Shown: piece by piece, positions 1 to 64,000 of the stretch
Position numbering within the stretch: the stretch's first letter is position 1
Layout of the letters: each line of letters starts with the position of its first letter
Position numbers and translations under genes: made by a program
Sequence record: MK250027.1
Length of the DNA: 64,000 nt
Direction: 5' to 3' (one strand)
Notes under the pieces: generated by a model
Databases searched by the model: none
What the model was told of the DNA's origin: nothing
Seen by the model: the letters and a program-made list of their open reading frames with translations, nothing else

Positions 1-444
1 CTCATGTAATTTTATATTATTAATAATATCAATAAGTTCAGATTTACTGAATTGCTCTTTACATGTTCTATTAATTGCTTCAATAATCATTAATTGATTA
101 AACTTAGATGTTGCCATTGATGCACATAGTGGTAATATTTTCTCCAATCTATAACCAAAAAATGAATCTGTTTCTGGTGTATCAAAATCCGTAATAACAA
201 GAGATATTTCATCTGACTGGACATATGCGAATTTACATCCTTGTATACATTCACATAAATATCTTGCGGTTTCATTCATAATATTAATGAATGTATCATC
301 AAATGGTTTCTTGAAATATTTTTTAATGGTTGATGAAAATGATCTACCGTCTAACATAACCATTACATAACTATTTGGCATTAACTTATAATCTGTTAAA
401 CCACGAAGATATAGCATTCTATCTTCAATATTCTTAAATTTCAT
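1..444 (-). CDS. tRNA(His) guanylyltransferase Thg1-like 3'-5' polymerase (partial, runs off left edge)
   Basis: Manual translation from ATG 444: MKFKNIEDRMLYLRGLTDYKLMPNSYVMVMLDGRSFSSTIKKYFKKPFDDTF...AYVQSDEISL...FGYRLEK...ASMATSKF. Matches the Thg1 motifs DGxxF, KPFD and QSDEIS. Absent from the ORF track because there is no stop in the window. Confidence 0.9.
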   Translation of the reverse strand, partial: MKFKNIEDRMLYLRGLTDYKLMPNSYVMVMLDGRSFSSTIKKYFKKPFDDTFINIMNETARYLCECIQGCKFAYVQSDEISLVITDFDTPETDSFFGYRLEKILPLCASMATSKFNQLMIIEAINRTCKEQFSKSELIDIINNIKLHE

Positions 445-531
445 AATTATACAAATATAATAAAAGGATATTATCAAATAAATCAAATATTTGGTAATAT
501 CCTCATGTTATTAAAAATTAAATATTCATTA

Positions 532-768
532 TTAATATACAAATTGAATCTTTGATTCAGCCATATTTGTGATACGCCATGAGAACATAGTACCACTCAT
601 TTGCTCAGTTACCTTATGTTCACAATTTGTAACATTTGTAGCCTCAACAAGATGCACTTCCTTAATTTTCTTAGGCTTACCATTATCTGGATTTTCTCCA
701 TCAATAACAACAGTACACATATAGAACTTATTGCCTTCTGATGGTTGCATTACTTTCATGTCTTCCAT
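532..768 (-). CDS. DUF4494-like small protein (Bacteroidota family)
   Basis: Pattern NGKPKKIKEVHLVEATNVTNCEHKV resembles DUF4494 (NGxxKKVxExYLVDAxSxTEAExR), recognised by eye. Confidence 0.55.
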   Translation of the reverse strand: MEDMKVMQPSEGNKFYMCTVVIDGENPDNGKPKKIKEVHLVEATNVTNCEHKVTEQMSGTMFSWRITNMAESKIQFVY

Positions 769-810
769 AAATTAAACAATTAAATTTGATTTTTTACTTC
801 TTGCTTATCC

Positions 811-963
811 TTCTTAGTTTTAGTTTTTAAATTAATTATTTTTAAAAACCTATGTTTCTTGTTTCATAGACACACTACTTTTTAGTATAGTTATTATTTA
901 TAACTTCTGTCATCCATAGTTAGTATCTCCACAAGCGTAAATTCGGTAAAACTCAACCCTATT
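811..963 (-). mobile_element. Orphan TnpB right-end/omegaRNA-like scaffold with no tnpB
   Basis: Shares ATAGGGTTGAGTTTTACCGAATTTA(C/A)GCTTGTGGAGATA, TATGAAACAAGAAA(C/T)ATAGGTTTTTA and AAAAACTAAAACTAWGAAG with the 3' flank of tnpB at 32438-32562. Confidence 0.75.
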
Positions 964-1278
964 TTAAACTATTAAATTTAATTTTTTCTCTTCTTGCTTA
1001 TCATTTTTATTCTTCATATTCTTTCTACTTTCAAAAAGTTTCTTATCATATGGACTTAATTCCCTACAATTAGCACATATAAAAACTTTCAATGGAACTT
1101 GTGTAGTTTCTGAACCTTGACCAATAAGCATGCCAGGAACTTTCTTAAAAATAATACCAGGTATAAAAACCTCACATCCACAATTTGGACATACTTCTGA
1201 AGGATAATCTAACGGATTTACCGCTGGCATATTTGCATTAGTACCAGCGGCATTTCCAAATAGTTTGCTATTTTCCAT
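964..1278 (-). CDS. Zinc-ribbon hypothetical protein
   Basis: CPNC...CANC pairs; ends TAA; start overlaps the upstream stop. Confidence 0.75.
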   Translation of the reverse strand: MENSKLFGNAAGTNANMPAVNPLDYPSEVCPNCGCEVFIPGIIFKKVPGMLIGQGSETTQVPLKVFICANCRELSPYDKKLFESRKNMKNKNDKQEEKKLNLIV

Positions 1279-2387
1279 TAGTCAACTTTATTTTCTTCTT
1301 TTTCTGCATCAGCTGCAGCTTCTTCAGCCTCACGACGTGCAATAACAGCATCACGTTCATCAGATGGTACATCTGACAAAATTACACGATTCTTCTCAAT
1401 CTTATGTACATATACCTGTACATTTGCACCTGCAGGAATTTCATTATTTCTCATTGCCTCGCGAGTCTCATCCTTTACAAGTGTCTTATGCAACATACCT
1501 GTAATAAACTCGTCAAGCTCGACGAACACACCAAATGAGGTTGTACCTGTTACTTTACCCTCAAATACATGGTCCTTATCATTCTCCAACAAATCCTCAA
1601 GTTCACGAAGCTTGACTGGAAGCATTGTTCTCAAGAACTTCTTACGTGATACAACAAAACCATAATTTGGATCATAAGATTCAATCATAACCTCAAACTT
1701 AGTACCAACCATGCTCTCAAAATCAGTTACACGGTTAGCTGCTGCCATTGAACCAGGCATAAATGCCTTAACCGTATTCATAATATCAACAACAAATCCA
1801 CCCTTATTAGTAGACAAAATTGTTGCGTAATATGCCTTAGACTTCTTGGTAATCTGTTCCTTCATCTCTCTCTCAAGAGTTTCAACATAACCATTCCAGA
1901 TAGACGCTTTCTCAACATCACCCTCTGTAATCTTAGCATTCAAATCCATACCAAGAAGTTGTTCCTTAAACTTAGGGTCCTTCAATGCGGTTACAAACAT
2001 ATCCTTATCCATTGTCTTATCATCACCGACATTGAACTGATTAAAGAACTGATGTTCCTTATTAAGATCAACGATAACATTGTTAGAACCACCATTAATT
2101 GTCAACATCAATGTATCATCATCAATAGGATCAATATCAGAAATATGCACAAGTGCATTCTTAATAAGTTCCTTACTACCAATTACATGAACATTTGCAT
2201 ATGCATCATACAAATCCTGTGCATAAGATTCATGACTATAAACTTTCTCGTTATTCTTTGTCTTAATATTCTTATTTACCTTAAGTGAAGTACCATTCCA
2301 TCCATCATCATATGGACTCCAATCAAATGAACCCGGTGTTGGTTCGCCCCATTCATAACGTTGGGTCAACTCATTAAATTTCGCCAT
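1278..2387 (-). CDS. Ribosomal protein bS1-like protein (two S1 domains)
   Basis: Two S1 repeats: ATILSTNKGGFVVDI..AFMPGS..FVVSRK and FEGKVTGTTSFGVFVEL..GMLHK. Confidence 0.85.
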   Translation of the reverse strand: MAKFNELTQRYEWGEPTPGSFDWSPYDDGWNGTSLKVNKNIKTKNNEKVYSHESYAQDLYDAYANVHVIGSKELIKNALVHISDIDPIDDDTLMLTINGGSNNVIVDLNKEHQFFNQFNVGDDKTMDKDMFVTALKDPKFKEQLLGMDLNAKITEGDVEKASIWNGYVETLEREMKEQITKKSKAYYATILSTNKGGFVVDIMNTVKAFMPGSMAAANRVTDFESMVGTKFEVMIESYDPNYGFVVSRKKFLRTMLPVKLRELEDLLENDKDHVFEGKVTGTTSFGVFVELDEFITGMLHKTLVKDETREAMRNNEIPAGANVQVYVHKIEKNRVILSDVPSDERDAVIARREAEEAAADAEKEENKVD

Positions 2388-2456
2388 TAAATATTCGTTT
2401 TTAAAAAATTAAACTTAAAATTATCAAAAATTAAAAATTATTAAATATTAAATTAA

Positions 2457-3335
2457 TTACTGTTGTACTGTTGAAAGAACAGTAAATGATGTTTGATCAG
2501 TTGATTCAATTCTTACCTTTTGCTTTGAATCATTAGGTAATGTAATAATAATACTCTCTGCATCACCTTTAAGATTTACTGCTGTAAAGAAATTACTTCT
2601 GTAAATAGGTATTGCATTTTCTGCACCTGTACCATCTTTCAAGAAACCAAGCAAATAATCATAAGATTCATTTGTATCATCATACGCATAAAGTGCCCAT
2701 TTGCCTGTACCTTCATCAATCTTTGTATAGAACTTAATAATATCTTTCTTTGCATCTGTAACAAAAATAGAAGAAATATTAGTAAGATTCTTCAATACAT
2801 TCATTGAAATCTCAAATGACATAGGATTTGCAATAACATTAATTCTATCAAAGAAAAGTTCATCTGATACTTGTTCAAACTCAGATATATTGCAATCCTT
2901 TACCTTCATTGTATTTGTACGAGATTTAAGTCTAATAGACTGTGCATGGAACTCATCTCCTACATGTCCCTTATAAACATCAAAATCTACATTCAATTGA
3001 AAATCTGTATCCTTGAAAATATCGATAACGGAAATAAATCGTGGAAGAATCATAAAGATACCAATCTTAATTCTTACATTATATTTCTCATTCCATTCAT
3101 CAAGAGAATATGCAACATTATCATTATCTCTGATATTCAAAATTTCCAATCCAGCATTTTCAAAAGAAATCTTTGCATATTTAACTACAGTATGATCTGC
3201 AGTAAAACCCTTTGAAACAAAGCATTGTTCTTTCAAATCACATTCTATGAGAAGTGAACTTTGGATTTCCTTAAAGGCTTTCAACCATGTAGAAAATCCT
3301 GCAGTTGTTCCTTTATTCTTAAATACTAAATTCAT
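2457..3335 (-). CDS. Hypothetical protein, possibly sliding-clamp-like
   Basis: Clean 292-aa ORF; alternating alpha/beta pattern and size compatible with a PCNA/gp45-type clamp (weak). Confidence 0.6.
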   Translation of the reverse strand: MNLVFKNKGTTAGFSTWLKAFKEIQSSLLIECDLKEQCFVSKGFTADHTVVKYAKISFENAGLEILNIRDNDNVAYSLDEWNEKYNVRIKIGIFMILPRFISVIDIFKDTDFQLNVDFDVYKGHVGDEFHAQSIRLKSRTNTMKVKDCNISEFEQVSDELFFDRINVIANPMSFEISMNVLKNLTNISSIFVTDAKKDIIKFYTKIDEGTGKWALYAYDDTNESYDYLLGFLKDGTGAENAIPIYRSNFFTAVNLKGDAESIIITLPNDSKQKVRIESTDQTSFTVLSTVQQ

Positions 3336-3640
3336 TATTAAATTATGTTAAAATTAAACGTTTATAATTATTAGATATTTAACTTAATAACAACATATAC
3401 AAACTTTATAATATATGTGAAGTTAACCTAAGAAACTATATTATAATATAGAAGATAATTATCTAAATCTTATCTTATCTTTTTTTTAAAAATATAAATT
3501 AATTTAAATTCTATATGCATAATTTATAAACTAAATTCTTCCAATGACTTAAATTTATAAATACATAATGTATATAAAATAAATATATTCATATTTTAAT
3601 ATTTTATTTATTATATTGATTAACTTATAAAAAGTTTATA

Positions 3641-4663
3641 TTAAATTCTTGAAAAATTTTTAATAATTGAATTTATACGTTTTGTATGTTTTAATTGTTG
3701 TTGTGTAGTTGGCCATTTAGTATATCCTCTGCTAAACCATGTATGAACAGCAATTAAATTTGTATCATAAAATTCATTTTTAATATCATTGCTATATATC
3801 GCTGATGTTAATCCCGATAAATCAAATGTACAATTATTTTTTACAAAATCTGAATCATATAAATCTGTACCAAACAAATAATATATAGGTGTATCAGATA
3901 AAATTACTAATGCTTGCTACAATATATAATATGGTTCAAAATTAGGTTCTTCTTCATCTTTATAACTATATGGAATTTGATGGGGTTCAATTTTATTATC
4001 AGGATCATCTCTTACTGTTTTACAATAAGGTGTCTCATGATTTGGTAAATCAACTCTTGTTTCTCGAAATATCTTTGCATTAGAAATCATTTTCATTGAT
4101 TCTCCATTCATATACTTATATAAATCTTTATCTTTATTGTTTATTAATTTATTGATAAATTCTTTATATAAAGTATTAGGATTTTTCTCAAATTCGTTTG
4201 ATATATATGTAATTATATTATTAAAAGAAATATTTTTATCTCTTAATAATTTAATATTCCAAAAACTTAAAAAAGTATTAATCATAAAACGACTATGATT
4301 CCTATGACAAAATACCCCACCATCTTGAGGACCTGCTATACAACAACCACTTTGTACAAAATTCTTAAATTCTTTTATTAAAGATTCAAAATCATTAATA
4401 AAACAATCCTCATCTATATAAATTACATAATCAAAATTTTTATTAGATAACATATAACTAAACATTAATAAAAATGCATCTAACCCATAAAATGGCTTGT
4501 TATCTTTTATACCTGGAATAACCCAAAAATTTTGAATAGGTATATATTCTATATATGTCTTTAATGACGGTATTAACAATGAACTAGGTAAACATATTGA
4601 ATTTGTTACAAAGCATACTTTATTCTATGATAACCATGTTTTAATCTCTACTATATTATCCAT
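3641..4663 (-). CDS. Glycosyltransferase-like protein (TAG read-through, 340 aa)
   Basis: ORF-track pieces 3917-4579 and 3641-3877 are in frame and joined by a TAG; ATG at 4663 (MDNIVEIKTWLSQNK); DxD-type motif YIDED. Confidence 0.75.
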
Positions 4664-4715
4664 TTAAATAAAATTAAATTATTGTATATATTTTACTTTA
4701 AATTAATAATAAAGT

Positions 4716-5024
4716 TTACAATGTTGATATATTAAAGCCACAATAACTCAATAAAATTACTATACGGATAAAATCTTGCATTTTAACATTTTCAAAATCT
4801 TTAACTTGCTCAAGATGTATCTTTAATAATTTTATATCTAATGGTTTATTTTCCTTATATAGTTTATATACATAATCATAACATATTTCAAAAAGTTCTT
4901 TTTCACTTTTAGGCATATCACCATTAAGAATAGTATTCTTCATTTCTAAAGAATAATGGTCAAAGTCCATTTTCTCAAGGGACTTTGACCATTCATTAAA
5001 ATCTTGTTTATTTGTTGTGTTCAT
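4716..5024 (-). CDS. Hypothetical protein
   Basis: ORF in a tightly packed operon, TAA stop. Confidence 0.7.
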   Translation of the reverse strand: MNTTNKQDFNEWSKSLEKMDFDHYSLEMKNTILNGDMPKSEKELFEICYDYVYKLYKENKPLDIKLLKIHLEQVKDFENVKMQDFIRIVILLSYCGFNISTL

Positions 5025-5733
5025 AATACTTTCTATACTCTTTGTATAATTTATCTATAATCAATTGGTTATCTAAATTTTCAATATGAATTTCATTTAC
5101 CATTGCACATAATTTCCATAATTCATATTGATTAATACCAGATTTTTCATAATCATGATACCATGTAGTTTCAGGAAACATCCATCCATCATCCTCGCCA
5201 ATACCAAATATATGAATATCATTATGTAATTTATCTATAATTAATGATACACCACCATATGATTGACAATGACTATTATATGTAAAATGGTAAAGTCTTA
5301 TAGAAGCTTCATCATAAAACCCTTTATCATAACAACCAAATGAATCCATCATATTACCTAAATAACACGGATCATAATCATATTCATATTTAACTTCTGC
5401 TAAATCATTATACCAACGTGGTTGTCGATTTTTAATAACACCTATTTGAATAAGTTTATCTTCAATATCCTTATTATAAGGCCAATATTGCCATAAACAA
5501 TTGCATCCATAATGAGTTAATTCAGCAAATTTATATATATCATTCTGAATACATTCAAAGAATGGTGCATATTGCGTTTTATCTATATTATTTTCTTCAA
5601 AATATTTAAGATCATAACCACAACAACTACCATCTGCATCGGCAAGTAAATCTTCTTTCTGTTTATCAGATAATTCAGTTTTATTAAATATATATGGTAA
5701 CCATTCAGAGCCTTTATTATAATCTAGAATCAT
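5008..5733 (-). CDS. Hypothetical protein
   Basis: 241-aa ORF overlapping both neighbours. Confidence 0.75.
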   Translation of the reverse strand: MILDYNKGSEWLPYIFNKTELSDKQKEDLLADADGSCCGYDLKYFEENNIDKTQYAPFFECIQNDIYKFAELTHYGCNCLWQYWPYNKDIEDKLIQIGVIKNRQPRWYNDLAEVKYEYDYDPCYLGNMMDSFGCYDKGFYDEASIRLYHFTYNSHCQSYGGVSLIIDKLHNDIHIFGIGEDDGWMFPETTWYHDYEKSGINQYELWKLCAMVNEIHIENLDNQLIIDKLYKEYRKYYEHNK

Positions 5734-5984
5734 ATGGTACCTCCTTTCTTTATTAATATAGGTTTATAATAATCCTGAAAAAATTCAGGACATGCTAAAG
5801 GATTAAATTCATTAGCTTTACGTAAATCTATATTTTCCCTTACATTTTTACAAAAAGGTTTAAGTACAGAAATTATATCATCTTCAAATATCTTTTCGCC
5901 TGTATTAATATCAACTAAACCAGTCCATGCAACATCTGATCTTTCAGATACCCATTGATTATTTTTATTTAGCCATGTTCTCAT
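5730..5984 (-). CDS. YopX-like phage protein
   Basis: WTGLVDINTGEKIFEDDII resembles the YopX motif TGLKDKNGxEIYEGDI. Confidence 0.6.
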   Translation of the reverse strand: MRTWLNKNNQWVSERSDVAWTGLVDINTGEKIFEDDIISVLKPFCKNVRENIDLRKANEFNPLACPEFFQDYYKPILIKKGGTI

Positions 5985-6106
5985 TGTATAATTATCTTTT
6001 AGTTTTACATTTAATTATACAAGATATTGAATAGAACAATAAATATATATATTCTATCCAATATCAGGCAGCCAGTTTCATTTATAGTTTGAAACAAACT
6101 TTTTAT

Positions 6107-6244
6107 TTATCGTACATCACCAGTAAAAATTGCCCATATAAACTGAAGTACCATTCCGATAACTCCAAATACTACAGGAATAATTACACATGCAAGTGCA
6201 AATACAGCAATCGCTATGATGATACCAAGTAAAAACATTATCAT
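6107..6244 (-). CDS. 45-aa hydrophobic membrane peptide
   Basis: MIMFLLGIIIAIAVFALACVIIPVVFGVIGMVLQFIWAIFTGDVR; directly downstream of the promoter motif at 6292-6302; below the ORF-track cutoff. Confidence 0.65.
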   Translation of the reverse strand: MIMFLLGIIIAIAVFALACVIIPVVFGVIGMVLQFIWAIFTGDVR

Positions 6245-6340
6245 AATCTTTATATTTAAATTGTTAATATTTATGTTTATTATTTACATTACAAAGATAC
6301 ATAATATTTTCCTAAATAAAAAATATATTACCTAAAATTA

Positions 6341-6874
6341 TTAAGAATTTAAATAATTATGAAATGAACCATCATCAGAATCTCCAATAAGATTGTTCAA
6401 TACATGCCAATACTCAAGATAACGCTTTGCTTTCTCCATATCCTGTGTTTCTTTCTCCTTATGGTCAGATCTCCAAATATACTTAAATGAATTCAACTTA
6501 CAGAAATCCATTGTTGCTTGTTTTCCAAATGTCTGAAGCATAGCTTCTATACATTGTAAGCCATTACCACCAGCGCCATAATGATTTGGATGTTCAACAA
6601 CATTCAAATTCTGTGTACTAAAAATAGGATTTAATTTTGTCTTATGTAATTGTAAATGTGCAGGTTCATCCTTAAATACAATCTTCTCATAATTCAACGG
6701 TTCTCTATTCTATTCAGCTACATTATCACTAATAGGTTCACCACATTTCTCGTCATTATCTGTTGCAACTTCATCGGTTCTATTAGAAACAAATACAATA
6801 TCTTTATCATCCTTTGTACGTGTAGGTTCACCATATACAGGTTCCTATGTACGAGTTTCCTTATTATAACTCAT
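6341..6874 (-). CDS. DUF3310-domain protein (2 TAG read-throughs)
   Basis: VEHPNHY...CIEAM...FCKLNSFKYIWR..HK...DMEKAKRYL; frame extends through two TAGs to ATG 6874. Confidence 0.8.
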
Positions 6875-6919
6875 ATTATATCAATTAGTTTTCATTTATA
6901 ATTATACAGTAAAAATAAA

Positions 6920-7390
6920 TCATTGTTTAATAGATTTTAACGAAATTAATGTAGTTCCAGATAAATCTATTAAATCTTTTTCTTTTGATGAAAAATCTAA
7001 TATATGTTGTGTATGAGTTTCTTTAATTATACCATCGTTTTCCTATATAGGTTCAGGTTCAATTAAATAAGATAACTATTCATTATTATCTTTTTTATGT
7101 ATCATATATAATGTATTCTGTTCTAACGCATCTTCTATTGAAAGTTCTTTAGTTGAACCATCAGCAAAATATGTTACGCTTGGTATTGGTGCATCTAAAT
7201 CATAATACGTCTAAATAATATCATATTTAGACGTATCTATATCATTTATACTTTTAATATTAGTTAAATCATCTTCATCATTATTTTCATCTACAATATC
7301 TGACGTAATATCATTAACTCCTGTAAATTTTACTAATAGACAAAGAATAACAAAAAAACCTATACTTATTGATATTACTGGATCTATCAT
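6920..7390 (-). CDS. N-terminally membrane-anchored hypothetical protein (3 TAG)
   Basis: Continuous 156-aa frame only when TAG is sense; N-terminal TM segment ISISIGFFVILCLLV. Confidence 0.7.
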
Positions 7391-7419
7391 AATCTCTTAT
7401 TTTATTAAATTAATAATTA

Positions 7420-7653
7420 TTATTTACTCTCAAAATTAATAGTTGATACATCTTCCACTTTTTCTTTTAAACTATCAACTGTTATTGTATGTGTATTCTG
7501 TTGCTCTTGTAATGAGTCTACAATGAATTCCTGTGTTTGCTTAATATGCTTTAGCTTCTCTTCATAATCAATACGGAGACGATTTGCAATTACAAGCATC
7601 ATTATAAATCCTAATACAAATAAAACAATAAATACTGTTACTATTATATTCAT
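7420..7653 (-). CDS. Small membrane protein with coiled-coil tail
   Basis: Hydrophobic N-terminus; TAA stop. Confidence 0.65.
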   Translation of the reverse strand: MNIIVTVFIVLFVLGFIMMLVIANRLRIDYEEKLKHIKQTQEFIVDSLQEQQNTHTITVDSLKEKVEDVSTINFESK

Positions 7654-7770
7654 ATTATTTTCTAATTAAAATTTTACTTTTTATTTATAGTATATTAAAT
7701 CAATAAAGTTTATATATTAAAATAAAAAATGGATAGATAGTTAAACGAAAAAACTATCTATCCATCATAA

Positions 7771-8808
7771 TTATGCTTGATACGAATACTTGTCAAACAA
7801 TGATTCAATATTAGAGGGATGCACAGCATTTATGCCGATTTCATTGCATTTTTTCAATGTATCATGGAAATCATCTATAAGACATACATCCTTAACATTC
7901 CACTTCATTTTATGAGCAAACTGCTCAATAAAAACGTGCTTATAATTTTTATTTCCGACAAACATTCGGTTCTCAACAGGAATCTCTGGGAAATATTTAT
8001 CAAGCCATTCATTCTTCTCATTCCACGCTATTGAATTAGCACATGCAGTCACAATATAAACATTCTTCATGTCATAATGTTTCTTAACAAAATCAATGAT
8101 ATGTTTAACAGGCTTCAAATTTTTAAATAGTTCGCTACTTACAAAATCTGAATTTCCGTTAATATCAAGTTTTGCCTTGCCATAACAAGCTAATGTACCA
8201 TCCATGTCAAGAAGTAAATACTTATTGGTAAAATAATCAACGCGAATGAATTCATCTACCAATGGGATGTACTTATTCTTACATGCTTCAATACGTAAAT
8301 TTTTCTTATAAATATCTTCAATTGGAACTTTACGAGTTCTTCCTTGAAGTCTATTTATACAAACTTCTACAGGAGTATCAAAGAATATACAAGTAATCTT
8401 ATCTACATTTTTATTTCTTAAATAATCTATAATACTAAGATTATAATGATTATTAATTCCACCGCCGTCAAGAATAACATTACAATTAATCTTTGAACTA
8501 TCTGCAATAGCAAAAATTATTTTTCGTGTTATTTGAACCGACTCTTCATGAACAACTTCCGGATGTTCATCAGTATAACCTTTTAACAATGGTTTAATTT
8601 CATCAGCAGAAATTACTATTGTTTCATTTATACAAAGATTATCTTCAATTGTCTGAATAATTTTATCTAAATTACATTCATCAAATGGTTTATCTAAAAT
8701 AGATGTTAACCATTCAATGAGATGCAAAATATTTGGATAATTCTCTTGAAGATATGTACTTTTACCAGATGCAGGCAAACCGAGGAAGTACGAGAACTTA
8801 CTGATCAT
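7771..8808 (-). CDS. Polynucleotide kinase/phosphatase-like protein (AAA_33 P-loop kinase + HAD)
   Basis: GLPASGKST Walker A; LLDMDGTL HAD motif I; LIDD motif IV. Confidence 0.85.
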   Translation of the reverse strand: MISKFSYFLGLPASGKSTYLQENYPNILHLIEWLTSILDKPFDECNLDKIIQTIEDNLCINETIVISADEIKPLLKGYTDEHPEVVHEESVQITRKIIFAIADSSKINCNVILDGGGINNHYNLSIIDYLRNKNVDKITCIFFDTPVEVCINRLQGRTRKVPIEDIYKKNLRIEACKNKYIPLVDEFIRVDYFTNKYLLLDMDGTLACYGKAKLDINGNSDFVSSELFKNLKPVKHIIDFVKKHYDMKNVYIVTACANSIAWNEKNEWLDKYFPEIPVENRMFVGNKNYKHVFIEQFAHKMKWNVKDVCLIDDFHDTLKKCNEIGINAVHPSNIESLFDKYSYQA

Positions 8809-8813
8809 AACTA

Positions 8814-9752
8814 TTATAAATTAAATTGTTCTTTAATTTTATCCCATTTTCTATGTAATATATCAGAACATTGTATAGCATAATTATATAATTTAATAAC
8901 ATCATTTTTCCTTGAAAAATATGCTTGTATACAACCATGATTATCTATACGAAGATGAAAATTAATATTATAATACTAATCAATAATATCAAATAATTCA
9001 ACATATAATGGTTTCCAACTAATATGATTACTTATTGATATTGATATACCTGTTCTTGATTTTGAAATACAACCATCACCATCTAAAAACCCTATTAAAA
9101 AATATATTAAATACGTTTTATCATAGAATATAGAAATATTTGGTGAATTATATGTTTTCTACTTATCAATCAGATTAAATATTTTTTTCCATTTTTCACA
9201 AAAACATTTATCTCCTATACGTATACTACAAGTTGTATATTTTCCAAAAGTTGAATCTGCTTCACGTTCTCGAATAGTAGTATTTAACCTATTAGCTAAT
9301 AACTAAAGATTATTTTTATCTCTATTTGAAATAGAAATAATAAATTCATTTTTTTGTGATATACAACCATCTGCTATAAAAAATCCCCACCAATAATAGA
9401 CTTCCTTATTATTTAAATTATTCATAAAACTTAAGTTTCCGTGTCTACGTCTATCTATATTATGAGGAAATTTCATACGTTCACACGCTTGAAATTGTAT
9501 AGCATTATAACTAAGAGTTGGAAATGCATCTAATAATTCCTATTTAGATGCATTATACCATAACTCTTTTAGTTTTGCATTATTTTCATCAGTCCATTTA
9601 AAATTACAATGTATTTGTAACTCATGTGCTTTTTTCTTTATAGCGCTTTTTGTTCTATTTGGTAATAAATTAATACATTCAGTTAATCCTGATATAGGAT
9701 AATACTATTTTAATATATTAATTTCATTTTCATTCCAAAATTTATACTACAT
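8814..9752 (-). CDS. Free-standing double-motif LAGLIDADG homing endonuclease with N-terminal Myb/SANT-like repeats (6 TAG)
   Basis: Code-15 translation, 312 aa: YYWWGFFIADGCI and YFLIGFLDGDGCI motifs; N-terminal WNENEINILKQYYP..LPNRTKSAIKKKA and KWTDENNAKLKELW; codon 2 is TAG. Confidence 0.85.
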
Positions 9753-9770
9753 AAAAAATATATTAATTTT

Positions 9771-11351
9771 TTAAATAGTTCCATCAAGTAATTTATGAAC
9801 AGCGTCTTGACGCGTCTTCCGAATTTCAGCAAGTGTAAACTCTCTTACTAACTTACCATCTTCAAAAACAGTCTTCAATTCATTCTTATCTGATGCTTCC
9901 TCTTCAGGCGTTACACGATCAACTGGTACATACTTACCATTGTCATCTTTTACAACCATAAGAAGTCCACGATGTGATTTCTTTGGCATACCACATACTG
10001 TCTTAGGATCCTTATAAATTTCTATAGCTTTACCATCAACTTTACACCATGTAGACTTACAGGCTATGCCCAAAGAATCTCTGGATCGTACATTATAAGT
10101 AAAGCTTCCTATACCTTCAATAAGGTTAGTTGCTGCAAAACCCTTATCTTCAAGCTGAGAATATGTATCCTTTTGTCGTTTCATATTAATTGAGTCTCCA
10201 TAAAGAAGTCCAATATGTGGATCAAGAATTTTATATCCTTTTTCATTAAATGTTCCACCGAACGTATTCCAAAGGAAATCATAAGAACCCATCTTTACAA
10301 ATGGATCTTCTGCTTCTGGATCACCACAAATAATTTTAACAGGATCACCACTATCAGGACGAATTACTACACGTCCATTACGAGACATAATTTGCTCTTT
10401 ATACTTAGGAACAATCTTTGTCAAGAAATACCAATAATCATAACCATCTGCAACAATTGAAATAATACCATCTGGAAATTCATCAAGCATATTCTTAAAA
10501 TAAACTTCATCATTTGGCTTACCTGTTTCATCTGTTGCATTAGAGCACTCAATAGAATGTTCGGTAGCTGGGACAGTTGCTGCTATCAATTCTTTTTTAG
10601 GATCTGCATTATAATAATACTCAATCATCTTAATTGCTGGAACTGTTTCAGAACCACAAAAAGAAGTAAGATGTGCCATACCAGAAACAATAGATGCTTC
10701 AAATGAACTCATTCCTCTCATAGAGAAATCATGACATAGAAATGCAAGATTAGACATATCGTTAGGATTATAAAAACCAGTTTTCATAGCATGTCTAACA
10801 AGTTCACGTTTAAATACATCAGCTGTTGTTGCAGAAGTAATTGGAAGCCAAAGGACATTTGAAGTCAAAGACTCCAAATAATTTGTGAGCCAAGCAAAAT
10901 CAGGATGTGTATTTGTGATTGTTAAAATAGGGCATCCGATTGGACAATATGAACCTTCAGGAAGTGCCTTAATACGAATAGGAAGATAACCAAGTTTATG
11001 CAATGCAATAATATGATCAACTCCTACTTTCTTTGCAACTGCTTCTCCTAGAAATGTAGTTGTCAAATCTGTATAAGTTTTTCGTACAGTATCTTCATCA
11101 AGATTAAAGAAATAATTATTAAATGTATTAATAAGATACTTCTTAATAAAATACTGAATACCAAACACAACTGCTCCCTCTGTAGCTTCCGGAAAATATT
11201 TATTACTACGAGGAGTAAAGTTACTGAAAAGTTGTGTCATTCCCTTAGGGTACATACAGTGATGACCAAGCTTGTAGCCATCTGTCATAAGCATTGCATT
11301 AAGAAGTATGTCTTCTACCAATACATGCTGTGAATCTTTTACGTTTGTCAT
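9771..11351 (-). CDS. nadV: Nicotinamide phosphoribosyltransferase (NAMPT)
   Basis: TDGYKLGH, HDFSMRG, VPATEHS, RPDSGDP and GLLYGDSI motifs. Confidence 0.95.
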   Translation of the reverse strand: MTNVKDSQHVLVEDILLNAMLMTDGYKLGHHCMYPKGMTQLFSNFTPRSNKYFPEATEGAVVFGIQYFIKKYLINTFNNYFFNLDEDTVRKTYTDLTTTFLGEAVAKKVGVDHIIALHKLGYLPIRIKALPEGSYCPIGCPILTITNTHPDFAWLTNYLESLTSNVLWLPITSATTADVFKRELVRHAMKTGFYNPNDMSNLAFLCHDFSMRGMSSFEASIVSGMAHLTSFCGSETVPAIKMIEYYYNADPKKELIAATVPATEHSIECSNATDETGKPNDEVYFKNMLDEFPDGIISIVADGYDYWYFLTKIVPKYKEQIMSRNGRVVIRPDSGDPVKIICGDPEAEDPFVKMGSYDFLWNTFGGTFNEKGYKILDPHIGLLYGDSINMKRQKDTYSQLEDKGFAATNLIEGIGSFTYNVRSRDSLGIACKSTWCKVDGKAIEIYKDPKTVCGMPKKSHRGLLMVVKDDNGKYVPVDRVTPEEEASDKNELKTVFEDGKLVREFTLAEIRKTRQDAVHKLLDGTI

Positions 11352-11546
11352 AAAATAATTTGTTTAAATTTTAATTTAATTACAATAATAATTTGTTTGT
11401 TTAATTATCTTGCAATCATTATTTATATATATTATTAAGTAAATTGTTTATAAAATTCATATTAAAAAAATAACATCCTATTTTCACAAACAAGATGTTA
11501 ATAATTCAAAGACATATTTATTTGAAAATTAAGTTGTGAAATTAAT

Positions 11547-12092
11547 TTATGCAGCCTGTCGAACTTCCCAATCAATAATATCAACAACATACTTTTCCTT
11601 GTTGATAGAAATTGACTTAATATTCTTAAGTGAAAGTGTTCTATACTCAATAACAGAAGTACTTGCCTTTTTCTTTGGCATGAATCTCTTCATATACACT
11701 TCATCTTCTGCAGAAATCTTCTCACCATTAAGAATAATATTATTCTTTGAATAATTATTAGGAATGTAAATCAAACATACATTACCTGTACTAATATATT
11801 GCATAACAACATTCTTTACAAGATGACGGCGATTTGTATCTGTTGCCTTATAATCCTCACCAAGAATCTTACTCATTGTCTTTTCATAATCCTGTCCAAA
11901 ATGGAAAGTAACTGAGAAATCTGTGCGTGGTTGAAATCCATCCTTAATATGTTCCTTAGGAAGACCATCTGTATTAAACTTATTCAACTTAATATCAGAC
12001 TCACCATATACAGTGACATACTTACCGTTGCACTTTGCGTTAGACATAAGCTCGATAAACTCATCTACTGTTGTAATAATATTGTTGTTCAT
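11547..12092 (-). CDS. Hypothetical protein (early)
   Basis: ORF follows the promoter motif at 12140-12150. Confidence 0.75.
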   Translation of the reverse strand: MNNNIITTVDEFIELMSNAKCNGKYVTVYGESDIKLNKFNTDGLPKEHIKDGFQPRTDFSVTFHFGQDYEKTMSKILGEDYKATDTNRRHLVKNVVMQYISTGNVCLIYIPNNYSKNNIILNGEKISAEDEVYMKRFMPKKKASTSVIEYRTLSLKNIKSISINKEKYVVDIIDWEVRQAA

Positions 12093-12120
12093 ATTCTTTA
12101 TATTTTTAATTGTTCAACTT

Positions 12121-12150
12121 AATTGTTTTATTAACAATACAAAGATACAT
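12121..12150 (-). promoter_or_regulatory. Class-I (host sigma-A-like, early) promoter RTGTATCTTTG, representative copy
   Basis: Matches the Bacteroidota -7 element TAnnTTTG; copies at 6292, 12140, 13473, 16341, 30840, 31162, 46904 (-), 40826, 44839 (+) and variant 50000 (-); five copies continue TATTGTTAATAA. Confidence 0.8.
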
Positions 12151-12186
12151 GTTTTATTTCAAATAAAAAAATATTAGAAGAAAAAA

Positions 12187-12327
12187 TTAAATATTTTCTC
12201 TTAAAAATTTATCGATAAGTTTTTTAACACTATTACATTTATATTGTGTTTCTACATAACTACCTGTCCAATCAGTATGAACATGAAAATTCTCAAGAAA
12301 CCAGTTTGCAATCTTTTCTTTATCCAT
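12187..12327 (-). CDS. 46-aa hypothetical protein
   Basis: MDKEKIANWFLENFHVHTDWTGSY...; abuts the upstream stop. Confidence 0.55.
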   Translation of the reverse strand: MDKEKIANWFLENFHVHTDWTGSYVETQYKCNSVKKLIDKFLRENI

Positions 12328-12328
12328 A

Positions 12329-12628
12329 TCAATAATCTTCTGCATCTCGTGAAACTCTCATATTCTTTAAATCATTAATGAGTTTTTCACACTCTTTTAA
12401 CAATACATATATAGTAGAAATAATTATCACTATAATAAATAATAATATTCCTAATGCTATATAAAACCCTGAATCTTCATAATTAGAAATAAACTTAAAA
12501 CATGTAATTATATATGTAAAAGTAAATGGTATTACTAAACATAAAATCCAATTTATTATATGTCTCCATACATGTTTCTCTATATATTCGTTTCTCTCTT
12601 TATGTGATTTAAACCATTTATTTTCCAT
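12329..12628 (-). CDS. Hypothetical membrane protein
   Basis: Two hydrophobic segments. Confidence 0.65.
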   Translation of the reverse strand: MENKWFKSHKERNEYIEKHVWRHIINWILCLVIPFTFTYIITCFKFISNYEDSGFYIALGILLFIIVIIISTIYVLLKECEKLINDLKNMRVSRDAEDY

Positions 12629-12633
12629 ATTTC

Positions 12634-12855
12634 CTATTTCTTTTTTACATCATCAATAGTTAGAATACGTCTCTTTTTAATATAAAATTTCTTTATAGAT
12701 GGAGATTCCTGTATTTCTTCAAATAATGAACATGGACTAAACCAATTATGTACAGTCTTAGCATATTCCATTGCTGTCTCTTCTGAATCGCAAACTGCAG
12801 ATAATTCACGATTATATTCGTCACATGTACGATAAACTTCTACAACTTCTTTCAT
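12634..12855 (-). CDS. Hypothetical protein apparently terminated by TAG
   Basis: TAG lies 5 nt before the next ATG; read-through would overlap the next gene by about 70 nt. Confidence 0.65.
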   Translation of the reverse strand: MKEVVEVYRTCDEYNRELSAVCDSEETAMEYAKTVHNWFSPCSLFEEIQESPSIKKFYIKKRRILTIDDVKKK

Positions 12856-12874
12856 AATTATATGTAATTTAAAA

Positions 12875-13063
12875 TTAATTATTCAAATGTATATCATTAA
12901 TACATAAAGGGATAAAAATATAAAATATATTTTCTATATATAATGATAAAATCAAATTCCATAAATTATCTATAGTTAACATATTATAATACCAAAATCC
13001 CAATATAGTTAGTACGCTACCTATGATAGAACATAAAATAGTAAATTTATATATTTGTTTCAT
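12875..13063 (-). CDS. Small membrane protein
   Basis: Hydrophobic; ATGA overlap with the upstream gene. Confidence 0.55.
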   Translation of the reverse strand: MKQIYKFTILCSIIGSVLTILGFWYYNMLTIDNLWNLILSLYIENIFYIFIPLCINDIHLNN

Positions 13064-13470
13064 TCTTTAATTTTTCTACCTAAAATATTTTTTAACATCC
13101 ATACCAACATATTAAATGCAACCAATAATTTATTTTCTGTATCATCAGTCTCTTCTGAATGAACTATATTATCACCTTTCATATTTTCAAGTTTCACCGA
13201 ATAACTATCAATAACCATATAATATTCTGTACTCATAGTCAAATCTTCAATACGACGGTATAAATCTTGAAGAGTATATGTATAATAACCTAATTTATAC
13301 TTAACTAATTGTTCACAATAATCTTTGTGCATATTTACATTATATTGATTTTTACCAATATAAATTAATGAAGCATCTGAAATATCAAGTCCAAGCTTCA
13401 CCAATATATCCATATTATCTTTTGATAATGTAATTGTATTCTCTTTCATATATATAATTTTTATTAACAA
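13060..13470 (-). CDS. Hypothetical protein (early); start uncertain
   Basis: Follows the promoter motif at 13473-13483. Confidence 0.65.
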   Translation of the reverse strand: MLIKIIYMKENTITLSKDNMDILVKLGLDISDASLIYIGKNQYNVNMHKDYCEQLVKYKLGYYTYTLQDLYRRIEDLTMSTEYYMVIDSYSVKLENMKGDNIVHSEETDDTENKLLVAFNMLVWMLKNILGRKIKE

Positions 13471-13563
13471 TACAAAGATACATATTTTATTTTAAATAAA
13501 AAAGAGATATAACAAAATAATCTGTTATACCTCTTATAAAATATATCTTAAAATAATAAAAAA

Positions 13564-14577
13564 TTACATAATATATTGTAAAAGCATCTATGTTTCCTCA
13601 TCAGCTTTTAATTTTGGATATGCAGCTCTAAGTATCTGTAATACACGTGTTTCTGTCATTCCATGTTCTTCTGCAACTTGCCATGTATTCTTTTCACCAC
13701 GTCCATTAATACCATAGCAATCACATACAATTTCACCATCTCTTTCACCAAGAACTCTCTTTACATTATCTTCAAGTTCTCTTTCAAGATCAGCGTTATT
13801 AAGATTACTATCAGGGTCTTTAAATGTCCTATTAGCTGTTACATCACCTAATGTTGTTTTAGAATCATCATCATCCCCGTATGATTTATCCAAACTATTT
13901 GCACGTGTATTTGCTTCCATTGTTTGTGCAAATGTTTCATATTTCAAATCTGGATGTTTCTTTACGAGAACATTATAAATATCATCAATATCAGGTTCAT
14001 AACCATTCTTATTATATAATTGATCCTTGATACGAGCGGCTTCACGAGCAATACTACCCATATTACGGGGAACTGCCATATGTCCACCTACCTCATCAAC
14101 AGCAGTCATAATTTCTCTACGAATATACCAAATAGCATAAGAAACAAAACGTACATCTTTACCTGGCAAACTTGGATCATATGTATCTGCTGCTTGCATA
14201 AGTCCTATATTTCCATATTGAATCATATCTTCCTTTGGTATATTAATATTTTTATACTTATTGACAACAGAAATAACAAATGGAAGATTTGCGGACACCA
14301 ACTTATTCTTTGCCTTTTCAATTTCTCTCTTATTATCAGAATGTTGAATAATATCAGCAAGTTTCACTTCATCTGCATGTGATAATTGTTTTTTCTTATT
14401 AATAGCATGTAAATATGCAATAGTAGACTTTGCTGTATTTTCATCCTGTGTAATAGCAAAATCATCATGCAAATCCATATGCATTCCATTATTAGCTTCA
14501 TTGAGTTTCTTTCTAATAGTCTTAGAAACATTTCTCATGATACTTTCATACAATGTCTTCTTTTCATTTAACTTCAT
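13564..14577 (-). CDS. RNA polymerase sigma-70 family factor with N-terminal LYESIM leader
   Basis: Region 2 LVSANLPFVISVVNKY..DMIQYGNIGLMQAADTYDP..RFVSYAIWYIR; region 4 HTH VAEEHGMTETRVLQI; the TAG at 13588 read through extends to TAA 13564. Confidence 0.92.
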
Positions 14578-14609
14578 ATCTTGATAAAAATTATTTCAAT
14601 ATTTTAAAT

Positions 14610-14618
14610 ATTTATCTT
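14610..14618 (-). promoter_or_regulatory. Class-III (T4-late-like) motif ATAAATA, representative copy
   Basis: Upstream of the sigma gene, lysozyme, 21030, fibre genes, 37069, 46857, 50582, 53867 and 62155; short and AT-rich, so partly expected by chance. Confidence 0.5.
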
Positions 14619-14671
14619 AAAATAAAAATAGAGAATAGTTATCGCAACTACTCTCTATTTATAATTATCTA

Positions 14672-15229
14672 TTATTCTATATTTAATATTTGTTTAATCT
14701 TTACTATGTCATCCTGTGTTATACCTGAATAACTATCTATTTTTATAAAGTTATCCTGTTGATATGTCATCATATCATCATCGTCATCTACTATACAATA
14801 ATCTATTCTTAATTCATCATCTTTAAATTTAAAATAATCTTCATCATAAAATTGTTTATAGTTTCGCACATTTGTATTTCCGCTATACATAAGGAAATAA
14901 TGAATTTCATTTCCTCTTATTGAGTGTTCATCATGATATTTTGGTGTTATACCTACTATATATTTAATTAAACATTTCAAATCTTTATACTTATCAAACG
15001 CATATTTTGTTGCTTCTAATGAAATCTCTCTCCATGACGATGATATAACTAATCTTACATTATAATTCTCACATAATTGTTCTATAAGTTTTACTGCATT
15101 TTTGTCTACAAAATGATCACCATTTTCTTCATTTATATATTTCTTTCCTTCCTTTGTAAAACACCAATTCGCATATTGTTCAGAATTCAAAACACCGTCT
15201 ATGTCTAAAAATAATATTTTTATATTCAT
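14672..15229 (-). CDS. HAD-family phosphatase (Swiss-Army-Knife RNA-repair HAD type)
   Basis: FLDIDGVLN, VISSSWR, IVDDDDDM. Confidence 0.8.
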   Translation of the reverse strand: MNIKILFLDIDGVLNSEQYANWCFTKEGKKYINEENGDHFVDKNAVKLIEQLCENYNVRLVISSSWREISLEATKYAFDKYKDLKCLIKYIVGITPKYHDEHSIRGNEIHYFLMYSGNTNVRNYKQFYDEDYFKFKDDELRIDYCIVDDDDDMMTYQQDNFIKIDSYSGITQDDIVKIKQILNIE

Positions 15230-15232
15230 TTA

Positions 15233-15556
15233 TTAATCTTCATCAAAATTATCATATATTGAAATCTTATTCTTCCTACGTTCTTTCTTAGGTTCTATAC
15301 AAGGAAAACAATACTCTCCTACATGCTTTATATATCTTTCATTCGTATATGTTGGTTCACCTTTAAAATTAAAATTCCGTTGTTCACCATATGCAATATG
15401 TTTCTTTTTCTTCCATTTAACAACTTTATCTTTCTGTACTTCTATATCTTGTAAATCCTTATGTTTATTCTTTACTTTAAATTTTTTATCACATTCTACT
15501 ACAAAACTAGATGAACCCTTATTTACTTTATGTGTTTGATGATAACTTCTTGACAT
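15233..15556 (-). CDS. Basic hypothetical protein
   Basis: ORF in operon. Confidence 0.65.
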   Translation of the reverse strand: MSRSYHQTHKVNKGSSSFVVECDKKFKVKNKHKDLQDIEVQKDKVVKWKKKKHIAYGEQRNFNFKGEPTYTNERYIKHVGEYCFPCIEPKKERRKNKISIYDNFDED

Positions 15557-15572
15557 AATATAAATTTTTTAT

Positions 15573-15884
15573 TTATAATCTTTCTATATTTATAACTTTA
15601 TCTGCTAATAATGGTTTTAATGTTTTATTAAACGTGTTTTCACTTATAGAAATTTTTTTATATCTTAATTTATATTCTCGTGTATTACTTCCAAAAGGAT
15701 TATTTACTTCATATTTTAATTCAGAAGCAAAATATATTGTATAATATATATTTGGTCTAACAGAATCATATGTTCTACTTATATTCTTTTCTATATATAC
15801 AATGGATTTAATAGGTAAAATTATATTACTACATTTTATATATTCTATATTATTTCCTTTACTATGATTTTTAAATTTTATCAT
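15573..15884 (-). CDS. Hypothetical protein
   Basis: ORF in operon; MIKFK start shared with several other small ORFs. Confidence 0.65.
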   Translation of the reverse strand: MIKFKNHSKGNNIEYIKCSNIILPIKSIVYIEKNISRTYDSVRPNIYYTIYFASELKYEVNNPFGSNTREYKLRYKKISISENTFNKTLKPLLADKVINIERL

Positions 15885-15885
15885 T

Positions 15886-16293
15886 TTACTAAATATATCT
15901 TAAATCATCTGCATAATCGCACATATCTAAAAATTCATTTTGAAGTTCACTATCTATAATAGTAAATGCTCTGACTTCATCATATGATTTCTTGTCTGGA
16001 ATAACATCACACCAATCTGCATCCACATCATATACTTTATGCGTCGCTGTAGACATAACACGAATCATTGTTTTTTCTTTATATTCTTGTGTATATCCTA
16101 ACGGTCCATATTCGTTAACTAATACTGTTTTCTTAAATGGCTTCATAATACATACAAGTCTTGTATTCATTTCATCTTTCTCACATGAATACATTCCTGG
16201 TATAAGCAATACTCTTTTACCTGTTGTTACATTTATATTATATTCACAGTTACTTCTGAGAAATATCAAATCACCAATATTAAAGCACATCAT
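15886..16293 (-). CDS. Hypothetical protein ending TAG-TAA
   Basis: Follows the promoter motif at 16341-16351; tandem TAG TAA terminates under both codes. Confidence 0.7.
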
Positions 16294-16541
16294 AATTCTT
16301 TATATTTTTAATTGTTTATATTCTTATTTTATTAACAATACAAAGATACACATTATTTTTGATATAAAAAAGAAAACATAAAGAAATATCAATTTTTATA
16401 GTAAAAACAATTAAAATTCTATAGAAATCTTATTAAATTTTATAATATTTTTTAAACAAGTATAGATGTACTGTAAAAAGAAAAGTCTACCATGACTTAC
16501 ATCATAATAGACTTATAGTACATCTTTAAAAATAATATCTG

Positions 16542-16637
16542 TGGATATAGATGGACTCGAACCACCATGTATCTGCCCTAGAATTATGATACAAACTAAC
16601 ATCATATTAGTCGCGTTTACCATTTCGCCATATATCC
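16542..16637 (-). tRNA. Non-canonical type-II tRNA, apparent anticodon UGA (Ser) on a Leu-like body
   Basis: GGATATA/TATATCC acceptor stem, A73; D arm GCG-AAATGGTAAA-CGC; ACTAA/TTAGT stem with loop TATGATG (A33, U37); 28-nt variable arm; GGTGG-TTCGAGT-CCATC T arm. Confidence 0.7.
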
Positions 16638-16643
16638 ATATAG

Positions 16644-16716
16644 CAGGCCTGATGAGATTCGAACTCACAACAACATGATTAAAATTCGTGTGCTCTACCA
16701 ATTGAGCTACAGGCCC
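16644..16716 (-). tRNA. tRNA-Lys(UUU)
   Basis: GGGCCTG/CAGGCCT acceptor stem; GCTC/GAGC D stem; loop ATTTTAA; one mismatch in the anticodon stem; GTGAG-TTCGAAT-CTCAT T arm; CCA not encoded. Confidence 0.88.
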
Positions 16717-16760
16717 AAAGTTCTATTTTAAATTTCCACGCAATAGAACTCCGAAGATTT

Positions 16761-16930
16761 GTAGATCTGTGTTCATGGTACTTAATCTAATGCTTGTTTT
16801 TAATACTGACGTGTTAACCTCTTCACCAAATCCCCGATTAAATAATATGTAATAGAGGGGATTCATGGGTTCGAACCATGGATAATCAGTAAAATCATGA
16901 TATATCACGAATGACACCATGACAATCTAC
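16761..16930 (-). ncRNA. Circularly permuted tRNA-like RNA (3' half upstream of 5' half)
   Basis: Upstream piece ACTGA-TTATC-CATGG-TTCGAAC-CCATG-AATCCCC-T (16890-16856); downstream piece GGGGATT-TG-GTG..CAC-G-TCAGT (16835-16805); perfect 7-bp acceptor and 5-bp anticodon stems form only across the two pieces. Confidence 0.65.
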
Positions 16931-17132
16931 GTTAACTGTAATACTAAAGCTCTTGACTCAATGCTAACGCTAAAATCTAGGATTCTGTTTATGCTAAATG
17001 TAATCAAGCTAATGCTTTAGTCAATTTACATATGTTATATATGATATTATATTCAAAGTCTATTATTCATATCAAAAATATTTTTAAGAAATAAATATCA
17101 TAAATGAATCGATAACATTTATTATATAATAT

Positions 17133-18347
17133 ATGAATAAGAATTATAACAAACTATATGAAGAAATGATGTCAGATATTTCAGTTATCGTTAAAAAGAA
17201 AATAAATGAAGCATATGACAATCAGCTTCTCGAAGAATATGGTGCAAAGGATATGTTTAATGATATTATGAAAGAAGCATCAAAAGAAGGTAAAATCTTT
17301 TATAAGCATCTTAAATAGTTTATAATTTATATCATCAAAAAATTACAAGAGACAGATCAATATAAAAAAGCTGAAAAACTTATGAATGCGTATGTTCAGA
17401 AAGTACAGAAATATATTGATGAACATAAGAAGATTACTCCGAGACGTATGTTGAAAATTACTGTTGCTGTATTGACAATGTATGGAGGTGTTTCAATGAT
17501 ACAAGATTGTAAATAGATGATTAAATCTTTATAGGGTAATGTTGAAACTTATGAATAGAAAGTAGAAAATGTACCGGATGAAAAGCAACAAGAAGTAATA
17601 GTAGAAGAACCTGAAGATTTTGTTGTTGAAGTTAAAGATGAAGCAAAAGAAAAATTAAGTGTCAAGAAAGTATCTACTGAAGATATTAATAATACACCTG
17701 AAAAGAAATTTAAGGAAGACAAGAATTTCAATTTTAAGTCAAGCAACGAGGCTCGCGAATTTATTAAACATCATGAGTTATGCTTACTTTACCCTTATTA
17801 CGCAAAACCCGAAGAGGAAGCAAAAGGAATGGTAACTATTGGTTATGGTCATGTTGTATTGGAATCAGATGGTGAATTATACAAGAAAGTATAGCAATTA
17901 AAAAAGAAAGGCTTAATTAAACAATCATTTGTTACAAAAAATGGTAAAACTATTTTAAACCCTAATCATTGTAAAACCATTATAACAAAGACTGACGCAG
18001 ATAAATTATTTTAGAAAGATATTAAGATTGCTGAATAGCGTGCATATAGAACTATACAAAATATGCCAACAGATGATGATAATGTTAAATATTATATGTT
18101 ATATAATCAAAAAATAAGAGATGGATTAACATCATTATGTTATAATGCTGGATAGCTTAAACATGAAAAATATACATTCATCACAAAAGGTCTTGCAAAA
18201 TCTAGATATGATTATCAAGCATAGAAAATAAATGCAGGTGATTATAATGTATCCTTTAAATATTTCAAGAATATTAAAGATAATCCTAACAGAAGAAATG
18301 AGGAATATAAGTTATTCTTTATGAACGCAAATAAGTCTATGTCATAA
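17133..18347 (+). CDS. GH24 (phage lysozyme) domain protein with N-terminal leader, hydrophobic segment and acidic linker (9 TAG)
   Basis: Code-15 frame of 404 aa; FIKHHE...GMVTIGYGH and DGLTSLCYNAG...RRNEE motifs. Confidence 0.85.
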
Positions 18348-18372
18348 TAAAAAATAAATTTTAATTAAATAT

Positions 18373-19725
18373 ATGAAAAAATTATTTGAAGCAAAATAGA
18401 AGCCATTAGTTGTTTATAATCCTGCTGATATTTTCATGAAATATAATATGAAACCTGGTGATTATGTTTCAATTGCATATGTATCAGATACATTATAGGG
18501 AGAAGGTGCTAACCCACTTGTATCAAAACGTGGTTCAAAAAAGCAATGTTATAATATAAATTCAGAAACGGACGCATAGTTATAGCAATATATTAATGCT
18601 ATGCCTAATAATAGAATTAAATAGTTATTAACAGAATTTAGGGAATCTACTAAATATCAAAGCTTTTTAAATGGCACTGCAAAGACAAAAACATGTATGC
18701 TTGATTTAACAACAGAACATATACTTAAGATTAGTCATTTAACATGTAACTGGAAAGATTCTAAAGCATTAGCAAAATTTTATAAAAAATAGAATGATGC
18801 TGAATTAAATCTCCGTAGAGAATTTGGTTTTGAAGACGGTTATGATAATAATTATGAACGTTTTTATAATCGTAAAGATGATAAACCGGTACCATTGGAT
18901 GATAGAACACCAGAAGAAAAAGAAAACGATAAAAATTGGAGAGATTCTTATAATGGTAGAAATGTAATGCCTCGTATCAAGAAAAATGGTAATGAATATA
19001 ATATTGCAACTATTATTCCAGGAATTTATGCAAATTTAAATAAACCTGGTAATATTGCATTACGTTTTGCATATAACAGTCGTTCAAGTCATACAGATTC
19101 CGATTATTATTATGTAAATGGAGATGGTACATTATTTAAGCTTGATATGGCATTTATTACATTCTTAACATATGCATATAAAAAGAATGCTATGTCTTCT
19201 GATAATACCGAAGAAAAGTCATATGTGTCAGATGAAGAAAAAGAATTTGTTTTAAGATTAAAGCAACTAGTAAAAGATGCACCTAGTACTGCTGAAATGA
19301 CACTTAAAACAGATAGCATATTATTTATGAAATCTACTGCACGTACGTCAAAAAATGCAAAGGTATCAGAAAATGTACCATTTGTTTGGATTAATACTAA
19401 TGCTGTTGTAAATAAGTATGATTTTGTAAATCCTTCTGATTTAAATAATGTTATTAAAAATCTTGTTTATTCTATAGATGATACTAATGTTAATGCGACA
19501 ATTGAAAATATAAATGTTAAAGGCAAATCTATTTCAGATTTAGTTTCAACAACTGATGGTAAAGTAACTGCAGATCCGGCAGAAGTAAGAAAGAGATTAG
19601 GTATTGCAGAAGCATTAAGATGTATTGCATATAAATATACAATAAAGAAGAAAAAGAAAGCACTTTATGAATCAATAATGAGTAAAGTTGCAAAAACTAT
19701 TAAAAGAAAGTTACAATTAATTTAA
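18373..19725 (+). CDS. Hypothetical protein (450 aa, TAG read-through) with C-terminal LYESIM helix
   Basis: ATG 18373 is in frame with ORF 18895-19725 through TAGs; ends KKKALYESIMSKVAKTIKRKLQLI. Confidence 0.8.
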
Positions 19726-19733
19726 AATAATAA

Positions 19734-19770
19734 AAGAGATAGAATAACCAAAATTCTATCTCTTTTTTAT
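19734..19770. terminator. Bidirectional intrinsic terminator between convergent genes
   Basis: AAAAGAGATAGAAT..ATTCTATCTCTTTTTT inverted repeat. Confidence 0.8.
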
Positions 19771-19773
19771 ATA

Positions 19774-21030
19774 TTAAAATCTTATAAATGAAACTACTTT
19801 TGCTTTTACATTTGGATCTGCAATCTTAAATACCTTGTCAGGATTTACCTATAACATAATATTCGATTCACCTTTATCTGTAACAGAAGAAGTCCAATAT
19901 CTTCCTGAACCAATAATATCTTCAACTTTATTTAATTCTGGTAAAGTTGGCAAATATGCATGTTCTGTAATTTCTTGTTTTACCTCATTAATTTGTGCAT
20001 CATTCAAACCGGTTAAATTCAATTTCTTCATAGGTAATGATTTGGCAGCAGAAGCGGCATTGTTACCGTTATCAGAAAGAATGTTTGTATAAAATTCTCC
20101 TTTAACTTCTTCTTGATAATAATAATTTGATCCTGCTGTAATCTATAATTTCTAACTAGCACCAACTAATTTCTTCTTGAAGTAATAATCATCATATACA
20201 CCATTATTTCCTGCATTACCTAATGTTACTGTTTCATCACTCATAACCATAAATACAGGTTTCTTATCTAATGTCTTATATGTAGTTAATACGCACTTAG
20301 CTATTGCATTCTATGCATCATTACTTAATACCAAACCATCATTTTCATCCCATACTAAGAAATCACCGATATTTGCTTTCCTTAATGAATTACCAACTGT
20401 TTTAAAGTATGGTTTCATACTATCATACTTTTCACCTATTGTTATAGGTTCTTCATCAATATCATCTTCCATAGATACATCATCATAATCTGGATAATCA
20501 TTAGATGTTTCTTCTGAATCGATATTATCATCTTCTGAATTATCAACAACAGGTTCTTCATGTTGTTTAATAGAATCATCAAAACCTCTACTTACTTTAA
20601 CTGGTTCATCAACAACTTCTGGTTCATCATCTACTGTATCATCCGTTGAAACATCATCATAATCCGGATAATCTTGCTTTACAGGTTCTTGTGAAATTTC
20701 ACCATCAAATTTACCACCATTTTCAACATATAATTTCTATATTGATGTTATATCACCACCTGCATTTATATATGCGTCACCAATATTTTTATATGCTTTC
20801 AACTTATCAATATCAGAAATATTATGTGGACATTCAACTTTCATAGTAAGCAAACCTGCAACATATTTCTGAAGAAGGATTTCCTTTGAGTCTTTCTTCA
20901 TAACTCGGGCATCTTCACCTAATGTTGAACGCATACGACTTGACATAGAACTCATAGAAGCCCAAATCTTCGGATCTATTGTTCTCTATACACGTGCTTC
21001 GTTTAATATATTATTTTTAAATGTTCTCAT
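19774..21030 (-). CDS. Probable virion protein (418 aa) with acidic linker and C-terminal YLPTxxEL..YWTSS (DUF1566/Lcl-like) segment
   Basis: Frame checked codon by codon; interrupted only by TAG; DYPDYDDVS occurs twice; upstream GATAAATA motif. Confidence 0.75.
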
Positions 21031-21210
21031 TTAATATTAAAATAATTATTTTACTTATGATATTTATCTTTTATAATAAAATAAGAGATTTAGAATTAAA
21101 TAATTCAATTATAGCATATTCATACAAAAATAGGAGTAAACATAATTATCTTATATTTACTCCTATGTATTTAAATTATTTATTATTCTAAATCAAAAAT
21201 TGCCTTAAAA

Positions 21211-22995
21211 TTAATTAAGTTCCAACCAAGTTACACGTTTGTCAAGTTTTGCAACAAGTTTTGCAAGAGCTTCGATTGTCTTCTCATTGTATACATCAAT
21301 TGATTTCTCTACATCTTCACCAGCAAACTGAACAGTGTAAGTTGTCTTACCGCCTGTAACATTAAGAGCAAACTCCTCATTAACATCTGCTTCTGCAGGA
21401 ACTGTAATTGCAACATCGTTATCAGCAGAATTAACAGCAACTGCCTTATTTTCAACTGTTTGTAAACGTGTTTCGTGATCATTGAATGCATCTGCGATTA
21501 CCTCTTCATCAGATACTAATTCACCTGCAACGTCAGCTGCAGTAGCAAGACCGGTTGCATTATTATTTGTACCTGCAACCCATTTACCAGAAACTGTATT
21601 CTTTGTAAGACCAACTGAACCAAGAGCAGAAGTCTTAACTTCAACTTCATGATTATCAACTGCAACAAAATTCTCAGAACCTGCCTTTACAGAAAGTTTA
21701 GGAAGTTCTGCATGTACTACTTTAATCTTACCATTTTCCTGTGAAACTGCAGATACATACTTACCTTCTTCTGCGTTATCTGTAACATCAAGTGCTTCAA
21801 TTGCAGAAGTTGCAGCTTTTTCTGTAGTCTTGATAGACTTAGCTAAACTTGCAATCTGTGCATCAACCTTATCACCTTCAACAGCAACAGTATCATCAGT
21901 TGCAACAATAGCTTCAGCTGCAACACCATTAGCTTCAAGATTAGCAGAATCAACAGTCAAATTACCATTTGCATCAACATGTACTCCCGATACATATTTA
22001 CCATCACCTGCAGTTGCATCACTTACAGCATGTTTCTTAGCTTCAAGATCTTCCAATCTCTTATGAATACCAGTAGCTGCTGTGCTTGCATCAGACGGTG
22101 TACCAATTTCTGCTTTATTATGAGCAACATCTGTAATAAGTTCTTTACCTGTTTCAGTTTCATCTACCTCTTTAAACCAATCAATAACTTCAACTACCTT
22201 ATTGATTACATTATCTTCATCAGGATTCTATACATCACCCATAATAGTTTCAATATTAGTGACACGTGTATCTAACTTACCTTCTGCTGTTGTTGCACGA
22301 TCTGCTTCTTTAGCAATCTTTCCAAATGCAGTTTCCTAAGTCTTATCATCATCAACAGTGCCAAGAAGTTCTGCGGAAGCAATGTCATCCTCTGAAATGG
22401 TTACTACTTTCTTATCAGAAACTGCAACCTTTACATGACCAGCTTCTTTCTTTTCTACAGTTGTATAATCAGCATTCTTAAGTTCATCAATACGATCTGA
22501 AAGTTCACCTTCTGCTGTTGTAGCACGGTTTGCTTCCTTTGCGATAGCGCCAAATACAGTATCTACATCCTTTGAATCTGCTTTAGTTCCAACAGTTGTT
22601 TCCAATGTAGAAACTCTATCAGCAAGACTCTTAAGTTTAGCATCAGCTGAAACAGGAATATCAAGAGTCTTAACAGTCTTATCTGTATCAACATAAGAAA
22701 CAGTAACAGTTGCTTCAGATTTAACTTCACCTGTAGTTTCATCAATATTAGCAGGAGTAGATTTAATATTTAAAATCTTTGAAGAAACAACCTTACCACG
22801 AGCAACGATAGCGCCTGTATTATTTGCTTCATCATAACCAAAATAAATAACACCATCGTCAGGAGTTCCTACTTTTTCAAGTACCTTATCAAGTGTACCA
22901 TAACCAAAGTTTACTTCTACACCATCACCAGCGATAGGAGCACCAAATACAACAGGAGTATTATCCTTCTTTGATTTCTTAATTGTAATAGCCAT
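21211..22995 (-). CDS. Fibre-like structural protein A (594 aa, 2 TAG)
   Basis: ORFs 22336-22995 and 21211-22056 fuse through TAGs; repeat FG(A/K)IAKEA(N/D)RATTAEG; ends VTWLELN. Confidence 0.75.
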
Positions 22996-23111
22996 ATTAT
23001 TAATTAAGTTTTATATTTTATTTTACTATATTATTTATTCAAAAAATGGAGAAACATTAATGAAAACGTTTCTCCATTATATTAAAAATTAATTACTAAA
23101 TTCTGTTAAAA

Positions 23112-24656
23112 TCAGAGTTCTTCCCATGTCAAAAGACCAGCAAGATATGTGTCATTTGCTTGAAGTTGATTTAATGCGGTATTTAAACCTGTATAGAATG
23201 TTTCATTAGCGACATCAACTGTTACTTCTGCTTCAACACCGTCCTTACTTGTTGTAAGTTTCAATGTATTGAACTGTTTGTTATCTGCTTTAGGAGCTTC
23301 AAGTGCAGCATCCTTTACATATGAAGCTTCAATAGCATTAACAGAAGCATCAGTCTTTTCAAGATGAGCACCAATTGATGTATCTTCTGCTTTAAGTTCG
23401 TCAAAAGTAGACTTAATTCCAAGAGAAGTATCAACATATGTTGTTACAGCATCTGCATCAAGTGATACAACACCATTCTCTACCTTAATATACTTACCAT
23501 CACCCTTGAATGTTTCAAAAATTTCTGTAAAATCAAGATAAACATCAGAATTTTTCGCAGATTCAGTTTTTGACGGTTTTGTATTAAGAACAAGGTGTAA
23601 ATATGAATGACCATATTTAATCTTAAATCCAAGACGTGCTTGTTCCCATGTACCATCATGATTCTCTGACCATGGAAGCATTGCTGCAGATGTTACTTCA
23701 TCACCGTAATTAACAGTTGCTGAATTACCCCATTGATCTGAGTCACTACCATATACAATTTCTGGACCTCCTTCTTTAACATACTTAAATGTACATACAT
23801 GTGCACCAGATACCAAGAAATCCTTAGCAATATTGATCTTATCACCAACAGGAGAAACTGTGCCATCAGGAGCAGTTTGCATTAATTGATATTCAGCTGC
23901 ATATGTTTTCTCGCCATCAGTTTGTTCCATCTGATCATCAGAAACTTTCTTAATTGCATATGTAGAAACTTTAAGTGCATCATCAACAACCTTTACTGTT
24001 GTATCATCAACTTTAACACCTACTGTATATGTCTGATAATCATTAGCACCCTTTGTAGGAGTTACTGTAATTGCACCATTTGCTGCTTCAGAAACAACAT
24101 CGCTCTTAAGATGAGTTTCAATACCGGATACCGAAGTATCCAAACGAGTAGTATCTTCAGTATGAAGTGCTTCCAAATCATCAATCTATTTCTGAAGATT
24201 AGATTGAGCTGCTTTAATCATTTCCTGAACAGTTGCAGTATCAATAATATCAAACTCTGTTGTCCATGTCTTCGTCTTTGTTTGATTATCAACAGGATCT
24301 GTTGCACTACCGAACCATTTAACCATTACCTTATCAGCAACTTTCTCTGTTGTAGATTCTACATATTTACCTGTTGATGGATCAAAATGTTTCTTTGCAA
24401 CCTCATTTGTTGTAATATCAAGGATCTTAGAAGATACAAGTTGATTACCAACAAATATCATACCGGAATCACCAGCAGCGTCATATACAAAACGTAATTT
24501 AGCATCAGAATCTGCAGCATCATAAATAGCAATCACCTTTGCTTCATCAAACGCGCCACTCAAAAAATGTACTTCCTTACCTGCAATAGTTGCATCAGCA
24601 ACCTAATCTGTTAACTTTGTTGCTTCACCAGCACCATAAACCATTTTATTTGTCAT
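23112..24656 (-). CDS. Fibre-like structural protein B (514 aa, 2 TAG)
   Basis: ATG 24656; ORFs 24186-24563 and 23112-24176 fuse; ends LTWEEL. Confidence 0.75.
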
Positions 24657-24708
24657 ATTAAATTTTTATAGATTTAATTTTAATATTTATTAATGTTTTA
24701 AAAAATTA

Positions 24709-25674
24709 TTATTTATATATCTCTTCCCATTTCAATTGGTCTTCCACAATAGTCAATCTATCATTAATAGATGAATCTGTATTCATGAATTCATTTATAT
24801 GTGAATCATAATCTTTAAGATCTAATGTAACTGTCTTAATAAGACTACTGTCAAGTGAATGTGTAACATCCTTAATTACTGTACCATCTTTCAATGTCAA
24901 TACACCTTCAACTAAATCAATCTTATCAATAGGTTCAGGCCAAATTTTCGCTTCAATCTTATTTGAATCCTTAACATAATTAAGCTGTTTCAAAACCATG
25001 TCAGTTACTTCAATCTTAGATGAATCTGTTTGTTCTTCATCACCTTTAAATAAAGTGAATGTTTGTTTGAAACCATTCTCATATGTACCTGAATCCTTAT
25101 GAATTGTATAATTATATTTGCCTTTATCTAAATCATCAATCAACTATACATAAGAAGTATCTATAGTATTGACTCTATCAAAAAGAGTATCAACAGAAGT
25201 ATCTATAAATGTAAGATGTTCATTTATATCTGTAATAGAAGTATCAATAACATTTAATCTTTCATATACATCATTAAATGAAGCATTCATTTTTTCTGTA
25301 ATAGAAGAATCAAACTATTCTAGTTTTCCTTTTACTTCATCTAATTCTTTCTACGAAACAATATTTGTTTTTACAGTTGCAAGTTTACCAGAATCATTTA
25401 CATATTTGAGAGATAAAGTTACAACACCATCTACTGAAGCAAGAGATATATCTTTAACTTTAGATGTAAGTTCAAGATCACCCAAGAAGATACCTGTAAG
25501 CAATTCTGAATTCTTAGACTTACCAAAATACAAAGTATGTGGATCCTTATTCTTAGTATTTACAATATCAACATAACGACCTTCTATGAACTCAACTTCA
25601 TCATGTGGTTTACATTTTTTATTTGGGTCAAAAACATGTAATACATGCTGAGGTGGACGTATATCTTTATTCAT
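24709..25674 (-). CDS. Fibre-like structural protein C (321 aa, 3 TAG)
   Basis: ORFs fuse through TAGs; IDTS repeats with a 14-aa period; ends LKWEEIYK. Confidence 0.75.
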
Positions 25675-25785
25675 TTAAATATAACATGTTATTTTTATTA
25701 TTTATTATAAAATAAAAAATGAGTAATAATTATATATCATTATAATATAAAAGTATTACTCATTTTTCCAATATTTTATTTTCAA

Positions 25786-27993
25786 TTATTCATTTCTATT
25801 TATATTATATTTATCTAAAAGATAATTTGCAAAATCTTCTTTTTCCTATGTTTTATTATTAAATTTAAAAAAGAAATTAAGATTAAGACCTACTTTTCCA
25901 CCTTGCAAATAATTAGTTGGCCAAAGTCTTACCATCTTATTCATTACATATTCCTCTATTGTCTTGAATCTATAATGATTTAACCTTGCGTTTTCCCATG
26001 TTTTTTCATTATCTCTTAATTTTATAGAATTTATACATAACTAACCTATTGTATTTACTGTAACTATTTTTTTACTATATGGCGAATCATATAAAATGCC
26101 ATGAGGTGAATTAAATTCTATATTATCTACACATGTTTTAAATATTATTTTAGTTTGAGTAGACCAATTTTCTGTAATAGGTAGATAATCTGTAAATCTT
26201 TTAATTGAATAATTATTATCTTCTACTTTTAATATTTCTGAATCTGTAAACTATCTCCAGCAAACTCTTATTGTATTAATTCCTCTATCATTAAACATAT
26301 CATTAGATAAAAATTCATGTATATCATTACAATCTAATTCTAAAAATTCATCAATATCGAAATATGCGATCCAATCATATTTGTCTTTGTATATATTATA
26401 GCAATCTGTATATGATGGAATCTAAACCAATTCTTTCCCTCTCTAATCTTTTAATATTACATATCCAGAATTTATATAATCAGATATTACATCTTCAAAA
26501 TGTTCGCCATCAATATCATTGTTATCATATAAAACAATATTATCAAATCCTATTGATTTATGATGTTCAACAAATTCTCTTATATAATTATTTTCCATTT
26601 TTCCTATACAGCATAATAAGATCTTTCCTGTATATTTTTTAGGTTTATTATATAAATTCAAATGATTTAATTTTACTGGGCATACATCAATTAATTTCTA
26701 CAAATCAATATCATATGTTGAATCATAGTTATTCTTTAATTTCAATAAATCATCTTCTGTTGTTTCTTCTGTTACTAAATATGAATCATATAATGGTTTA
26801 TGAATAGATAAAAAGAAATCTTCGAATTTAAAGTCCTATCCTATATTTTTACCTATACTAATCCATATATTTGGAATCCTATATGCTTCTGAAATAATCA
26901 ACCCATGTAAACTTTCTGAAACAATAAATTCACATTCTTCTATATTTTTTATTATATCTTTCCAATCATTATATTTTGTAAAATCTATTATTAATATATC
27001 TTCATTATCTTTAAATTTATTTAATATATATGATTTAATATGTGAATGATGCGGAATAATTCCCAACTTATATTTTTTCATTACATATGGTTGATAATAA
27101 TATGGAAATAATAATGCTGGATCCCCATAAACTTTTGGGCAATTTATATTTAATTCCTATAAGTAATCCCTTGTTTTGGGACCTCTCACTGCATATATTT
27201 TATTTGGTTTATTTTTTAAATTATGTTTATATAAGAAACCACTCCCCCATATTTTTGTAAAATCATCTATATATTCATCACATAAAATAGAGCCTATGAA
27301 TATATAATTTATTTTCTTATCTTTCTTATTATATTTTTTATGTTGTTTACCTGTAAGTTCTTTTAAAAAAGAAAAATTTATATCATCACCAAAGTTATGT
27401 GGTATTACTGTATTATCAGAATTTAAAAATGCCCAACTATTTAAATATATAGTATCATTCTCGTTCTTCATAATTTCGCTATTTAATTCTTTTTGAAATA
27501 ATGAATTCGAAGTATTATTTTTCTTCAATACATTTACAACTTCAGTATTAATTTTATTTTCTTTTTCCTTTTTTATTTTATCTTTAAACTATTTACTATT
27601 AATAATAACATTTTTATTTTTAATAATATCCTATTTCTCTTTAAGAATTTCCTAAATTGGTTTTACTTTAGGCTCAATAGTAGGTATCATGATATTGGAA
27701 ACATAAGCATACGTTTCCTTATTTGTTTTTATATTGTTAATATTAATTTTTGTATTATTTCCTTTATGTTCTTTTTCTTTATTATCATAATTAACAAATG
27801 TTTTCATATTAGGTTTCGTAACATTACCTAATATGTACTTATCAGGATTATATGTACCTTGTAACTAATTTATATTATTAGTCACTGATGAGAATCCGTC
27901 CTAATTATAATAAACACCAGCATTCTAGGCGTAACTTCTATTTTTTGAAAAATATGCTTTATCTATCTTCTATACATTTTTAATTGGAAACAT
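25786..27993 (-). CDS. Polysaccharide pyruvyltransferase + GT2/GT92-like glycosyltransferase fusion (735 aa, many TAG)
   Basis: HNFGDDIN, AVRGPKTR, VYGDPALL, SESLHGLIISEAYRIP (pyruvyltransferase); IREFVEHHKSIGFDNIVLYDNN and WIAYFDIDEF (GT); three ORF-track fragments in one frame. Confidence 0.8.
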
Positions 27994-28117
27994 ACAGATA
28001 TAAAATTATTTTAATATATTTATTTTAAATAGAAAAGGATAGACTATTCTCTACGAACAATCTATCCTTAATTTAATATGAAAAACCCGAAATTAAGTTT
28101 TGAACTTAAGTTTATAT

Positions 28118-29377
28118 TTACTTATTCACTGCAAGAATTGCACATGAACTATTAACAATGAGATTTACATTTCCCTTAAATTCATCAATAGTTCTCTTAT
28201 CTGTATAACTCATTGCAGATCGCATATAATCAATCATATTATCAGTCCACTGTTTTACTGTTTCTTTCACTGTAATATACTTTGTACAACCTTCTGAAGT
28301 CTTTGTTTTTGCTGATGGATTAATTAACTTTTGAGCCTTCTTTGTGGACATTCCGTAAGACTCTTTTGTAATAGTCTTCATATCCTTAATAAAGTCTTTT
28401 TTCTGTTTTTCAAGTTCATCTGAAATAACAGGATTTTCAGAATTTAATCCTTCCCAAATATTAAGAATGTCTTCTACTCCATTATTAATAATACCATCTT
28501 TATAAAAATAAAGATAATGATTATTATAACTTTCAATATTCAATGGTGCTGTTGACTCAAGAAGTCCTGTAAACAAACTTCCAATCATTACATAATCTGC
28601 ACCAAGACCTAATGCTTTAATTACATCTGCATAACCACGAATACCACCATCTGCAACAAGGTAAGGATGTGACTTAAAATAACTTGTTGGATTATCATTT
28701 TCATCAAATCCCTTGTCAGCAATATTCTTATAATATTTACACTTATCAATCAATGATGCAATAGGATAATGAATTGAAGAATTTGAAGTAGTTAAACACA
28801 CGGATCCGCTTCCTATAGACAGTCTGATATAGTCCACGCGAGCATGCTTACAAATCCACTCATAAGTTTCAGGATTAGCGATATTACCTGTCATTACAAT
28901 GAGTTTATAATTACTATTATCAGCAATATCCTTTGCCTTATTAATAGTCTCATACAAACTTTCCATATGGCCATTTGCTAAATCCACACAAATCCTATAT
29001 GTTCGATTATATCCAGAAAATATTTCATCAGGTGACATCATCTTATGATCAACAAAAACATATTCAAACTCTTTCAATGACAATGCAACCCAATCGCCAT
29101 CATCCATAAATGGTTTAATATAAGAAATCCTGGTTTCAATATCTCCATTAGGTGCAGCTCCTATATTTCGTGGAATCATTGGATGAATCTTATTCAACTT
29201 CCAAATGTTAATATTATATTCATTCGTAATAGTAGACATAGGTGCAGTAAACAGTGGAAGATACTTATTATCTTCCACAAATGGATTACATTCCTTTCTA
29301 CTCTTAATTGAACTAATAACAGCTGGTTCAATTGTCAAATCATTATATGAATACTTTGTATCTTTAATAATCGGCAT
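28118..29377 (-). CDS. guaC: GMP reductase / IMP dehydrogenase family protein
   Basis: TAPMST, VDLANGH, GNIANPE, IGSGSVCLT, ADGGIR..DVIKALGLGADYVMIG, YGMST. Confidence 0.8.
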   Translation of the reverse strand: MPIIKDTKYSYNDLTIEPAVISSIKSRKECNPFVEDNKYLPLFTAPMSTITNEYNINIWKLNKIHPMIPRNIGAAPNGDIETRISYIKPFMDDGDWVALSLKEFEYVFVDHKMMSPDEIFSGYNRTYRICVDLANGHMESLYETINKAKDIADNSNYKLIVMTGNIANPETYEWICKHARVDYIRLSIGSGSVCLTTSNSSIHYPIASLIDKCKYYKNIADKGFDENDNPTSYFKSHPYLVADGGIRGYADVIKALGLGADYVMIGSLFTGLLESTAPLNIESYNNHYLYFYKDGIINNGVEDILNIWEGLNSENPVISDELEKQKKDFIKDMKTITKESYGMSTKKAQKLINPSAKTKTSEGCTKYITVKETVKQWTDNMIDYMRSAMSYTDKRTIDEFKGNVNLIVNSSCAILAVNK

Positions 29378-29413
29378 TTTTATTCTTTTATTATTTCTAA
29401 ATATTATATATAA

Positions 29414-29617
29414 TTAAATACTCTTTGTCTTATTAATTACCATTGTAATAAAATCATGTCTCTCTACATAATCCTTACTCTGACAATCATGTTTTACCAA
29501 CAGATATGCATCGATAACTTTCTCTATAAAATCATGATCGTATCGTTTTTCAAGTCCTTCTTCAAAACCTGTTTCATATCCATTATTATATTCTTCTTGC
29601 AAATCTTTTTCTGTCAT
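29414..29617 (-). CDS. Hypothetical protein
   Basis: ORF in operon. Confidence 0.6.
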   Translation of the reverse strand: MTEKDLQEEYNNGYETGFEEGLEKRYDHDFIEKVIDAYLLVKHDCQSKDYVERHDFITMVINKTKSI

Positions 29618-29640
29618 AATTATATTACTGTTTTATTTTA

Positions 29641-30186
29641 TTACCAAAATACAATAGGACTATCACTTTGATTAGTAATCAATAATCTTCTATTAGTTGG
29701 ACAAGATGGATAATCACTCAATCGATGAACACTGCCTACCATCATTCTTCTAGAATCTGAACATCCATAATGTGGTTGACAAAAATCATAATGAATACGA
29801 ATAAACTTAAAATCATCATTAACTTCTACTGATGTAATAGACAATGAATCAATATTAATATAGTGAGAATTTTCAATATTATTATTCAAACTATTATTAT
29901 GCATCTTAATCCATTCCATATCATTCTTAATAGCCGAAGTTAAATCAATACTCAAAAATACAGAATATGTATCTACAATCTCTGGAGATTCATGGTCTGC
30001 TTCTGTAAAGAAATCAAGAAATACTCGTTTATCCATTGTATCAGACTTCTTATATTCATCTCGCATTGTAGCTACATGATCAATAACTAGATCGCTCTTA
30101 TTCTTTGATTTATTTGAGTCTCCATGTTCATCTACCCATTTGATATACATGCCTCCTCTATTCTTAGGATAAAAAACTTTTGTCAT
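29641..30186 (-). CDS. Hypothetical protein
   Basis: ORF in operon. Confidence 0.65.
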   Translation of the reverse strand: MTKVFYPKNRGGMYIKWVDEHGDSNKSKNKSDLVIDHVATMRDEYKKSDTMDKRVFLDFFTEADHESPEIVDTYSVFLSIDLTSAIKNDMEWIKMHNNSLNNNIENSHYINIDSLSITSVEVNDDFKFIRIHYDFCQPHYGCSDSRRMMVGSVHRLSDYPSCPTNRRLLITNQSDSPIVFW

Positions 30187-30196
30187 AATTTTTATT

Positions 30197-30373
30197 TTAA
30201 TCAGTTATATATTTTGCTTTATAAGTTTTATAATTATTAATAATATTAATCCATTCTTCTTTTGTAAGTCCAGTTATTTCACAACCTTTTTTATAATCAA
30301 ACATATTAATTTCTCCAGACATTTGAAGATGATAATATGCATCAAATTTCTCTTCTGTAATTTCTACTTTCAT
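30197..30373 (-). CDS. 58-aa hypothetical protein
   Basis: MKVEITEEKFDAYYHLQMSGEINMFD..TGLTKEEWINIINNY; below the ORF-track cutoff. Confidence 0.65.
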   Translation of the reverse strand: MKVEITEEKFDAYYHLQMSGEINMFDYKKGCEITGLTKEEWINIINNYKTYKAKYITD

Positions 30374-30385
30374 ATATTAATTATA

Positions 30386-30802
30386 TTATTTGTTATTATT
30401 AATCATATCAATAAGTTTACCGACATTATCATAAAGTGTTCCCAACTCATAAAATGCCATAAATTGATTTGTTACTTTATGATATGTAGGATTACATACA
30501 TTTATATCAATGAACAGATTTTCACAAAGGTTTGAAATATACATTGATTTCTTATCTTTCTTCTTCGATATTTTTTCAGCTAATGGTTTCAATCGAGAAT
30601 TTGCAAACTTAATTACGTCATTATAATAATTTACAATGCCCTGTTCATACTCATAATCTGATACATATACAGTATTCTTATTTAATGTAAGAACATAATA
30701 ATCAGAACACATATCAGATGTTCGTGTTACATGCAATTTATTATCTGCATTTGCAATTACACACATGAATGAAAGAACCAATGTTATAAATATATGTTTC
30801 AT
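30386..30802 (-). CDS. Putative exported protein (signal peptide)
   Basis: MKHIFITLVLSFMCVIANA; follows the promoter motif at 30840-30850. Confidence 0.7.
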   Translation of the reverse strand: MKHIFITLVLSFMCVIANADNKLHVTRTSDMCSDYYVLTLNKNTVYVSDYEYEQGIVNYYNDVIKFANSRLKPLAEKISKKKDKKSMYISNLCENLFIDINVCNPTYHKVTNQFMAFYELGTLYDNVGKLIDMINNNK

Positions 30803-30871
30803 TTTATATTATTTTAAATTATTGTTTTAATTAACAATACAAAGATACATATTTTATTTTGAATAAAAAAA

Positions 30872-31135
30872 TTAATATGAAATTATTTTACTAATTTGTG
30901 AACAATATCCGTACCATTCTTTACCTTTATATATAACACAGAAATCTCCATTTATATTAAGAACTCGTTGACCAGCAGAATTAAATACTGCTATAATTTC
31001 GCAATCGACAAAACCTTTATCACCTCTATCTTCGTTCATTAAATGAATATTAATAATAGTTCCAACACGAATATCTCGTATAGTGAAATGCTTTTTATCA
31101 ATATCGTCTTTATTATTTTTATTAAACTTAATCAT
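30872..31135 (-). CDS. Hypothetical protein (early)
   Basis: Follows the promoter motif at 31162-31172. Confidence 0.65.
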   Translation of the reverse strand: MIKFNKNNKDDIDKKHFTIRDIRVGTIINIHLMNEDRGDKGFVDCEIIAVFNSAGQRVLNINGDFCVIYKGKEWYGYCSQISKIISY

Positions 31136-31258
31136 ATATTATTTTATTAATGTTTATATAACAAAGATACATATAATTTTATAAAAAAGAAAAAGAGATA
31201 CTATAAAAATACAGTATCTCTTTAAATTAAATTATTAATTAAACTTTCTAAAAACTTA

Positions 31259-32302
31259 TTACTTTACAGTAACAATAGCAACACGACCAAAATCATCATC
31301 CATACCATGACCTGTAGCATCAGTTACCTTAACACCACGAGACTCAAGATACTTCTTAACTGCTGTTGCACGTGCATCAGACAATGCCTTATTATGCTTC
31401 TTAGCACTCTTAGGTTCCTGAGATGCATAAGCGTCTACAACTACAGTTGTTCCTTCAGGAATTGCATCAAGTACGGACTTACACTTTGCACTCAAATTTG
31501 AGCTATTAAACTTAAATGGTGCAACAAATACATTCTGTGCATAACCACTTGCATTTGTAACAGGTTTCTCTACAATCTTCTCAATTACCTGTGGCTCACG
31601 AGACTCAAGTTCATTAATCTTTTTATTAAGAGCATCAATCTCTGCCTGATCATAAAGCTTTGCCTTTGCAAATGAACGTGTTCCATTTGAATTCTTGAAA
31701 CGATAAACAACACCTGCAGTAATCTCAAAACTACCATTCTTCTTTACAAGCTTGCCATTATCAATATCATTCCATACAACAGAAGGATTTACAACAATAC
31801 CCCATGCACGCTCCTTACCAAGATTAAAATTAAACTCTGCACCAGCACGATAAGTCATCCAGTTATTATGATCTGCACCATAACCTGCAGTCTGATGACC
31901 CCAACCAAGACCTGTATAAACAACAGGTTCAAAGAACTTACGTGTTCCATCAAACTTAAATACATTAGCAAGATTTACCTTACCATAACCACTTACATTT
32001 ACATAATCAAATGCAGTGTATGTATTATAACTACCATGACCTGTTCCAATAAGTGTACGACCTTCAATACCAAATCCCAACCATGGTGTTACATACTTAT
32101 CTGCACCAACTACAATAATAGGTGCCATTGCTGTATGACCACTATAGAAATTGTCAAATGATGTAAGAACACCACCCTGAAGTGTTACTGAAACATTATC
32201 AGTAAACTTACTAGAACCTGCATAATCATTCTGTACCTGTGCATTAATTGTACCAATTGCAAATGTAAACATTGCAATCAACATAAAAATAAACTTCTTC
32301 AT
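31259..32302 (-). CDS. ompA: OmpA-family outer-membrane protein (Bacteroidales type)
   Basis: Signal peptide MKKFIFMLIAMFTFAIGTINA; amphipathic beta-strands ending ITAGVVYRF; C-terminal peptidoglycan-binding VDAYASQE...NKALSDARATAVKKYL. Confidence 0.85.
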   Translation of the reverse strand: MKKFIFMLIAMFTFAIGTINAQVQNDYAGSSKFTDNVSVTLQGGVLTSFDNFYSGHTAMAPIIVVGADKYVTPWLGFGIEGRTLIGTGHGSYNTYTAFDYVNVSGYGKVNLANVFKFDGTRKFFEPVVYTGLGWGHQTAGYGADHNNWMTYRAGAEFNFNLGKERAWGIVVNPSVVWNDIDNGKLVKKNGSFEITAGVVYRFKNSNGTRSFAKAKLYDQAEIDALNKKINELESREPQVIEKIVEKPVTNASGYAQNVFVAPFKFNSSNLSAKCKSVLDAIPEGTTVVVDAYASQEPKSAKKHNKALSDARATAVKKYLESRGVKVTDATGHGMDDDFGRVAIVTVK

Positions 32303-32437
32303 AGTTTTTCTTTTAATTTAAAATTTGTTATTAACTAAAAAATTATTTGTTTAAAATATTTGATTTATTAAAAATCATTATCATAATAATATATAATAAA
32401 CTTCTTAAAAAGTTTACATTTTATAAAAATAAACTTC

Positions 32438-32562
32438 TTCATAGTTTTAGTTTTTATTTATACTAAAAACCTATATTTCTTGTTTCATAAATACATTATA
32501 TATTAAATTTATATATAATTCATATCTCCACAAGCTTAAATTCGGTAAAACTCAACCCTATT
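32438..32562 (-). ncRNA. Putative TnpB omegaRNA/right-end scaffold
   Basis: Immediately 3' of tnpB; conserved with the copy at 811-963, including a GTTTTTA/TAAAAAC hairpin. Confidence 0.65.
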
Positions 32563-32577
32563 TAATATTTTAAATAA

Positions 32578-33711
32578 TTATAAATTAATTTGTCTTAATC
32601 CTTCTGATAAAATATTCAAAGAAGCATTATAATCTCTATCTATTAAAGATTTACAATGTGGACATATCCACTTGCGCTAACTTAGTTTTAAATCTTTATA
32701 AATATATCCACAATTATGACATGTCTTTGATGAAGGATAGAATCTATCTATTATAACTAAATTTTTATTATACCTATTACACTTATATTCAAGTTGTCGT
32801 CTGAACTCAAATAAACTTAATTCCTATATGGACTTAGATAGTTTATGATTAGACATCATTCCATTTACATTTAAATCTTCAATACAGATAACTTGGTTCT
32901 CATTAACTAGTTTTGAAGTTATTTGATGTAAATAATTTAATCTCTAATTCTTTATTTTCTCATGAACTTTTGCAATTTTAACTCTTACTTTATTTCTATT
33001 AATACTGTCTTTCTATTTCTTAAATAATTGCCTCTATAATTTCTTTAATTTATTTTCTTGATTTTTATAAAAATGCTTATTCTCATATCTATTTCCATTT
33101 GAATCAACAATAAAATCTTTAATTCCTAAATCTAATCCTATTACATTATCTAACTTTTCTTTTTCTTTAATATTATAATCAATACATATTGATAGATAAT
33201 ATTTGTTTGTAGAAGTTTTAGTAAGAGTAACAAAATGAATTTTATCTTGATTATGATTTAAATATATTTCATCTTTTCTTGAACACTTAAATAATATATT
33301 TTTTAACTACTTTATTAAAGTTATTCTATTTCCTCTAATTTTTTTATTTTTAAACTTAAACATTGAATTAGTAAATCTGCAAGATTGTTTAGCATCTTTT
33401 TTAGATTTAAATTTAGGATAATATGTATATGATTTTAAAAAATTATCATATGCTTTAATTACATCTATCATTGATTGCTATAAACATGCATTATATACAT
33501 CATTTAAAAAAGAATATTCATCTTGCTTCCTTAAAGAAACTAAATATTTACCTAACTATGATAAAGAAACAGATTGCTTATATTGTTTATATATTAATTT
33601 TTTATAATCTAATAATTTATTATATATAAATCTACAACAACCTAATTGTTTAGAAATAAATTCTTTCTAAGCAACATCAGGATATATTCTTATTTTAATA
33701 GATTTGATCAT
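32578..33711 (-). CDS. tnpB: TnpB RNA-guided endonuclease, intact under code 15 (377 aa, 9 TAG)
   Basis: HTH IRIYPD..LGCCRFIYN; YPKFKSK; RuvC-I IGLDLGIKD; KVHEKIKNQR; RuvC-II ICIEDLNV; Zn finger SSKTCHNCG..WICPHC; RuvC-III DRDYNAS. Confidence 0.92.
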
Positions 33712-33780
33712 ATACAATAAAATTATTTATATAATATAAAATTAACTTCTTAAAAAGTTTACATTTTATAGAAATATTTT

Positions 33781-34449
33781 TCAAATTGGTTTTGGACAAA
33801 GTTTAACTAACTTACTTCTCAACGAATTTAATATAGGTTTAAACTTAGTTTTATATTCATCCCAATTATTACCCATCATTTGAATCTTTATCCAATATGG
33901 ATTTGCTTCACTATAATCATATATCTTTCCATATTCTGCAATTTGAATACCAAACATATATAATCTTATACAATGAAAAATAGATTTTTTTGCCCTATAT
34001 AAATCATAATCTTTTTCTATAATTAATTTCTTATGACATTTTGCATATGAGTTATTAACAATAGAAGAAATAACTTTCCTTAATTTCCATTTATCAAGAA
34101 TGAAATAATTCGCGTATAACGAGTTAAATTTTTCAAAACTATCATACATACTACTTTTCATAAATAAGCTCTCTAACGCGATTATATGATGTTCATATAG
34201 CATCTTTTTAAATGTATTATTATTGATAATCTGAAAATCAAAATCAATAGCATTTCCATCAAATACATGAAGTTCCGTTATACCATTATAATCATCTGTT
34301 AATTTAATATCATCATCTACAATAACAATAATATCCTTATCTGATTTTTCATTATTAGTCCCATATACATAAGATCCATGCATAAAAGATAATATATAAT
34401 GTTCACGTATATTTAATGGTAAACATTCCTTTATAAGTTTCCAATCCAT
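33781..34449 (-). CDS. Pol-beta superfamily nucleotidyltransferase
   Basis: HGSYVYGTNNEKSDKDII (GS..DxD motif). Confidence 0.85.
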   Translation of the reverse strand: MDWKLIKECLPLNIREHYILSFMHGSYVYGTNNEKSDKDIIVIVDDDIKLTDDYNGITELHVFDGNAIDFDFQIINNNTFKKMLYEHHIIALESLFMKSSMYDSFEKFNSLYANYFILDKWKLRKVISSIVNNSYAKCHKKLIIEKDYDLYRAKKSIFHCIRLYMFGIQIAEYGKIYDYSEANPYWIKIQMMGNNWDEYKTKFKPILNSLRSKLVKLCPKPI

Positions 34450-34452
34450 AAA

Positions 34453-34875
34453 TCATTCAACTAAATCATATTCTAACTTATGAAATATTATTCTCTTTTC
34501 CTTTAAAAGTTTATCCAATAATTCATTAAAATCAAATTTAACGGTAGTTAATGAATCATATACTAAATTTGGTACTTTATATAATTTGAATAATTGCTCA
34601 AAATTCGCAATTATACCATTATAAAGTTTTTTCTCTGATGTATATGTATGTTTACCTTTATAATTAAGAATAAGTTTACCATCTAATGTAGCATACCACA
34701 TATATTTCTTCTTATTATTCTTATTAATTAAAGGTTTTGTTATTTGATCAAAAAATGAATCATCTATATCTATCTCATCATTTAACTCTATTTTATTATC
34801 ATGGTTAAAATCAATACGTTTCTCAATATTAATCTTTACTTTCATTTTATTATCTTTGTATTTAAAAGAACACAT
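34453..34875 (-). CDS. Hypothetical protein; true start probably MKVKIN near 34845
   Basis: ORF in operon. Confidence 0.6.
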   Translation of the reverse strand: MCSFKYKDNKMKVKINIEKRIDFNHDNKIELNDEIDIDDSFFDQITKPLINKNNKKKYMWYATLDGKLILNYKGKHTYTSEKKLYNGIIANFEQLFKLYKVPNLVYDSLTTVKFDFNELLDKLLKEKRIIFHKLEYDLVE

Positions 34876-35225
34876 GGTTTACCGATATAAAAAACACCAG
34901 GAATTTCCTTAAATTCTTTCATTAGTTTTTTAGTTTCACGTTTTAATTTATTCAAATATGTTTTATATGCTTTCTCTCTGTTATGGTCTATCCATGCATC
35001 ATAATAATCTTGTCTAGAAAAATCTTCACGCTTTTTATCATACCATTCTATATCAGTAAACTTATTAATGTATATTTCCATCGCTTCTTCTATAGAATTA
35101 GCTGATATATGATAAGTTTCAGTTATTACTTTAACATCATCTTCATAATCGTCTTCTTCTATAGATATGTCTGTATAACAAAATATCTTTAATGTATTAT
35201 TTTGATTTTTAAACTTTACACTCAT
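34842..35225 (-). CDS. Hypothetical protein
   Basis: ORF in operon. Confidence 0.65.
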   Translation of the reverse strand: MSVKFKNQNNTLKIFCYTDISIEEDDYEDDVKVITETYHISANSIEEAMEIYINKFTDIEWYDKKREDFSRQDYYDAWIDHNREKAYKTYLNKLKRETKKLMKEFKEIPGVFYIGKPCVLLNTKIIK

Positions 35226-35336
35226 TTATAATATTAATTAGTTATACTCTTTATATGTAATATAAAATAAAAAAGTCTTAACATATTATAATAATATAAT
35301 ACATTAAGACTAAAAACTTAAAAATAACATGAAAAA

Positions 35337-35861
35337 TTATTTCTTATTATTACAATTAACAATAACCTTATTATATACATCTAATAATATATTATCATTA
35401 TTAAATGCTATATCTATATCAGATGTAAAAATCATTGATAATGGAATAAACATTATATCATCAACTTCATTAGGTTCAGAATGTTCACTTGTTAATTCAT
35501 AATCATCTATTATTCCTGGAAGAATTGCATAATAAATTACGCTTACATTCTGTCGCTTTGTATCTGGAATTGAATTAATGGCATAAAAATTCATCAATAC
35601 TCTTGGGATAGAAATACCTGTTTCTTCAAAGGTCTCTCTCATTCCACATTGACATAAATCCTCATCATGATCCAAATAACCAGCTGGAACATTCCACCTT
35701 CCTACATTTGATGGACATCCTTTACCGCGTTTATTAATTAATGCACACCAATTTTCATCTGAATCTTTACAGAATACACAAGTCGCAACAGTTATTGAAC
35801 GAGAATACCAATATTTTTCACCGTTATATTCAAACTCAAAATTTCGTAATCTCTGTTTCAT
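35337..35861 (-). CDS. NUDIX hydrolase
   Basis: NUDIX box PAGYLDHDEDLCQCGMRETFEETG. Confidence 0.9.
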   Translation of the reverse strand: MKQRLRNFEFEYNGEKYWYSRSITVATCVFCKDSDENWCALINKRGKGCPSNVGRWNVPAGYLDHDEDLCQCGMRETFEETGISIPRVLMNFYAINSIPDTKRQNVSVIYYAILPGIIDDYELTSEHSEPNEVDDIMFIPLSMIFTSDIDIAFNNDNILLDVYNKVIVNCNNKK

Positions 35862-35880
35862 TTATTAATATAATTTTATT

Positions 35881-36414
35881 TTAAAATGTTCCTGTAGAAC
35901 CAGCCATTCCATCTGCCCTATCAGATTTCTCTATCTTATTATAATCATCTTCACTCATTTCTTTCCAATCTGTATCAAGATAAATCTGATGGATAAACTG
36001 AACAAGTTTCTGACCTGTCTGAACTGTAATATCTGTATTTCCATTATTACAAAGATTAATATGAACTTCTCCCTGGTAATCTGCATCAATAGTATTTGCC
36101 ATTACATCAAGATGATATTTAGAAGCGACACCAGATTTATTTGTTGCTTGAAGATATGTTCTTTTATCATTAATCCAAACTTTAATACCAGATGGAATCA
36201 TTACTTGCTCACCTGCAGGAATAGTAATAAACAAATCATCATCCTTAATATTATAGAAAATTTTGTTACCTTCATTCTTCTTAATCAAATCAACAAGAAA
36301 CTCCTAATTATAGAAAGGTACGAAAAAATCAGTTCCTGCATCATGACTATTAGCTCTATTTGGCAACTTAACATTTCTAACTCTTGTAAACTATACTGTA
36401 GTATTATAACTCAT
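35881..36414 (-). CDS. dut: Trimeric dUTPase (177 aa, 2 TAG)
   Basis: Motif I LPNRANSHDAGTDF lies upstream of an in-frame TAG; NKSG, TIDADYQGE, KLVQ and RADGMAGSTG motifs. Confidence 0.92.
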
Positions 36415-36526
36415 TCTTTATATTAAAAATAATTTTTATATTATATGAATATATGTTAATAAAGTTTAACAAAATAATTATTAATAATACTTAAAAAATA
36501 TTTTCAAAAATAGTAGACTTTTTTCA

Positions 36527-37012
36527 NNNNNNNNNNNNNNNNNNNNNNNNNNNNNNNNNNNNNNNNNNNNNNNNNNNNNNNNNNNNNNNNNNNNNNNNNN
36601 NNNNNNNNNNNNNNNNNNNNNNNNNNNNNNNNNNNNNNNNNNNNNNNNNNNNNNNNNNNNNNNNNNNNNNNNNNNNNNNNNNNNNNNNNNNNNNNNNNNN
36701 NNNNNNNNNNNNNNNNNNNNNNNNNNNNNNNNNNNNNNNNNNNNNNNNNNNNNNNNNNNNNNNNNNNNNNNNNNNNNNNNNNNNNNNNNNNNNNNNNNNN
36801 NNNNNNNNNNNNNNNNNNNNNNNNNNNNNNNNNNNNNNNNNNNNNNNNNNNNNNNNNNNNNNNNNNNNNNNNNNNNNNNNNNNNNNNNNNNNNNNNNNNN
36901 NNNNNNNNNNNNNNNNNNNNNNNNNNNNNNNNNNNNNNNNNNNNNNNNNNNNNNNNNNNNNNNNNNNNNNNNNNNNNNNNNNNNNNNNNNNNNNNNNNNN
37001 NNNNNNNNNNNN
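36527..37012. other. Assembly gap (486 N)
   Basis: Run of N. Confidence 1.
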
Positions 37013-37068
37013 AATTCTATATACATTTATTATATAGATAAATATTCAAATATTCTTTTTTTAATTTA

Positions 37069-37980
37069 ATGAAATTTAATTTTGATAAATCTATTAATGA
37101 AAAATTATCTTTTTTATATGAATCATTATTTGATGATGAAACTGATGATATTCTTAATAATGATGAAGAATCTCCGTTGAGTAATGTTTATAATGATGAA
37201 AAATAGTTTAATGATTTTTTAAATGATTGTAATAAATTAGATTTATTTTATAGATAGTGGAATTCTGAAAAATATATAGAAAGATTATAGGAAGAAAAGA
37301 AAATTAATCATAGTAATGTGATTTATCTTAAACAATTAAGTTTAGCTTTTAAAGATTAGAAATAGTTTGATAAATTTTGTAATATGTTCGATTGTTATCC
37401 AACATTAAAATTATATATAGGATATTTAGAATTAGATATGAATTTTGATAGAAATGGAATACCTAATATAAAATTTAATTTTAATAATTTTAATAATACA
37501 TTTATTGATGTTGATACTATTTCTATATATGGCGGAATATTTGAAAATTTAGAAGGAATTAATGAAACAATATCATTGAAAAATATTCATTTTAATAATT
37601 CTTATGTTAAGTCAATAAATGGATTATTAGGAAGCGTTAGAATATTGGATTTTTTATATAATAAACCTATTGAATCCGTTACTGATTGGAGTAATTTATA
37701 GAATATGACAAAACTTTATAGGTTAACCGTTGATTATACAGAGTGGAAATTTATTGGTATAGATCATCTTTTACATTTTAATAATATACCAGAAGAAATA
37801 TTAGATATTAAAGAAGTTAATTTTATTAATCATGATGCATTTGGTAAATTAAGATATTATAAGAATTATATAAAAAATATGTTTATAGAGGAAAATCCTA
37901 ATGTTAAAGGTAAACTTAAATCTAATATTATTAGACAACTTCAAGGTAATTATGAACCTATATTACATGGGAGAAAATAA
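37069..37980 (+). CDS. Hypothetical protein with ESLFDD leader and LRR-like segment (303 aa, TAG read-through)
   Basis: ATG 37069 is in frame with ORFs 37384-37701 and 37705-37980; upstream GATAAATA. Confidence 0.75.
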
Positions 37981-38103
37981 TATATTGAATATTTCTTCTG
38001 TATTGTGTTAAAATTAATTAAGGTTAATAACTATAAGGTAAAGAGATTTGATTGCGATACGGAGAAGATATGGTATCAAATTTTGAGTTTTATTAAATTA
38101 TGT

Positions 38104-38132
38104 TAAACTATTAAAAATATATTTTATATAAT
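38104..38132 (+). promoter_or_regulatory. Class-II promoter TAAACT-N17-TATAAT, representative copy
   Basis: Same spacing at 38104, 51625, 62908, 63571 (+) and 3610-3638, 36440-36468 (-); TATATT variants upstream of tnpB and ompA. Confidence 0.7.
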
Positions 38133-38153
38133 AAACAAATAAAAGTTTAATAT

Positions 38154-39263
38154 ATGAGAAAATATTTTGAAGTTCCTGATATTATAACTGATGATTTTAT
38201 TATATAGAATTTTAAATTAAAGAATACAGAAAATGATATTAATCCTAGTAGGGCAAGTAAGATATTTTTAAATTAGTATCCAACTATTAAAGAATATATA
38301 GAAAATAGATATGTGGATTCAGAATCCACATATGAAACTTTTTATAGAATATTTCATCATATTGAACATAGACCTAAATGTAAGGCATGTGGTAAAGTTT
38401 TAGAATTTCATCATAACCATAAATTTAGAGAATATTGTTCATAGAAATGTGTATAGAATTTTGAAGATGTTATATAGAAGAAATCAAAAACAAGAAAAAG
38501 AAAAGTAACAGAATATAAATATTTGGGAAAAGATTTTTATCAAGAAGTTAGGAAGAAAATAGAAGATACCTGTTTAAAAAGATATGGTACAAAATATCCT
38601 ACGTAGTGTGATGAAATAAAAGAAAAAGTTAAGCAAACTAATATAAAAAGATTAGGTGTTCCATATACAGCTTAGAATAAAAAGTGTTTAGAAAAGATGA
38701 AGCAAACCTGTATAGAGAGATATGGAGTAGACCATAATTTTAAAATTCCAGGTATGAAGGAACATATTAAGGAAACTTGGATTGAAAAATACGGTTGCGA
38801 AAATCCTATGTAGAATAAAGATATATTATAGAAAAATTTTGATTCAAAGAAAAAACATAATTCATACAGATAGTCAAAATCAGAAGAATCATTACATGAA
38901 TATCTTTGTAATAAATATGGAGCAAATGATATATTAAGATAGTATAAATCTGATTTATATCCATATCATTGTGACTTTTATATTAAAAGTTTGGATTTGT
39001 ATATTGAATTGCAAGGTTATTGGTCACATGGTTATCATCCATTTAATCCTAATGATAAAAATGATATTGAACGTTTAAATGAATTAATGTTAAGAAAAGA
39101 TAAAACAGGTTATTCACATGCTATTGATGTATGGACTGTTAGAGATGTCAATAAGAGAAATACGGCAAAAGAAAATAATTTAAATTATTTGGAACTATTT
39201 GCAGTTAAAAAAGAAGATTTAATTAATAAATTTGAAGAATACATAAAAAATAAAAAAATTTAA
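38154..39263 (+). CDS. Homing-endonuclease-like protein: Zn ribbon + ERYG repeats + PD-(D/E)xK nuclease (369 aa, 11 TAG)
   Basis: CKACG..YCSQKC; repeats TCLKRYG/TNIKRLG/TCIERYG/TWIEKYG; CDFYIKSLDLYIELQGYWSHG. Confidence 0.8.
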
Positions 39264-39266
39264 TAT

Positions 39267-39826
39267 ATGAATGAAAGCTATAAAAATCAACATAAACCAT
39301 CAAGAAATTCAAGGTTTAAACAAGGTTATTTTCATCCAAAACATCCAGAAAAATGGGTGACTAAAACCAACGAATATAGAAGTTCGTGGGAATTTTTTTT
39401 TTTTTTATGGATTGGTGTGACAGAAATCCTTAGGTTTTGAGAGTTGGTTCAGAACCATGTGCTATATAGTATAGAGATCCTGTTGCTAATTTGGAATATT
39501 GTCATCAACATCATTTGGATCCAAATAATCCTTAGAACTGGAAGATTAGAAAATATTATGTTGATATGTGGGTTGAGTTTAAAAAGAAAGATGGTGAAGT
39601 TATAAAAGTGTTTATTGAGATTAAACCTTATGCACAAACAATTAAACCTGAACCATTGAAACCTGGAGCGAAGTTAAAAGAAGTTAATCGTTATAATAGA
39701 GAAATGAAAACATTTTTGACTAACCAAGCAAAATGGAGAGCAGCAAAATATGAGTTTAAAAAACGCGGAGTTTAGTTTCAGGTGTGGACAGAACGCGAAT
39801 TAAGTGATAAATTAAAATTGTTTTAA
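39267..39826 (+). CDS. T4 gp4-like head-completion nuclease, frameshifted at a T14 tract
   Basis: FKQGYFHPKHPEKW..YRSSWE | MDWCDRNP..SEP..YYVDMW..IEIKP..NQAKW..AA..WTE; the two halves are in different frames across 39393-39406. Confidence 0.8.
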
Positions 39827-39833
39827 TTTAATT

Positions 39834-40760
39834 ATGAATAAGAATATTAGACGATTAATAGAATCTCTATTTGATGATGATATATTAGATGATATTAGTA
39901 AACCAGATAATTCTGATATGATTTTTGATAAAATAAGTTCAACTGATATTGTAAAGCCTTTATTGGATAAGATAGTAGATAGATCCGAGAATAATGATTT
40001 AGCAATATTTTTCAACGCATATAAAACATTACCATAGTTATCCGAAATATCAAAAAGTTATAAGAATGGAATAAACATAGGTTATGTTAGAATTTCATTA
40101 TATAAAGGAAATGTAAAATATTTTAAAGAATTATTTGATATATTATTGGATTATGATATTCATTTTAGTATAAACGTATTAGAATTTTCATTAGAAAATA
40201 AAACTGATAAGGTATATTCAATTAAAGATTTATTTGATTTTGAAAAATATAAAAGTATTTTAAAAATAAAAGATTTTGTAGTTAGTTATGGGAGATTAAA
40301 AGATTTTAAAGGATTTCCGTCTTATATAGAAAACGAAATTTATTTAAATTGGATTAAAGAAGTAAATTCATTAGAAGGATTTCCAATAACAAAAAATAAC
40401 TTATCTTTATATTTTAATAATAGTGTATTACCGGATGATTGGACCGGATGCCCACATAAATTACAAGAATTAAATTTTCAACCGGAATTACCATCTATGT
40501 TATTTAATGTAGAGGATGAAGTTAATTCTATTGTTAATAGTATGGGTAATTTAAAAAATATACCATATGATTTAACATTTGAAAGAGATAATATGAGTAG
40601 AGGATGTAATCTATATATAGGATGCATGCTTGTAGATCCTTCATGGAAGACAGAGGTTAAAAAAGAAATAAGAAAATATATAGGAAATTGTTTAAAAACA
40701 CAATATAAAAATATAACTAATTTAAAAAAGAAATTATGTTATAGTATTAAAATGACTTAA
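39834..40760 (+). CDS. Hypothetical protein with ESLFDD leader (308 aa, 1 TAG), likely paralogue of 37069-37980
   Basis: ORFs 39834-40037 and 40146-40760 fuse through a TAG; SLEGFP/FKGFP LRR-like repeats. Confidence 0.75.
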
Positions 40761-40865
40761 TCTATATAAAAATCACAAAATTATATTAATTTATAGTTTT
40801 GTGATTTTTTATTTTATAATAATATGTGTATCTTTGAATTATAAATTAAAAAAATGTAATTTATT

Positions 40866-41444
40866 ATGGATAAGAATACATTAAAAAAACAGATGAACCA
40901 AATTCATGATATAAATTTATCAAAGCGAATTGGTGAAGTTTGTGAGTGTCCAGTATGTGGCAATTCTTTCGTTAAGAAACATATTAAACATGTTTATTGT
41001 GGAGGACGTGATAATCAGACATGTAAGAATGCTTATAATAATTTCATGCGTTATAATACTGTTTATGATTTTGGGAGATTTGTTAATTTGAAAAATAAAA
41101 ATAAAAATAATAATGTCACTACTAAATCAACAAAATCATTTAATAAGTATATGTCTTTTTCATTTGGCAATGATTCTTCATTATCAGATAAGTCGAATAA
41201 AGAGTTAAATGAAGTTAAAGATACTTCTAAGTATGTTAGTGAAACTTTAAGTGTAGATAAACAAGTATTAAAGAATATTGAGTCTTCATTAGAAACTCGT
41301 ATTAGAGAAAAAATTGAAAAAGAGTTTGAATATGAATATAAGAATAAATTAGAGAAAGAATATAATAAAGGTTATAATAAAGCATGTGCTAACTATGAAG
41401 AAGCAAAAAAATGGGAAAATGCCGAATTTAATGGTTGTGTTTAA
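40866..41444 (+). CDS. Zn-finger hypothetical protein (early)
   Basis: CECPVCG..YCGG..TCK; follows the promoter motif at 40826-40836. Confidence 0.7.
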   Translation: MDKNTLKKQMNQIHDINLSKRIGEVCECPVCGNSFVKKHIKHVYCGGRDNQTCKNAYNNFMRYNTVYDFGRFVNLKNKNKNNNVTTKSTKSFNKYMSFSFGNDSSLSDKSNKELNEVKDTSKYVSETLSVDKQVLKNIESSLETRIREKIEKEFEYEYKNKLEKEYNKGYNKACANYEEAKKWENAEFNGCV

Positions 41445-41454
41445 ATAATGATGT

Positions 41455-41757
41455 ATGTTGTTATTTTATAGATTTGATGATATTCCAAAAAATGAGAGGT
41501 CTTCAATTTTTTGGAGAGGCGAAGAAAAAATAGGTGAAGAAAAAGGAGTATCTGTTTATGAAGCTCATAAAAATATAAATGGAACATATTCACCAGTTTT
41601 ACCTAATCCTATAAATGAAACAGGGTTTGATACTTTTATTCATTTAATTAGATATTATTCCGGTAACAAATATTTGGTAACAGGAGATTTATTAGATGAC
41701 AGAGGAACAGATGGTGAACCATTAATTAAGAACGTTAAAATAATTAAGAAGTTATGA
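41455..41757 (+). CDS. Hypothetical protein
   Basis: ORF in operon. Confidence 0.7.
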   Translation: MLLFYRFDDIPKNERSSIFWRGEEKIGEEKGVSVYEAHKNINGTYSPVLPNPINETGFDTFIHLIRYYSGNKYLVTGDLLDDRGTDGEPLIKNVKIIKKL

Positions 41758-41981
41758 ATAAAGAAGAACGTTATAAGAAGATAAATGATTTAATTCCACA
41801 AATCGAGTTAATTAAAGATACTATTTATAATATCGTATGGGAACCTCAGGAAGGTGATTTTGATAATCATTTCGACAATCTTCCAAAAGCAGAGAAGGTT
41901 GCTATCATAGGAATATTGAATGATGCAAATAGACTTAGTAATTCAGTTGCATGTTATGCACATTGGTTTGAACAAAAGTAA
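41754..41981 (+). CDS. Hypothetical protein
   Basis: ATGA overlap. Confidence 0.7.
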   Translation: MNKEERYKKINDLIPQIELIKDTIYNIVWEPQEGDFDNHFDNLPKAEKVAIIGILNDANRLSNSVACYAHWFEQK

Positions 41982-42038
41982 ACATTTTCAATAATTTAGA
42001 CTATAATTTATAGATTTGTTGTTAATTAGATAAAGTTT

Positions 42039-42779
42039 ATGAAAAATAATAAAGAAATTATTAAGGAATTTTATCCATATGTAAGTGATGCACTTAAGAA
42101 AATGGATAATGTTGATATAGAAACATTGCAGAATACATATAATATTCTTAGTAATATGAATGATTATTCTGTTGATGAAGTTATTAATGCTCAAAAAATA
42201 GTTAAAGATATTATTAATAAAACTATTGATGAGTTTAAAGATAAATTTATTAAGAATGTTTCATTTGATGATATTATTTTATATGCGCAGGTATCAAAAT
42301 CTGTATTGAAAAATAATAATACAAAGAAGAATTTTATTAATAATACGGGTGTAACTATTGATACAAAAAATATAGTAGGAACTAAATCATTTGAAGCTAT
42401 TCAACATGATTTGTTTGGTGGTGAACCAACTGTATATAAGAAGAAAAAGAAGTTTTCAAAAATTAATGATAAAGTTACACTTTATTCAAATATTCCTTAT
42501 TTAACTCTTAAGAAAAATGAGCATTTATATCGTATAGCTACACTTATTCCTTATAATAAGCAAGTAGTAGATGATAATGGTAAGAAAATAAAGGGATTAA
42601 TCTATGGAATGCTTCCAACTATGTATTTTGTAACAGATAATAAGAAACGAGATTTTAGAATTGCTCGTAATAATTATATTAATATTGTAAGGTCTCAGAA
42701 TGAAAAGTTGGTTAAGCATTATGAAGAAACTTACAATATTACGTTAGGTTATGATGTTTCAGCTAAAATGATTAAGTAA
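42039..42779 (+). CDS. Hypothetical protein
   Basis: 246-aa ORF. Confidence 0.7.
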   Translation: MKNNKEIIKEFYPYVSDALKKMDNVDIETLQNTYNILSNMNDYSVDEVINAQKIVKDIINKTIDEFKDKFIKNVSFDDIILYAQVSKSVLKNNNTKKNFINNTGVTIDTKNIVGTKSFEAIQHDLFGGEPTVYKKKKKFSKINDKVTLYSNIPYLTLKKNEHLYRIATLIPYNKQVVDDNGKKIKGLIYGMLPTMYFVTDNKKRDFRIARNNYINIVRSQNEKLVKHYEETYNITLGYDVSAKMIK

Positions 42780-42781
42780 TT

Positions 42782-43336
42782 ATGGTAGCAACTTATATAG
42801 CATTTACATTTTTTGTATGTTTAGTATTATTATGTTTTACTATAATACTTTTTATATGTATATCAGTATATGATAATATGGTACAATATAATGATCCAGG
42901 TCCATTTAAGAAATGGTTTTCAAGAATTATAATTTTTATTATATGCTATTTTTTTATAAATTGGACACATTATTTAATGTTTAAACCTATACGATTTATA
43001 AGTAGTGATGAACCTGTTTTAATAACAGGAAATAATGCTACATATAGATATTATAATTATTTTCAAACAGATTCTGATGATGTAATTGTACATAAACCGA
43101 TCTATATGAAAGGTATAATATATAAGGATAAAGTATCTAATTGTAGTGATAATGATAATAATGTTAATCATCATGATATTTGTATAAAGTCAGAAGATGG
43201 CAAACATATTGAAGAAGATTATCATTATAATCCTCAAATAGAAGATTTACCTTTTGAAGAATATAAGAAACGTGTAGGATTTAAAAAGGTATTTTTTCCA
43301 GAGGAACGATATTATTTAATTTATTTTAGCAAATAA
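42782..43336 (+). CDS. Membrane protein
   Basis: Two N-terminal TM segments. Confidence 0.65.
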   Translation: MVATYIAFTFFVCLVLLCFTIILFICISVYDNMVQYNDPGPFKKWFSRIIIFIICYFFINWTHYLMFKPIRFISSDEPVLITGNNATYRYYNYFQTDSDDVIVHKPIYMKGIIYKDKVSNCSDNDNNVNHHDICIKSEDGKHIEEDYHYNPQIEDLPFEEYKKRVGFKKVFFPEERYYLIYFSK

Positions 43337-43342
43337 AAGTTT

Positions 43343-43717
43343 ATGATGAATATATTTTTAATTTTACATTTTATACCCGTAATTGTAGGACTATATATTT
43401 TTTATATAATACCTTATTTTACATTGAAAAAGAATTCATCATTATATGATTATTTTAATAATTTGGAGTTTATATCAATTCCATCTTTAACTATATTAAC
43501 AATAGTACCAATATTTAATTATATTATATTGTTTAAGTTAGTTGAAGAGTATAGTAATGATTCTGAAAAAGAAGAATGTTTAAATCAAACAGTATCTAAT
43601 ATATATGATTTCTTTAAAGAATTTTTTACAGCTTTATGGATGTTATTTGTATGGTTGTTTGGTCTTAAGTATGTATTTAGATTTTTTAATAAAATATTAA
43701 CACTTAAAATAAAGTAA
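43343..43717 (+). CDS. Membrane protein
   Basis: Three hydrophobic segments. Confidence 0.6.
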   Translation: MMNIFLILHFIPVIVGLYIFYIIPYFTLKKNSSLYDYFNNLEFISIPSLTILTIVPIFNYIILFKLVEEYSNDSEKEECLNQTVSNIYDFFKEFFTALWMLFVWLFGLKYVFRFFNKILTLKIK

Positions 43718-43723
43718 TTAAAA

Positions 43724-43996
43724 ATGGAATTAACAAAGGAATATCTTTTAGATCATGGATATGAAACAAATCATCCTGATCGTGTTTTGTGTCGTTTTTA
43801 TAAGACTAATAATGAATCTCCTGAGTGGCGAGTTAGTGTAGAACAGGAATATTTTCCATTGAGTAATAAACTTACATTCAATATTAATTGTTGGAAGTGT
43901 AATGAGAGTGGTGCTATTATTAAGCGTTCTTCCATAGGATATGCTACAACAGTTGAAGAGTTGAATAATGTTATTGCTCTATGTGGAATCGAGTAA
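43724..43996 (+). CDS. Hypothetical protein
   Basis: ORF in operon. Confidence 0.7.
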   Translation: MELTKEYLLDHGYETNHPDRVLCRFYKTNNESPEWRVSVEQEYFPLSNKLTFNINCWKCNESGAIIKRSSIGYATTVEELNNVIALCGIE

Positions 43997-44814
43997 TATT
44001 TAATATAAAGAATTTATGGTTTTGGTATTTAATAAATTATTATACCAAAACATATTTCAATAAATTTAAGAATATGTTTAAACCGTATATTAAAGATGAT
44101 AGAAAATTAACAGCTAAGAATCATATAGAAGAGATGGAAAATTCTTTTCACACTATGATTCAAACGTCTATTAGAGATTCTGTTGTATATATAGATGATG
44201 ATAATGTTTTAGATAAAAGAAATATTATTGTAGAAGATATAAAGACAGAAGATGCAGTATTTAAGTATGGAGAAGATAAACATTTATGTGTATTGAATTT
44301 TTCAAGCTATAAATATCCAGGTGGAGGTTTCATTAAAGGTGCGATAGCTCAAGAAGAAGCATTATGTCATGCAAGTGATTTATATAATGTAATCTCCGAT
44401 GAAAAATTCAATACATATTATGAACATAATCGACAAAATACTAACGGCGGATTATATAAGAATTTTGCTATCTATTCTCCAAATATTATTTTTAATAGAG
44501 TTGCTGATAATTTTATTTCTGTAGATGTAATTACATGCCCAGCACCAAATCTTTCACATTATGAAGGACATATTTATTATGCGATGAAAGCTATGAATGA
44601 TAGAATAAAATTTATTCTTGATATTGCAGAGAAACATAAACAAAAGAATTTGGTTCTTGGTGCATTTGGATGCGGAGTATTTAAGAATGATCCTCAATTT
44701 GTTGCTGAAGTATTTAAGGAATTATTGGAGTCTTCTAAATATCATTTTGAATCCATTATATTCGCAATACCGGGAGGGATTAATTATAAGAAATTTAAAG
44801 AAGTTTTTTCTTAA
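43981..44814 (+). CDS. TIGR02452/DUF2263 bacterial PARG-type macrodomain (start may be downstream)
   Basis: VLNFSSYKYPGGGFIKGAIAQEEALCHAS; VITCPAPN; LVLGAFGCGVFKNDP. Confidence 0.88.
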   Translation: MWNRVIFNIKNLWFWYLINYYTKTYFNKFKNMFKPYIKDDRKLTAKNHIEEMENSFHTMIQTSIRDSVVYIDDDNVLDKRNIIVEDIKTEDAVFKYGEDKHLCVLNFSSYKYPGGGFIKGAIAQEEALCHASDLYNVISDEKFNTYYEHNRQNTNGGLYKNFAIYSPNIIFNRVADNFISVDVITCPAPNLSHYEGHIYYAMKAMNDRIKFILDIAEKHKQKNLVLGAFGCGVFKNDPQFVAEVFKELLESSKYHFESIIFAIPGGINYKKFKEVFS

Positions 44815-44889
44815 ATATTTTTTTATTTAAAATAAAATATGTATCTTTGTATTGTTAATAAAATAATGAACAATTAAAATAACAAAGAT

Positions 44890-45111
44890 ATGAATAAGTC
44901 TCTTAAAATACAAATAACACTTCTTGTAGTCATTCTTACAGTAGGAATAATTATAGTTAACAACATTAAATCTAATGTTAACTATATTAATGAACCTTGT
45001 CCTCTTTGTGGTTCATCTGAGGTTCTTGATTTTGGTTATGATAATATGAATGGTCAAGAACATGCTCATTGTGTTACTTGTGAAAGAGACTTCTACATTG
45101 ATGTAGATTAA
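44890..45111 (+). CDS. Membrane-anchored Zn-ribbon protein (early)
   Basis: TM segment then CPLC..CVTC; promoter motif at 44839-44849. Confidence 0.7.
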   Translation: MNKSLKIQITLLVVILTVGIIIVNNIKSNVNYINEPCPLCGSSEVLDFGYDNMNGQEHAHCVTCERDFYIDVD

Positions 45112-45221
45112 AAAGTTCCTACTGTTTTTTATAATGGTTAAAGAGTATTAGAGAATATTCTTTAACCATTTTCTTTTATATATATAAACAATTATTTAAT
45201 TATTTAATATAAAATATAGAG

Positions 45222-45545
45222 ATGATAAATTTTAAAAAGAAACATGTTGAACGGACATATTTTTCTGTTATAATGTCATGGGTATATACAGGATATAAAT
45301 ATGATTCTGTTTCTGATGCAACAAATAATTTAAGAAAAGCAATAGAATATATAGAAAACAATAAATCTGATTTATATTTTGATGAAATTATATCATCTGG
45401 ATTAGGCTCAATAGCATCAGGAAATTATACAGATACTATTATTAGACCATATCTTATAGTAAGGAGAAATTATTGGGATGATATGTTTAAAACAGAACAT
45501 GAAAAAAATATATATAAACAAATAATAAATTTAACAATACCTTAA
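45222..45545 (+). CDS. Hypothetical protein
   Basis: ORF. Confidence 0.65.
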   Translation: MINFKKKHVERTYFSVIMSWVYTGYKYDSVSDATNNLRKAIEYIENNKSDLYFDEIISSGLGSIASGNYTDTIIRPYLIVRRNYWDDMFKTEHEKNIYKQIINLTIP

Positions 45546-45549
45546 AAAT

Positions 45550-45768
45550 ATGATTTATGAAATGAATGTTAAAGAAGAACCAGATATTTTTAATGAATTA
45601 AAAAAATATCTTCAAAATACATATAAACTTTCTGTTGTTGAATCTATTAATTTAATAGGTAAAATAGAAAATTTAATTAGAAAAGAAACCGATAAAATTA
45701 TAAAAAATAGAAAACCATTTGAAATTGATTTTAATAAAATTGATTTAGATGATATTTTAGATGTTTAA
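45550..45768 (+). CDS. Hypothetical protein
   Basis: ORF. Confidence 0.6.
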   Translation: MIYEMNVKEEPDIFNELKKYLQNTYKLSVVESINLIGKIENLIRKETDKIIKNRKPFEIDFNKIDLDDILDV

Positions 45769-45788
45769 AAATAATTAATTGTTAACAA

Positions 45789-46259
45789 ATGAGTTTATAT
45801 AAATATCCAAGTATACATGGTTTGAAGGATATTGCAATGATTTATAATGATTCTGAATGGGATAATGCAAAACTTAAAGTGTGGGATCCTGAATATCAAA
45901 GAGAATATAATATATCATTTACAGGTTCTACAAGACCAACTGAAACTGAACCAGGTATAGTAAGTTTCAATATATCAAAAGTAAAAGACGAAAAATCTGC
46001 TGATGAAAAATCAATAGATATTTATTTAGATAAAAGATTTCCTAATATATCTAAATTAGAGAGAAACAAATATGAATTGATTTTTAGAGCAGGTGTTGAA
46101 TATGGAAAGAATGTAAGTAAAAAAGATTTACTTAAAGAATTATTTAAATCACCATGTGAAAAATGTGGTAGTTATATGATGTCAGATAATTGTATTTGTA
46201 ATAAATTATATAACTATTGTGATTTTATAGAAGAAATAAAGAAAAGGATAGAGAAATAA
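45789..46259 (+). CDS. Hypothetical protein with Cys cluster
   Basis: CEKC..CIC..YC near the C-terminus. Confidence 0.65.
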   Translation: MSLYKYPSIHGLKDIAMIYNDSEWDNAKLKVWDPEYQREYNISFTGSTRPTETEPGIVSFNISKVKDEKSADEKSIDIYLDKRFPNISKLERNKYELIFRAGVEYGKNVSKKDLLKELFKSPCEKCGSYMMSDNCICNKLYNYCDFIEEIKKRIEK

Positions 46260-46280
46260 GAATCTCTATCCTTTATTATT
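46242..46280. terminator. Bidirectional intrinsic terminator between convergent genes
   Basis: AAAGGATAGAGA..TCTCTATCCTTT inverted repeat. Confidence 0.75.
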
Positions 46281-46284
46281 TTAT

Positions 46285-46857
46285 TTAATATTCATCATCG
46301 TCATCCCATTCATCGTCAGAATCATCATAATCTTCCTCTTCATCATCAAAATTAGAATCAGAAAGATAAATTTCTTCTATAACTACTTGATTAACTTTGA
46401 ATACCATAAGTCCTTCTGAAAATTCAAGTTCAATATCAATTTCACCATCTTCATTTGCAGGGAATATTTGAATACTTTCATCTTGTTTTAATTCAATTTC
46501 AGGTTTACAATAGGCAATATCAAAAATACCTATTGTACCAGAATCTACATCATATTTTTGATTTGTCATAGAATCATATGTACCATCGCCATATTGAGTT
46601 CCTTGAATAATACCTATAACTTCCTCATCATTTTCAAGAATTCCATCAGGATATTTCTTTGCACCCCATACATTATCATAAATATCTTCTGTTAAACAAT
46701 AACATGGATCACCAATAACAAGCGATTTTACATTTGTTAATGTTGCTGAATAACTACCACTTGTTTGCGTATATTTCTCATTAATTGATTTCTTTACAGA
46801 TTTTGATACTGATTTCATTATACTTTCATATAATGATTTCTTTTGTTTATTATTCAT
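46285..46857 (-). CDS. LYESIM-leader protein with IGDPCY/YGDG/VDSG domain and acidic tail
   Basis: MNNKQKKSLYESIMKSVSKSVKKSINE; LVIGDPCY..GTQYGDG..VDSGTIG. Confidence 0.8.
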   Translation of the reverse strand: MNNKQKKSLYESIMKSVSKSVKKSINEKYTQTSGSYSATLTNVKSLVIGDPCYCLTEDIYDNVWGAKKYPDGILENDEEVIGIIQGTQYGDGTYDSMTNQKYDVDSGTIGIFDIAYCKPEIELKQDESIQIFPANEDGEIDIELEFSEGLMVFKVNQVVIEEIYLSDSNFDDEEEDYDDSDDEWDDDDEY

Positions 46858-46929
46858 AATGTTATGTAAATTAAAAAAATTATTTTTAGTATTTATCTTT
46901 TAACAAAGATACATAAATTTTTTTAAATA

Positions 46930-46963
46930 AAAAAGAGATGTAATTTAATTATTACATCTCTTA
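46930..46963 (-). terminator. Intrinsic terminator closing the radical SAM/FETNSSSTH operon
   Basis: AAGAGATGTAAT..ATTACATCTCTT followed by a T-run on the minus strand; similar hairpins near 463, 7728, 13503, 14619, 21130, 23043, 25716, 28035, 31193, 40770, 50035, 53780, 57251, 62855 and 63531. Confidence 0.75.
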
Positions 46964-46972
46964 AATTATTAA

Positions 46973-47275
46973 TTATCCATCATATCCGTATTTACCGAAT
47001 ACATGAACAATTTCACCGCTTTTAGTTGTATAAGATTTATCATAAGATTCTAGATCATAATCACCGAAGTAATCATCATATGATTTATATCTCCAGCTAT
47101 CTTCTGTAATATCTTCCTCTGATATAGAATCTTTTGAAACTAATTTATTATGATCTCTATCAAGAACATATGTTCCATTTTTCCATCCATTATATTCATC
47201 ATCTGATGCAAATGTCAATGAATGTGTAGAACTTGAGTTAGTTTCAAATACACTTTTCCTTACTTGAATTTTCAT
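46973..47275 (-). CDS. FETNSSSTH-motif protein 4 (100 aa)
   Basis: MKIQVRKSVFETNSSSTHSL. Confidence 0.85.
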   Translation of the reverse strand: MKIQVRKSVFETNSSSTHSLTFASDDEYNGWKNGTYVLDRDHNKLVSKDSISEEDITEDSWRYKSYDDYFGDYDLESYDKSYTTKSGEIVHVFGKYGYDG

Positions 47276-47293
47276 TATATATTATTATATATT

Positions 47294-47857
47294 TTAATTA
47301 CTCTTATAGTATTCCCATGATTTTCCAAAATTTGGACAATCCAACTCTTCATCACTATTATCATTACCTGTTGATACATAACTATTATAATCAAACAAAT
47401 AATTCATAAGTTTTTTATCATTACTTATAACATCTTCGAGAAAATCACCTACTTCATTTCCATGATCTATATAACCACTATCTTCTTCATCATCATTATT
47501 CATAAATTTAATATAAGTATATTCACTACCATCATCATATTTATGAACTTTAACTTTCATATTAGCAGCATATGGAAATAGTGCTTTAATATTATGTTTT
47601 GCAAGAATATCTGTAATTGATTTAATTGCATTATTTACTTTATCAATATTATTCCAATAACAACTTGTAATTGCTTCCCATAGATATTCTGCTTTAGTAG
47701 CAGTGTCAAAATGAATATCAAAATCCCATCCAAATTCGCCTTTACCAAATATTACTTTATCAGGAAATTCATTAATATCAGATTTCTTAATAATGGAAAT
47801 AGAATGTGTTGAACTTGAATTTGTTTCAAATACACTACGTCTAACTTGTACTTTCAT
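47294..47857 (-). CDS. FETNSSSTH-motif protein 3 (187 aa)
   Basis: MKVQVRRSVFETNSSSTHSI; GEFGW, GYIDHG, TGNDN. Confidence 0.85.
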   Translation of the reverse strand: MKVQVRRSVFETNSSSTHSISIIKKSDINEFPDKVIFGKGEFGWDFDIHFDTATKAEYLWEAITSCYWNNIDKVNNAIKSITDILAKHNIKALFPYAANMKVKVHKYDDGSEYTYIKFMNNDDEEDSGYIDHGNEVGDFLEDVISNDKKLMNYLFDYNSYVSTGNDNSDEELDCPNFGKSWEYYKSN

Positions 47858-47881
47858 TTTATTTTATAAAATTAATAATTA

Positions 47882-48547
47882 TTAAATAATATAAATCTTT
47901 GGTTTATAATAAGGTGCATAAGCTTCATCGGCATAAGTAATAGTATTATTATCATCCATAATATTCCAAAAATATTCATTGAATTTTTCTACTGTTAACC
48001 AACCACCATTTTCACCAATATTTTCAAAAAATTTTTTATTTGTATCTGTATTTTTTGTAAATTCAACATATGAACCATATTCAAGTTGATTCTTAACATC
48101 TTGAATATCATACCCATGTTGTTTTGCAATCTTCTTTATATACTCTACAAACTTCTTATATACTTCTGTATCTTCTAACCAATCATCATGATTATCCTCA
48201 AAATAATGGTTTCTATATTCAGCTCTATTATAATCTTCAATATAATATGCATTATTATTTAATTCCATTGCAATATATTGAAGTTTAGCAACCCAATTAT
48301 TAATGATATAATAAATATTAGTCATTTCATCACCATTTTCGAAATCAATACCACGAAGAATAAATGTATGTTCTATAATATAATCCTTTGGATTAAATAT
48401 ACCACAGTCCATATTATCCTTATATTGCTCAAAAATAGCTTTATATACAATATCTTTTACATCATTAATTGTTCCATGTGTAATTTGTAAAGAATGTGTT
48501 GAACTTGAGTTCGTTTCAAACACCCCTCTTCTAATTTGTACTTTCAT
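47882..48547 (-). CDS. FETNSSSTH-motif protein 2 (221 aa)
   Basis: MKVQIRRGVFETNSSSTHSL. Confidence 0.85.
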   Translation of the reverse strand: MKVQIRRGVFETNSSSTHSLQITHGTINDVKDIVYKAIFEQYKDNMDCGIFNPKDYIIEHTFILRGIDFENGDEMTNIYYIINNWVAKLQYIAMELNNNAYYIEDYNRAEYRNHYFEDNHDDWLEDTEVYKKFVEYIKKIAKQHGYDIQDVKNQLEYGSYVEFTKNTDTNKKFFENIGENGGWLTVEKFNEYFWNIMDDNNTITYADEAYAPYYKPKIYII

Positions 48548-49047
48548 TAATCTGGTTCTATATAAATTTTTGTATGTTCATGATTTAAATCTTTATCGTA
48601 ATTGAAATAATCCCTATCAAATATGTCAACTTTTGATTCATCATTAAAAATATATTCTAACAATAATTGCTCAAAGTCTTCATCTTTTTCATCAAATAGG
48701 TCATTAAATACATCTTCATACCCATAGCTATAATTATCATATTCTCCCGTTTCTGAAATAAGGAATACACAATTAATATCATATTTAGATAATACTTTTT
48801 CAATGCGATATTTAGTAGACATAAAATGAGATAGATTATCACCAAATGTCATATAGTCAAATAAGTTATCTAATCTATCTTGAAAATGATTACCTTTATC
48901 TCTTTCTCGCCAAGGTAAACCAAATTTAAGTGTAGTTCCTGCATATAATTTAAGAATTTTATCATCTACAGGTTTTGTACATATAGTTAATGTATGTGTT
49001 GAACTTGAATTAGTTTCAAATACACTATGCCTTATTTGAATTTTCAT
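48547..49047 (-). CDS. FETNSSSTH-motif protein 1 (166 aa)
   Basis: MKIQIRHSVFETNSSSTHTL. Confidence 0.85.
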   Translation of the reverse strand: MKIQIRHSVFETNSSSTHTLTICTKPVDDKILKLYAGTTLKFGLPWRERDKGNHFQDRLDNLFDYMTFGDNLSHFMSTKYRIEKVLSKYDINCVFLISETGEYDNYSYGYEDVFNDLFDEKDEDFEQLLLEYIFNDESKVDIFDRDYFNYDKDLNHEHTKIYIEPD

Positions 49048-49070
49048 AATTTTCCTATTGTTTTATATTA

Positions 49071-49955
49071 TTACTTATTATATTTGTTTCTAATAAATTG
49101 AAACATTTCATCCATAGTCTTATCACCTATAGGGAATCTTTCTTTAGAAATTGAATTCTTTGCAAATTCACCCTTTACTAAATCAATATAAAATGTATAA
49201 CCACCATCATCTCCCATGTAGAATTCATTCCATTCATCATCGGACATAATACGTTTTACATCAAGTTGCTTAATTGCTAGATTATCAAAACTTAATACTT
49301 TAAACTTCTCCGTAATTTCCTTAAGATTATCAAAGATATATTTACGATTTGTTTCAATCATATCATTATGTTCCTTATGGAAATTAACTCCTCGTTGTAA
49401 ATCTTTATATCCAAGGAGAAGAACTTTAAGATTATGATTTGCCAACTTATTAATGTCATCTTCAGATAAAATTCCTACAATAGTATGAAGAACTGTATTA
49501 GGAATACTATTCATTTTCTGGATAAGTTCATCAGATGGTTTTACCAACGAAACACCAATACCATATACGAGTTTATTATCAGACCAATCCTTTAATTTAT
49601 CATAATTATCAAAGAATTGTTTTTGATTTACTGTAATATTAGCAAATACTTTCTTCGATTTAAGAAAATTAAGGAACTTATCAAGATCAGGGTGATCAAG
49701 GTCATTACCATTCAATGCAATTTCTGTATATGGATGAAGTGTATTTATAAATGGATATGTAAACAAGTCACCATGTTTCCCATGTGGCGAACATCCTTCA
49801 TAACAAAACGCACAGCCTATATTACACTTATCTGTTAATTTACAGTCTATATTCTCACTGTATGCAGGAATAAACTCATCATCATTTGTACGACGAATTT
49901 TTGTTCCATCACCCAAAATTGTTACGATATAATTACCATTCTTATAACTTGGCAT
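49071..49955 (-). CDS. Radical SAM enzyme
   Basis: CNIGCAFC (CxxxCxxC); no C-terminal SPASM cysteines. Confidence 0.9.
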   Translation of the reverse strand: MPSYKNGNYIVTILGDGTKIRRTNDDEFIPAYSENIDCKLTDKCNIGCAFCYEGCSPHGKHGDLFTYPFINTLHPYTEIALNGNDLDHPDLDKFLNFLKSKKVFANITVNQKQFFDNYDKLKDWSDNKLVYGIGVSLVKPSDELIQKMNSIPNTVLHTIVGILSEDDINKLANHNLKVLLLGYKDLQRGVNFHKEHNDMIETNRKYIFDNLKEITEKFKVLSFDNLAIKQLDVKRIMSDDEWNEFYMGDDGGYTFYIDLVKGEFAKNSISKERFPIGDKTMDEMFQFIRNKYNK

Positions 49956-50084
49956 AATTTCTTTATTTTAAAAAATTAATAAATTTAAATTTAATATCAC
50001 GAAGATACATAATTTGTTTATATATAAAAAAGAAAATAGAGAATATCTAACATTAATTAGTAAATATTCTCTATTTTAAAAAAT

Positions 50085-50582
50085 TTATAATTCTATTATT
50101 TCTAATTTATTATAAGGTATTATTCCATTATAAAAATATGTTGGATCTATTTCATCTTCAGATTCTTCATCATATATGTTGTTTTGATCTAAAGAAAGTT
50201 TATTTAAATCAATATCAGATGTTTTAATTTTAAATACAATAATTTCTAATTCTTTTTCATATCGATCTTCATATTCTTCAGCAAACTCTTCAAAATCATC
50301 GGAACATTCCAAATATGATTCCGCAACATATTCATCTGTTGCTAAAAAAACACCATGACTTATATTTTCATATGGCGTATTTTCATAATTCCAAAATCGT
50401 TTCTTTGGTATTTTTGCACCTAACCCATTTTTCTTTATTGAACGCAAATAACAAGATGGAGTTGCATGATAAAAATATTCAGGTATATTATAATTGATTG
50501 TTTCATTAATTGATTTCTTTACAGATTTAGAAATAGATTTTATTATATTTTCATATAATGTTTTCTTTTGTATAGAATTCAT
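50085..50582 (-). CDS. LYESIM-leader protein with ADP-ribosyltransferase-fold (KptA/Tpt1-like) domain
   Basis: YFYHATPSCYLRSIKKNGL..GVFLATDEYVAESY pattern (H-x-T..SI..GL; V-[FY]-L); leader MNSIQKKTLYENIIKSISKSVKKSINE. Confidence 0.65.
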   Translation of the reverse strand: MNSIQKKTLYENIIKSISKSVKKSINETINYNIPEYFYHATPSCYLRSIKKNGLGAKIPKKRFWNYENTPYENISHGVFLATDEYVAESYLECSDDFEEFAEEYEDRYEKELEIIVFKIKTSDIDLNKLSLDQNNIYDEESEDEIDPTYFYNGIIPYNKLEIIEL

Positions 50583-50727
50583 AATTTTACATAAATTAAA
50601 TTTTATTTTTATATTTATATGATGATATACAATGTAAATTTATAATAAATAATACATTAAATAAGACATTTTTATAATTATAGAATATTTAATAATAGGT
50701 AAGGTAGAATATTAAAAGATTTAAATT

Positions 50728-50985
50728 ATGACGACATTTATATATATTATATTTTTATGTTTTTATATAGCATTTGGAATAACAATATTTGGAATTTGTT
50801 ATCGGTATAACTTTTTAAATATGAGAGATGAATATATAAGAGATAAACGTGCTAATTCAGAAAATGAATCTGTATTTTTAACAATAACATTTTGGCCGTT
50901 TTTACTTATTATTATTTTATTTATTTGTATACCTAAAAGGATTATAGAATCATTAATTAAAAATATTGATGAAGAATTAAAATAG
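50728..50985 (+). CDS. Membrane protein (ends TAG; code 15 extends it to 51015)
   Basis: Two TM segments, ITFWPF. Confidence 0.65.
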   Translation: MTTFIYIIFLCFYIAFGITIFGICYRYNFLNMRDEYIRDKRANSENESVFLTITFWPFLLIIILFICIPKRIIESLIKNIDEELK

Positions 50986-51031
50986 ATAATAAATTACATA
51001 AAAATAATAAAGTAACTAATAGTATTAATTT

Positions 51032-51331
51032 ATGATACAAAATAAAATGATAACTTTATCTAAAAGTTATGAATATATAGATTATTATTGCGAGTTTGTT
51101 AAATATAAGAATAAAGTATTTAAAATTATTGTAAAATCAACAGGTACAAGAATTGCAGCATATATATTTATAATCAATAAATATGGAATATCAGAGATAG
51201 CAGAAGGTTCAGATTTTGAAGAAAATATCAGGCATTTTGATATTAAAGAATCTACAAGTAGCGATATAAAACATAAATATATATTAAAACAACTCAAATA
51301 TGCTAAGGATTTTATTACTAAGATATTTTAA
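51032..51331 (+). CDS. Hypothetical protein
   Basis: ORF. Confidence 0.65.
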   Translation: MIQNKMITLSKSYEYIDYYCEFVKYKNKVFKIIVKSTGTRIAAYIFIINKYGISEIAEGSDFEENIRHFDIKESTSSDIKHKYILKQLKYAKDFITKIF

Positions 51332-51359
51332 TAAATATTTAAAGACTTAGTAATTAACG

Positions 51360-51623
51360 ATGAATCCATTAACATATTTGATTTCATTTTTATAGAATAT
51401 ATTTTATATAATAGAAGGTTACAGTAAATGGCTATTTGATATTGTAACATTCAAGGAAAATCGATTATCAAAAAAGCGAATGGCAATCTGTAATAAATGT
51501 GAACATAATAAACATGGAATATGTGAGTTATGTGGATGTATTCTTAAAGCAAAAACAAGAGTAGATTTTATATTAGATAATAATGGAATAACGATAGACG
51601 GATGTCCAAAAAGGAAATGGTAA
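51360..51623 (+). CDS. Cys-rich Zn-binding protein (87 aa, 1 TAG)
   Basis: RMAICNKC..GICELCGCILKAKT...CPKRKW. Confidence 0.75.
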
Positions 51624-51681
51624 TTAAACTATTTCCTTTTTTCTTTATATAATAATATATGTAAAAATAGAATTATTTAAA

Positions 51682-52179
51682 ATGAAAGATATATCAACAG
51701 ATATTAAGAGAGAAATGAATGAAATACAAGATAGGATAGGTGCATTTCATGATACCGGAGTAACAGATGATGGTATGATGAAAACTAAACCTTCTATAAC
51801 CATATGTGTTGATTTTGATGGTACAATGGTAAAGCATGAATATCCTAATATTGGAGAAGAAGCAGAAGGTTGTATCGAAACATTGAAAAGGTGGATAAAT
51901 GATTATAACGTAGGTATTATTTTGGATACCATGAGATCTGATGAAACTTTAGATGAAGCTGTTAAATGGTGTAAAGAAAATGGTATTAAACTTTATGGAA
52001 TAAGTAAGGATCCAACACAAGAAAAATGGACAAATTCACCGAAGGCATATGCTCCATTTTCTATTGATGACAGGAATGTCGGATGTCCATTAGTATATGG
52101 AAAATCAAAACGACCATATGTGGATTGGAAAAAGATTGTAGAAATTTTTGAACCGGTTATTAAAATGTTTGTGGAATGA
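51682..52179 (+). CDS. HAD-superfamily hydrolase
   Basis: ICVDFDGTMV, TMR, IDDR. Confidence 0.8.
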   Translation: MKDISTDIKREMNEIQDRIGAFHDTGVTDDGMMKTKPSITICVDFDGTMVKHEYPNIGEEAEGCIETLKRWINDYNVGIILDTMRSDETLDEAVKWCKENGIKLYGISKDPTQEKWTNSPKAYAPFSIDDRNVGCPLVYGKSKRPYVDWKKIVEIFEPVIKMFVE

Positions 52180-52574
52180 TAAAGTTTAAAAAAGAAAAGT
52201 CAAATAAAAAATATATAGAAGTTATTCCTATTGAATACAATATGTATGAATTTCTTCATAATATGAACAGTTATAAACATATAAATTTATTTGATGTTAT
52301 TACGAAATCAACTGATACTGATATAAAGAGATTCATTAAAGAACACCCTATTATTGATAACATTATTAATAATAGAAATAATAGAAATAAATTAACTATT
52401 AAAAGAACTATATTACCTATAAACAGTGTATGTGAATTTTCCGAGATAGAAAAATTCACATGTGTTGGCGATAAACCTATATATTTCTTTAAGGCTACAT
52501 TTTTACAACAAGAATATGATGCTATATATTTAACTGATGAAAATCTTTTTGAATTGTTTAATTTACAAGAATAA
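52176..52574 (+). CDS. Hypothetical protein
   Basis: ATGA overlap; MIKFK start. Confidence 0.65.
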   Translation: MIKFKKEKSNKKYIEVIPIEYNMYEFLHNMNSYKHINLFDVITKSTDTDIKRFIKEHPIIDNIINNRNNRNKLTIKRTILPINSVCEFSEIEKFTCVGDKPIYFFKATFLQQEYDAIYLTDENLFELFNLQE

Positions 52575-52577
52575 ATT

Positions 52578-52928
52578 ATGATTAAGTTTAAAGATAATAA
52601 TGATAATTTCTTGAGAGTTACTATAATATCACCTGTCACTTATGAATTAATATCTTTATTGGATAAAGAAAATGTTGATATAAGTGCAGTGTATAATTAC
52701 AAGGATTTAAATAGAATTATTAAAGAACATGATTGTATCATGGATGAACTTAGGTATTATATGTGTAATAGGATGAATCAATTAATAAATTATAAAAATA
52801 TAGTTAAAGTTCAGAATATTACAAAAATTAATTGTCTAGGAATTGATGATACCTATTTTCTATATATAGACGGATGTTATTATCTTACGAATGATATAAA
52901 TTTTATACAAAAATATATAAAGAGATAA
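52578..52928 (+). CDS. Hypothetical protein
   Basis: MIKFK start. Confidence 0.65.
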   Translation: MIKFKDNNDNFLRVTIISPVTYELISLLDKENVDISAVYNYKDLNRIIKEHDCIMDELRYYMCNRMNQLINYKNIVKVQNITKINCLGIDDTYFLYIDGCYYLTNDINFIQKYIKR

Positions 52929-52932
52929 GTGT

Positions 52933-53778
52933 ATGTAGTACGAAAATACTATTGTAATTAATTTGGTTGCTGGACCATGTGCAGGAAAATCAACTATAGC
53001 AAGTGGTATATTCTATAAGTTAAAGATGAAAGGAATTGATTGTGAACAAACTTTGGAATATGCAAAGGATCGAGTATGGGAAGGAAGTTACTCTACAATG
53101 GATGATTAGATCTATATGTTTGGAAAACAATATCATAGAGTATGGAGATTGAATCATAAAGTTTAGGTAATTATTTCAGATAGTCCATTGATATTATCTA
53201 TTCATTATGCGAAATTTGAGAGTAACTATTTTGAGAACTTTGTTATTGAGCAATTTAATAAGTTTAATAACATTACTTATTTTATTGAACGAGATACAGA
53301 ATATAATGAGAATGGTAGGGTTCATTCATTAGATGCCGCAATGAAAGCAGATTAGGAATTAAAGGATATTCTTAATAAACATGATATTAAATATTCAACG
53401 GTAAAGACAACAGAGGCAACCGATATTATTACAGATTAGATTTTATAGAAATTAGAAGATATGAAGAAAATTAAAAAAGATACCGTTGTTACTCTTTATG
53501 AATCTAAATGTTATAATGGAGATGAAAGAGACGAAAACGGAGAATCTAAACTTCATATGATAAAATATACAGCTAATAATATGTATAATTATTTAACTCA
53601 ACAATTGACATTATTTGCCGGTAGTGATGTAGATAAGAAATTAATTTGTGAGTTATGTAAGAAAAATGAAAAAGATGAAAATAAGAAATTTATTTGTTAT
53701 TATACAATAAATAAAGAACATTATACATGTATTCAAAAAGTTGATTATTTAGGAACTGTGACATATATATTGGATTAA
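52933..53778 (+). CDS. NadR/Ttd14-type (AAA_28) P-loop kinase fused to a C-terminal domain (281 aa, 6 TAG)
   Basis: MQYENTIVINLVAGPCAGKST..EYAKD.VW..QIYMFGKQ..ISDSPL; in frame with ORF 53461-53778; codon 2 is TAG. Confidence 0.8.
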
Positions 53779-53866
53779 GATAAAGGGATATAGATTAAAT
53801 TATATGAATCTATATCCCTTTATTATTTAAAATAAATAATGAAATATTGTATGAATATTTTAATTT

Positions 53867-56140
53867 ATGGAAGATAACAATGTGAATAATATAATTTAGA
53901 ATGATGAAAGTGAAGTTTCAATATAGTCTACTATAAGTTCAGCAGAAGGAAACTTGAATTTTTCACAAAATAGAGATGAAACTACGGGTTCTGGAGGAGG
54001 CGGAGGTTCATCTTTAAGTGGTAGTTCTACATCGGGAAATACTTCATCAAATTCAAGTGGTAGTGAATCATCTCAATTAGCGAGTGATAATTTAACACCT
54101 ATATTATTGATATTAGGTGATAGTCCAGATCCTGAACCAGATGTTGAGGAAGAACCTGTATTGTTGGAAGAAGATAATTTATAGCAATATACTATTGCAC
54201 AAAATGGTTAGGAACCATATCACGTAATAATAGGTAATTCTGGGTGTACTAATAAAGTTGATGAAGAGCATATTATAGTTATACAAGAAGGTGATAATAT
54301 TATAAATAATAACAATAATATTATTGCAATAACTGCTAAAATAGATTAGAGTTGGTGTCATGTTGTTTTTGAACATCCTTTAAATTCACCATTATAGTTG
54401 GGAACTCCATATAAATTAAATTCTGATAATTTTAGTAGTGAAGATAATGAAAGAACTATTGTTCCTATGATAACATGTGAGCAAAATTCAGGTCCTCAAA
54501 GAACAGCAAATATTATATTTTGCATTGATGGTATAGAATCAGATTTAAAAATAGGAATTACTCAAAATGCAGGTAATTATAGCGAAGAACCAGTTATTAT
54601 TAAATATAAATCTGTTGAAAATGGTGTTATAAAGTATGATATATTAGATAGTAACAAAACATATTATATTCATAAAAATAGTAACTATATATTTAGTGAC
54701 AGAACAAATATGAGTGAGAACCCTTTATTATTTGGATTAAGAGATAGTAATAATAATATAAATGGTAATTTAAAAAATTCAGATAGTTCTTATACATTTG
54801 AATCAGAACCAGAAGGGTATAATATGGTAATAACAGATAATAATACTGCTACAACAACAAATACAGCATATCTCATGATTATAACACAGCCGCAAACGGT
54901 TGATATAAATCAAGTAATAACATTTAAATATAATAATATTGATTTTATAAAGGTTAAATATTCAGAATCATAGAAAGATTATAAAACATCTATAAAAATA
55001 TGTAAATTAGAGAATTTATAGAATTATAAAGAAACATCAGGATATAATATATATTTATTTAATTCTGATATAGGAACGACTGCAAATATAAAAACATCAT
55101 TTACTGTATGTAGTACTGTAAAATTACATAGTTACGGCAGTAATGATGATATTAGTAATGGACGAATTGTTGCATGTATACGTCTAGATAAAAATACAGA
55201 TAAAATTCCAGAAAATAATATAAGTGATTTAAATGATGATAATGATGATATATGGCATTAGTTAAAACCTGTTGGTACCACATTAACATCAACATTATTT
55301 AAAGAAACATATAAAGATATATATTTATAGGATTGGACAAATTTGAAAGTTTATAATTATTCTGCTGAAACAATAACTAACGTTGAAGAAAATTAGAATA
55401 TATATGTATATATTGTAAAGGATTCTAAATATAATAAAGTTGGCGTTATTAATTTTGGCGGAACAATGGGACAAAATGGATATTTGGGTTTATTTAATTA
55501 TTATTATACGTCTTTATAGGCTTGCACATATAATACATATTGGATTTGCTGGTGTCATTGGTATGGAGATACAAATGACAGTTATTATGATAATTCTGGT
55601 GATACAATAACAGAAACAGAAACAATAAATGCAACATTTAAAAATAAACAATTTGGAACATTTGATTTATACTTTGTTGCAATGAATGAACGAGGTGATG
55701 ATAATGATATACATGATATTGATATTGCGAATAAAATAATAAATTCTGGAAAAAATTATAAAAAGTATAATATTCCTTCAGGTACTTATAATTTTAATAT
55801 GAATAAAATAATGGGTCTTGTATTTCATCCAGAAAATTCGTCTATAAATGAAATTAAAACATTTAGAGAAATATATGATACATTATAGTTTAAAAATAAT
55901 AATCATTATTATGATATAATAAGTGTATATAAAGATTATTATGTTATAGATTTGAATAATGTTTGTAATGATATAAATGGAAATATCATTAATTTAAATG
56001 AATTTTATACAGATATGATGTATTAGATATATATTTTTACAAAAGTAAATGGTTCATTAATATATATAGGTATACTTTCTTATGGACATGTTAATACTAA
56101 ACAAAATTGGGGAAATATTGCATGTTATAGCGAGGGTTAA
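53867..56140 (+). CDS. Large Ig-like/BACON-like adhesin or tail protein (757 aa, many TAG)
   Basis: Three ORF-track fragments in one frame; Gly/Ser linker; CEQNSGPQRTANIIF..IGITQNA BACON-like pattern; upstream AATAAATA. Confidence 0.7.
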
Positions 56141-56203
56141 TTACGTAAAATAATACATAGAATTTCATAAGTCAATATAGATACAGAAAGTTTTGAATAA
56201 TCT

Positions 56204-57247
56204 ATGTTGAATAATATTATATATGGTTCTAATTCTAGTTTACCTGATTTAAATGGACCTTAGTAGTCATCATGGATTGGTCCAGGTGATATTGATTGCG
56301 AATTACCAGGTCCAAGTATAAATCCAAGTTTAAATACGTCTATTGGTGAATTAGTAGATAGTAGTTTTATTATAAAAGATCCAAGTAGTTCCAGTAGTTC
56401 TAGAAGTTATATAAAATGGCAAGATTGTCCGTATACAATAACATTAGCAGCAACAACAGGAACTGCCATATCTAATAGATGTTTAAATAAAACAGCTAGT
56501 ATATTAAAATCAAATTATGTATATTTAGGATATACAGATACAGATGGAAATTTTAAAAATAAATTAAAAACCGGTTTATCATTAAATACAATAAATGATG
56601 ATACAAGTATTGCTTTAACATGCGATACTCTTGGATGTACGGGATATATAAAAGGACAAACTGATGATAATACGGGTGCTTTAATATATTATAGTTTAAA
56701 TACATTTAGTAATAGTAGAACTGTTACATTTAGTTTAAATAAATTACCATTATTTAAAATATCATAGACATATAAAGCTCCAGTTCCATATCTATATTTA
56801 AATATAACAACTAGTTATAATGAAAATAATGCTTATGCATTATTTAATGACTCTGTTGCTGATATACTATAGTTTACGACAACAGGTCTAAATGTCTATT
56901 TACAAATTGATTCATAGAACTTAAGTGGAAGTACACGTTCATATATATTAGGTTTTTATACTGGTAGATTTGCATTTAATACAGAACTTACTGTTAGTCA
57001 AATTAGTAGTAACCTAGAACATGTAAGTGGTATAAATGTTGGAGGCTTTGGAAATTATTATATTTTAAGCATGCCTCATACTGTAAATGTTTATAATGGA
57101 GATAGTAGAAGCACTACTACTATAAGTGTTGGAGATGATATTTATTTTTATAAAGTTTTAGGATCAACTTATATATATGCTTTTAAGGTTAATTTTAGTG
57201 ATACTACATTAACCGGTAAATATAAAATTAAACAGGTAACATCTTAA
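56204..57247 (+). CDS. BACON-like beta-rich protein (347 aa), same frame as the preceding gene
   Basis: Open under code 15 from ATG 56204 to TAA 57245; NxxxxSRxxxx..Q patterns. Confidence 0.65.
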
Positions 57248-57344
57248 CATAAAAGGAGAATTATTCTTAATTCTCCTTTATTTTATTATAACTTTTTCAA
57301 CCTTTTATAATATAATATATAAATCTATAATTTTATAGTTATTA

Positions 57345-59264
57345 ATGGAATATACGATAGAATCAATAAAACAAAATATAGTATGTTGGGTTGAAGATCA
57401 TTTAGGATTAGATTTTACATTTAGAAAATATTAGTTGGAATCTATAATGTTTATTATTAAATCTATTCTTAATGATGATAGGGAAACTTCAATTATCGAG
57501 GCTCCAACTGGTTCAGGTAAGTCACTTATCTGTATTATATCTGCAGGTGTACTTTCAACATATTATAAGAAATCATCATATATACTTTGTTCAGATCTTT
57601 TCCTTTGGCAACAATACGCGGATTTTATAGATAAGAAATCATTAAGAGAATTCGGATATATAAAAGGCGCAATAGGAAATTATACATGCTTTGTTAATAA
57701 ACAAGATTTAAGTTGTGGAAGGTGCAAGTTAGCGAAAGTTTCATATGGTCAATTAAAGGATAAGAATTGGAGAGAACGAAATATGTTTACATGCGTTGAG
57801 AGATGTAAATATATGCAAGATAGATTCAGAGCTGAACGTTCAAACGTTACACTTATGACATATCAACTTTGGCTTCATCATATGAATCTAGTTAATTCAA
57901 AAGCAGCTGGTTCACATCCATTTCCGAAGAGAGATGTAATATTTTGTGATGAGTGTCATAATATTCCTGATTTGGTTCAACAATTCTGTGCGCCAACATT
58001 AAGGGATCAATCTCATGTAAATAAAATAATGGATATTCTTAATTACGCAGAGGAAAACAATATTGAGATTAAAACTATATTAAAACATATAGATCCAGAA
58101 TTATATAAATATGATTATTATTTAAAGATATATGAGAAGAATAAGGATAATAGATATACAAACATGTTTGATAACTCTATTATTAAAGATAGGTTGGATA
58201 TTATATTTACAGGTCTTAATTTTTATCATGATAATGCTAAACAGATTTTAGACTTATTAAAAATGTTCCGAGATATTCTCTCTATTGTTTCTGTTGTGAA
58301 TGAATCAATGGAAGATGAAATTCAACATGAATCATTATTCAATACAAGGAATATGGATAAAGGATTAGAAACATTATCTAAGAGGTTAACATGGTTTCAA
58401 ACATTCGGAAATTCTTTTGAGGACTTTATGGAAGCTATAAAGAAATCAGGAATTGAATATATGTTAATGGAAGTTAATATCAATCCAGAAACAAGAGAAC
58501 GAATATTTCAGTTTAATTGTGCTAAAGAGGATTATCTTTGTAGTGAGTATCTTTTATCACATGCTAATAATAAAGTTTTACTATCAGCGACTGTTGGATC
58601 GCATCATGCTTTCGATGAGAATATAGGGATAAAGTATACAAAACAACATGAGTCTTTTTTCTCAAAGATTCCGTCTACATTTGATTTTACACATTCACCT
58701 ATATATTACATACCAAAATATAAAATGAATTATGCCAATAAACAACATGATTTTCCGTTTATTCAACAGATGTCATGTAAGATTATAAATGCACATATTA
58801 ATAACAGAGGTATAATTCATACAGGGTCATATGAGAATGCAAGATTCTTTTATAATGCATGTCCACGAGAAATTCAAAAAAGATTATTCTTATATGGAAC
58901 ACCAAAGCAAAAGGAAGAGATAATGCCTGATTTTAAGAAATCATTGAATGGCATATTAGTTGGTCCAACATTAACGGAAGGTATAGATTTACCGAATGAT
59001 TATTGTAGATTCATTATATTGATGAAAGTTCCATATCCTAATATAACAAGTAAGATAGTAAAGAAGAAATTAGAATTATTCCCTTTATGGTATAACAGTA
59101 CGACAAGTAATGTGATAATTCAGGCTATTGGTAGAGGCGTAAGAAATGAACATGATTATTGTACAACATATATATTGGATGGGTGTTTCGGTAATCTTTA
59201 TCAACAAACAAAAGATCAATATTCACCTGAATTACAAAACAGAATAAAAGTCATATATAGTTAA
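57345..59264 (+). CDS. DinG/XPD-like SF2 helicase (639 aa)
   Basis: Q-motif FRKY(TAG=Q)LESI; EAPTGSGKS; DECH; EGIDLP; QAIGRGVR. Confidence 0.92.
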
Positions 59265-59265
59265 T

Positions 59266-59607
59266 ATGTATAACCAAGATATATATTTAAAAAGTTCAGG
59301 AATATTGTTCGCTAAAGAATTTGAGAGAGTTGTTCATGGAGGTAGAGGAGATTATGTCGAATTTACACGTGAACAAATTATTCCAAAACTTTATTATAAA
59401 TTCGATGAAGAACATAATGAATTTGATATAAATAACTTTGAAAAATATAACGGATATTATTATCATTGGTTATATCCGTTATATGATACTGAAACAAAAA
59501 TATATTTTCAATTGAAAACAGTTAAATACGCAGATTATAAATTATATCATTTTTATGTAAGTCCTGAACTTTTAATAAATTTCAAAGATCCAGAAAGTTT
59601 ATTTTGA
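59266..59607 (+). CDS. Hypothetical protein
   Basis: RVVHGGRGDYVEF; ORF in operon. Confidence 0.75.
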   Translation: MYNQDIYLKSSGILFAKEFERVVHGGRGDYVEFTREQIIPKLYYKFDEEHNEFDINNFEKYNGYYYHWLYPLYDTETKIYFQLKTVKYADYKLYHFYVSPELLINFKDPESLF

Positions 59608-59612
59608 ATAAT

Positions 59613-60557
59613 ATGAAAGATAAGAAAATATTAATATTAACGATGTGTTGTAATCAAGATTTATTCTAGCAATAGGAATATAGATTACGAACATAGTTAT
59701 ATGCTAAAGATATATTAGATAATAAATACGATAATGTAGATTATTGGACATATACTGCATCAACCGATGGTAAATATCATGTAAATAAAAAATTACATAA
59801 AATAGAAGTTCCATGTGATGACACTTTATATGGTACATATGATAAGACATATAAGGTATTTAAATTATTAAATCAATTTAATATAGAATATGATTATATA
59901 TTAAGAACAAATTGTTCAACATATATTAATATTCCATTATTAAAGTTATTTGTAAATAATTTAAATAATTATAGATTAATATATTCAAATTCTATATATT
60001 GTAGTAAAGACGGATGTGGGCCATACCAATGGAGTTTGTATGGATTAGGGAATTCATTGTTGTTATCTAAATTTTGGGTTTCTATTATTATAAAAAATAA
60101 TGTTAATAATCTAACGAAATTCAATTATAATAAATTATCAACAGATTCCGTTTATACTGTTGATGATAATGCTATAGGATTTACAGTGAACTGTTTTTGC
60201 TTGCAGAATAATTGGGATATATGTGATATATGGAAATCATGGAAAGCACCATTACAAAACAAAATACCGGTTCAACCATATAATTATATATGTATTCCTT
60301 TTAGAGAATATAAAACAAGAGAGAATGAAATAAAAAATTCATTATTTATACATGATGAAATAACTAAATATAAAGATGGTTATACAAATGAATATGTAAA
60401 TAGTTTATCAGATAACATGTGGTTTCATATATTGGATTTTGAACAAGGCATGCATTCTATAGTTGATAGAAAATTAGGTGAACAATTTATGGATTTTGTA
60501 TATGTTCCGAGATATATAGAGAGAATAAAAGAACAAGAAAATAAAGCATAGAAATAA
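59613..60557 (+). CDS. Glycosyltransferase-like protein (314 aa, 4 TAG)
   Basis: YDKT..F..YDYILRTNCSTYIN pattern; read-through of the last TAG gives a TAATG stop/start overlap with the next gene. Confidence 0.7.
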
Positions 60558-60766
60558 TGGTAGATATAGATTACGTTAAGGGTAATGTACGAGATGGTTG
60601 GATGTTGAATCCAAATGAAAAAGTCGTTAAGGGAATTATTAAGGGAATTAACCGTTGTAACGGTGATTGTCCATGTAATAATGATTCTGATGAAAAACAT
60701 TGTCCATGTTCAAATTATAGAACAAAGGATAAGTGTTGTTGCAAGTTATATGTTAAGAAAGATTAA
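60557..60766 (+). CDS. Ferredoxin-thioredoxin reductase catalytic-subunit-like mini protein
   Basis: LNP...I..G....G.CPC..CPC...CCCKLYV. Confidence 0.75.
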   Translation: MVDIDYVKGNVRDGWMLNPNEKVVKGIIKGINRCNGDCPCNNDSDEKHCPCSNYRTKDKCCCKLYVKKD

Positions 60767-60785
60767 TTTTAATTAAATAAGAAAT

Positions 60786-61508
60786 ATGGCAAAACATACA
60801 ATAGATATAATTAATTCAGATAATTCAACATTGAAGATGTTTTCTATAGAAGATGATATATCAGAACAAGTTACATTTTCAACTGATGGATTATATCCAT
60901 GTATTGAATTATCAAAAGATATATTGAATAAGTATAAGGAACAAAATAAACTTTATTATATTCATACATACGGTGATATTTATAATCTTATTGATGATGT
61001 AAATATGACAGTTATTGTATATAATAAAGAAGATGAACAATATCATGTGGGTATTGTTAACATGATTAACAAAAAGCATATAGAATCAAGCGACTATATT
61101 AAATTTATTGATTTAACAAAACGAATTAAAAGTGATGTTGAATACTGGATTCCAAAATATTGTTGCTATAATTATGAGAAGTTCCATACATATCAGACAA
61201 GTTTGTTATATTTGTTTGATACAATGAAAGAATCTCAAGTTGATATGTTAAATGATATTATTCAGAGATATAAATTTAAGATGTCTAAAGAAAAAGCAAT
61301 AGTTATAACTTTAAATAATAAAGAGTTATACCAACAGAAATTTGATAAGATATTTAATGAACGAGTAACTGAATTGAAAGAAGAAATTACGGATCAACTT
61401 CAAGATGAATTATCTAAAGCAGAATCTAATATCAAAAGTTTGACCAATAAGATTACTTATGTTCAAGAAGATTTAAATAAAGTTGAAAATGGAACTGATA
61501 ACGTATGA
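60786..61508 (+). CDS. Hypothetical protein with C-terminal coiled coil
   Basis: 240-aa ORF. Confidence 0.7.
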   Translation: MAKHTIDIINSDNSTLKMFSIEDDISEQVTFSTDGLYPCIELSKDILNKYKEQNKLYYIHTYGDIYNLIDDVNMTVIVYNKEDEQYHVGIVNMINKKHIESSDYIKFIDLTKRIKSDVEYWIPKYCCYNYEKFHTYQTSLLYLFDTMKESQVDMLNDIIQRYKFKMSKEKAIVITLNNKELYQQKFDKIFNERVTELKEEITDQLQDELSKAESNIKSLTNKITYVQEDLNKVENGTDNV

Positions 61509-62019
61509 TGATTTCAAAAATAATGAATTCAATACCGTATATGGCGTAATATATACATCAGAATTAAAAGATGGTATATTACCAGTAGCTGATGATATAG
61601 CTGTAGGTAATATGAAAATATCTGATTTATTGAAACCAGTAAAACCGACAGAATTCACTATTATAAAGAAAAGTGAAATACTTTTATCTAATAATTTACT
61701 TATAAAATATATAATAGATCCTCCATATCATGATTGGATGAATAAAGATATTCCATATGAATTTTATCGTGAATGTAGACATTCACCAGATGTTTTTGGA
61801 ATTATATATAATGTTACGACAAAGGAATTAAAGTCTCCTACTGAATTTGGTAGAAATAGAGATATTCATTTATTTACTACAAAGGAAGAATGTAATAATT
61901 TTATTGATTCATGTAATAAAATTATATTGGATAGAATAATAAAATATTATAATGAAAAGATTTCACAGTATACTTCTACTGTAAATGAAATTAAAGCAAA
62001 ATTTGATAGTATTTTATAA
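61483..62019 (+). CDS. Hypothetical protein
   Basis: ORF; start uncertain. Confidence 0.65.
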   Translation: MKMELITYDDFKNNEFNTVYGVIYTSELKDGILPVADDIAVGNMKISDLLKPVKPTEFTIIKKSEILLSNNLLIKYIIDPPYHDWMNKDIPYEFYRECRHSPDVFGIIYNVTTKELKSPTEFGRNRDIHLFTTKEECNNFIDSCNKIILDRIIKYYNEKISQYTSTVNEIKAKFDSIL

Positions 62020-62154
62020 GAATTTTATTGGGTTTTACTTAATTTTTCTCAATATTTTTGAAGTTTTATTAAAGTTATAAGAATTTTAATAAAACTTCAT
62101 TTTTATTTTATATGTGTTTATACTAGATAAATAATAAAAATGATTTTTTAATAA

Positions 62155-62430
62155 ATGGAACCAAAGAAACATACTTCACGTGATGGTGGTTTAGACGTAG
62201 TAGATGTTAACGATACACCAGAGGACGTATATATGGATTCATTCTTAGAAGATGGCGATGACGGTTTTGTAGAGAATTTGGAACCAGATAAGATGCCAGC
62301 AGAAGACTTAAGAATTGAAGCATTGAAGAGAGCTATAGATATTGCAAAACTTATGAGTAATGTTACTACACAGGATGTTATTAACATTGCGGCTAAAATT
62401 GCTGATTATATCAGTAACACACAAATTTAA
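62155..62430 (+). CDS. Acidic small protein (paralogue 1)
   Basis: LRIEALK.A.DIAKLMSNVTTQDV; upstream GATAAATA. Confidence 0.75.
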   Translation: MEPKKHTSRDGGLDVVDVNDTPEDVYMDSFLEDGDDGFVENLEPDKMPAEDLRIEALKRAIDIAKLMSNVTTQDVINIAAKIADYISNTQI

Positions 62431-62454
62431 AATATACATATTTAATATATAACA

Positions 62455-62850
62455 ATGAATACAACAACATTAAAAGAAAGATTAGGTCTTGATGAAGACG
62501 CTGTTTTCGAAGATGGAGCGGCAACTGCAACAGATGATGGTATGACTGATGAGGAACTTAAGATCGAATCTTTGAAGATCGCTACAAATATCGGTAAACT
62601 TATGAGTAATGTAACAACAGAAGATATTGTTAGTATCGCCGAGACAGTTGCCAAGTTTATCAAAGGTGGCGAAGGCGCATCTCTTGAAACATCAAATGAT
62701 AATTCTTCTGATGAAAGTTCAGATGATACTGAGGAAGAAGCAGAAGATTTCGATACAAATGATGAAGATACATCTGATAACGGTGGAGAAGAAACAGATG
62801 AGACTATTTCTCCGGTTGCTGGTGAAGATGAAGAAGATTTTGAAGTTTAA
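62455..62850 (+). CDS. Acidic protein (paralogue 2)
   Basis: LKIESLK.A.NIGKLMSNVTTEDI. Confidence 0.75.
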   Translation: MNTTTLKERLGLDEDAVFEDGAATATDDGMTDEELKIESLKIATNIGKLMSNVTTEDIVSIAETVAKFIKGGEGASLETSNDNSSDESSDDTEEEAEDFDTNDEDTSDNGGEETDETISPVAGEDEEDFEV

Positions 62851-62972
62851 TCATAAAGGAATAACATTATTTAACGATTTTGTTATTCCTTATTTTTATA
62901 ATTTAAGTAAACTATTTCATGTATTCTGTATATAATCTTTAAATTGTTTAATAAAAATAAAGAAATAAGTTT

Positions 62973-63497
62973 ATGACAGAAGTAAATGTGAATGGATCTA
63001 TTGATCTTAATTTGAACCGTGGTAAGAGAGTGAATAATGATAAACGTCCACGTATTAAGCGAGAGGAACGTAAGCCACGTGTTAAGACAGATGAAGAGTA
63101 TATTGCGCAGCTTGAAGCAGCGATGCAGAAAGCGGGCGGACGTTATGTAAAGTTTGATGATATTGATCATACAGAGGGATTGATGGTTGCTGGTGTGCAA
63201 TGTAAAAACGGTAATTATATGTTCGCCGTTATGAATCGTGATCGTAAGGTACAGCTTGTTGGTAATAATGAGCATTTCTCAGTTATTCGTGATGTTCCAG
63301 CAAGTCTTTATGTATTGGATTATGTATATCATCGTGACCCTGAGATTTTGCTGAATATTGCTGATGCAACATTTTATCAGGATGAGATTAAGTTGATCAC
63401 TAAGATGTATATCAAGGTTGCAAAGAAAGTTAATAAGGATAATAAGAAAAACACAAAGAAATCAAAGAAGAACACTAAGAAAAACACAAAGAAGTGA
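62973..63497 (+). CDS. Hypothetical protein with basic termini
   Basis: Preceded by TAAACT-N17-TATAAT at 62908-62936; KKNTKK repeats. Confidence 0.8.
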   Translation: MTEVNVNGSIDLNLNRGKRVNNDKRPRIKREERKPRVKTDEEYIAQLEAAMQKAGGRYVKFDDIDHTEGLMVAGVQCKNGNYMFAVMNRDRKVQLVGNNEHFSVIRDVPASLYVLDYVYHRDPEILLNIADATFYQDEIKLITKMYIKVAKKVNKDNKKNTKKSKKNTKKNTKK

Positions 63498-63625
63498 TTA
63501 ATAGATTTAATTTAGTTTACTTCTAAATATAAAGAGATATATTCTAATATAGAGTATATCTCTTTTTTCATAAACTTAATTTTAATTTTAACATATAATA
63601 TTTAAAGTTATAATATTTTTAATAA

Positions 63626-64000
63626 ATGGAAAAATTAAATTCATTCAAGGAACTGTTTACATGGAATAAAGATGAACAACAAGATTTAGAATTTGAAAAT
63701 CTGAATCTTATAACTGCTGTTTATTCTGCACAACGAATTGATTTGATACGGAGTGAATTTAAACGAACATATAAAGAATTAACAGATTTATTAGATATAA
63801 GGAAATCAAATGAATCGCTGAAAACAAGGATTAATAATTTTAATTCAGAAGATTGGATACATAAAGTATATTCATTGATGAATGCGTCCGTAAAGAAATA
63901 TGATGATTTAATGTATGCGATAAATTTTCATAATATATTATTTCCTGATGAACCTGCATTAGGATTAGATGAAGATGAAATAAAAGTTATAAATCAAATA
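63626..64000 (+). CDS. Hypothetical protein (partial, runs off right edge)
   Basis: Open frame from ATG 63626 after TAAACT-N17-TATAAT at 63571-63599. Confidence 0.7.
   Translation, partial: MEKLNSFKELFTWNKDEQQDLEFENLNLITAVYSAQRIDLIRSEFKRTYKELTDLLDIRKSNESLKTRINNFNSEDWIHKVYSLMNASVKKYDDLMYAINFHNILFPDEPALGLDEDEIKVINQI

What the first reader, a model, noticed from the sequence alone, without database searches (positions are those of the whole stretch)
13564..50582. Shared ~25-aa LYESIM...(I/L)NE helix on unrelated proteins: candidate capsid-targeting/processing leader
Seen: sigma factor MKLNEKKTLYESIMRNVSKTIRKKLNE; lysozyme MNKNYNKLYEEMMSDISVIVKKKINE; 46857 gene MNNKQKKSLYESIMKSVSKSVKKSINE; ART-like gene MNSIQKKTLYENIIKSISKSVKKSINE; and at the C-terminus of 18373-19725, KKKALYESIMSKVAKTIKRKLQLI. 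The N-terminal cases each have an upstream ATAAATA motif. Known: T4 internal head proteins carry an N-terminal capsid-targeting peptide removed by prohead protease gp21 after (I/L)-x-E. Inference: a portable amphipathic tag that loads diverse cargo into the megaphage head for injection, cleaved after INE/LNE. The C-terminal copy may belong to a receptor or scaffold partner.
Basis: partly seen in the sequence, partly recalled or inferred. Interest (0 to 1): 0.82.

Follow-up and report, generated by a model that had tools for sequence, protein, structure and literature searches.

The report
Portable head-loading leader of Lak megaphages
Unrelated proteins of the gut megaphage Lak-B8 and its relatives start with the same ~27-residue helix ending in Leu/Ile-Asn-Glu, most likely an address label that loads them into the phage head and is then cut off by a T4-type head protease, so the proteins injected with the DNA could be read from sequence alone.

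Summary
The window is Prevotella phage Lak-B8 (MK250027.1, 186001-250000), which reads TAG as Gln.

- **Copies:** All five copies are present as quoted. The whole genome holds 16 strong copies: 15 directly after the start Met and one C-terminal. Relatives hold 7-18 each.
- **Breadth:** 938 protein clusters (50% identity) in public data carry the tag, nearly all at residues 1-28. In the best 150, 146 of 155 copies end in LNE or INE. The cargo behind them falls into at least 95 unrelated groups.
- **Level of selection:** Codon choice shows the peptide is selected, not the DNA.
- **Protease context:** Lak-B8 has a T4 gp21-family prohead protease with its His and Ser conserved. It also has a gp23-family capsid protein with a single LNE near where T4 gp23 is cut.
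- **Expression class:** 13 of 14 leader genes carry the ATAAATA motif that marks TAG-recoded (late) genes.
- **Portability:** Homologues of one cargo (ADP-ribosyltransferase fold) carry this leader, other L-x-E leaders, or none.

Best reading: a T4 CTS-like capsid-targeting propeptide (confidence about 0.6). Packaging and cleavage are not shown, and the receptor is unknown. No paper in the searched library describes it.

The parts
14497..14577 (-). Leader (aa 1-27, ends LNE) of the sigma-70 family factor
13564..14577 (-). Cargo 1: sigma-70 family RNA polymerase sigma factor (337 aa; one TAG at codon 330)
   Evidence: phrog_351 E 2e-42; NCBIfam RpoD/RpoS-type models E 1e-35
14609..14615 (-). 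ATAAATA late-class promoter-like motif, 38 nt upstream of the sigma gene
17133..17210 (+). Leader (aa 1-26, ends INE) of the lysozyme-domain protein
17133..18347 (+). Cargo 2: 404-aa protein with 9 in-frame TAG, a hydrophobic segment and a C-terminal T4-lysozyme-like domain
   Evidence: phrog_7 endolysin E 2e-11; T4 lysozyme chains E 4e-4
17091..17097 (+). ATAAATA motif, 42 nt upstream of the lysozyme gene
18373..19725 (+). 450-aa protein of unknown family (6 TAG) that carries the leader at its C-terminus
19651..19722 (+). C-terminal copy of the leader (aa 427-450). It ends QLI-stop instead of NE, conserved in five Lak genomes
19603..19611 (+). Conserved I-A/T-E (aa 411-413) ahead of the C-terminal copy: candidate cleavage site
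   Evidence: weak on its own because [LI]xE is common
46777..46857 (-). Leader (aa 1-27, ends INE) of the 190-aa acidic protein
46285..46857 (-). Cargo 3: 190-aa protein; mature part has pI about 4 and a poly-acidic tail
   Evidence: phrog_20074, unknown function, E 4.5e-14
46890..46896 (-). ATAAATA motif, 39 nt upstream
50502..50582 (-). Leader (aa 1-27, ends INE) of the ART-fold protein
   Evidence: predicted as a separate helix, residues 3-28
50085..50582 (-). Cargo 4: 165-aa ADP-ribosyltransferase-fold protein (DUF3990-like)
50612..50618 (-). ATAAATA motif, 36 nt upstream
19774..21030 (-). 418-aa member of a four-paralogue family. Its 11-residue leader ends LNE just before the conserved ARVQRTID start; its paralogues carry the full or a shortened LYES leader at the same boundary
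21061..21067 (-). ATAAATA motif, 37 nt upstream of that paralogue

Best explanation
The shared peptide is a capsid-targeting propeptide of Lak-type megaphages, a longer and far more conserved counterpart of the T4 capsid-targeting sequence.

Proposed mechanism:
1. Genes with a late-type promoter produce proteins whose first ~27 residues form a basic amphipathic helix (M-x3-5-KK-x-LYESIM-x-S-[VI]-SK-x-[VI]-KK-x-[LI]-N-E).
2. The helix docks the protein onto the assembling prohead core or shell interior.
3. The gp21-family prohead protease then cuts after the Glu of [LI]-N-E, freeing the mature cargo inside the head.
4. The cargo is ejected into Prevotella with the DNA.

Candidate cargo includes a sigma-70 factor, a lysozyme-domain protein, an ADP-ribosyltransferase-fold protein, a family of ~420-540-aa proteins and several small very acidic proteins.

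Shown: the leader exists, is portable, is selected as a peptide and ends in [LI]NE. It co-occurs with a gp21-type protease and sits behind late-class promoters.

Inferred: packaging, cleavage, ejection, and the identity of the receptor.
For: 1. **Recurrence and position.** Lak-B8 has 16 strong copies, 15 of them right after the start Met. It is the largest group of shared N-termini in the proteome. Other Lak genomes and other huge-phage contigs of 24-41% GC carry 7-18 copies each. 938 clusters in 1.84 billion representatives match at E<=1e-3, nearly all at residues 1-28.

2. **Portability.** The cargo behind 116 N-terminal tags falls into 95 unrelated BLASTP groups. Homologues of the ART-fold cargo carry this leader, different helical leaders, or none.

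3. **Boundary.** 146 of 155 copies end LNE or INE; some lineages have LLE or LTE. The C-terminal copy lacks NE. Four paralogues have leaders of 11, 16, 21 and 23 residues that all end [LI]NE at the same aligned boundary. 53 of 54 ART-family leaders of any type contain [LI]xE, against about 30 expected from shuffles; these homologues are not independent.

4. **Protease.** phrog_207 (the family of T4 gp21) matches at 498148-499893 of the genome with E 9e-37, and the His and Ser motifs align with gp21. It is also found in 4 of 5 other tag-bearing huge-phage records; the miss is a 29%-complete fragment. T4 gp21 cuts after Glu at sites such as ITE and LTE, and the T4 CTS is a 10-residue N-terminal propeptide (PMC9026906, PMC5694885).

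5. **Other head proteins.** The gp23-family MCP (PF07068, phrog_138) has exactly one [LI]xE in its first ~100 residues, LNE at aa 62-64, in the region where T4 gp23 is cut. The protease has LNE at aa 19-21 and VNE/LNE sites just after its catalytic domain, conserved in a 673-kb relative.

6. **Timing.** ATAAATA at -28 to -41 is found before 48% of genes with at least 3 in-frame TAG, 8.6% of TAG-free genes and 13 of 14 leader genes (Fisher p 7e-9). It also precedes the MCP and protease genes.

7. **Peptide-level selection.** The invariant Leu uses TTA, CTT, TTG and CTA; Ser uses AGT and TCN.

8. **Structure.** The leader is predicted as a separate helix (residues 3-28) followed by a low-confidence linker. 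Its hydrophobic moment is 0.5-0.6, above 96-99.8% of shuffles for four of the five copies.
Against: - There is no virion proteome or N-terminal data; Lak phages are uncultured, so packaging and cleavage are untested.
- The leader has no sequence similarity to the T4 CTS and is almost three times longer.
- No receptor was found: no gp22-type scaffold was detected.
- Asn at P2 is nearly invariant, far narrower than the known gp21 preference. The NE could therefore serve another role.
- Six small leader genes have no TAG codon although most late genes do. The MCP itself has only one.
- The lysozyme-domain protein has a hydrophobic segment and could be a lysis enzyme rather than head cargo.
- A papain/C39-like peptidase lies beside the portal gene in a relative and could be the processing enzyme instead.
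- The gp55-like late-sigma hit is weak, and that profile also rings in control genomes.
Confidence: 0.6

Rival explanations
1. The helix is an assembly or localisation tag for some other late structure or place: tail, baseplate, a membrane site or an intracellular compartment. It may or may not be removed, and the proteins are not head cargo.
For: The evidence that bears on destination is late-class promoters, an amphipathic basic helix and a gp21-type protease in the genome. None of these shows the head to be the destination. The lysozyme-domain protein has a hydrophobic segment, and lysozymes are often tail or lysis proteins.
Against: The near-invariant [LI]NE end and the aligned boundary in paralogues point to processing. 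The only protease family known to cut after L/I-x-E acts inside proheads (PMC9026906, PMC5694885). The strict sequence conservation argues for a specific protein partner, not general membrane binding. Ordinary lipoprotein-type signal peptides exist on other Lak proteins, so export uses another route.
Confidence: 0.15
2. The leader is an inhibitory or stabilising pro-segment. It keeps potentially harmful enzymes (ADP-ribosyltransferase fold, lysozyme, sigma factor, metalloprotease) inactive or in one pool until a phage protease releases them late in infection. That protease could be the gp21-like enzyme or the papain-like one. No packaging is involved.
For: Several cargoes are enzymes or regulators that could harm the producing cell. 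A cleavable end is conserved. A papain/C39-like peptidase sits near tagged genes in a relative.
Against: One identical helix is unlikely to inhibit at least 95 unrelated folds. Many cargoes are small acidic proteins with no enzyme signature. In the model the helix is detached from the domain by a flexible linker.
Confidence: 0.1
3. The shared N-terminus is a by-product of a mobile promoter-plus-start cassette, or of a preferred translation-initiation region, and the peptide itself has no function.
For: The leader travels with a shared upstream motif. AT-rich, Lys-rich 5' coding ends favour initiation (general knowledge).
Against: Amino acids are conserved through synonymous and even two-base codon changes. 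The peptide is conserved in lineages of 24 to 41% GC. A C-terminal copy exists and is conserved. Tandem copies occur within one protein.
Confidence: 0.05

Closest known systems
T4 capsid-targeting sequence (CTS) of IPI, IPII, IPIII and Alt, removed by prohead protease gp21
   Same: Both are N-terminal propeptides on otherwise unrelated, non-essential-looking proteins. Both end in L/I-x-E. Both genomes have a gp21-family protease and a gp23-family capsid protein. The cargo includes an ADP-ribosyltransferase-fold protein, as with T4 Alt. A C-terminal version has a precedent in Alt's C-terminal propeptide (PMC9026906, PMC5694885).
   Different: The Lak leader is 27 residues against 10 and has no sequence similarity to the T4 CTS. 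Its core is near-invariant across hundreds of cargo families, and P2 is almost always Asn. There are about 16 carriers per genome. No gp22 homologue was detected. There are no experimental data.
Propeptides of inner-body and ejection proteins of phiKZ, 201phi2-1 and SPN3US, cut by gp175 or gp245
   Same: These are giant phages with many head-internal proteins processed after Glu by a diverged gp21-like protease. The virion carries transcription machinery (PMC5694885).
   Different: Their motif is S/A/G-x-E or A-x-E, not L/I-x-E. Their propeptides are long, heterogeneous and not a shared portable tag.
Encapsulin cargo-loading peptides
   Same: Both are short, portable peptides that direct diverse cargo into an HK97-fold shell.
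   Different: Encapsulin peptides are usually C-terminal, extended rather than helical, not cleaved, and unrelated in sequence (from my own knowledge; not tested here).

Membership tests
T4-type capsid-targeting sequence (functional class) | Short terminal peptide shared by otherwise unrelated proteins | tested here: met
   16 copies in Lak-B8; cargo of 116 representatives falls into 95 unrelated groups
T4-type capsid-targeting sequence (functional class) | Ends in the prohead-protease motif L/I-x-E | tested here: met
   146 of 155 copies end LNE or INE; LLE and LTE variants occur
T4-type capsid-targeting sequence (functional class) | Genome encodes a gp21-family prohead protease with catalytic His and Ser | tested here: met
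   phrog_207 E 9e-37; His and Ser motifs align with gp21; also present in 4 of 5 other tag-bearing records
T4-type capsid-targeting sequence (functional class) | Sequence homology to the T4 IPIII, IPI or Alt CTS | tested here: not met
   27 residues against 10, with no shared motif beyond the L/I-x-E end, by reading the leader against the review's description of the T4 CTS. No alignment was run. This is an analogue, not a homologue.
T4-type capsid-targeting sequence (functional class) | Carrier proteins are present in virions with the peptide removed | not testable with these tools
   No Lak virion proteome is in the searched library
T4-type capsid-targeting sequence (functional class) | The peptide alone suffices to package a foreign protein | not testable with these tools
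   Needs an experiment
phiKZ/SPN3US-type head propeptides | Cleavage motif S/A/G-x-E | tested here: not met
   P3 is Leu or Ile in 146 of 155 copies
Sec or lipoprotein signal peptide | Hydrophobic core of about 10-15 residues after a basic N-region | tested here: not met
   The leader is amphipathic with mean hydrophobicity about -0.1; true lipoprotein-like signals occur on other Lak proteins
ADP-ribosyltransferase fold (cargo 50085-50582) | ART-superfamily fold | tested here: inconclusive
   The AF2 model has pLDDT 87.5. All top Foldseek PDB hits are ART-clan proteins (KptA/Tpt1, pertussis S1, RES, Arr, DarT), but the best E is 2.5e-3 and TM about 0.4. Atlas leads are Arr-ms, PARP, DUF3990 and DarT. 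UniRef names a homologue DUF3990. Catalytic residues were not assessed.
Sigma-70 family (cargo 13564-14577) | Regions 2-4 of sigma-70 | tested here: met
   phrog_351 E 2e-42; TIGR02937 at 65.4 bits is above its cutoff of 42.9; RpoD/RpoS models E 1e-35 but below their equivalog cutoffs

The most novel reading that the evidence does not exclude
A single conserved 27-residue label defines the injected proteome of Lak-type megaphages, about 16 proteins per genome and hundreds of cargo families across the clade. One of them is a packaged sigma-70 factor that would redirect host RNA polymerase on entry, with no need for a virion RNA polymerase. The same label could be used to load arbitrary proteins into megaphage heads.
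Probability: 0.4. Interest if true: 0.85.

Novelty: new variant of a known kind. Interest (0 to 1): 0.72.

Why it matters
Lak megaphages are abundant in human and animal guts but uncultured, and most of their genes have no known function. If the leader is a head-loading label, the set of proteins delivered into Prevotella at infection can be listed from sequence alone. That set includes a sigma factor, an ADP-ribosyltransferase-fold protein, a wall-degrading enzyme and many small acidic proteins that may counter host defences.

It would also extend the T4 capsid-targeting principle to a distant clade in a much more stereotyped form. It gives a concrete test: peptides that start right after [LI]NE in metaproteomes. 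It also offers a candidate tag for protein packaging.

Tried and rejected
- **Complex prediction**: the 612-aa gp21-like protease of a 673-kb relative with residues 1-45 of a tagged protein. Result: no answer, score 0.00. This is not evidence either way.
- **Scaffold search** with phrog_237 (T4 gp22): no match.
- **Divergent MCP homologues** to test conservation of the LNE site: the 120 listed were all about 95% identical, so uninformative.
- **tblastn of the 32-aa leader** against GenBank phages: found only the exact Lak-B copies, so too insensitive.
- **Does the leader mimic the MCP N-terminal region** (KAIYES...KLNE)? The MCP ranks 42nd of 607 N-termini against the tag profile, which is not significant.
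- **Contig look-ups** for P0040, P0081 and P0128 gave short or uninformative contexts.
I did not send it to any other outside tool afterwards, so its fold is unknown.
- **PHROG and NCBIfam scans** gave nothing for the 450-aa protein, the four-paralogue family or most small cargoes.
- **gp55-type late sigma:** phrog_234 hits at E 6e-10, but the profile also rings in 8 of 14 control genomes, so I treat it only as a lead.
- **Literature:** no paper in the library links Lak phages to a capsid-targeting or shared leader sequence.


Full report
**Identity of the window and genetic code**

Megablast of window 37100-62000 gives a 100% match to Prevotella phage Lak-B8 (MK250027.1) at 223100-248000. The window is therefore record positions 186001-250000. 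G+C is about 25%.

All nine in-frame stops of the lysozyme-domain gene are TAG. Reading TAG as a residue fills the gaps in the ORF map. This agrees with the published description of Lak phages as TAG-recoded (PMC6784885).

Sequence on both sides of the N run 36527-37012 matches the record with the same offset. The run therefore has the true length of the hidden stretch and the flanks are collinear. No tagged gene touches it, and I did not read its letters.

**The observation**

The five peptides are present exactly as quoted. A profile of the five separates them from every other ORF of the window by ten orders of magnitude. Leave-one-out still retrieves each left-out copy ahead of every non-tag ORF.

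The carriers are:
- a sigma-70 family factor (phrog_351, E 2e-42);
- a 404-aa protein with a C-terminal T4-lysozyme-like domain;
- a 450-aa protein of unknown family, with the copy at its C-terminus;
- a 190-aa acidic protein (phrog_20074);
- a 165-aa protein of ADP-ribosyltransferase fold. Its model has pLDDT 87.5 and its top PDB matches are all ART-clan proteins, though weak. UniRef names a homologue DUF3990.

**Extent**

I searched the whole Lak-B8 record and then assembled it from fetched pieces, leaving the masked stretch as N. An iterated profile finds 16 strong copies: 15 directly after a start Met and one C-terminal. Degenerate ones also occur.

An all-against-all comparison of the first 40 residues of 607 predicted proteins makes this the largest group of shared N-termini.

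Lak-A1, Lak-C1 and two IMG/VR Lak genomes have 9-11 copies each, on orthologous genes, with the tag sequence diverging while its pattern is kept. The tag also occurs in other huge-phage lineages:
- a 41% G+C contig with three consecutive tagged genes beside a T4-type portal gene;
- a complete 673-kb genome with 16 copies;
- fragments of 204-380 kb with 7-18 copies.

A profile search of 1.84 billion representative proteins finds 938 clusters at E<=1e-3, almost all matching at residues 1-28. In the best 150, 146 of 155 copies end LNE or INE. The sequences behind 116 N-terminal tags fall into 95 unrelated groups.

**What kind of element it is**

The conservation is at the peptide level. The invariant Leu is encoded by TTA, CTT, TTG and CTA, and Ser by AGT and TCN.

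The peptide is predicted as a separate helix (residues 3-28), followed by a low-confidence linker and then the globular domain. It is amphipathic and basic and has no hydrophobic core, so it is not a Sec signal. Ordinary lipoprotein-type signals occur on other Lak proteins.

**The boundary**

Besides the [LI]NE ending, three observations mark the Glu as a functional boundary.

1. Four paralogues of ~420-540 aa have leaders of 11, 16, 21 and 23 residues. One of them is window gene 19774-21030. All four leaders end [LI]NE immediately before the conserved start of the family.
2. The C-terminal copy ends QLI-stop instead of NE in all five Lak genomes examined. It is preceded, 14 residues before the first tag residue at aa 427, by a conserved I-(A/T)-E|A.
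3. Homologues of the ART-fold cargo carry the LYES leader, quite different helical leaders, or none. 53 of 54 leaders of 18-60 residues contain [LI]xE, against about 30 expected from shuffles. These homologues are related, so the count is not a probability.

**Protease and head context**

I took the T4 genes from AF158101 to learn their PHROG families. Lak-B8 has one clear member of the gp21 family (phrog_207, E 9e-37), a 581-aa protein at 498148-499893. Its N-terminal ~200 residues align with gp21, including the His and Ser motifs.

It has LNE at residues 19-21 and VNE/LNE sites just after the catalytic domain. These are conserved in the 673-kb relative, where the first site reads LLE.

The capsid protein belongs to the gp23 family (phrog_138, PF07068). 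It has a single [LI]xE in its first ~100 residues, LNE at 62-64, in the region where gp23 is cut.

The same protease family is found in four of five other tag-bearing records.

The literature states three relevant points (PMC9026906, PMC5694885). T4 internal proteins join the prohead core through a 10-residue N-terminal CTS that gp21 removes. gp21 cuts after Glu, at sites such as ITE-6 and LTE-619 of Alt. Alt has propeptides at both ends.

**Timing**

At -28 to -41 from the ATG it precedes 48% of genes with three or more in-frame TAG, 8.6% of TAG-free genes and 13 of 14 leader genes (Fisher p 7e-9). It extends to ATAAATA-N4-AA and precedes the MCP and protease genes.

It resembles the T4 late promoter TATAAATA (from my own knowledge). 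A gp55-like hit exists but is weak.

**Interpretation**

The best-supported reading is a capsid-targeting propeptide that works like the T4 CTS but is not homologous to it. The cargo list fits proteins useful on entry:
- a sigma factor;
- a wall-degrading enzyme with a hydrophobic segment;
- an ART-fold protein, as with T4 Alt;
- in a relative, a protein with an HExxH motif;
- many small proteins of pI about 4.

Packaging, cleavage and ejection are inferred and not shown, and the receptor is unknown. No gp22 homologue was found, and the co-folding test gave no answer. The rivals are another late destination, a pro-segment without packaging, and a functionless cassette. They are weighed in their own sections.

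**Novelty**

No paper in the searched library mentions this leader or any capsid-targeting sequence in Lak phages. I rate it a new variant of a known kind.

Noticed in passing
window 37069-37980 (+) and 39834-40760 (+); 12 more in MK250027.1: A second shared N-terminal leader class occurs in 14 Lak-B8 proteins: M-N-K-x-I-K-K-L-x-E-S-L-F-D-D-acidic. It again contains L-x-E, about 12 residues from the start, and most carriers are TAG-containing genes. Two proteins, one of them window 37069, look like hybrids (LYES followed by LFDD).
   Followed up: partly
genome-wide; in the window at 14609-14615, 17091-17097, 21061-21067, 37038-37044, 46890-46896, 50612-50618: ATAAATA-N4-AA at -28 to -41 of start codons tracks in-frame TAG use (48% against 8.6% of genes). 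It looks like the late promoter of Lak phages and resembles the T4 late promoter.
   Followed up: yes
window 19774-21030 (-) and MK250027.1 7792-9252, 39832-41457, 108627-110063: A four-member paralogue family of 418-541 aa has no database annotation. Leader length varies (11-23 aa) but the boundary is always the same, [LI]NE just before the conserved (A/M)R..RT(I/L)D.K(L/I)W start. Most members are basic (pI about 9). They are candidates for major internal head proteins.
   Followed up: partly
MK250027.1 317552-317839 (-): This leader gene has ATA where its Lak-A1 and IMG/VR orthologues have the ATG start. Either the start codon is lost or a rare start is used.
   Followed up: partly
MK250027.1 42669-42779 (-): A 37-codon ORF consists of the leader alone. 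It is followed by a 121-codon ORF in another frame, which suggests a frameshifted or split leader gene.
   Followed up: no
MK250027.1 272006-273469 (-): The leader sits at residue ~279 of a TAG-rich 487-codon frame, right after an internal Met, with no TAA or TGA before it. This may be two genes separated only by a TAG six codons upstream, or a true internal copy. In public protein sets the apparently internal copies also follow a Met.
   Followed up: partly
MK250027.1 498148-499893 (-): The gp21-like protease carries a ~390-residue C-terminal extension: a very acidic Asp/Glu/Ser-rich stretch and then a helical domain. A 673-kb relative has the same layout. It may be a protease-scaffold fusion or a targeting domain.
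   Followed up: partly
window 46973-49047 (-): Four tandem paralogues start MK(I/V)Q(I/V)R(R/K/H)(S/G)VFETNSSSTH and lie immediately downstream of the tagged gene 46285-46857.
   Followed up: no
window 13588-13590 (codon 330 of the sigma gene): The sigma factor gene has a single in-frame TAG eight codons before its TAA. The protein would be 329 or 337 aa depending on whether TAG is read.
   Followed up: no
L166 536-1150 (+) (IMG/VR 3300021431_000075, 673 kb): One of four clustered tagged genes in this relative encodes a 204-aa protein with an HExxH motif, a possible metalloprotease cargo.
   Followed up: no
L089 3972-4631 (-): A papain/C39-like peptidase (weak Pfam hits) lies between the T4-type portal gene and three tagged genes. 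Lak-B8 has a homologous region near 419.5-420 kb. It is an alternative candidate for the processing enzyme.
   Followed up: no
protein P0026 (public metagenome): Two leader copies occur in tandem in one protein. Only the second ends in LNE.
   Followed up: no

What the first reader, a model, noticed from the sequence alone, without database searches (positions are those of the whole stretch)
16761..16930. Circularly permuted tRNA-like gene in a phage tRNA cluster
Seen on the minus strand, co-oriented with the adjacent tRNAs: first a 3' half (ACTGA, 5-nt variable loop, perfect T arm, AATCCCC, U73, CTA), then a 17-nt spacer, then a 5' half (GGGGATT, 3-bp D stem with GG in the loop, TCAGT). The acceptor (7/7) and anticodon (5/5) stems pair only across the halves. 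The outer flanks also pair: 16761-16779 with 16916-16930, 15 bp in three helices. Known: permuted tRNAs occur in red/green algae and an archaeon, and two-piece tmRNAs have this gene order. This RNA has G3:C70 and U73 (no Ala identity) and no evident tag frame. Inference: either a permuted tRNA needing cleavage and ligation (37/38 joining would give anticodon UAA) or a two-piece tRNA mimic or decoy. I do not know of an example in a phage.
Basis: partly seen in the sequence, partly recalled or inferred. Interest (0 to 1): 0.85.

Follow-up and report, generated by a model that had tools for sequence, protein, structure and literature searches.

The report
Phage tRNA mimic with closed acceptor stem
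The "back-to-front tRNA" in this Lak megaphage is a real, conserved structured RNA, but it is most likely a non-decoding tRNA look-alike of the kind known from bacterial and phage Y RNAs (YrlA), not a permuted tRNA that is spliced into a working tRNA.

Summary
The window is Prevotella megaphage Lak-B8. A 5-bp "anticodon" stem and a 15-bp basal helix close the whole.

Eight distinct Lak variants keep 98% of pair cells paired. Fourteen pairs change on both sides, and these fall in the acceptor, T, anticodon-like and basal helices. The tRNA tertiary nucleotides are invariant. It is single copy per genome.

The would-be anticodon loop is not conserved (UAA, AUU, UAA, with A, U or C at position 37), so a decoding permuted tRNA is unlikely. 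There is no G3:U70 and no tag frame, so it is not a tmRNA.

The topology is that of YrlA Y RNAs. M. smegmatis YrlA, also with a 7-bp acceptor, is cut by RNase P and given CCA.

Lak genomes encode one Ro60-like protein (DUF2828). Its gene lies 143 kb from this RNA and has its own adjacent small RNA carrying an ACAGCAA motif, which this RNA lacks. Similar tRNA mimics lie near DUF2828 genes in FelixO1, AvadaKedavra, phiN3 and RSP15.

Verdict: a new variant of a known kind. Its partner and function are not shown.

The parts
16916..16930 (-). 5' strand of the basal (outer) helix: GUAGAU, UGU, CAUGGU
   Evidence: Pairs with 16779-16761. Pairs covary: CAUGGU/ACCAUG in B, CAUAGU/ACUAUG in A/C, CACAGU/ACUGUG in relatives X7 and X10, CAUAUU/AAUAUG in D type.
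16895..16910 (-). Small hairpin in the 5' internal loop (UCGUGA-UAUA-UCAUGA)
   Evidence: Kept in position in all Lak types, with a different stem sequence in D type (helix 3 is 97.6% paired, with no double change).
16886..16890 (-). Anticodon-stem-like helix, strand equivalent to tRNA positions 39-43 (ACUGA)
   Evidence: Pairs with 16809-16805. Three of 5 pairs change on both sides: ACUGA/UCAGU becomes AUAAA/UUUAU in D type.
16881..16885 (-). 5-nt variable loop ending in C48
   Evidence: C48 is invariant and can pair with the invariant G15 (Levitt pair). The other positions vary.
16864..16880 (-). T arm (CAUGG-UUCGAAC-CCAUG)
   Evidence: T54, psi55, C56, R57, A58 and G53:C61 are invariant. 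Loop positions 59-60 vary. Three stem pairs covary: CAUGG, ACGGG, ACAGG, AUAGG.
16856..16863 (-). Acceptor 3' strand AAUCCCC plus discriminator U73
   Evidence: 7/7 pairing with 16835-16829. Four pairs change on both sides across Lak types: GGGGAUU, GGGCGAU, GGGCAAU, GCGUGAU. U73 and the following C are the same in all types.
16836..16855 (-). Loop closing the acceptor stem (20 nt here, about 25-28 nt in the other types)
   Evidence: Variable in length and sequence, except for the first C after U73. This is the predicted site of RNase P and 3'-end processing; that is inference by analogy with M. smegmatis YrlA.
16829..16835 (-). Acceptor 5' strand GGGGAUU
   Evidence: See the acceptor 3' strand (helix 6: 98.2% paired).
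16810..16828 (-). U8, G9, D arm (GUG-AAGAGGUUAA-CAC) and G26
   Evidence: U8, A14, G15, G18, G19 and A21 are invariant. The only change is at a D-loop position that also varies in tRNAs. The 3-bp D stem with a 10-nt loop resembles class II tRNAs and the neighbouring tRNA at 16637-16542.
16805..16809 (-). Anticodon-stem-like helix, strand equivalent to tRNA positions 27-31 (UCAGU)
   Evidence: helix 4, 100% paired.
16780..16804 (-). 3' internal loop. The first 7-8 nt (the would-be anticodon loop) are variable. The conserved motif AAGCAUUAG follows at 16795-16787.
   Evidence: AAGCAUUA is invariant in all eight variants. The same 9-mer occurs in the upstream block at 17017-17009.
16761..16779 (-). 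3' strand of the basal helix (ACCAUG, A, ACA, CAG, AUCUAC)

Best explanation
This is a non-decoding tRNA mimic of the YrlA (Y RNA-like) architectural class.

**Transcription.** It is probably transcribed as part of a small non-coding RNA and tRNA operon. A sigma-70-like promoter consensus match lies at 17075-17046 and a terminator-like site at 16514-16483. Between them lie a conserved 95-nt hairpin RNA, this RNA, a second conserved hairpin, tRNA-Lys(UUU) and a class-II-like tRNA.

**Fold.** The RNA folds into a tRNA L-shape. Its acceptor stem is closed by a variable loop. Its anticodon stem continues, through an internal loop, into a 15-bp basal helix formed by the two ends.

**Shown.**
- The fold is under selection.
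- All tRNA tertiary nucleotides are kept.
- There is no conserved anticodon loop.

**Inferred, processing.** With a 7-bp acceptor stem stacked on a T arm and a conserved U73-C74, host RNase P probably cuts 5' of G1. The 3' side is then probably trimmed and completed to CCA. This would give a nicked, two-piece tRNA-like RNA, as shown experimentally for M. smegmatis YrlA.

**Inferred, function.** The tRNA-like body presents itself to a tRNA-binding factor. The basal stem and the conserved unpaired AAGCAUUAG motif bind a second factor, so the RNA acts as a tether or scaffold as Y RNAs do. The most obvious candidate partner is the single Ro60-like (DUF2828) protein that every Lak genome encodes. 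I put that particular link at about 0.3 only.
For: **Fold and selection.**
- Anatomy.
- Covariation in the acceptor (4 pairs), T (3), anticodon-like (3) and basal (4) helices.
- The tRNA core nucleotides are invariant, while positions 16/17, 59/60 and the loops vary as they do in tRNAs.
- ARAGORN accepts the re-permuted sequence as a tRNA.
- One copy per Lak genome.

**Match to YrlA.**
- Same order of elements as the Rfam YrlA consensus structure.
- Same as described by Chen et al. [quoted passage not shown]
- The first nucleotide after the discriminator is C in all Lak types, as in M. smegmatis, where only CA is added.

**A Ro60-like protein in Lak.**
- Lak-C1, A1 and B2 each encode one phrog_850 / PF11443 protein.
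- Its AlphaFold model has Ro60/TROVE structures as its 13 best PDB matches.

**Same pairing in other phages.** tRNA mimics of the same order lie on the same strand as homologous DUF2828 genes, 0.15 to 6.2 kb away.
- AvadaKedavra (Rfam YrlA E = 2e-5).
- FelixO1 (conserved and covarying in more than 240 phages).
- phiN3.
- RSP15, the last two with a 7-bp acceptor and a 16-17-nt loop.

**Expression.** Contigs from RNA libraries cover the upstream block, and one runs 62 nt into the C-type RNA. This is weak evidence because DNA carry-over is not excluded.
Against: - The Rfam YrlA model does not match it, even at E <= 10.
- The Ro60-site motif of YrlA (GNCGAAN0-1G) is absent.
- The ACAGCAA motif is absent too. 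I found that motif in the RNAs next to DUF2828 genes, including the small RNA directly upstream of Lak's own DUF2828 gene.
- The RNA lies 143 kb from the Ro-like gene, whereas known YrlA genes lie within 4 kb.
- No tRNA mimic was found within 10 kb of the closest non-Lak DUF2828 genes.
- Processing, CCA addition and any protein binding are untested.
- No read-level RNA data were available.
Confidence: 0.58

Rival explanations
1. Stand-alone decoy. The tRNA-like RNA works without the Ro-like protein. It sponges or diverts a host tRNA-targeting defence enzyme, or a tRNA-modifying or processing enzyme. It is carried next to a replacement tRNA-Lys(UUU).
For: - It lacks the ACAGCAA motif that marks the RNAs next to DUF2828 genes, while Lak's Ro-like gene has its own adjacent ACAGCAA RNA.
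- It sits in an operon with tRNA-Lys(UUU).
- From general knowledge rather than a test here: tRNA-Lys(UUU) is a frequent target of host anticodon nucleases such as PrrC (cf. PMC2610378).
Against: - It has no anticodon loop, so it cannot mimic the usual target of anticodon nucleases.
- No defence or anti-defence gene was recognised beside it.
- There is no experimental precedent for such a decoy.
Confidence: 0.2
2. Processing signal. The tRNA-shaped element exists mainly so that RNase P and 3'-end enzymes cut the polycistronic transcript. These cuts would release the ultra-conserved upstream 95-nt hairpin RNA, the downstream hairpin and the tRNAs (as mascRNA does for MALAT1).
For: - It lies between an ultra-conserved hairpin RNA (17029-16935) and a conserved hairpin plus two tRNAs, in what looks like one operon.
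- RNA-library contigs start at 17029, and one ends at 16937, close to the start of the element.
Against: - RNase P would cut inside the element at G1 (16835), not at its borders.
- Selection also maintains the basal helix, the internal-loop motif and the D arm, which a mere cleavage signal does not need.
Confidence: 0.1
3. True circularly permuted tRNA gene. The flanks are cut and the halves are ligated at the anticodon loop, possibly through a circular intermediate. The acceptor loop is removed and CCA is added, giving a decoding tRNA (UAA anticodon in Lak-B).
For: - The re-permuted B8 sequence is called tRNA-Leu(UAA) by ARAGORN.
- Lak tRNAs are reported to contain introns, so some splicing route may exist.
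- One RNA-library contig shows a 'goes back 487' joint in this operon.
Against: - The would-be anticodon loop is not conserved: the anticodon is UAA, AUU or UAA, and position 37 is A, U or C. A/C types also carry an indel there.
- By inspection I saw no conserved bulge-helix-bulge. The flanks form a 15-bp covarying helix with a 25-nt internal loop on each side.
- Bacterial tRNA-Leu is expected to have a long variable arm and A73 (general knowledge); this RNA has a 5-nt variable loop and U73.
- The joint links a different tRNA's 3' end to the upstream block, not the two halves.
Confidence: 0.05
4. Two-piece (permuted) tmRNA or a miniature relative of it.
For: - The gene order (T arm and 3' acceptor strand first, 5' acceptor strand second) is that of two-piece tmRNA genes.
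- In the 3' internal loop GCA-UUA-NNU-UAA can be read as a 3-codon frame in all types.
Against: - ARAGORN, which looks for tmRNA genes, reports none.
- The pair is G3:C70, not G3:U70, in every variant.
- I identified no pseudoknots.
- A 3-residue tag would be without precedent.
- The same AAGCAUUAG word also occurs in the upstream block, so it looks like a binding motif rather than a codon string.
Confidence: 0.02
5. Remnant of two tandem tRNA genes that are decaying (3' half of one, 5' half of the next), with no function as a unit.
For: - Tandem duplication is the likely origin. The 5' half resembles the neighbouring class-II-like tRNA (17 of 22 positions in the D-arm region).
Against: - Compensatory changes occur between the two halves in the acceptor and anticodon-like stems and in the flanking helix.
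- The tertiary nucleotides are fully conserved across four Lak lineages.
Confidence: 0.01

Closest known systems
YrlA (Y RNA-like A; Rfam RF02553), especially M. smegmatis YrlA
   Same: - Order of elements: basal stem, inner stem, T arm, closed acceptor stem-loop, D arm, back to the stems.
- tRNA tertiary nucleotides are kept, including the G15:C48 Levitt pair.
- In M. smegmatis the acceptor stem is 7 bp, is cut by RNase P and is completed to CCA, giving two pieces.
- Phage examples exist.
   Different: - No GNCGAAN0-1G motif.
- Not next to a Ro60 gene (143 kb away).
- The Lak Ro-like protein is a DUF2828-type distant relative, not an Rsr equivalog (NF041674 gives no hit).
- A 5-nt variable loop instead of a V stem-loop.
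- A 20-28-nt acceptor loop.
- A class-II-like 3-bp D stem.
- The Rfam model does not score it.
tRNA mimics next to DUF2828-type Ro-like genes in other phages: FelixO1 family, Mycobacterium phage AvadaKedavra, Sinorhizobium phiN3, Ralstonia RSP15 (found here; I found no description of them)
   Same: - T arm, closed acceptor, D arm on a long basal stem.
- Embedded in or beside tRNA clusters.
- phiN3 and RSP15 copies also have a 7-bp acceptor with a 16-17-nt loop, and RSP15 has a 3-bp class-II-like D stem.
- The genome encodes one DUF2828 protein.
   Different: - Those RNAs carry ACAGCAA, or a one-base variant of it (CAGCAA, CCGCAA), unpaired just after the 5' strand of the basal stem.
- They lie 0.15-6.2 kb from the gene on the same strand.
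- The Lak RNA has neither feature. In Lak the ACAGCAA RNA is a separate small RNA upstream of the gene.
Circularly permuted tRNA genes of Cyanidioschyzon merolae and other algae, and of an archaeon
   Same: The 3' half lies upstream of the 5' half on one strand, with a short linker between the acceptor strands.
   Different: Those mature into decoding tRNAs through a bulge-helix-bulge cut and a circular intermediate, and they keep a normal anticodon loop. Here the anticodon-loop equivalent is not conserved and I saw no such motif. The properties of the algal genes are from general knowledge and were not tested here.
Two-piece tmRNA
   Same: Permuted gene order of the tRNA-like domain, with processing at the acceptor ends into two base-paired pieces.
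   Different: No G3:U70, no tag reading frame of plausible length, no pseudoknots identified, and no ARAGORN call.

Membership tests
YrlA / bacterial and phage Y RNA | tRNA-like domain in the order T arm, closed acceptor stem-loop, D arm, with tRNA tertiary-interaction nucleotides, closed by stems made from the RNA's two ends | tested here: met
   (consensus structure of RF02553). Definition from PMC4201824.
YrlA / bacterial and phage Y RNA | GNCGAAN0-1G (CGAA) motif near the 5' end, the presumed Ro60 site | tested here: not met
   No such motif lies in the 5' strand or loop in any Lak type. The only CGAA is in the T loop. D type has AUCGAAU in the small hairpin, but this is not conserved.
YrlA / bacterial and phage Y RNA | Encoded within about 4 kb of a Ro60 (TROVE) gene, on the same strand | tested here: not met
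   The only Ro60-like gene of Lak-B2 is at 58254-59585 and the RNA is at 202635-202812. They share a strand but are 143 kb apart.
YrlA / bacterial and phage Y RNA | Reaches the Rfam RF02553 gathering score | tested here: not met
   No match to the element at E <= 10. A 19-bit match nearby covers the downstream hairpin and tRNA-Lys.
YrlA / bacterial and phage Y RNA | Bound by the Ro60 orthologue | not testable with these tools
   Needs a pull-down or EMSA with the Lak DUF2828 protein.
   Absent from 16930-16761 in all Lak types. Present 141-165 nt upstream of Lak's DUF2828 gene in a separate RNA.
Circularly permuted tRNA gene (decoding) | 3' half upstream of the 5' half, with acceptor and anticodon stems formed only between the halves | tested here: met
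Circularly permuted tRNA gene (decoding) | A conserved 7-nt anticodon loop (U33, purine 37, fixed anticodon) is restored on joining | tested here: not met
   The loop equivalents are AUUAAAA, AUAUUUA and UUUAACA in the B, A/C and D types.
Circularly permuted tRNA gene (decoding) | Bulge-helix-bulge motif at the junction and a splicing endonuclease and ligase | tested here: inconclusive
   No conserved 3-4-3 motif was seen by inspection of the flanks. The Lak genome was not searched for an endonuclease or an RNA ligase.
Two-piece tmRNA | G3:U70 alanine identity pair | tested here: not met
   G3:C70 in seven of eight variants and a U:C mismatch in one (columns 80/113).
Two-piece tmRNA | Tag reading frame with a resume codon, and pseudoknots | tested here: not met
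   ARAGORN finds no tmRNA. Only a 3-codon GCA-UUA-NNU-UAA string exists.

The most novel reading that the evidence does not exclude
Lak megaphages have split the two modules of a Y RNA into separate molecules.
- One is a small ACAGCAA RNA next to the Ro60-like gene.
- The other is a free-standing tRNA body in a tRNA operon. [quoted passage not shown]

That two-piece RNA would carry G1:C72, G3:C70 and U73. These resemble the glycine acceptor identity set (from general knowledge, not tested here). It might therefore be aminoacylated, or used as bait for enzymes that act on tRNA 3' ends.
Probability: 0.12. Interest if true: 0.8.

Novelty: new variant of a known kind. Interest (0 to 1): 0.5.

Why it matters
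tRNA-mimic Y RNAs are known, but what their tRNA-like half binds is an open question. This case helps in three ways.

- The tRNA-like half occurs on its own, under strong structural selection, in the largest gut phages. It is separated from the Ro-type binding site, so the two functions could be tested separately.
- The work links a very common phage protein family (DUF2828, 607 phage records, including the model phage FelixO1) to Ro60 by fold.
- It also links that family to unannotated small RNAs, some of them tRNA mimics, inside phage tRNA clusters. This gives cultivable systems (FelixO1 with Salmonella, mycobacteriophages) in which the biology can be tested.

It also cautions that "permuted tRNA" calls in phage tRNA clusters may be Y-RNA-like mimics.

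Tried and rejected
- **Rfam.** At gathering and at E <= 10 no family matches the element. snoU43 (E = 8) and a partial tRNA hit (E = 5.6) are noise.
- **ARAGORN.** On the native sequence it finds only tRNA-Lys.
- **MFE fold.** The single-sequence fold is not exceptional (z = -1.7). The support comes from comparison between variants, not from energy.
- **NF041674 (Rsr equivalog).** No hit in Lak. The Ro-like protein was found through phrog_850.
- **PDB sequence search.** The search with the Lak protein was blank. Only the fold search gave Ro60.
- **Near Lak's Ro-like gene.** No Rfam hit, no tRNA and no tRNA mimic.
- **Three metagenomic phages with the closest DUF2828 relatives (L049, L050, L052).** No tRNA mimic within 10 kb.
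- **Campylobacter PC14, Xanthomonas XbC2, Bacillus Thrax2.** My strict finder gave no convincing tRNA mimic. Hits in tRNA clusters with 6/7 acceptor pairs and long gaps are probably neighbouring tRNAs, the 'dimeric tRNA' artefact that Chen et al. warn of.
- **Neighbouring proteins.** They gave no functional lead: a sigma factor, a protein with an endolysin-like domain, and unknowns.
- **Reads.** Only Logan contigs were available, so no RNA ends, strand or processing could be read.
- **Tag frame.** Reading the conserved loop motif as a mini tag frame was considered and dropped.
- **AAGCAUUAG versus ACAGCAA.** A resemblance was noted, but it is too weak to claim.
- **Literature.** I found no mention of this RNA in the two Lak papers read or in the other literature searches.
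Full report
**Where the window comes from.** The stretch 16400-17100 is 100% identical to Prevotella phage Lak-B8 (MK250027.1, 551,627 bp). It is 98.6-99.7% identical to the other baboon Lak-B genomes, and about 80% identical to the human Lak-A1, A2 and C1 genomes. Lak phages read TAG as glutamine (code 15; Devoto et al. 2019). Long frames around the locus open only under that code.

**The observation.** On the minus strand the element runs from 16930 to 16761.
- It begins with a 15-nt strand of a basal helix, a small hairpin, then ACUGA.
- A 5-nt variable loop ending in C follows, then a perfect T arm with a UUCGAAC loop.
- Next come AAUCCCC, U73, and a 20-nt loop that starts CUA.
- Then GGGGAUU, U8 G9, and a 3-bp D stem with a 10-nt loop containing GG.
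- It ends with G26, UCAGU, a 25-nt unpaired stretch, and the partner strand of the basal helix.

ARAGORN and Rfam do not call it. If the two halves are swapped in silico, ARAGORN calls a standard 76-nt tRNA. A purpose-written scan for 'T arm, closed acceptor hairpin, D arm' finds only this site in the window. On shuffled DNA it finds 0.14 sites per 100 kb, and it recovers the known YrlA of mycobacteriophage Bxz1 as a positive control.

**Is it selected?** I collected eight distinct versions from Lak-B, A, C and a fourth lineage ('D type'; IMG/VR and ENA contigs of up to 554 kb).

The helices change by compensation.

| Helix | Versions seen |
|---|---|
| Acceptor | GGGGAUU/AAUCCCC, GGGCGAU/AUUGCCC, GGGCAAU/AUUGCCC, GCGUGAU/AUCACGC |
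| T stem | CAUGG, ACGGG, ACAGG, AUAGG, each with matching partners |
| Anticodon-like stem | ACUGA/UCAGU, AUAAA/UUUAU |
| Basal helix | CAUGGU/ACCAUG, CAUAGU/ACUAUG, CAUAUU/AAUAUG; also CACAGU/ACUGUG in two further relatives seen only as laid contigs |

On a covariance-model alignment, 98.4% of 313 pair cells are standard pairs. Fourteen of 41 pairs change on both sides. No shuffle in 500 reaches the observed values on four of the five measures (for further pair types 155 of 500 do). Sliding the partners gives at most 3 such pairs. That alignment is fitted to the model, but the same changes are plain in MAFFT alignments.

By contrast U8, A14, G15, G18, G19, A21, C48, T54-A58 and G53:C61 never change. 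The positions that do change (D loop 16/17, T loop 59/60, the variable loop, the acceptor loop) are those that vary among real tRNAs. Indels of 1, 6 and 7 nt rule out the overlapping 65-codon frame at 16920-16723. The model finds one copy per Lak genome. So this is a real structured RNA with a tRNA body, not two decaying tRNA genes.

**Not a decoding tRNA, not a tmRNA.** The 7 nt that would become the anticodon loop read as follows:

| Lak type | Loop equivalent | Anticodon | Position 37 |
|---|---|---|---|
| B | AUUAAAA | UAA | A |
| A/C | AUAUUUA | AUU | U |
| D | UUUAACA | UAA | C |

A/C types also have an indel there. By inspection I saw no conserved bulge-helix-bulge. Instead the flanks form a long covarying helix with 25-nt internal loops. 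The variable loop is 5 nt and the discriminator is U, which does not fit bacterial tRNA-Leu (general knowledge). For tmRNA, the pair is G3:C70 and there is no ARAGORN call. The only 'frame' is GCA-UUA-NNU-UAA.

**What it resembles.** The Rfam consensus structure for YrlA (RF02553) has exactly this order: outer stems, T arm, closed stem-loop, D arm, return strands.
- Chen et al. 2014 describe YrlA RNAs in more than 250 bacteria and in phages as tRNA mimics with the tRNA tertiary pairs.
- The M. smegmatis RNA is the only one they studied with a 7-bp acceptor stem. It is cut by RNase P at the expected site and gains CA to make CCA, so it exists as two pieces.
- The crystal structure confirms close tRNA mimicry.
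- Phage Ro60 with Y-like RNAs has since been studied in Thermus phage phiLo.

The Lak RNA shares the 7-bp acceptor. In all lineages it has U73 followed by C, so only CA would be needed. I therefore infer, but have not shown, the same processing by host RNase P and CCA-adding enzyme.

**Is there a Ro60 in Lak?** Bxz1 gp220 (Ro) identifies phrog_850 and NF041674.
- phrog_850 finds one gene of about 460 codons in each of Lak-C1, A1 and B2 (E = 1e-40 to 1e-44). NF041674 finds nothing.
- The protein carries Pfam DUF2828 and DUF7788.
- Its AlphaFold model (pLDDT 84) has Ro60/TROVE structures as its 13 best PDB matches. The top ones are the phiLo phage Ro60 (TM about 0.5), then Xenopus and human Ro60 and Deinococcus Rsr.
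- So Lak encodes a distant Ro60-like ring protein with a vWA domain. Its gene is 143 kb from the RNA, on the same strand.

**The wider pattern, and the problem it raises.** Homologues of the Lak protein occur in 607 phage records.
- In FelixO1, Ralstonia RSP15, Bacillus Thrax2 and Campylobacter PC14 the gene lies in or beside the tRNA cluster.
- tRNA mimics of the same order lie on the same strand near the gene:
  - AvadaKedavra, 150 nt downstream, Rfam YrlA 39.8 bits, E = 2e-5.
  - FelixO1, 1.1 kb downstream in an unannotated gap. It is conserved in more than 240 Felix-like phages, and its acceptor hairpin covaries.
  - phiN3, two finder hits 2.5 and 6.2 kb upstream, plus a possible third at 1.4 kb seen only as ACAGCAA followed by a T-arm-like sequence.
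  - RSP15, about 1 kb downstream, with a 7-bp acceptor, a 17-nt loop and a class-II-like D arm as in Lak.
- These RNAs, and further small stem-loop RNAs beside the genes, carry an unpaired ACAGCAA, or a one-base variant of it, just after the 5' strand of the basal stem. Its density is 0.62 per kb within 1.5 kb of the gene, against 0.14 per kb elsewhere in the same loci.
- Lak has such an RNA 141-165 nt upstream of its DUF2828 gene. The motif and its stem are conserved between lineages.
- The tRNA mimic of the window has no ACAGCAA. Its conserved unpaired word is AAGCAUUAG (16795-16787), which is repeated in the upstream block (17017-17009).

So in Lak the presumed Ro-site RNA and the tRNA-like RNA are separate molecules. 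This weakens, though it does not exclude, the idea that the mimic binds the Ro-like protein.

**Context.** The element sits in a compact unit on the minus strand.

| Feature | Coordinates | Notes |
|---|---|---|
| Promoter-like site | 17075-17046 | 11 of 12 consensus matches |
| 95-nt hairpin RNA ('block') | 17029-16935 | 97-100% identical in all lineages |
| tRNA mimic | 16930-16761 | this finding |
| Hairpin | 16750-16719 | covarying stem, invariant 14-nt loop |
| tRNA-Lys(UUU) | 16716-16643 | |
| Class-II-like tRNA | 16637-16542 | |
| Terminator-like site | 16514-16483 | |

Flanking proteins give no lead. Contigs from two RNA-seq libraries cover the block, starting exactly at 17029. One runs 62 nt into a C-type mimic. 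Another joins the 3' end of a related class-II-like tRNA directly to 17029. These are contigs, not reads, and DNA carry-over is possible. They show neither ends nor processing.

**Conclusion.** What is shown is a conserved, single-copy RNA with a tRNA body, a closed acceptor stem and an open, extended anticodon end, without a conserved anticodon. The best reading is a YrlA-like tRNA mimic that host tRNA enzymes probably nick and cap, acting as a protein tether or bait. Its partner is unknown: the Ro60-like protein is a candidate at about 0.3, and a stand-alone decoy is the main rival. It fails several YrlA membership criteria (motif, linkage, Rfam score). I therefore file it as a new variant that works like YrlA, not as a proven Y RNA.

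Noticed in passing
window 16935-17029 (minus strand): - A 95-nt long hairpin ('block') lies directly upstream of the tRNA mimic.
- It is 97-100% identical in all Lak lineages, while the neighbouring helices covary freely.
- It is single copy per genome and matches no Rfam family.
- It holds UUAGC repeats and the word AAGCAUUAG, which recurs in the mimic's 3' loop.
- RNA-library contigs of two studies start to match exactly at 17029.
- It may be a separate stable RNA, comparable to YrlB.
   Followed up: partly
window 16543-16605 joined to 17029-16937 (run X1): One 171-nt contig of a gut RNA-seq run reads the 3' part of a related class-II-like tRNA. That part ends at the last acceptor-stem base. 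It is joined directly to G17029 of the block ('goes back 487'). No DNA contig of any Lak relative I fetched has this order. It could be a tandem duplication in an unseen relative, a ligated or circular RNA, or a chimera.
   Followed up: no
window 16719-16750 (minus strand): A hairpin between the mimic and tRNA-Lys. The 9-bp stem covaries (AGUUCUAUU, GGUCUUAUU and GGUUUUAUU with their partners) and the 14-nt loop GCGUGGAAAUUUAA is invariant. The weak Rfam YrlA match (19 bits) covers this hairpin plus the tRNA-Lys 5' part and is not significant.
   Followed up: partly
window 16542-16637 (minus strand): A class-II-like tRNA is found by Rfam (45 bits) but not by ARAGORN. It has a 27-nt variable arm and an odd anticodon loop, UAUGAUG (A at position 33, U at 37). 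Its D arm is the closest match to that of the mimic's 5' half. Lak-C1 has an insertion of about 230 nt between tRNA-Lys and this tRNA.
   Followed up: partly
L015 1465-2850 (Lak-B2 58254-59585), outside the window: Each Lak genome searched (C1, A1, B2) encodes one DUF2828 + DUF7788 protein. Its predicted fold matches Ro60/TROVE plus vWA, with the phiLo phage Ro60 as the best match. The family is in 607 phage records, often annotated only as 'RNA-binding protein' or hypothetical.
   Followed up: yes
L015 about 2930-3010 (gene-sense 141 nt upstream of the Lak-B2 DUF2828 gene); L016 and L017 likewise: A small stem-loop RNA candidate with the conserved sequence AUGAGAGUCAA(U/A)ACAGCAAA and a matching 3' strand GACUCU. 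It is probably the Y-like RNA of the Lak Ro-like protein.
   Followed up: partly
L053 21455-22256 (FelixO1 NC_005282 about 23880-24682); L054 6470-6700; L055 7537-7615; L060 7484-7872; L056 1787-1841, 5461-5525, about 6611; L059 10035-10130: - An ACAGCAA motif follows the 5' strand of a stem in unannotated gaps beside DUF2828 genes, in phages of Salmonella, Mycobacterium, Campylobacter, Bacillus, Sinorhizobium and Ralstonia.
- Several copies carry a YrlA-like tRNA domain.
- FelixO1 has four such RNAs among its tRNAs.
- None of the searches I ran turned up a description of them; I did not search for FelixO1 by name.
   Followed up: partly
L057 6234-9455 and 13265-14380 (Xanthomonas phage XbC2): The DUF2828 gene lies 440 nt downstream of an annotated RNA ligase gene and about 4 kb from a tRNA nucleotidyltransferase / cyclic phosphodiesterase gene. 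This is an RNA-repair setting, like the rsr-rtcB operons of bacteria.
   Followed up: no
L049 13331-13785: A match to the group I intron model below the gathering score (41 bits, E = 3e-7), in an 850-nt gap 2 kb downstream of the DUF2828 gene of a 100-kb metagenomic phage contig.
   Followed up: no
window 13564-14577 (minus strand): A sigma-factor-like gene (phrog_351, E = 2e-42) lies 2 kb downstream of the RNA operon. The long frames on either side of the locus contain 1-15 in-frame TAG codons, in line with code 15.
   Followed up: no

Follow-up and report, generated by a model that had tools for sequence, protein, structure and literature searches.

How does a tnpB gene without a transposase come to lie between direct repeats in front of an ompA-like phage gene, and does it still spread? 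TnpB is the ancestor of Cas12, and its described natural role is that of keeping transposons in place. In the stretch of DNA analysed here (64,000 nucleotides in length, below called the window) a tnpB gene stands without a transposase partner, and an earlier note on this DNA had proposed that it spreads between co-infecting phages like a homing endonuclease. Our analysis points to a more complicated history. The window copy is probably a fixed and rearranged descendant of a homing-type TnpB element, which lacks its left end and whose guide addresses the start codon of the ompA-like gene; in this reading we have moderate confidence. It has the look of a remnant of homing between phages and resembles neither a transposon nor a homing element that is autonomous today.

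The genome and the neighbouring genes

Positions 29000-36527 of the window are 100% identical to positions 215000-222526 of Prevotella phage Lak-B8 (MK250027.1). The same stretch is 99.0-99.5% identical in eight other Lak-B genomes and matches Lak-A1, A2 and C1 at about 78-82%. Lak phages have been published as TAG-recoded. Dozens of ORFs in the window need TAG as a sense codon to stay open, and thus the genome itself demonstrates the reading of TAG as glutamine.

The tnpB gene and both its neighbours are on the minus strand. Upstream of the tnpB module lies a gene with a nucleotidyltransferase fold (33781..34449, 222 aa), downstream the OmpA-domain gene (ompA-like, below ompA; 31259..32302, 347 aa). 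Both neighbours have 0 TAG codons; the TAG-rich tnpB thus stands between two TAG-free genes.

The tnpB gene and its protein

With TAG read as glutamine, the tnpB ORF covers 32578..33717 on the minus strand (379 codons, nine in-frame TAG). According to the family alignment the probable start is the ATG at 33711, which gives a coding sequence of 377 codons (32578..33711, minus strand, nine TAG for Gln) with the stop TAA at 32578-32580. Under table 11 the longest piece at this locus is only 54 aa long.

The protein matches the Pfam models HTH_OrfB_IS605, OrfB_IS605 and Cas12f1-like_TNB (zinc ribbon) with E values between 1e-15 and 1e-24, and thereby has the domain order of TnpB (HTH, RuvC and zinc ribbon). 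With the NCBIfam model guided_TnpB it reached 310 bits (cut-off 100), and as to type it scored 361 bits with IS200_TnpB versus 175 bits with IS607_TnpB. The solved structures of ISDra2 TnpB (8H1J/8EXA) matched over the full length with E=9e-56 and about 40% identity. In the alignment with ISDra2 the RuvC triad D196/E280/D362 (P0001 numbering) falls on D191/E278/D361, both CxxC pairs of the zinc ribbon are conserved, and at four of the nine TAG positions ISDra2 TnpB has a Gln. The earlier description as a tnpA-less, TAG-recoded TnpB with intact catalytic motifs thus holds.

Between the window tnpB and eight paralogs the dN/dS ratio (pairwise average) is 0.15-0.22, as it is among the paralogs themselves. 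The window copy is present in nine of nine Lak-B genomes and in three IMG/VR contigs; within Lak-B two differences were found over 1601 nt, both at synonymous sites of tnpB. Judged by this substitution pattern, the TnpB protein is under purifying selection. No presence/absence variation of the window copy was found among the 12 Lak-B-type genomes. As the copy is fixed in all of them and differs at two synonymous sites only, it shows no sign of ongoing spread.

The TnpB family of Lak phages and its left end

Three tnpB copies, about 80% identical in protein, are present in Lak-B8, and three or four in each of the Lak-A and Lak-C genomes. The protein database holds well over 100 TnpB clusters at about 80% identity, many of them on 500-kb contigs. 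A metagenome scan for the family added few new loci, and in a search of sequencing runs no run contained more than 12% of the words, and none of the matching runs was an RNA run. The family alignment comprised 13-17 distinct copies with their flanks; the genes of the main paralogs (about 75-80% identical) contain 7-17 TAG codons each.

Ten paralogs have a left end of about 210 nt upstream of the ATG in common. BLAST with this 210-nt reference gave no match at the window copy, where the homology to the paralogs begins about 21 nt upstream of the ATG. What is present is a remnant of the last 21-24 nt or so (33712..33735, minus strand); the other 190 nt or so are missing. The left end is also missing from a second Lak-B8 copy, B8_c, which has kept its last 5 nt or so.

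In a six-frame search for Y1 tnpA (PF01797) nothing above the cut-off was found in Lak-B8, A1, A2 and C1, whereas control genomes gave matches. The absence of tnpA stated in the earlier note therefore extends to four Lak genomes. The sole serine recombinase of Lak-B8 (P0003, 201 aa) is encoded at about 516.6 kb, some 300 kb from the window tnpB, and exceeds the cut-off of the IS607-transposase equivalog model (172 bits, cut-off 110). The ORF beside this transposase (P0002, 449 aa) is different from the window tnpB; it gave a sub-threshold match to the TnpB N-terminal model and matched neither a solved structure nor a Pfam family. Hence the arrangement of an IS607 element, in which a serine-recombinase TnpA adjoins tnpB, is not found at the window copy. 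Likewise, the Y1 (HUH) TnpA of IS200/IS605 elements is found neither in the element nor in the genome, and of the two ends with subterminal hairpins that mark such elements, the right hairpin is present and the left end of about 210 nt is absent. The window element is a 5'-truncated copy of a Lak-phage-specific TnpB/omegaRNA element of the IS200/IS605 type that has no transposase partner.

The omegaRNA and the right end

In all family copies the stop codon of tnpB is followed by a scaffold in which some blocks are invariant and long-range stems covary; a comparison with the Rfam families gave no match. A covariance model (R1) made from 13 paralogs gave 116-171 bits with the paralogs and 81.9 bits, the lowest score, with the window copy, whose predicted scaffold (32476..32613, minus strand) overlaps the 3' end of tnpB. 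This region has 18% GC, is without an internal hairpin of about 23 nt and retains only about half of two otherwise invariant blocks. The outer stems are still able to pair, owing to compensatory changes, and going by this pairing the window omegaRNA may still work. The dN/dS ratio of tnpB and the synonymous nature of both Lak-B differences indicate that the protein has been conserved while the adjacent RNA has drifted.

A right end directly after the motif GAAACAAGAAA was considered and rejected; the guides that it implied (g0-g13) matched no empty allele. Beyond the motif, a hairpin is predicted in 14 of 14 paralog tails; its position is constant, whereas its sequence varies. In a more distant subfamily four loci have a 42-nt tail in common before they diverge, and in two 550-kb genomes the tail sequences occur only next to elements. 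The right end was therefore moved about 35 nt past GAAACAAGAAA. In the family it consists of the hairpin and about 9 nt ending in ...CTAT or TTAT; in the window (32441..32475, minus strand) of a subterminal hairpin at 32449-32471 and 8 nt ending in ...CTAT at 32441. That the right flanks resemble each other because guides chose a repeated native motif was considered as well, and genome-wide counts argue against it.

Repeats, duplication and empty alleles

The earlier note had described a 33-nt direct repeat on both sides of tnpB, and our comparison confirmed it: 32399-32431 and 33744-33776 are identical at 32 of 33 positions. The repeat can be extended to 46 nt at 93% identity (32386-32431 and 33731-33776) and to 83 nt at 76%. 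Its 21-nt core occurs twice in 64 kb, with 0.11 occurrences expected (at most three mismatches). A second repeat had been missed. Positions 32423-32460 are a copy of 32283-32320 (92% identity), of which 26 nt are exact with 32283-32308; it covers the ompA leader, the ATG and the next 17 nt.

Copy 1 of the first repeat (33731..33776, containing the former right copy 33744-33776) lies directly upstream of tnpB and is homologous to the single ompA-upstream segment of the empty alleles. Copy 2 (32386..32431, containing the former left copy 32399-32431) is followed by the intact ompA leader and overlaps the guide copy by a 9-nt microhomology, TATTTTTAT. The order on the minus strand is accordingly: nucleotidyltransferase gene, repeat copy 1, about 11 nt of leader, the last 21 nt or so of the left end, tnpB, omegaRNA and right end, 18 nt of ompA, repeat copy 2, the full leader and ompA. 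At this locus the ompA upstream segment, the leader and the first 18 coding nt are duplicated in tandem, with the element inside the first copy.

Empty alleles with a single repeat, which the earlier note had expected in relatives, do exist. In Lak-A1, A2 and C1 and in two IMG/VR contigs the nucleotidyltransferase gene is next to ompA; tnpB is absent and the repeat is present once. The Lak-A and Lak-C alleles are about 20% diverged. A further one is found on the metagenome contig of a closer relative (about 92-97% identity over the compared parts), on which 32348 is joined to 33736 via 53 other letters (joint X3, not resolved to single bases).

The repeats mark neither homing nor transposition: they are part of the larger duplication, and the layout recurs at two loci where the repeat is the 3' end of a gene and no promoter. 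At B8_c the flanking repeat is 51 nt long (77 nt with its diverged part) and represents the last 54 nt or so of the upstream gene, stop included; Lak-A2 and Lak-C1 have one copy of it. An orphan omegaRNA without tnpB (855-999, minus strand, 119 bits, well preserved) is flanked by 38-nt repeats at 964-1002 and 772-809, which are the 3' end of a 104-aa ORF, and Lak-C1 has a single copy. At both loci the functional repeat is the copy beside the upstream gene and the left end is gone. As the same layout is found at these two other Lak-B8 inserts without a left end, the repeats are scars of recombination and not duplications made by a transposase. Elements of the ISDra2 type make no target duplication (PMC8612924).

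B8_c and the orphan are each explained in a single step by an unequal illegitimate crossover in which an occupied and an empty allele took part. The same type of crossover accounts for the right half of the window locus as well; the loss of the left end needs a second deletion there. We propose that such crossovers were selected because they restored the disrupted neighbouring gene. The history of the window locus needs at least two events.

The junction of the duplication at TATTTTTAT is 18 nt past the right end and thus within the 15-21 bp window in which ISDra2 TnpB cuts (PMC8612924). By analogy, this position fits the repair of a break made by the nuclease, although the link is one that we infer.

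Insertion through an RNA intermediate was considered because 5'-truncated copies, a common 3' end and flanking repeats hint at it. No reverse transcriptase was found in Lak-B8 or Lak-C1, and unequal recombination is the simpler account of the layout; the RNA route is thus less likely.

The repeat had also been said to contain a promoter box, which our scans did not confirm. As a recurrent promoter module it was rejected, since only two copies are present in the window and neither shorter versions nor a sigma-70 scan were enriched: the motif was found ten times in the window versus 6.4 expected, and sigma-70-like matches numbered 16 versus 18.7 expected. The copy upstream of tnpB may now drive this gene.

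The guide and the start codons

The right-flank guide of the module was claimed to address the empty allele. With the corrected right end, the guide position (32440..32423, minus strand) is an 18-nt copy of ompA which starts from the G of its ATG, and with the empty alleles of Lak-A1/A2/C1 and the IMG/VR relatives it gives a 19/19 match to the ompA start. The homing geometry of the earlier note is thus possible, and the target expected of a homing element is indeed present in empty alleles. However, the guide sequence also equals the phage's own ompA start, 140 nt downstream. There the genuine start and leader (32283..32310, minus strand) match the guide at 18 of 18 positions and have the identical 8 nt upstream, which makes them a potential self-target. 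Before the G of the ATG the Lak-B leader reads ...CTAT, that of Lak-A and Lak-C ...GTAT. As the sequence stands, a working guide could not tell its own genome from that of a competitor, and protection of the carrier from its own nuclease, as expected of a homing element, is not found.

In 9 of about 15 distinct loci the AT of the right end is followed by a G and a real ORF; five of these nine fusions of right end and ATG lead into ORFs of 156-216 codons. From these alignments the family appears to have a habit: the element usually interrupts a start codon, the right end supplies the ATG anew along with an A-rich leader, and the guide would usually consist of the first 16-20 nt or so of the following gene's coding sequence. 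Judged from relatives without the element, the insertion sites are all A/T-rich and of the form ...AT|G (ompA, the gene after B8_b, 45790|45791, and, internal, B8_c and the orphan). The candidate TAM thus appears to be roughly A/T-rich and to end in AT. The right end itself ends in ...TAT.

A polymorphic sister copy

A fourth, complete tnpB copy (the sister copy, L042) is inserted at 45790|45791, which is the start codon of the ORF 45789..46259. It is carried by Lak-B1-B6 and B9, three IMG/VR contigs and the metagenome contig ERZ808258, and is absent from Lak-B7 and Lak-B8. Presence/absence polymorphism, as expected of a homing element, is thus found with the sister copy and not with the window copy. 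The sister copy has inserted cleanly at ...AAAT|G, without any duplication. Occupied and empty alleles have identical flanks over 570 nt (left) and 430 nt (right). They differ only in a patch that lies within about 35 nt to the left of the junction, and in the would-be target, where positions 7 and 10 each carry a synonymous change. This pattern fits co-conversion from a diverged donor or escape of the target, and gain and loss of the copy would look the same. In contrast to the clean insertion of the sister copy, the window copy is flanked by duplicated segments, and these are better explained by later recombination.

A model for the history of the locus

For the window copy, which we probably have to regard as rearranged and fixed, we infer the following order of events. 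An ancestral insertion would have split the start codon of ompA. Unequal, microhomology-mediated recombination with an element-free allele, with its junction at TATTTTTAT, would then have left a complete ompA upstream segment, with leader and ATG, on the downstream side of the element. A deletion would have taken away the greater part of the left end along with some of the leader, so that tnpB now adjoins the upstream segment's other copy. These events would have left the direct repeats as scars, and in their course ompA would have regained its own control region.

For the family as such, the most likely mode of spread is homing that is independent of TnpA: in co-infecting Lak phages, alleles without the element would have been cleaved under RNA guidance and then repaired by recombination. 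Empty alleles, the match of the guide and the polymorphism of the sister copy agree with the homing-like spread that had been proposed for the module. For the window copy itself the proposal fares less well, as this copy is fixed, its scaffold is degenerate and its guide matches its own genome. With a perfect target in its own genome and a degraded omegaRNA scaffold, the window copy has probably ceased to be an autonomous homing unit. The conserved TnpB that it encodes may still work with the omegaRNAs of other copies.

The module had also been thought to be silent until recoding is on. Translation of tnpB would indeed be delayed until TAG is read as Gln. This idea has a published analogue in a recoded intron homing endonuclease of TAG-recoded phages, for which in-frame stops should delay translation to the late code switch (10.1101/2021.08.26.457843); for tnpB the timing is drawn from this analogy.

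Is the window copy still mobile?

That the window module is an active RNA-guided homing unit today, which cuts the empty ompA alleles of co-infecting phages and is copied into them, with the repeats helping or marking the process, is in our estimate unlikely. The guide position agrees with empty alleles, which exist, in a 19/19 match, but an 18-nt target with the same 8-nt upstream context is found in the phage's own genome as well. The outer stems of the omegaRNA and its terminal hairpin are retained, yet the scaffold lacks blocks that are invariant in 13 paralogs. While a sister copy is polymorphic, the window copy shows no presence/absence variation among the 12 Lak-B-type genomes. The intact nuclease motifs and the purifying selection on the protein would suit an active unit; even then, the easiest template for the repair of a cut empty allele would be the donor's intact copy of ompA, and tnpB would not be transferred.

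Conservation of the protein next to a degraded RNA of its own could also mean that the window TnpB acts in trans. It would then load omegaRNAs from elsewhere, namely the two tnpB-linked ones and the orphan at 855-999, be it in competition with related phages or to keep those elements in place. The paralogs are about 80% identical in protein and the cores of their scaffolds are nearly invariant, and the orphan omegaRNA in the same window (119 bits) is well preserved without a tnpB. The orphan, however, may be a simple deletion remnant, the other two copies each have their own tnpB, and cross-loading by the window TnpB is a conjecture. We consider such a role quite improbable.

Finally, a functionless relic, immobilised by the rearrangement and with an ORF that is intact only because the event is too recent, would agree with the lost left end, the degraded omegaRNA, the fixation of the copy and the lack of a transposase, but it is highly improbable given that the 1.1-kb ORF with its nine sense-TAG codons is free of frameshifts and of TAA or TGA stops, whereas drift has brought the RNA region beside it to 18% GC, that dN/dS is 0.15-0.22 and that both within-clade differences are synonymous.

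Only tentatively can the reading of the window copy as a rearranged homing-type descendant be extended to the whole family. It is conceivable, if rather doubtful, that the Lak TnpB family gave up transposition and persists by RNA-guided homing into start codons of conserved phage genes, whose ATG the right end restores, and that the repeat-flanked copies without a left end and the orphan are products of illegitimate recombination triggered by the nuclease, in which occupied and empty alleles met during co-infection. If this homing-only reading is true, the family is a natural record of TnpA-independent TnpB mobility and of self-targeting conflicts in a virus population.

Relation to known systems

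The Lak family has much in common with the ISDra2 TnpB/omegaRNA system (Karvelis 2021, PMC8612924). The domain order, the RuvC DED triad and the zinc ribbon are alike, and, as in ISDra2, the predicted guide RNA of the Lak family would run from the 3' end of the gene into the right end, with flanking DNA as the guide. Unlike ISDra2, the Lak phage has no Y1 TnpA and is TAG-recoded, and the right end of the Lak element re-forms the start codon of the gene that follows. The TAM of ISDra2 is TTGAT, whereas that of the Lak family is apparently A/T-rich and ends in AT. The window copy in addition differs from ISDra2 in that it has no left end and is embedded in a duplication.

Spread of TnpB elements into co-infecting phages or plasmids by TnpA-independent ('non-restorative') homing has been set out in a 2026 review on OMEGA systems (PMC13565253); such spread has been argued mostly on theoretical grounds, with a plasmid experiment cited in that review. 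With this kind of homing and with the free-standing homing endonucleases of T-even phages the Lak family shares a nuclease gene that lies between conserved phage genes, a target which is a conserved gene sequence in element-free relatives, and, at the sister site, allele differences that cluster beside the insertion. Unlike in the T-even homing endonucleases, recognition in the Lak family is RNA-guided and not protein-based, and for the window copy neither polymorphism nor a difference between self and non-self was seen. The recoded intron endonuclease (10.1101/2021.08.26.457843) is also a selfish nuclease with in-frame stop codons; it is, however, protein-guided and located in a group I intron, whereas the Lak gene is a tnpB with nine TAG between TAG-free genes.

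Thus the concept of TnpA-independent homing is already known. In contrast, the literature that we found does not describe the Lak family, its apparent start-codon habit or the rearranged copies: term searches for TnpB, transposase or IS605 in the two main Lak papers gave no mention, and a full-text literature search gave no description of TnpB in Lak phages. The family represents a mobile nuclease adapted to a recoded genome and provides a natural data set on the transposase-free spread of TnpB between co-infecting genomes. This data set comprises many paralogs, no transposase, guides at conserved start codons, one polymorphic site with mismatches confined to the junction, and rearranged copies which resemble repair scars.

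TldR proteins are nuclease-dead TnpB repressors that target promoter or start regions. The window copy resembles them in that its guide lies at the 5' end of a neighbouring gene. As its RuvC triad is intact, however, the window TnpB is by this measure not of the TldR type.

Occupied and empty tnpB sites

A complete fourth copy of the tnpB element is polymorphic among the Lak-B phages. It is inserted between window positions 45790 and 45791 in Lak-B1-B6 and B9, in three IMG/VR contigs and in one metagenome contig; Lak-B7 and B8 carry no tnpB element at this position. The element-free site of Lak-B8 spans 45764-45800, and its junction falls at the start codon of the ORF 45789..46259. Occupied and empty alleles differ at the junction only; among the differences there, two are synonymous and fall in codons 3 and 4 of the gene downstream.

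An orphan omegaRNA without tnpB, a member of the tnpB element's family, lies at 855-999 (-). With the covariance model of this family's omegaRNA it scores 119 bits, which is above the score of the omegaRNA linked to the window's tnpB. The stop of a 104-aa ORF directly precedes its start, and 38-nt direct repeats (964-1002 and 772-809) bracket it. At this locus Lak-C1 has one repeat copy and no insert.

The 17-mer TTTAAAAATAATTAATT occurs only twice within the window. One occurrence, 830-846 (-), is part of the hairpin at the right end belonging to the orphan omegaRNA; the other, 45764-45780 (+), belongs to the native left flank of the polymorphic site, about 10 nt upstream of the insertion point. 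A leader resembling this region of the polymorphic site is also found in Lak-C1.

Loci outside the window

B8_c, the second tnpB copy of Lak-B8 without a left end (L014, record 91427-95554), contains 12 TAG codons and is bracketed by a 51-77-nt duplication of the 3' end of the upstream gene. The functional and the guide-side copies of this repeat differ at synonymous positions adjoining the inferred TAM. At the locus of B8_b, the remaining Lak-B8 copy, a short ORF of 48 codons follows the right end in Lak-B8 (L010), whereas it is deleted in an IMG/VR relative (L039), so that there the right end of B8_b is fused to the next start codon. The endpoints of this deletion are apparently two copies of ...AAAACTA(A)TG.

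A locus of another type (L021, Lak-B8 record 516453-518457) encodes an IS607-type serine transposase of 201 aa with 5 TAG codons and, after it, an ORF of 449 aa with 11. The ORF weakly matched a TnpB N-terminal model and had no match in Pfam or among solved structures; possibly it encodes a TnpB-like partner that has diverged very far.

Further features of the window

The window also contains a fragment of a Thg1-like tRNA-His guanylyltransferase (2-486, -), an S1-domain protein (1278..2387, -) and a tRNA-Lys(UUU) (16643-16716, -); no suppressor tRNA was found within it. Two families of intergenic repeats, about 60-140 nt long and 72-88% identical, are located at 6253-6375, 12085-12186, 13459-13539, 14535-14630, 16306-16371, 30809-30872, 31138-31241 and 50503-50618. 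They were also found on the flanks of the fourth copy's site and may represent shared modules for regulation or termination. Another homing-type nuclease, a LAGLIDADG-domain ORF at 8814..9752 (-) with six in-frame TAG codons, is readable in the recoded state only.

Follow-up and report, generated by a model that had tools for sequence, protein, structure and literature searches.

A radical SAM enzyme of a giant gut phage and the N-terminally tagged proteins encoded beside it

Why should a phage encode one radical SAM (rSAM) enzyme next to four proteins that share little more than their first 20 residues? The question is raised by a small operon in a Prevotella Lak megaphage (MK250027.1). The window, meaning the whole 64,000 nt stretch of DNA that was analysed, is 100% identical to Prevotella phage Lak-B7/B8. 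The original prediction described a self-contained operon in which the shared N-terminal motif is a recognition, modification or self-processing site and the variable bodies are interchangeable effectors. The observation is correct, as every element listed is present on the minus strand:

49999–50012 (minus strand), promoter-like box TTATGTATCTTCGT, about 45 nt upstream of the rSAM start codon
49071–49955 (minus strand), radical SAM enzyme, 294 aa
48547–49047 (minus strand), tag protein 1, 166 aa
47882–48547 (minus strand), tag protein 2, 221 aa, overlapping the previous stop by 1 nt
47294–47857 (minus strand), tag protein 3, 187 aa, the canonical 'long' family
46973–47275 (minus strand), tag protein 4, 100 aa, the conserved 'short' family
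46933–46962 (minus strand), intrinsic terminator-like hairpin followed by a T-run, 10 nt after the last stop codon

The promoter-like box contains a Bacteroidota-type −7 element (TAnnTT[TC]G) and belongs to a motif family found 7 times in the window against 0.18 expected by chance, although promoter function is inferred. The terminator-like hairpin has a 12-pair stem (3 such sites were found in the region against 0.6 expected). All four tag proteins begin MK[IV]Q[IV]Rx[SG]VFETNSSSTH, and a six-frame scan found the motif only at these four places in the window. All five genes end in TAA and contain no in-frame TAG or TGA. The absence of TAG had been taken to mean that the operon can be translated in the host code early in infection; the remark is true, but it holds for the whole block of ~13 kb (about 40–52.9 kb) and not for this operon alone. 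ORFs from 52933 onward need 5–14 TAG read-throughs.

The enzyme carries a single CxxxCxxC cluster motif (C44, C48, C51, in DKCNIGCAFC) and an N-terminal three-stranded beta sheet. In the alignment of its homologues C51 is invariant and C44 and C48 are at least 90% conserved. It matches PHROG 16999 ('Fe-S oxidoreductase'; E 2e-36). Against the Pfam Radical_SAM model (PF04055) the window protein itself scored only 11.7 bits (E 0.29; cut-off 29.5 bits), while 8 of 16 close homologues matched (best E 4.2e-8) and the proteins of phages Arash, RM378 and Ma-LMM01 passed at 51.4, 37.8 and 31.5 bits. The AF2 model (pLDDT 90.6) has the partial TIM-barrel fold shared with solved rSAM enzymes. Foldseek matched it to SkfB (E 4.5e-7), and in a VIA fold comparison the top 29 entries were all rSAM enzymes. 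The nearest solved folds are all peptide or protein modifiers: SkfB (Z 17.4, rmsd 3.9, 263 residues aligned), SuiB (17.1), EpeE (15.3), ChlB (14.2), anSMEcpe (13.9) and PqqE (13.6). The C-terminal cysteine motif that binds one or two auxiliary clusters in the SPASM/twitch enzymes is absent: the window protein has no Cys after residue 55, and of 159 homologues, 72 have none beyond the cluster region and 142 have at most two. There is also no conserved cysteine to act as H-atom donor. A search of NCBIfam found no RiPP-maturase model matching the enzyme (best rSAM_skfB, E 0.088 over 18 residues).

The bodies behind the tag were described as barely alignable, which is nearly right. With the tag removed, the 166-aa body shows weak profile similarity to the 187-aa family (hhalign probability 76%, E 2e-5) and is a probable divergent relative of it, lacking the DH and TGNDN motifs, while the 221-aa and 100-aa bodies show none. 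The 187-aa protein has at least 320 homologues, matches PHROG 28997 (E 2.6e-20) and carries the motifs GEFGW, YIDH and TGNDN and a C-terminal K-x-N. Its body is confidently predicted by AF2 (overall pLDDT 91.4, body above 90), but tag residues 1–13 are below 50 and so are not part of the body fold. No match to this model was found in the PDB (Foldseek E ≥ 0.05; VIA best Z 2.9 against 48,161 chains). BFVD returned one uncharacterised protein, and the ESM Atlas only the protein's own family plus a 261-aa Tad2-like cluster at TM 0.56, which is kept as a lead only. Orthologues of the 221-aa protein occur in Lak-A-like phages; its Atlas model is poor (pLDDT 0.53), and the Atlas look-up of the 166-aa protein returned no model. 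The 100-aa protein, which has an acidic linker after the tag and a C-terminal GE.V.(A/V)FG.YGYDG end, is not a truncated pseudogene, as 86 unique members of this short family share the same ends (C-terminal FGYYGYDG) and sit next to the long family in distant phages; the same long–short–rSAM order is seen at another locus (L002). Pfam, NCBIfam and PADLOC gave nothing for any tag protein, PHROGs gave only bins of unknown function, and profiles of neither the 187-aa family nor the enzyme found anything meaningful in the PDB by sequence. A metallophosphoesterase, PP-loop or HAD-like N-terminal motif was considered, but no profile supports this.

Is the pairing peculiar to this phage? Among 80 IMG/VR loci found through the tag protein, 78 have an rSAM homologue on the same strand, usually within 50 bp, with 1–5 tag genes per locus. 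In the other direction, 66 of 80 genome loci found through the rSAM carry the strict tag and nine more carry variants (ETNSSSNH, ETNSSSHH, ETNSSAVH, ETNSSI[ED]H), giving 75 of 80; three of the five misses are contig-edge cases. Among 110 dereplicated loci, tag proteins (103 of 110) are the only neighbour family present in more than 7 loci, and the existence of other conserved module components was rejected on this ground. A complete 554-kb Lak-A-like genome has five tags, all in the cluster beside the rSAM, and Ma-LMM01 and Arash each have exactly one, beside or fused to the rSAM. Hundreds of proteins fuse a tag-bearing body to the rSAM. The fusion is represented by Salmonella phage Arash gp146c (tag, body and rSAM), which has 726 database relatives. 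The best 120 of these cover at least 92% of the query; 115 carry an N-terminal xATNSSS[ST]H and all 120 carry CxxxCxxC.

Over 159 unique proteins the tag residues R, E, N, S and S are conserved at 100%, H at 99%, and T and the third S at 98%, while the bodies fall into 24 BLAST clusters. A tag-only profile found 7,180 clusters (50% identity) in 1.84 billion proteins, and in the 150 hits listed the tag lies almost always at residues 1–35. Conservation at the DNA or RNA level, or by gene conversion, was rejected, since the four window copies differ at synonymous sites and the tag persists in phages as different as the AT-rich Lak phages, Arash and Rhodothermus phage RM378; the tag is selected at the protein level. 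Two conditions that would have counted against the original prediction are not fulfilled: tag proteins do not usually occur without the rSAM, and the four do not share one ordinary fold in which the tag is merely a strand, as residues 1–13 are unplaced in the monomer model and the bodies fall into several families that are not detectably related.

The enzyme was co-folded with one of the four tag proteins together with SAM and 4Fe-4S. The three runs scored 0.07, 0.74 and 0.89 (median 0.74), and the best of three controls 0.05; that mark was reached by 58 of 80 solved complexes and 2 of 110 mismatched pairs. The runs agree in at least 33% of their contacts and the partner pLDDT is at least 69. 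Only residues 1–27 of the partner form the predicted interface, and tag residues 2–6 pair with enzyme residues 18–23 and 243–248. A co-fold score is, however, the model's own confidence, one run scored 0.07, and the calibration did not include ligands or user-supplied alignments. Interface residues are enriched for conserved columns (37 of 70 against 45 of 224, p = 3e-7), but a conserved barrel interior would be so enriched whatever sits in it. The enzyme's N-terminal three-strand sheet (residues 3–23), which is predicted to pair with the tag, aligns with the N-termini of SkfB and SuiB, but it is about 30 residues and not a full winged-helix RRE, and RM378 p108 lacks it.

The interpretation offered by the original prediction is thus partly supported: the evidence favours the tag as a recognition site for the adjacent enzyme, whereas modification, self-cleavage and an effector role of the bodies remain conjecture. 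With moderate confidence, the operon is best explained as a self-contained two-component system of a single-cluster rSAM enzyme of the peptide-maturase structural group and its client proteins. In this view, the tag is a minimal leader plus core at the extreme N-terminus of each client. Residues 2–10 (K-x-Q-[IV]-R-x-x-V-F) would dock as a beta strand against the enzyme's small N-terminal sheet, as RiPP leaders dock on RRE domains, and the invariant loop (E/A)-T-N-S-S-S-x-H would be fed into the SAM/[4Fe-4S] barrel, where the 5'-deoxyadenosyl radical would modify one residue, most plausibly one of the three serines. One enzyme would thereby mature one to five folded proteins with different bodies (four in this phage). 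The genes, the tag, the near-obligate genetic coupling, the fusions, the fold class of the enzyme and the lack of auxiliary clusters are established by the analysis, whereas the placement of the tag, and only the tag, in the conserved cavity rests on a model. Reductive cleavage of SAM, covalent modification of the tag, the residue hit, the chemistry and the benefit to the phage are inferred only, without experimental or mass data. Some features sit uneasily with this view. Near-invariance of 8–9 consecutive residues is stronger than is usual for a mere substrate and would also fit a permanent part of the active site; in the fused proteins a substrate role would mean one turnover per molecule; and without auxiliary clusters, which its structural neighbours use for two-electron oxidations, or a conserved Cys donor, the chemistries of those neighbours (thioether, formylglycine, Cys-dependent epimerisation) cannot simply be transferred.

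The alternatives appear less likely. The tag might be an obligate docking or active-site element that plugs into the rSAM barrel to form a holoenzyme, its Ser-rich loop helping to bind a nucleotide, nucleic acid or small molecule, with the bodies as interchangeable specificity or regulatory subunits. The genetic coupling fits this equally well, covalent fusion is the common outcome for subunits that stay together, and near-invariance of the TNSSSxH loop across phages of bacteria and contigs binned with archaeal genomes resembles a ligand-binding loop more than a substrate. The canonical body has its own invariant polar cluster (H18, D131, H132, T163, D166, N167, K185, N187), which suggests a second catalytic or binding site, and nearby genes are often for nucleic-acid or RNA-repair functions (Thg1, RlaP, PARG, RNA ligase, primase). 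In the co-fold, however, the body makes no confident contact with the enzyme, no conserved neighbour gene indicates a small-molecule pathway, all the nearest structural relatives act on peptides, and most non-canonical bodies lack the polar cluster; this reading is considered unlikely.

More doubtful still is a self-processing or proteolytic maturation site, N-terminal-nucleophile-like or pyruvoyl-like, with the rSAM having a separate job or only triggering cleavage, for example by a radical-initiated serine dehydration followed by backbone hydrolysis that would leave a pyruvoyl or keto N-terminus on the body. Pyruvoyl enzymes and Ntn hydrolases cleave before Ser/Thr, the invariant Ser-Ser-Ser-x-His lies exactly where the ordered body begins (strand from residue 16), after 13 residues that are disordered in the monomer model, and H18 and the D/H/D/N/K cluster lie in the canonical body. 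Yet propeptides are normally poorly conserved whereas residues 1–13 are among the best conserved here, the canonical body matches no pyruvoyl or Ntn fold, bodies without the polar cluster keep the tag, and pure self-processing would not explain the near-obligate coupling and fusion to the rSAM. A merely syntenic association, in which the tag is an oligomerisation strand, degron or targeting signal of a paralogous family and the rSAM acts on something unrelated, is very unlikely. Paralogue families can keep one conserved segment, and the two genes flanking this operon share a different N-terminal leader, which shows that shared leaders occur in this phage, but adjacency in about 95% of loci in both directions, across very distant phages and with variable gene order, speaks against it, as do the widespread fusions, the absence of the tag elsewhere in complete genomes and the co-fold passing its controls.

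The closest solved folds are those of RiPP rSAM maturases with leader recognition (SkfB, SuiB, CteB, ChlB, PqqE, EpeE/YydG; Z 13–17). As in those systems, the substrate-like gene is adjacent, and the tag has an N-terminal leader-like strand followed by a short conserved core; the strand is predicted to add to the enzyme's N-terminal sheet, as leaders do on RRE domains. Here, however, the auxiliary-cluster cysteines are missing, the 'leader' is only about 10 residues and starts at Met1, and the 'core' is followed by bodies of about 80–250 aa from several families rather than being a short released peptide, with up to five different proteins per enzyme. Anaerobic sulfatase-maturating enzymes (anSME/AtsB) modify a short conserved Ser/Cys-containing motif near the N-terminus of several different folded clients, creating a catalytic residue, but the tag, R-x4-(E/A)-T-N-S-S-S-x-H, is not their (C/S)-x-(P/A)-x-R motif, the clients gave no sulfatase Pfam hit or PDB fold match, and the two auxiliary clusters needed for the two-electron oxidation are absent. 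Glycyl-radical-enzyme activases (PflA, NrdG) are small single-cluster enzymes that act on a conserved loop of a folded partner and require no electron sink, and homologues of the phage enzyme give weak Fer4_12 hits and have a CxxxCxxCH(E/N)-like motif. The tag is, however, N-terminal rather than C-terminal and has no RVxG[FWY] loop or invariant Gly (the position two residues before the conserved Phe is Gly in only 62%), the bodies bear no resemblance to the 10-stranded barrel of glycyl radical enzymes, and the fold neighbours are SPASM-group enzymes rather than PflA. The comparisons with anSME and the activases are functional analogies only. The same pair occurs in cultured phages (Ma-LMM01 gp128/gp130, RM378 p108/p106, Arash gp146c), annotated generically as 'Fe-S oxidoreductase', 'methyltransferase' or 'hypothetical protein'. 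No function, pairing or tag was found described in the records or in the searchable literature on the motif, on rSAM with phage, anti-defence or Lak, on Ma-LMM01 or on Arash.

A bolder reading, not excluded but regarded as improbable on present evidence, is a previously unrecognised kind of protein maturation, in which an auxiliary-cluster-free rSAM enzyme recognises a universal N-terminal tag and converts one of its invariant serines into a new residue or cofactor (for example, a Ser-derived electrophile, keto group or radical site) that several unrelated folds then use, including a canonical body whose predicted fold has no PDB match. Such a system would have spread through phages of Bacteroidota, Bacillota, cyanobacteria, enterobacteria and thermophiles, and is also seen on contigs binned with archaeal genomes.

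The module is abundant and recurs in thousands of phages and prophages, with at least 5,600 rSAM homologues at 90% clustering besides the 7,180 tag-bearing clusters, and it occurs in cultured phages of Microcystis, Salmonella and Rhodothermus as well as in Lak megaphages. The enzyme is strongly conserved, at 60–70% identity across many gut phages, and in some homologues it carries inteins at the cluster motif, yet neither partner has a described function. If the tag is modified, this would be a new radical SAM post-translational chemistry on folded proteins and a portable enzyme/tag pair of about 20 residues, and it would also assign a function to a large block of phage genes that currently have none.

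On the minus strand between 50012 and 46933, the window, which is 100% identical to Prevotella phage Lak-B7/B8 (a megaphage of about 550 kb), carries the following features:

49999–50012, minus strand: promoter-like box, TTATGTATCTTCGT
49071–49955, minus strand: gene for a 294 aa protein with the cluster motif Cys44-x3-Cys48-x2-Cys51
downstream of this, minus strand: four tightly packed genes specifying proteins of 166, 221, 187 and 100 aa (gaps between them of 23, -1, 24 and 18 nt)
46962–46933, minus strand: hairpin followed by a T-run

All four small proteins begin MK[IV]Q[IV]Rx[SG]VFETNSSSTH (the tag), and a six-frame scan found this motif nowhere else in the 64 kb. The arrangement described in the original prediction, an operon of a radical SAM (rSAM) enzyme and four divergent proteins sharing an N-terminal motif, is confirmed. 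The absence of in-frame TAG codons was also correctly noted, as the five genes have no in-frame TAG or TGA, but this is not a property of the operon alone. The TAG-free block extends over about 13 kb (roughly 40–52.9 kb), while the next ORFs, from 52,933 onward (281, 757 and 347 aa), need 6, 14 and 5 TAG = Q read-throughs, respectively, marking a boundary between genes readable in the standard code and recoded genes. The promoter-like motif, [AT]TATGTATCTT[TC]GT, occurs seven times in the window (at 6291, 13472, 30839, 31161, 44837, 46903 and 49999) against 0.18 expected by chance, which suggests a shared phage promoter class for TAG-free genes. It contains a Bacteroidota-type -7 element, a reading inferred from the known consensus.

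The surroundings of the operon show several further features. The two flanking genes (nt 46285–46857, 190 aa, and nt 50085–50582, 165 aa, both minus strand) share a different N-terminal leader of about 27 residues, MN..QKK.LYE.I.KS.SKSVKKSINE, and are otherwise unrelated. Only two copies of this leader are present in the window, but it may represent a second shared-leader system in this phage. The 165 aa protein has a weak NCBIfam match to RNA 2'-phosphotransferase (E = 0.1). A perfect 12 bp stem hairpin (nt 46243–46274), scored as a terminator on both strands, lies between the converging plus-strand block (ending at 46259) and the 190 aa minus-strand gene. A microbial-type PARG catalytic domain (nt 43981–44814, plus strand; Pfam E = 6e-25) is encoded about 2 kb from the operon, and in a distant phage contig (L002) PARG (nt 10393–11202), Thg1 and RlaP are found 1–3 kb from the same module. 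None of these is conserved across loci, each occurring in at most 7 of 110.

The four small proteins are members of conserved families that share only the tag. The canonical long family, represented by the 187 aa protein, has more than 320 full-length homologues at 35–45% identity. Their alignment shows an invariant N-terminal R6, F10, E11, N13, S14, S15, S16 and H18, the body motifs GEFGW, Y-I-D131-H132 and T163-G-N-D166-N167, and a C-terminal K185-x-N187. The 100 aa protein is not a fragment, as it belongs to a short family with 86 unique members in the sample examined, which share the tag, an acidic linker and a C-terminal ...GE.V.(A/V)FG.YGYDG end. In the distant phage contig the gene order is long, short, then rSAM. 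One protein (P0017, 141 aa) joins the N-terminal half of a short-family protein to the C-terminal half of a long-family protein, and so is either a recombinant or an assembly chimera, while two others (P0247 and P0248) contain two tags in one ORF, from tandem fusion or a merged gene call. With the tag removed, 292 unique tag proteins fall into 24 BLAST clusters. Profile–profile comparison links the 166 aa body weakly to the canonical one (hhalign probability 76%, E = 2e-5) but does not link the 221 aa or short bodies to anything.

Conservation of the tag is extreme. Over 159 unique proteins, the residues R, E, N, S and S are 100% conserved, T and the third S 98%, and H 99%. A 36-column profile of the tag alone found 7,180 cluster representatives (E ≤ 0.001) among 1.84 billion proteins, 1,186 of them at E ≤ 1e-10, and in nearly all of the 150 hits listed the match starts at residue 1. 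The four copies in the window differ at synonymous sites, and the tag survives in unrelated phage genomes. Selection therefore acts on the peptide.

The coupling of the tag to the rSAM gene is near-obligate. When IMG/VR loci were seeded from the canonical tag family, 78 of 80 had an rSAM homologue on the same strand, usually within 50 bp, with 1–5 tag genes. When genome and metagenome-assembled genome loci were seeded from the rSAM, 66 of 80 had an ORF with the strict tag pattern within 3 kb on the same strand, and nine more had variants of it (ETNSSSNH, ETNSSSHH, ETNSSAVH, ETNSSI[ED]H), giving 75 of 80. Three of the five loci without a tag are contig-edge cases. After dereplication at 85% rSAM identity, tag proteins were present in 103 of 110 loci, and no other neighbour family was present in more than 7. 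A complete 554 kb Lak-A-like genome has five tag matches, all in one cluster beside the rSAM. The fifth of these tag genes (G001:C1:228303–228407; locus L010) contains one in-frame TAG, which is either read as an amino acid in the phage code or indicates that the gene is decaying. Microcystis phage Ma-LMM01 and Salmonella phage Arash have one tag match each, beside or fused to the rSAM. Gene order varies, with the rSAM first in Lak phages and last in most others. The module has a wide host range, occurring on contigs binned with Bacillota, Bacteroidota, Saccharibacteria, Absconditabacterales and Methanomassiliicoccaceae, and in the cultured phages Ma-LMM01 (gp130/gp128), RM378 (p106/p108) and Arash.

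The two partners are also found fused. Arash gp146c (476 aa, annotated as 'methyltransferase') consists of an N-terminal MYLTQIRYGFATNSSSSH, followed by a canonical-type body (FGYGW, YIDH, GGNDN) and then the rSAM domain. The database holds 726 relatives of this architecture, of which the 120 best are 435–570 aa long and cover at least 92% of the query. Of these, 115 have an N-terminal xATNSSS[ST]H and all 120 have CxxxCxxC. The universal core of the tag is therefore R-x4-(E/A/S)-T-N-S-S-S-x-H.

The 294 aa enzyme belongs to PHROG 16999 (E = 2e-36). The window protein scores below the Pfam Radical_SAM threshold, but half of its close homologues and the versions in cultured phages pass. The family is large (5,601 hits, many at 60–70% identity), and some members (P0225, P0130, P0132 and the homologue at L126, nt 274–2328) carry an intein (PF14890/PF07591) inserted immediately before the third cysteine of the CxxxCxxC motif (...VHN|CYEGC...). 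An AlphaFold2 model (pLDDT 90.6) is closest to peptide-modifying rSAM maturases, namely SkfB (Z = 17.4, RMSD 3.9, 263 residues aligned), SuiB (17.1), EpeE (15.3), ChlB (14.2), anSMEcpe (13.9), PqqE (13.6) and CteB (13.2). It lacks, however, what defines the SPASM or twitch domains of those enzymes. There is no cysteine after residue 55 in the window protein, and of 159 homologues 72 have none there and 142 have at most two. It is therefore a single-cluster enzyme with the architecture of a peptide maturase and a small N-terminal three-stranded sheet (residues 3–23).

The AlphaFold2 model of the canonical 187 aa protein has a pLDDT of 91.4, but residues 1–13 are below 50, and the best-conserved segment is thus not part of the predicted fold of the monomer. 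The ordered body (residues 16–187) has no match in the PDB, where Foldseek returned nothing better than E = 0.05 and an exhaustive VIA-align search gave a best Z of 2.9 over 48,161 chains. A search of BFVD returned only one uncharacterised viral protein. In the ESM Atlas, a viral cluster annotated as Thoeris anti-defence 2-like (261 aa, PF11195 Tad2-like in 97% of members) shares the canonical body fold (TM = 0.56 over 134 residues). This may be a body/Tad2 fusion and a hint towards nucleotide-signal binding.

The enzyme and the 187 aa protein were co-folded with SAM and a 4Fe-4S cluster, using family alignments for both proteins. The three runs scored 0.07, 0.74 and 0.89 (median 0.74), and the best of three controls scored 0.05. 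That mark was reached by 58 of 80 solved complexes and by 2 of 110 mismatched pairs, although this calibration did not include ligands or user-supplied alignments. The runs agree in at least 33% of contacts, and the pLDDT of the partner is at least 69. The confident interface on the partner is limited to residues 1–27. Tag residues 2–6 are predicted to pair with enzyme residues 18–23 (the third strand of the N-terminal sheet) and 243–248, and the rest of the tag to contact residues 52–53, 78–83, 104–108, 131–134, 153–157, 177–184 and 215–226. These form the conserved barrel lining, as 37 of 70 interface residues are conserved against 45 of 224 elsewhere (p = 3e-7). While this is a prediction and not a measurement, it agrees with the genetics and with the fold class of the enzyme.

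The explanation considered somewhat more likely than not is that the module is a protein-level analogue of leader-guided rSAM maturation. In this view, the first ~10 residues would act as a minimal leader, bound by strand addition, the TNSSSxH loop would be the core presented to the 5'-deoxyadenosyl radical, and one enzyme would mature one to five client proteins. The genes, the tag, their linkage and their fusion were observed directly in sequence data and the placement of the tag in the enzyme is predicted, whereas binding, modification and the chemistry used are inference only. With no auxiliary cluster and no conserved cysteine, redox-neutral or single-electron-completed outcomes are more plausible than oxidations of the anSME or sactisynthase type, and candidates are epimerisation with a non-Cys donor, viperin-like dehydration of Ser, C-C scission and radical installation. 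The interpretation offered in the original prediction, that the motif is a recognition or modification site for the rSAM enzyme or a self-processing site, is partly supported.

The main alternative, held to be possible but less likely, is that the tag is a permanent plug that completes the active site, with the bodies serving as specificity subunits. The extreme conservation of the whole loop and the frequency of fusions favour this view, while the body-free interface and the peptide-maturase fold class count against it. Self-processing at the Ser run is unlikely, and mere synteny of the two genes is more unlikely still.

There is no Pfam or NCBIfam family for the tag proteins, and no description of either partner was found in the searchable literature. 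Existing labels are 'Fe-S oxidoreductase', 'methyltransferase' and 'hypothetical protein'. As interpreted here, the system would work like RiPP maturase/leader pairs, and like anSME/sulfatase or activase/glycyl-radical-enzyme pairs, yet it does not satisfy the defining criteria of any of these, as there are no auxiliary clusters, no C/S-x-P-x-R motif, no glycine loop and no short released peptide. On this interpretation it is best regarded as a variation on such enzyme–client pairs, and there is a possibility, still a doubtful one, that it represents a new maturation chemistry serving several protein folds.
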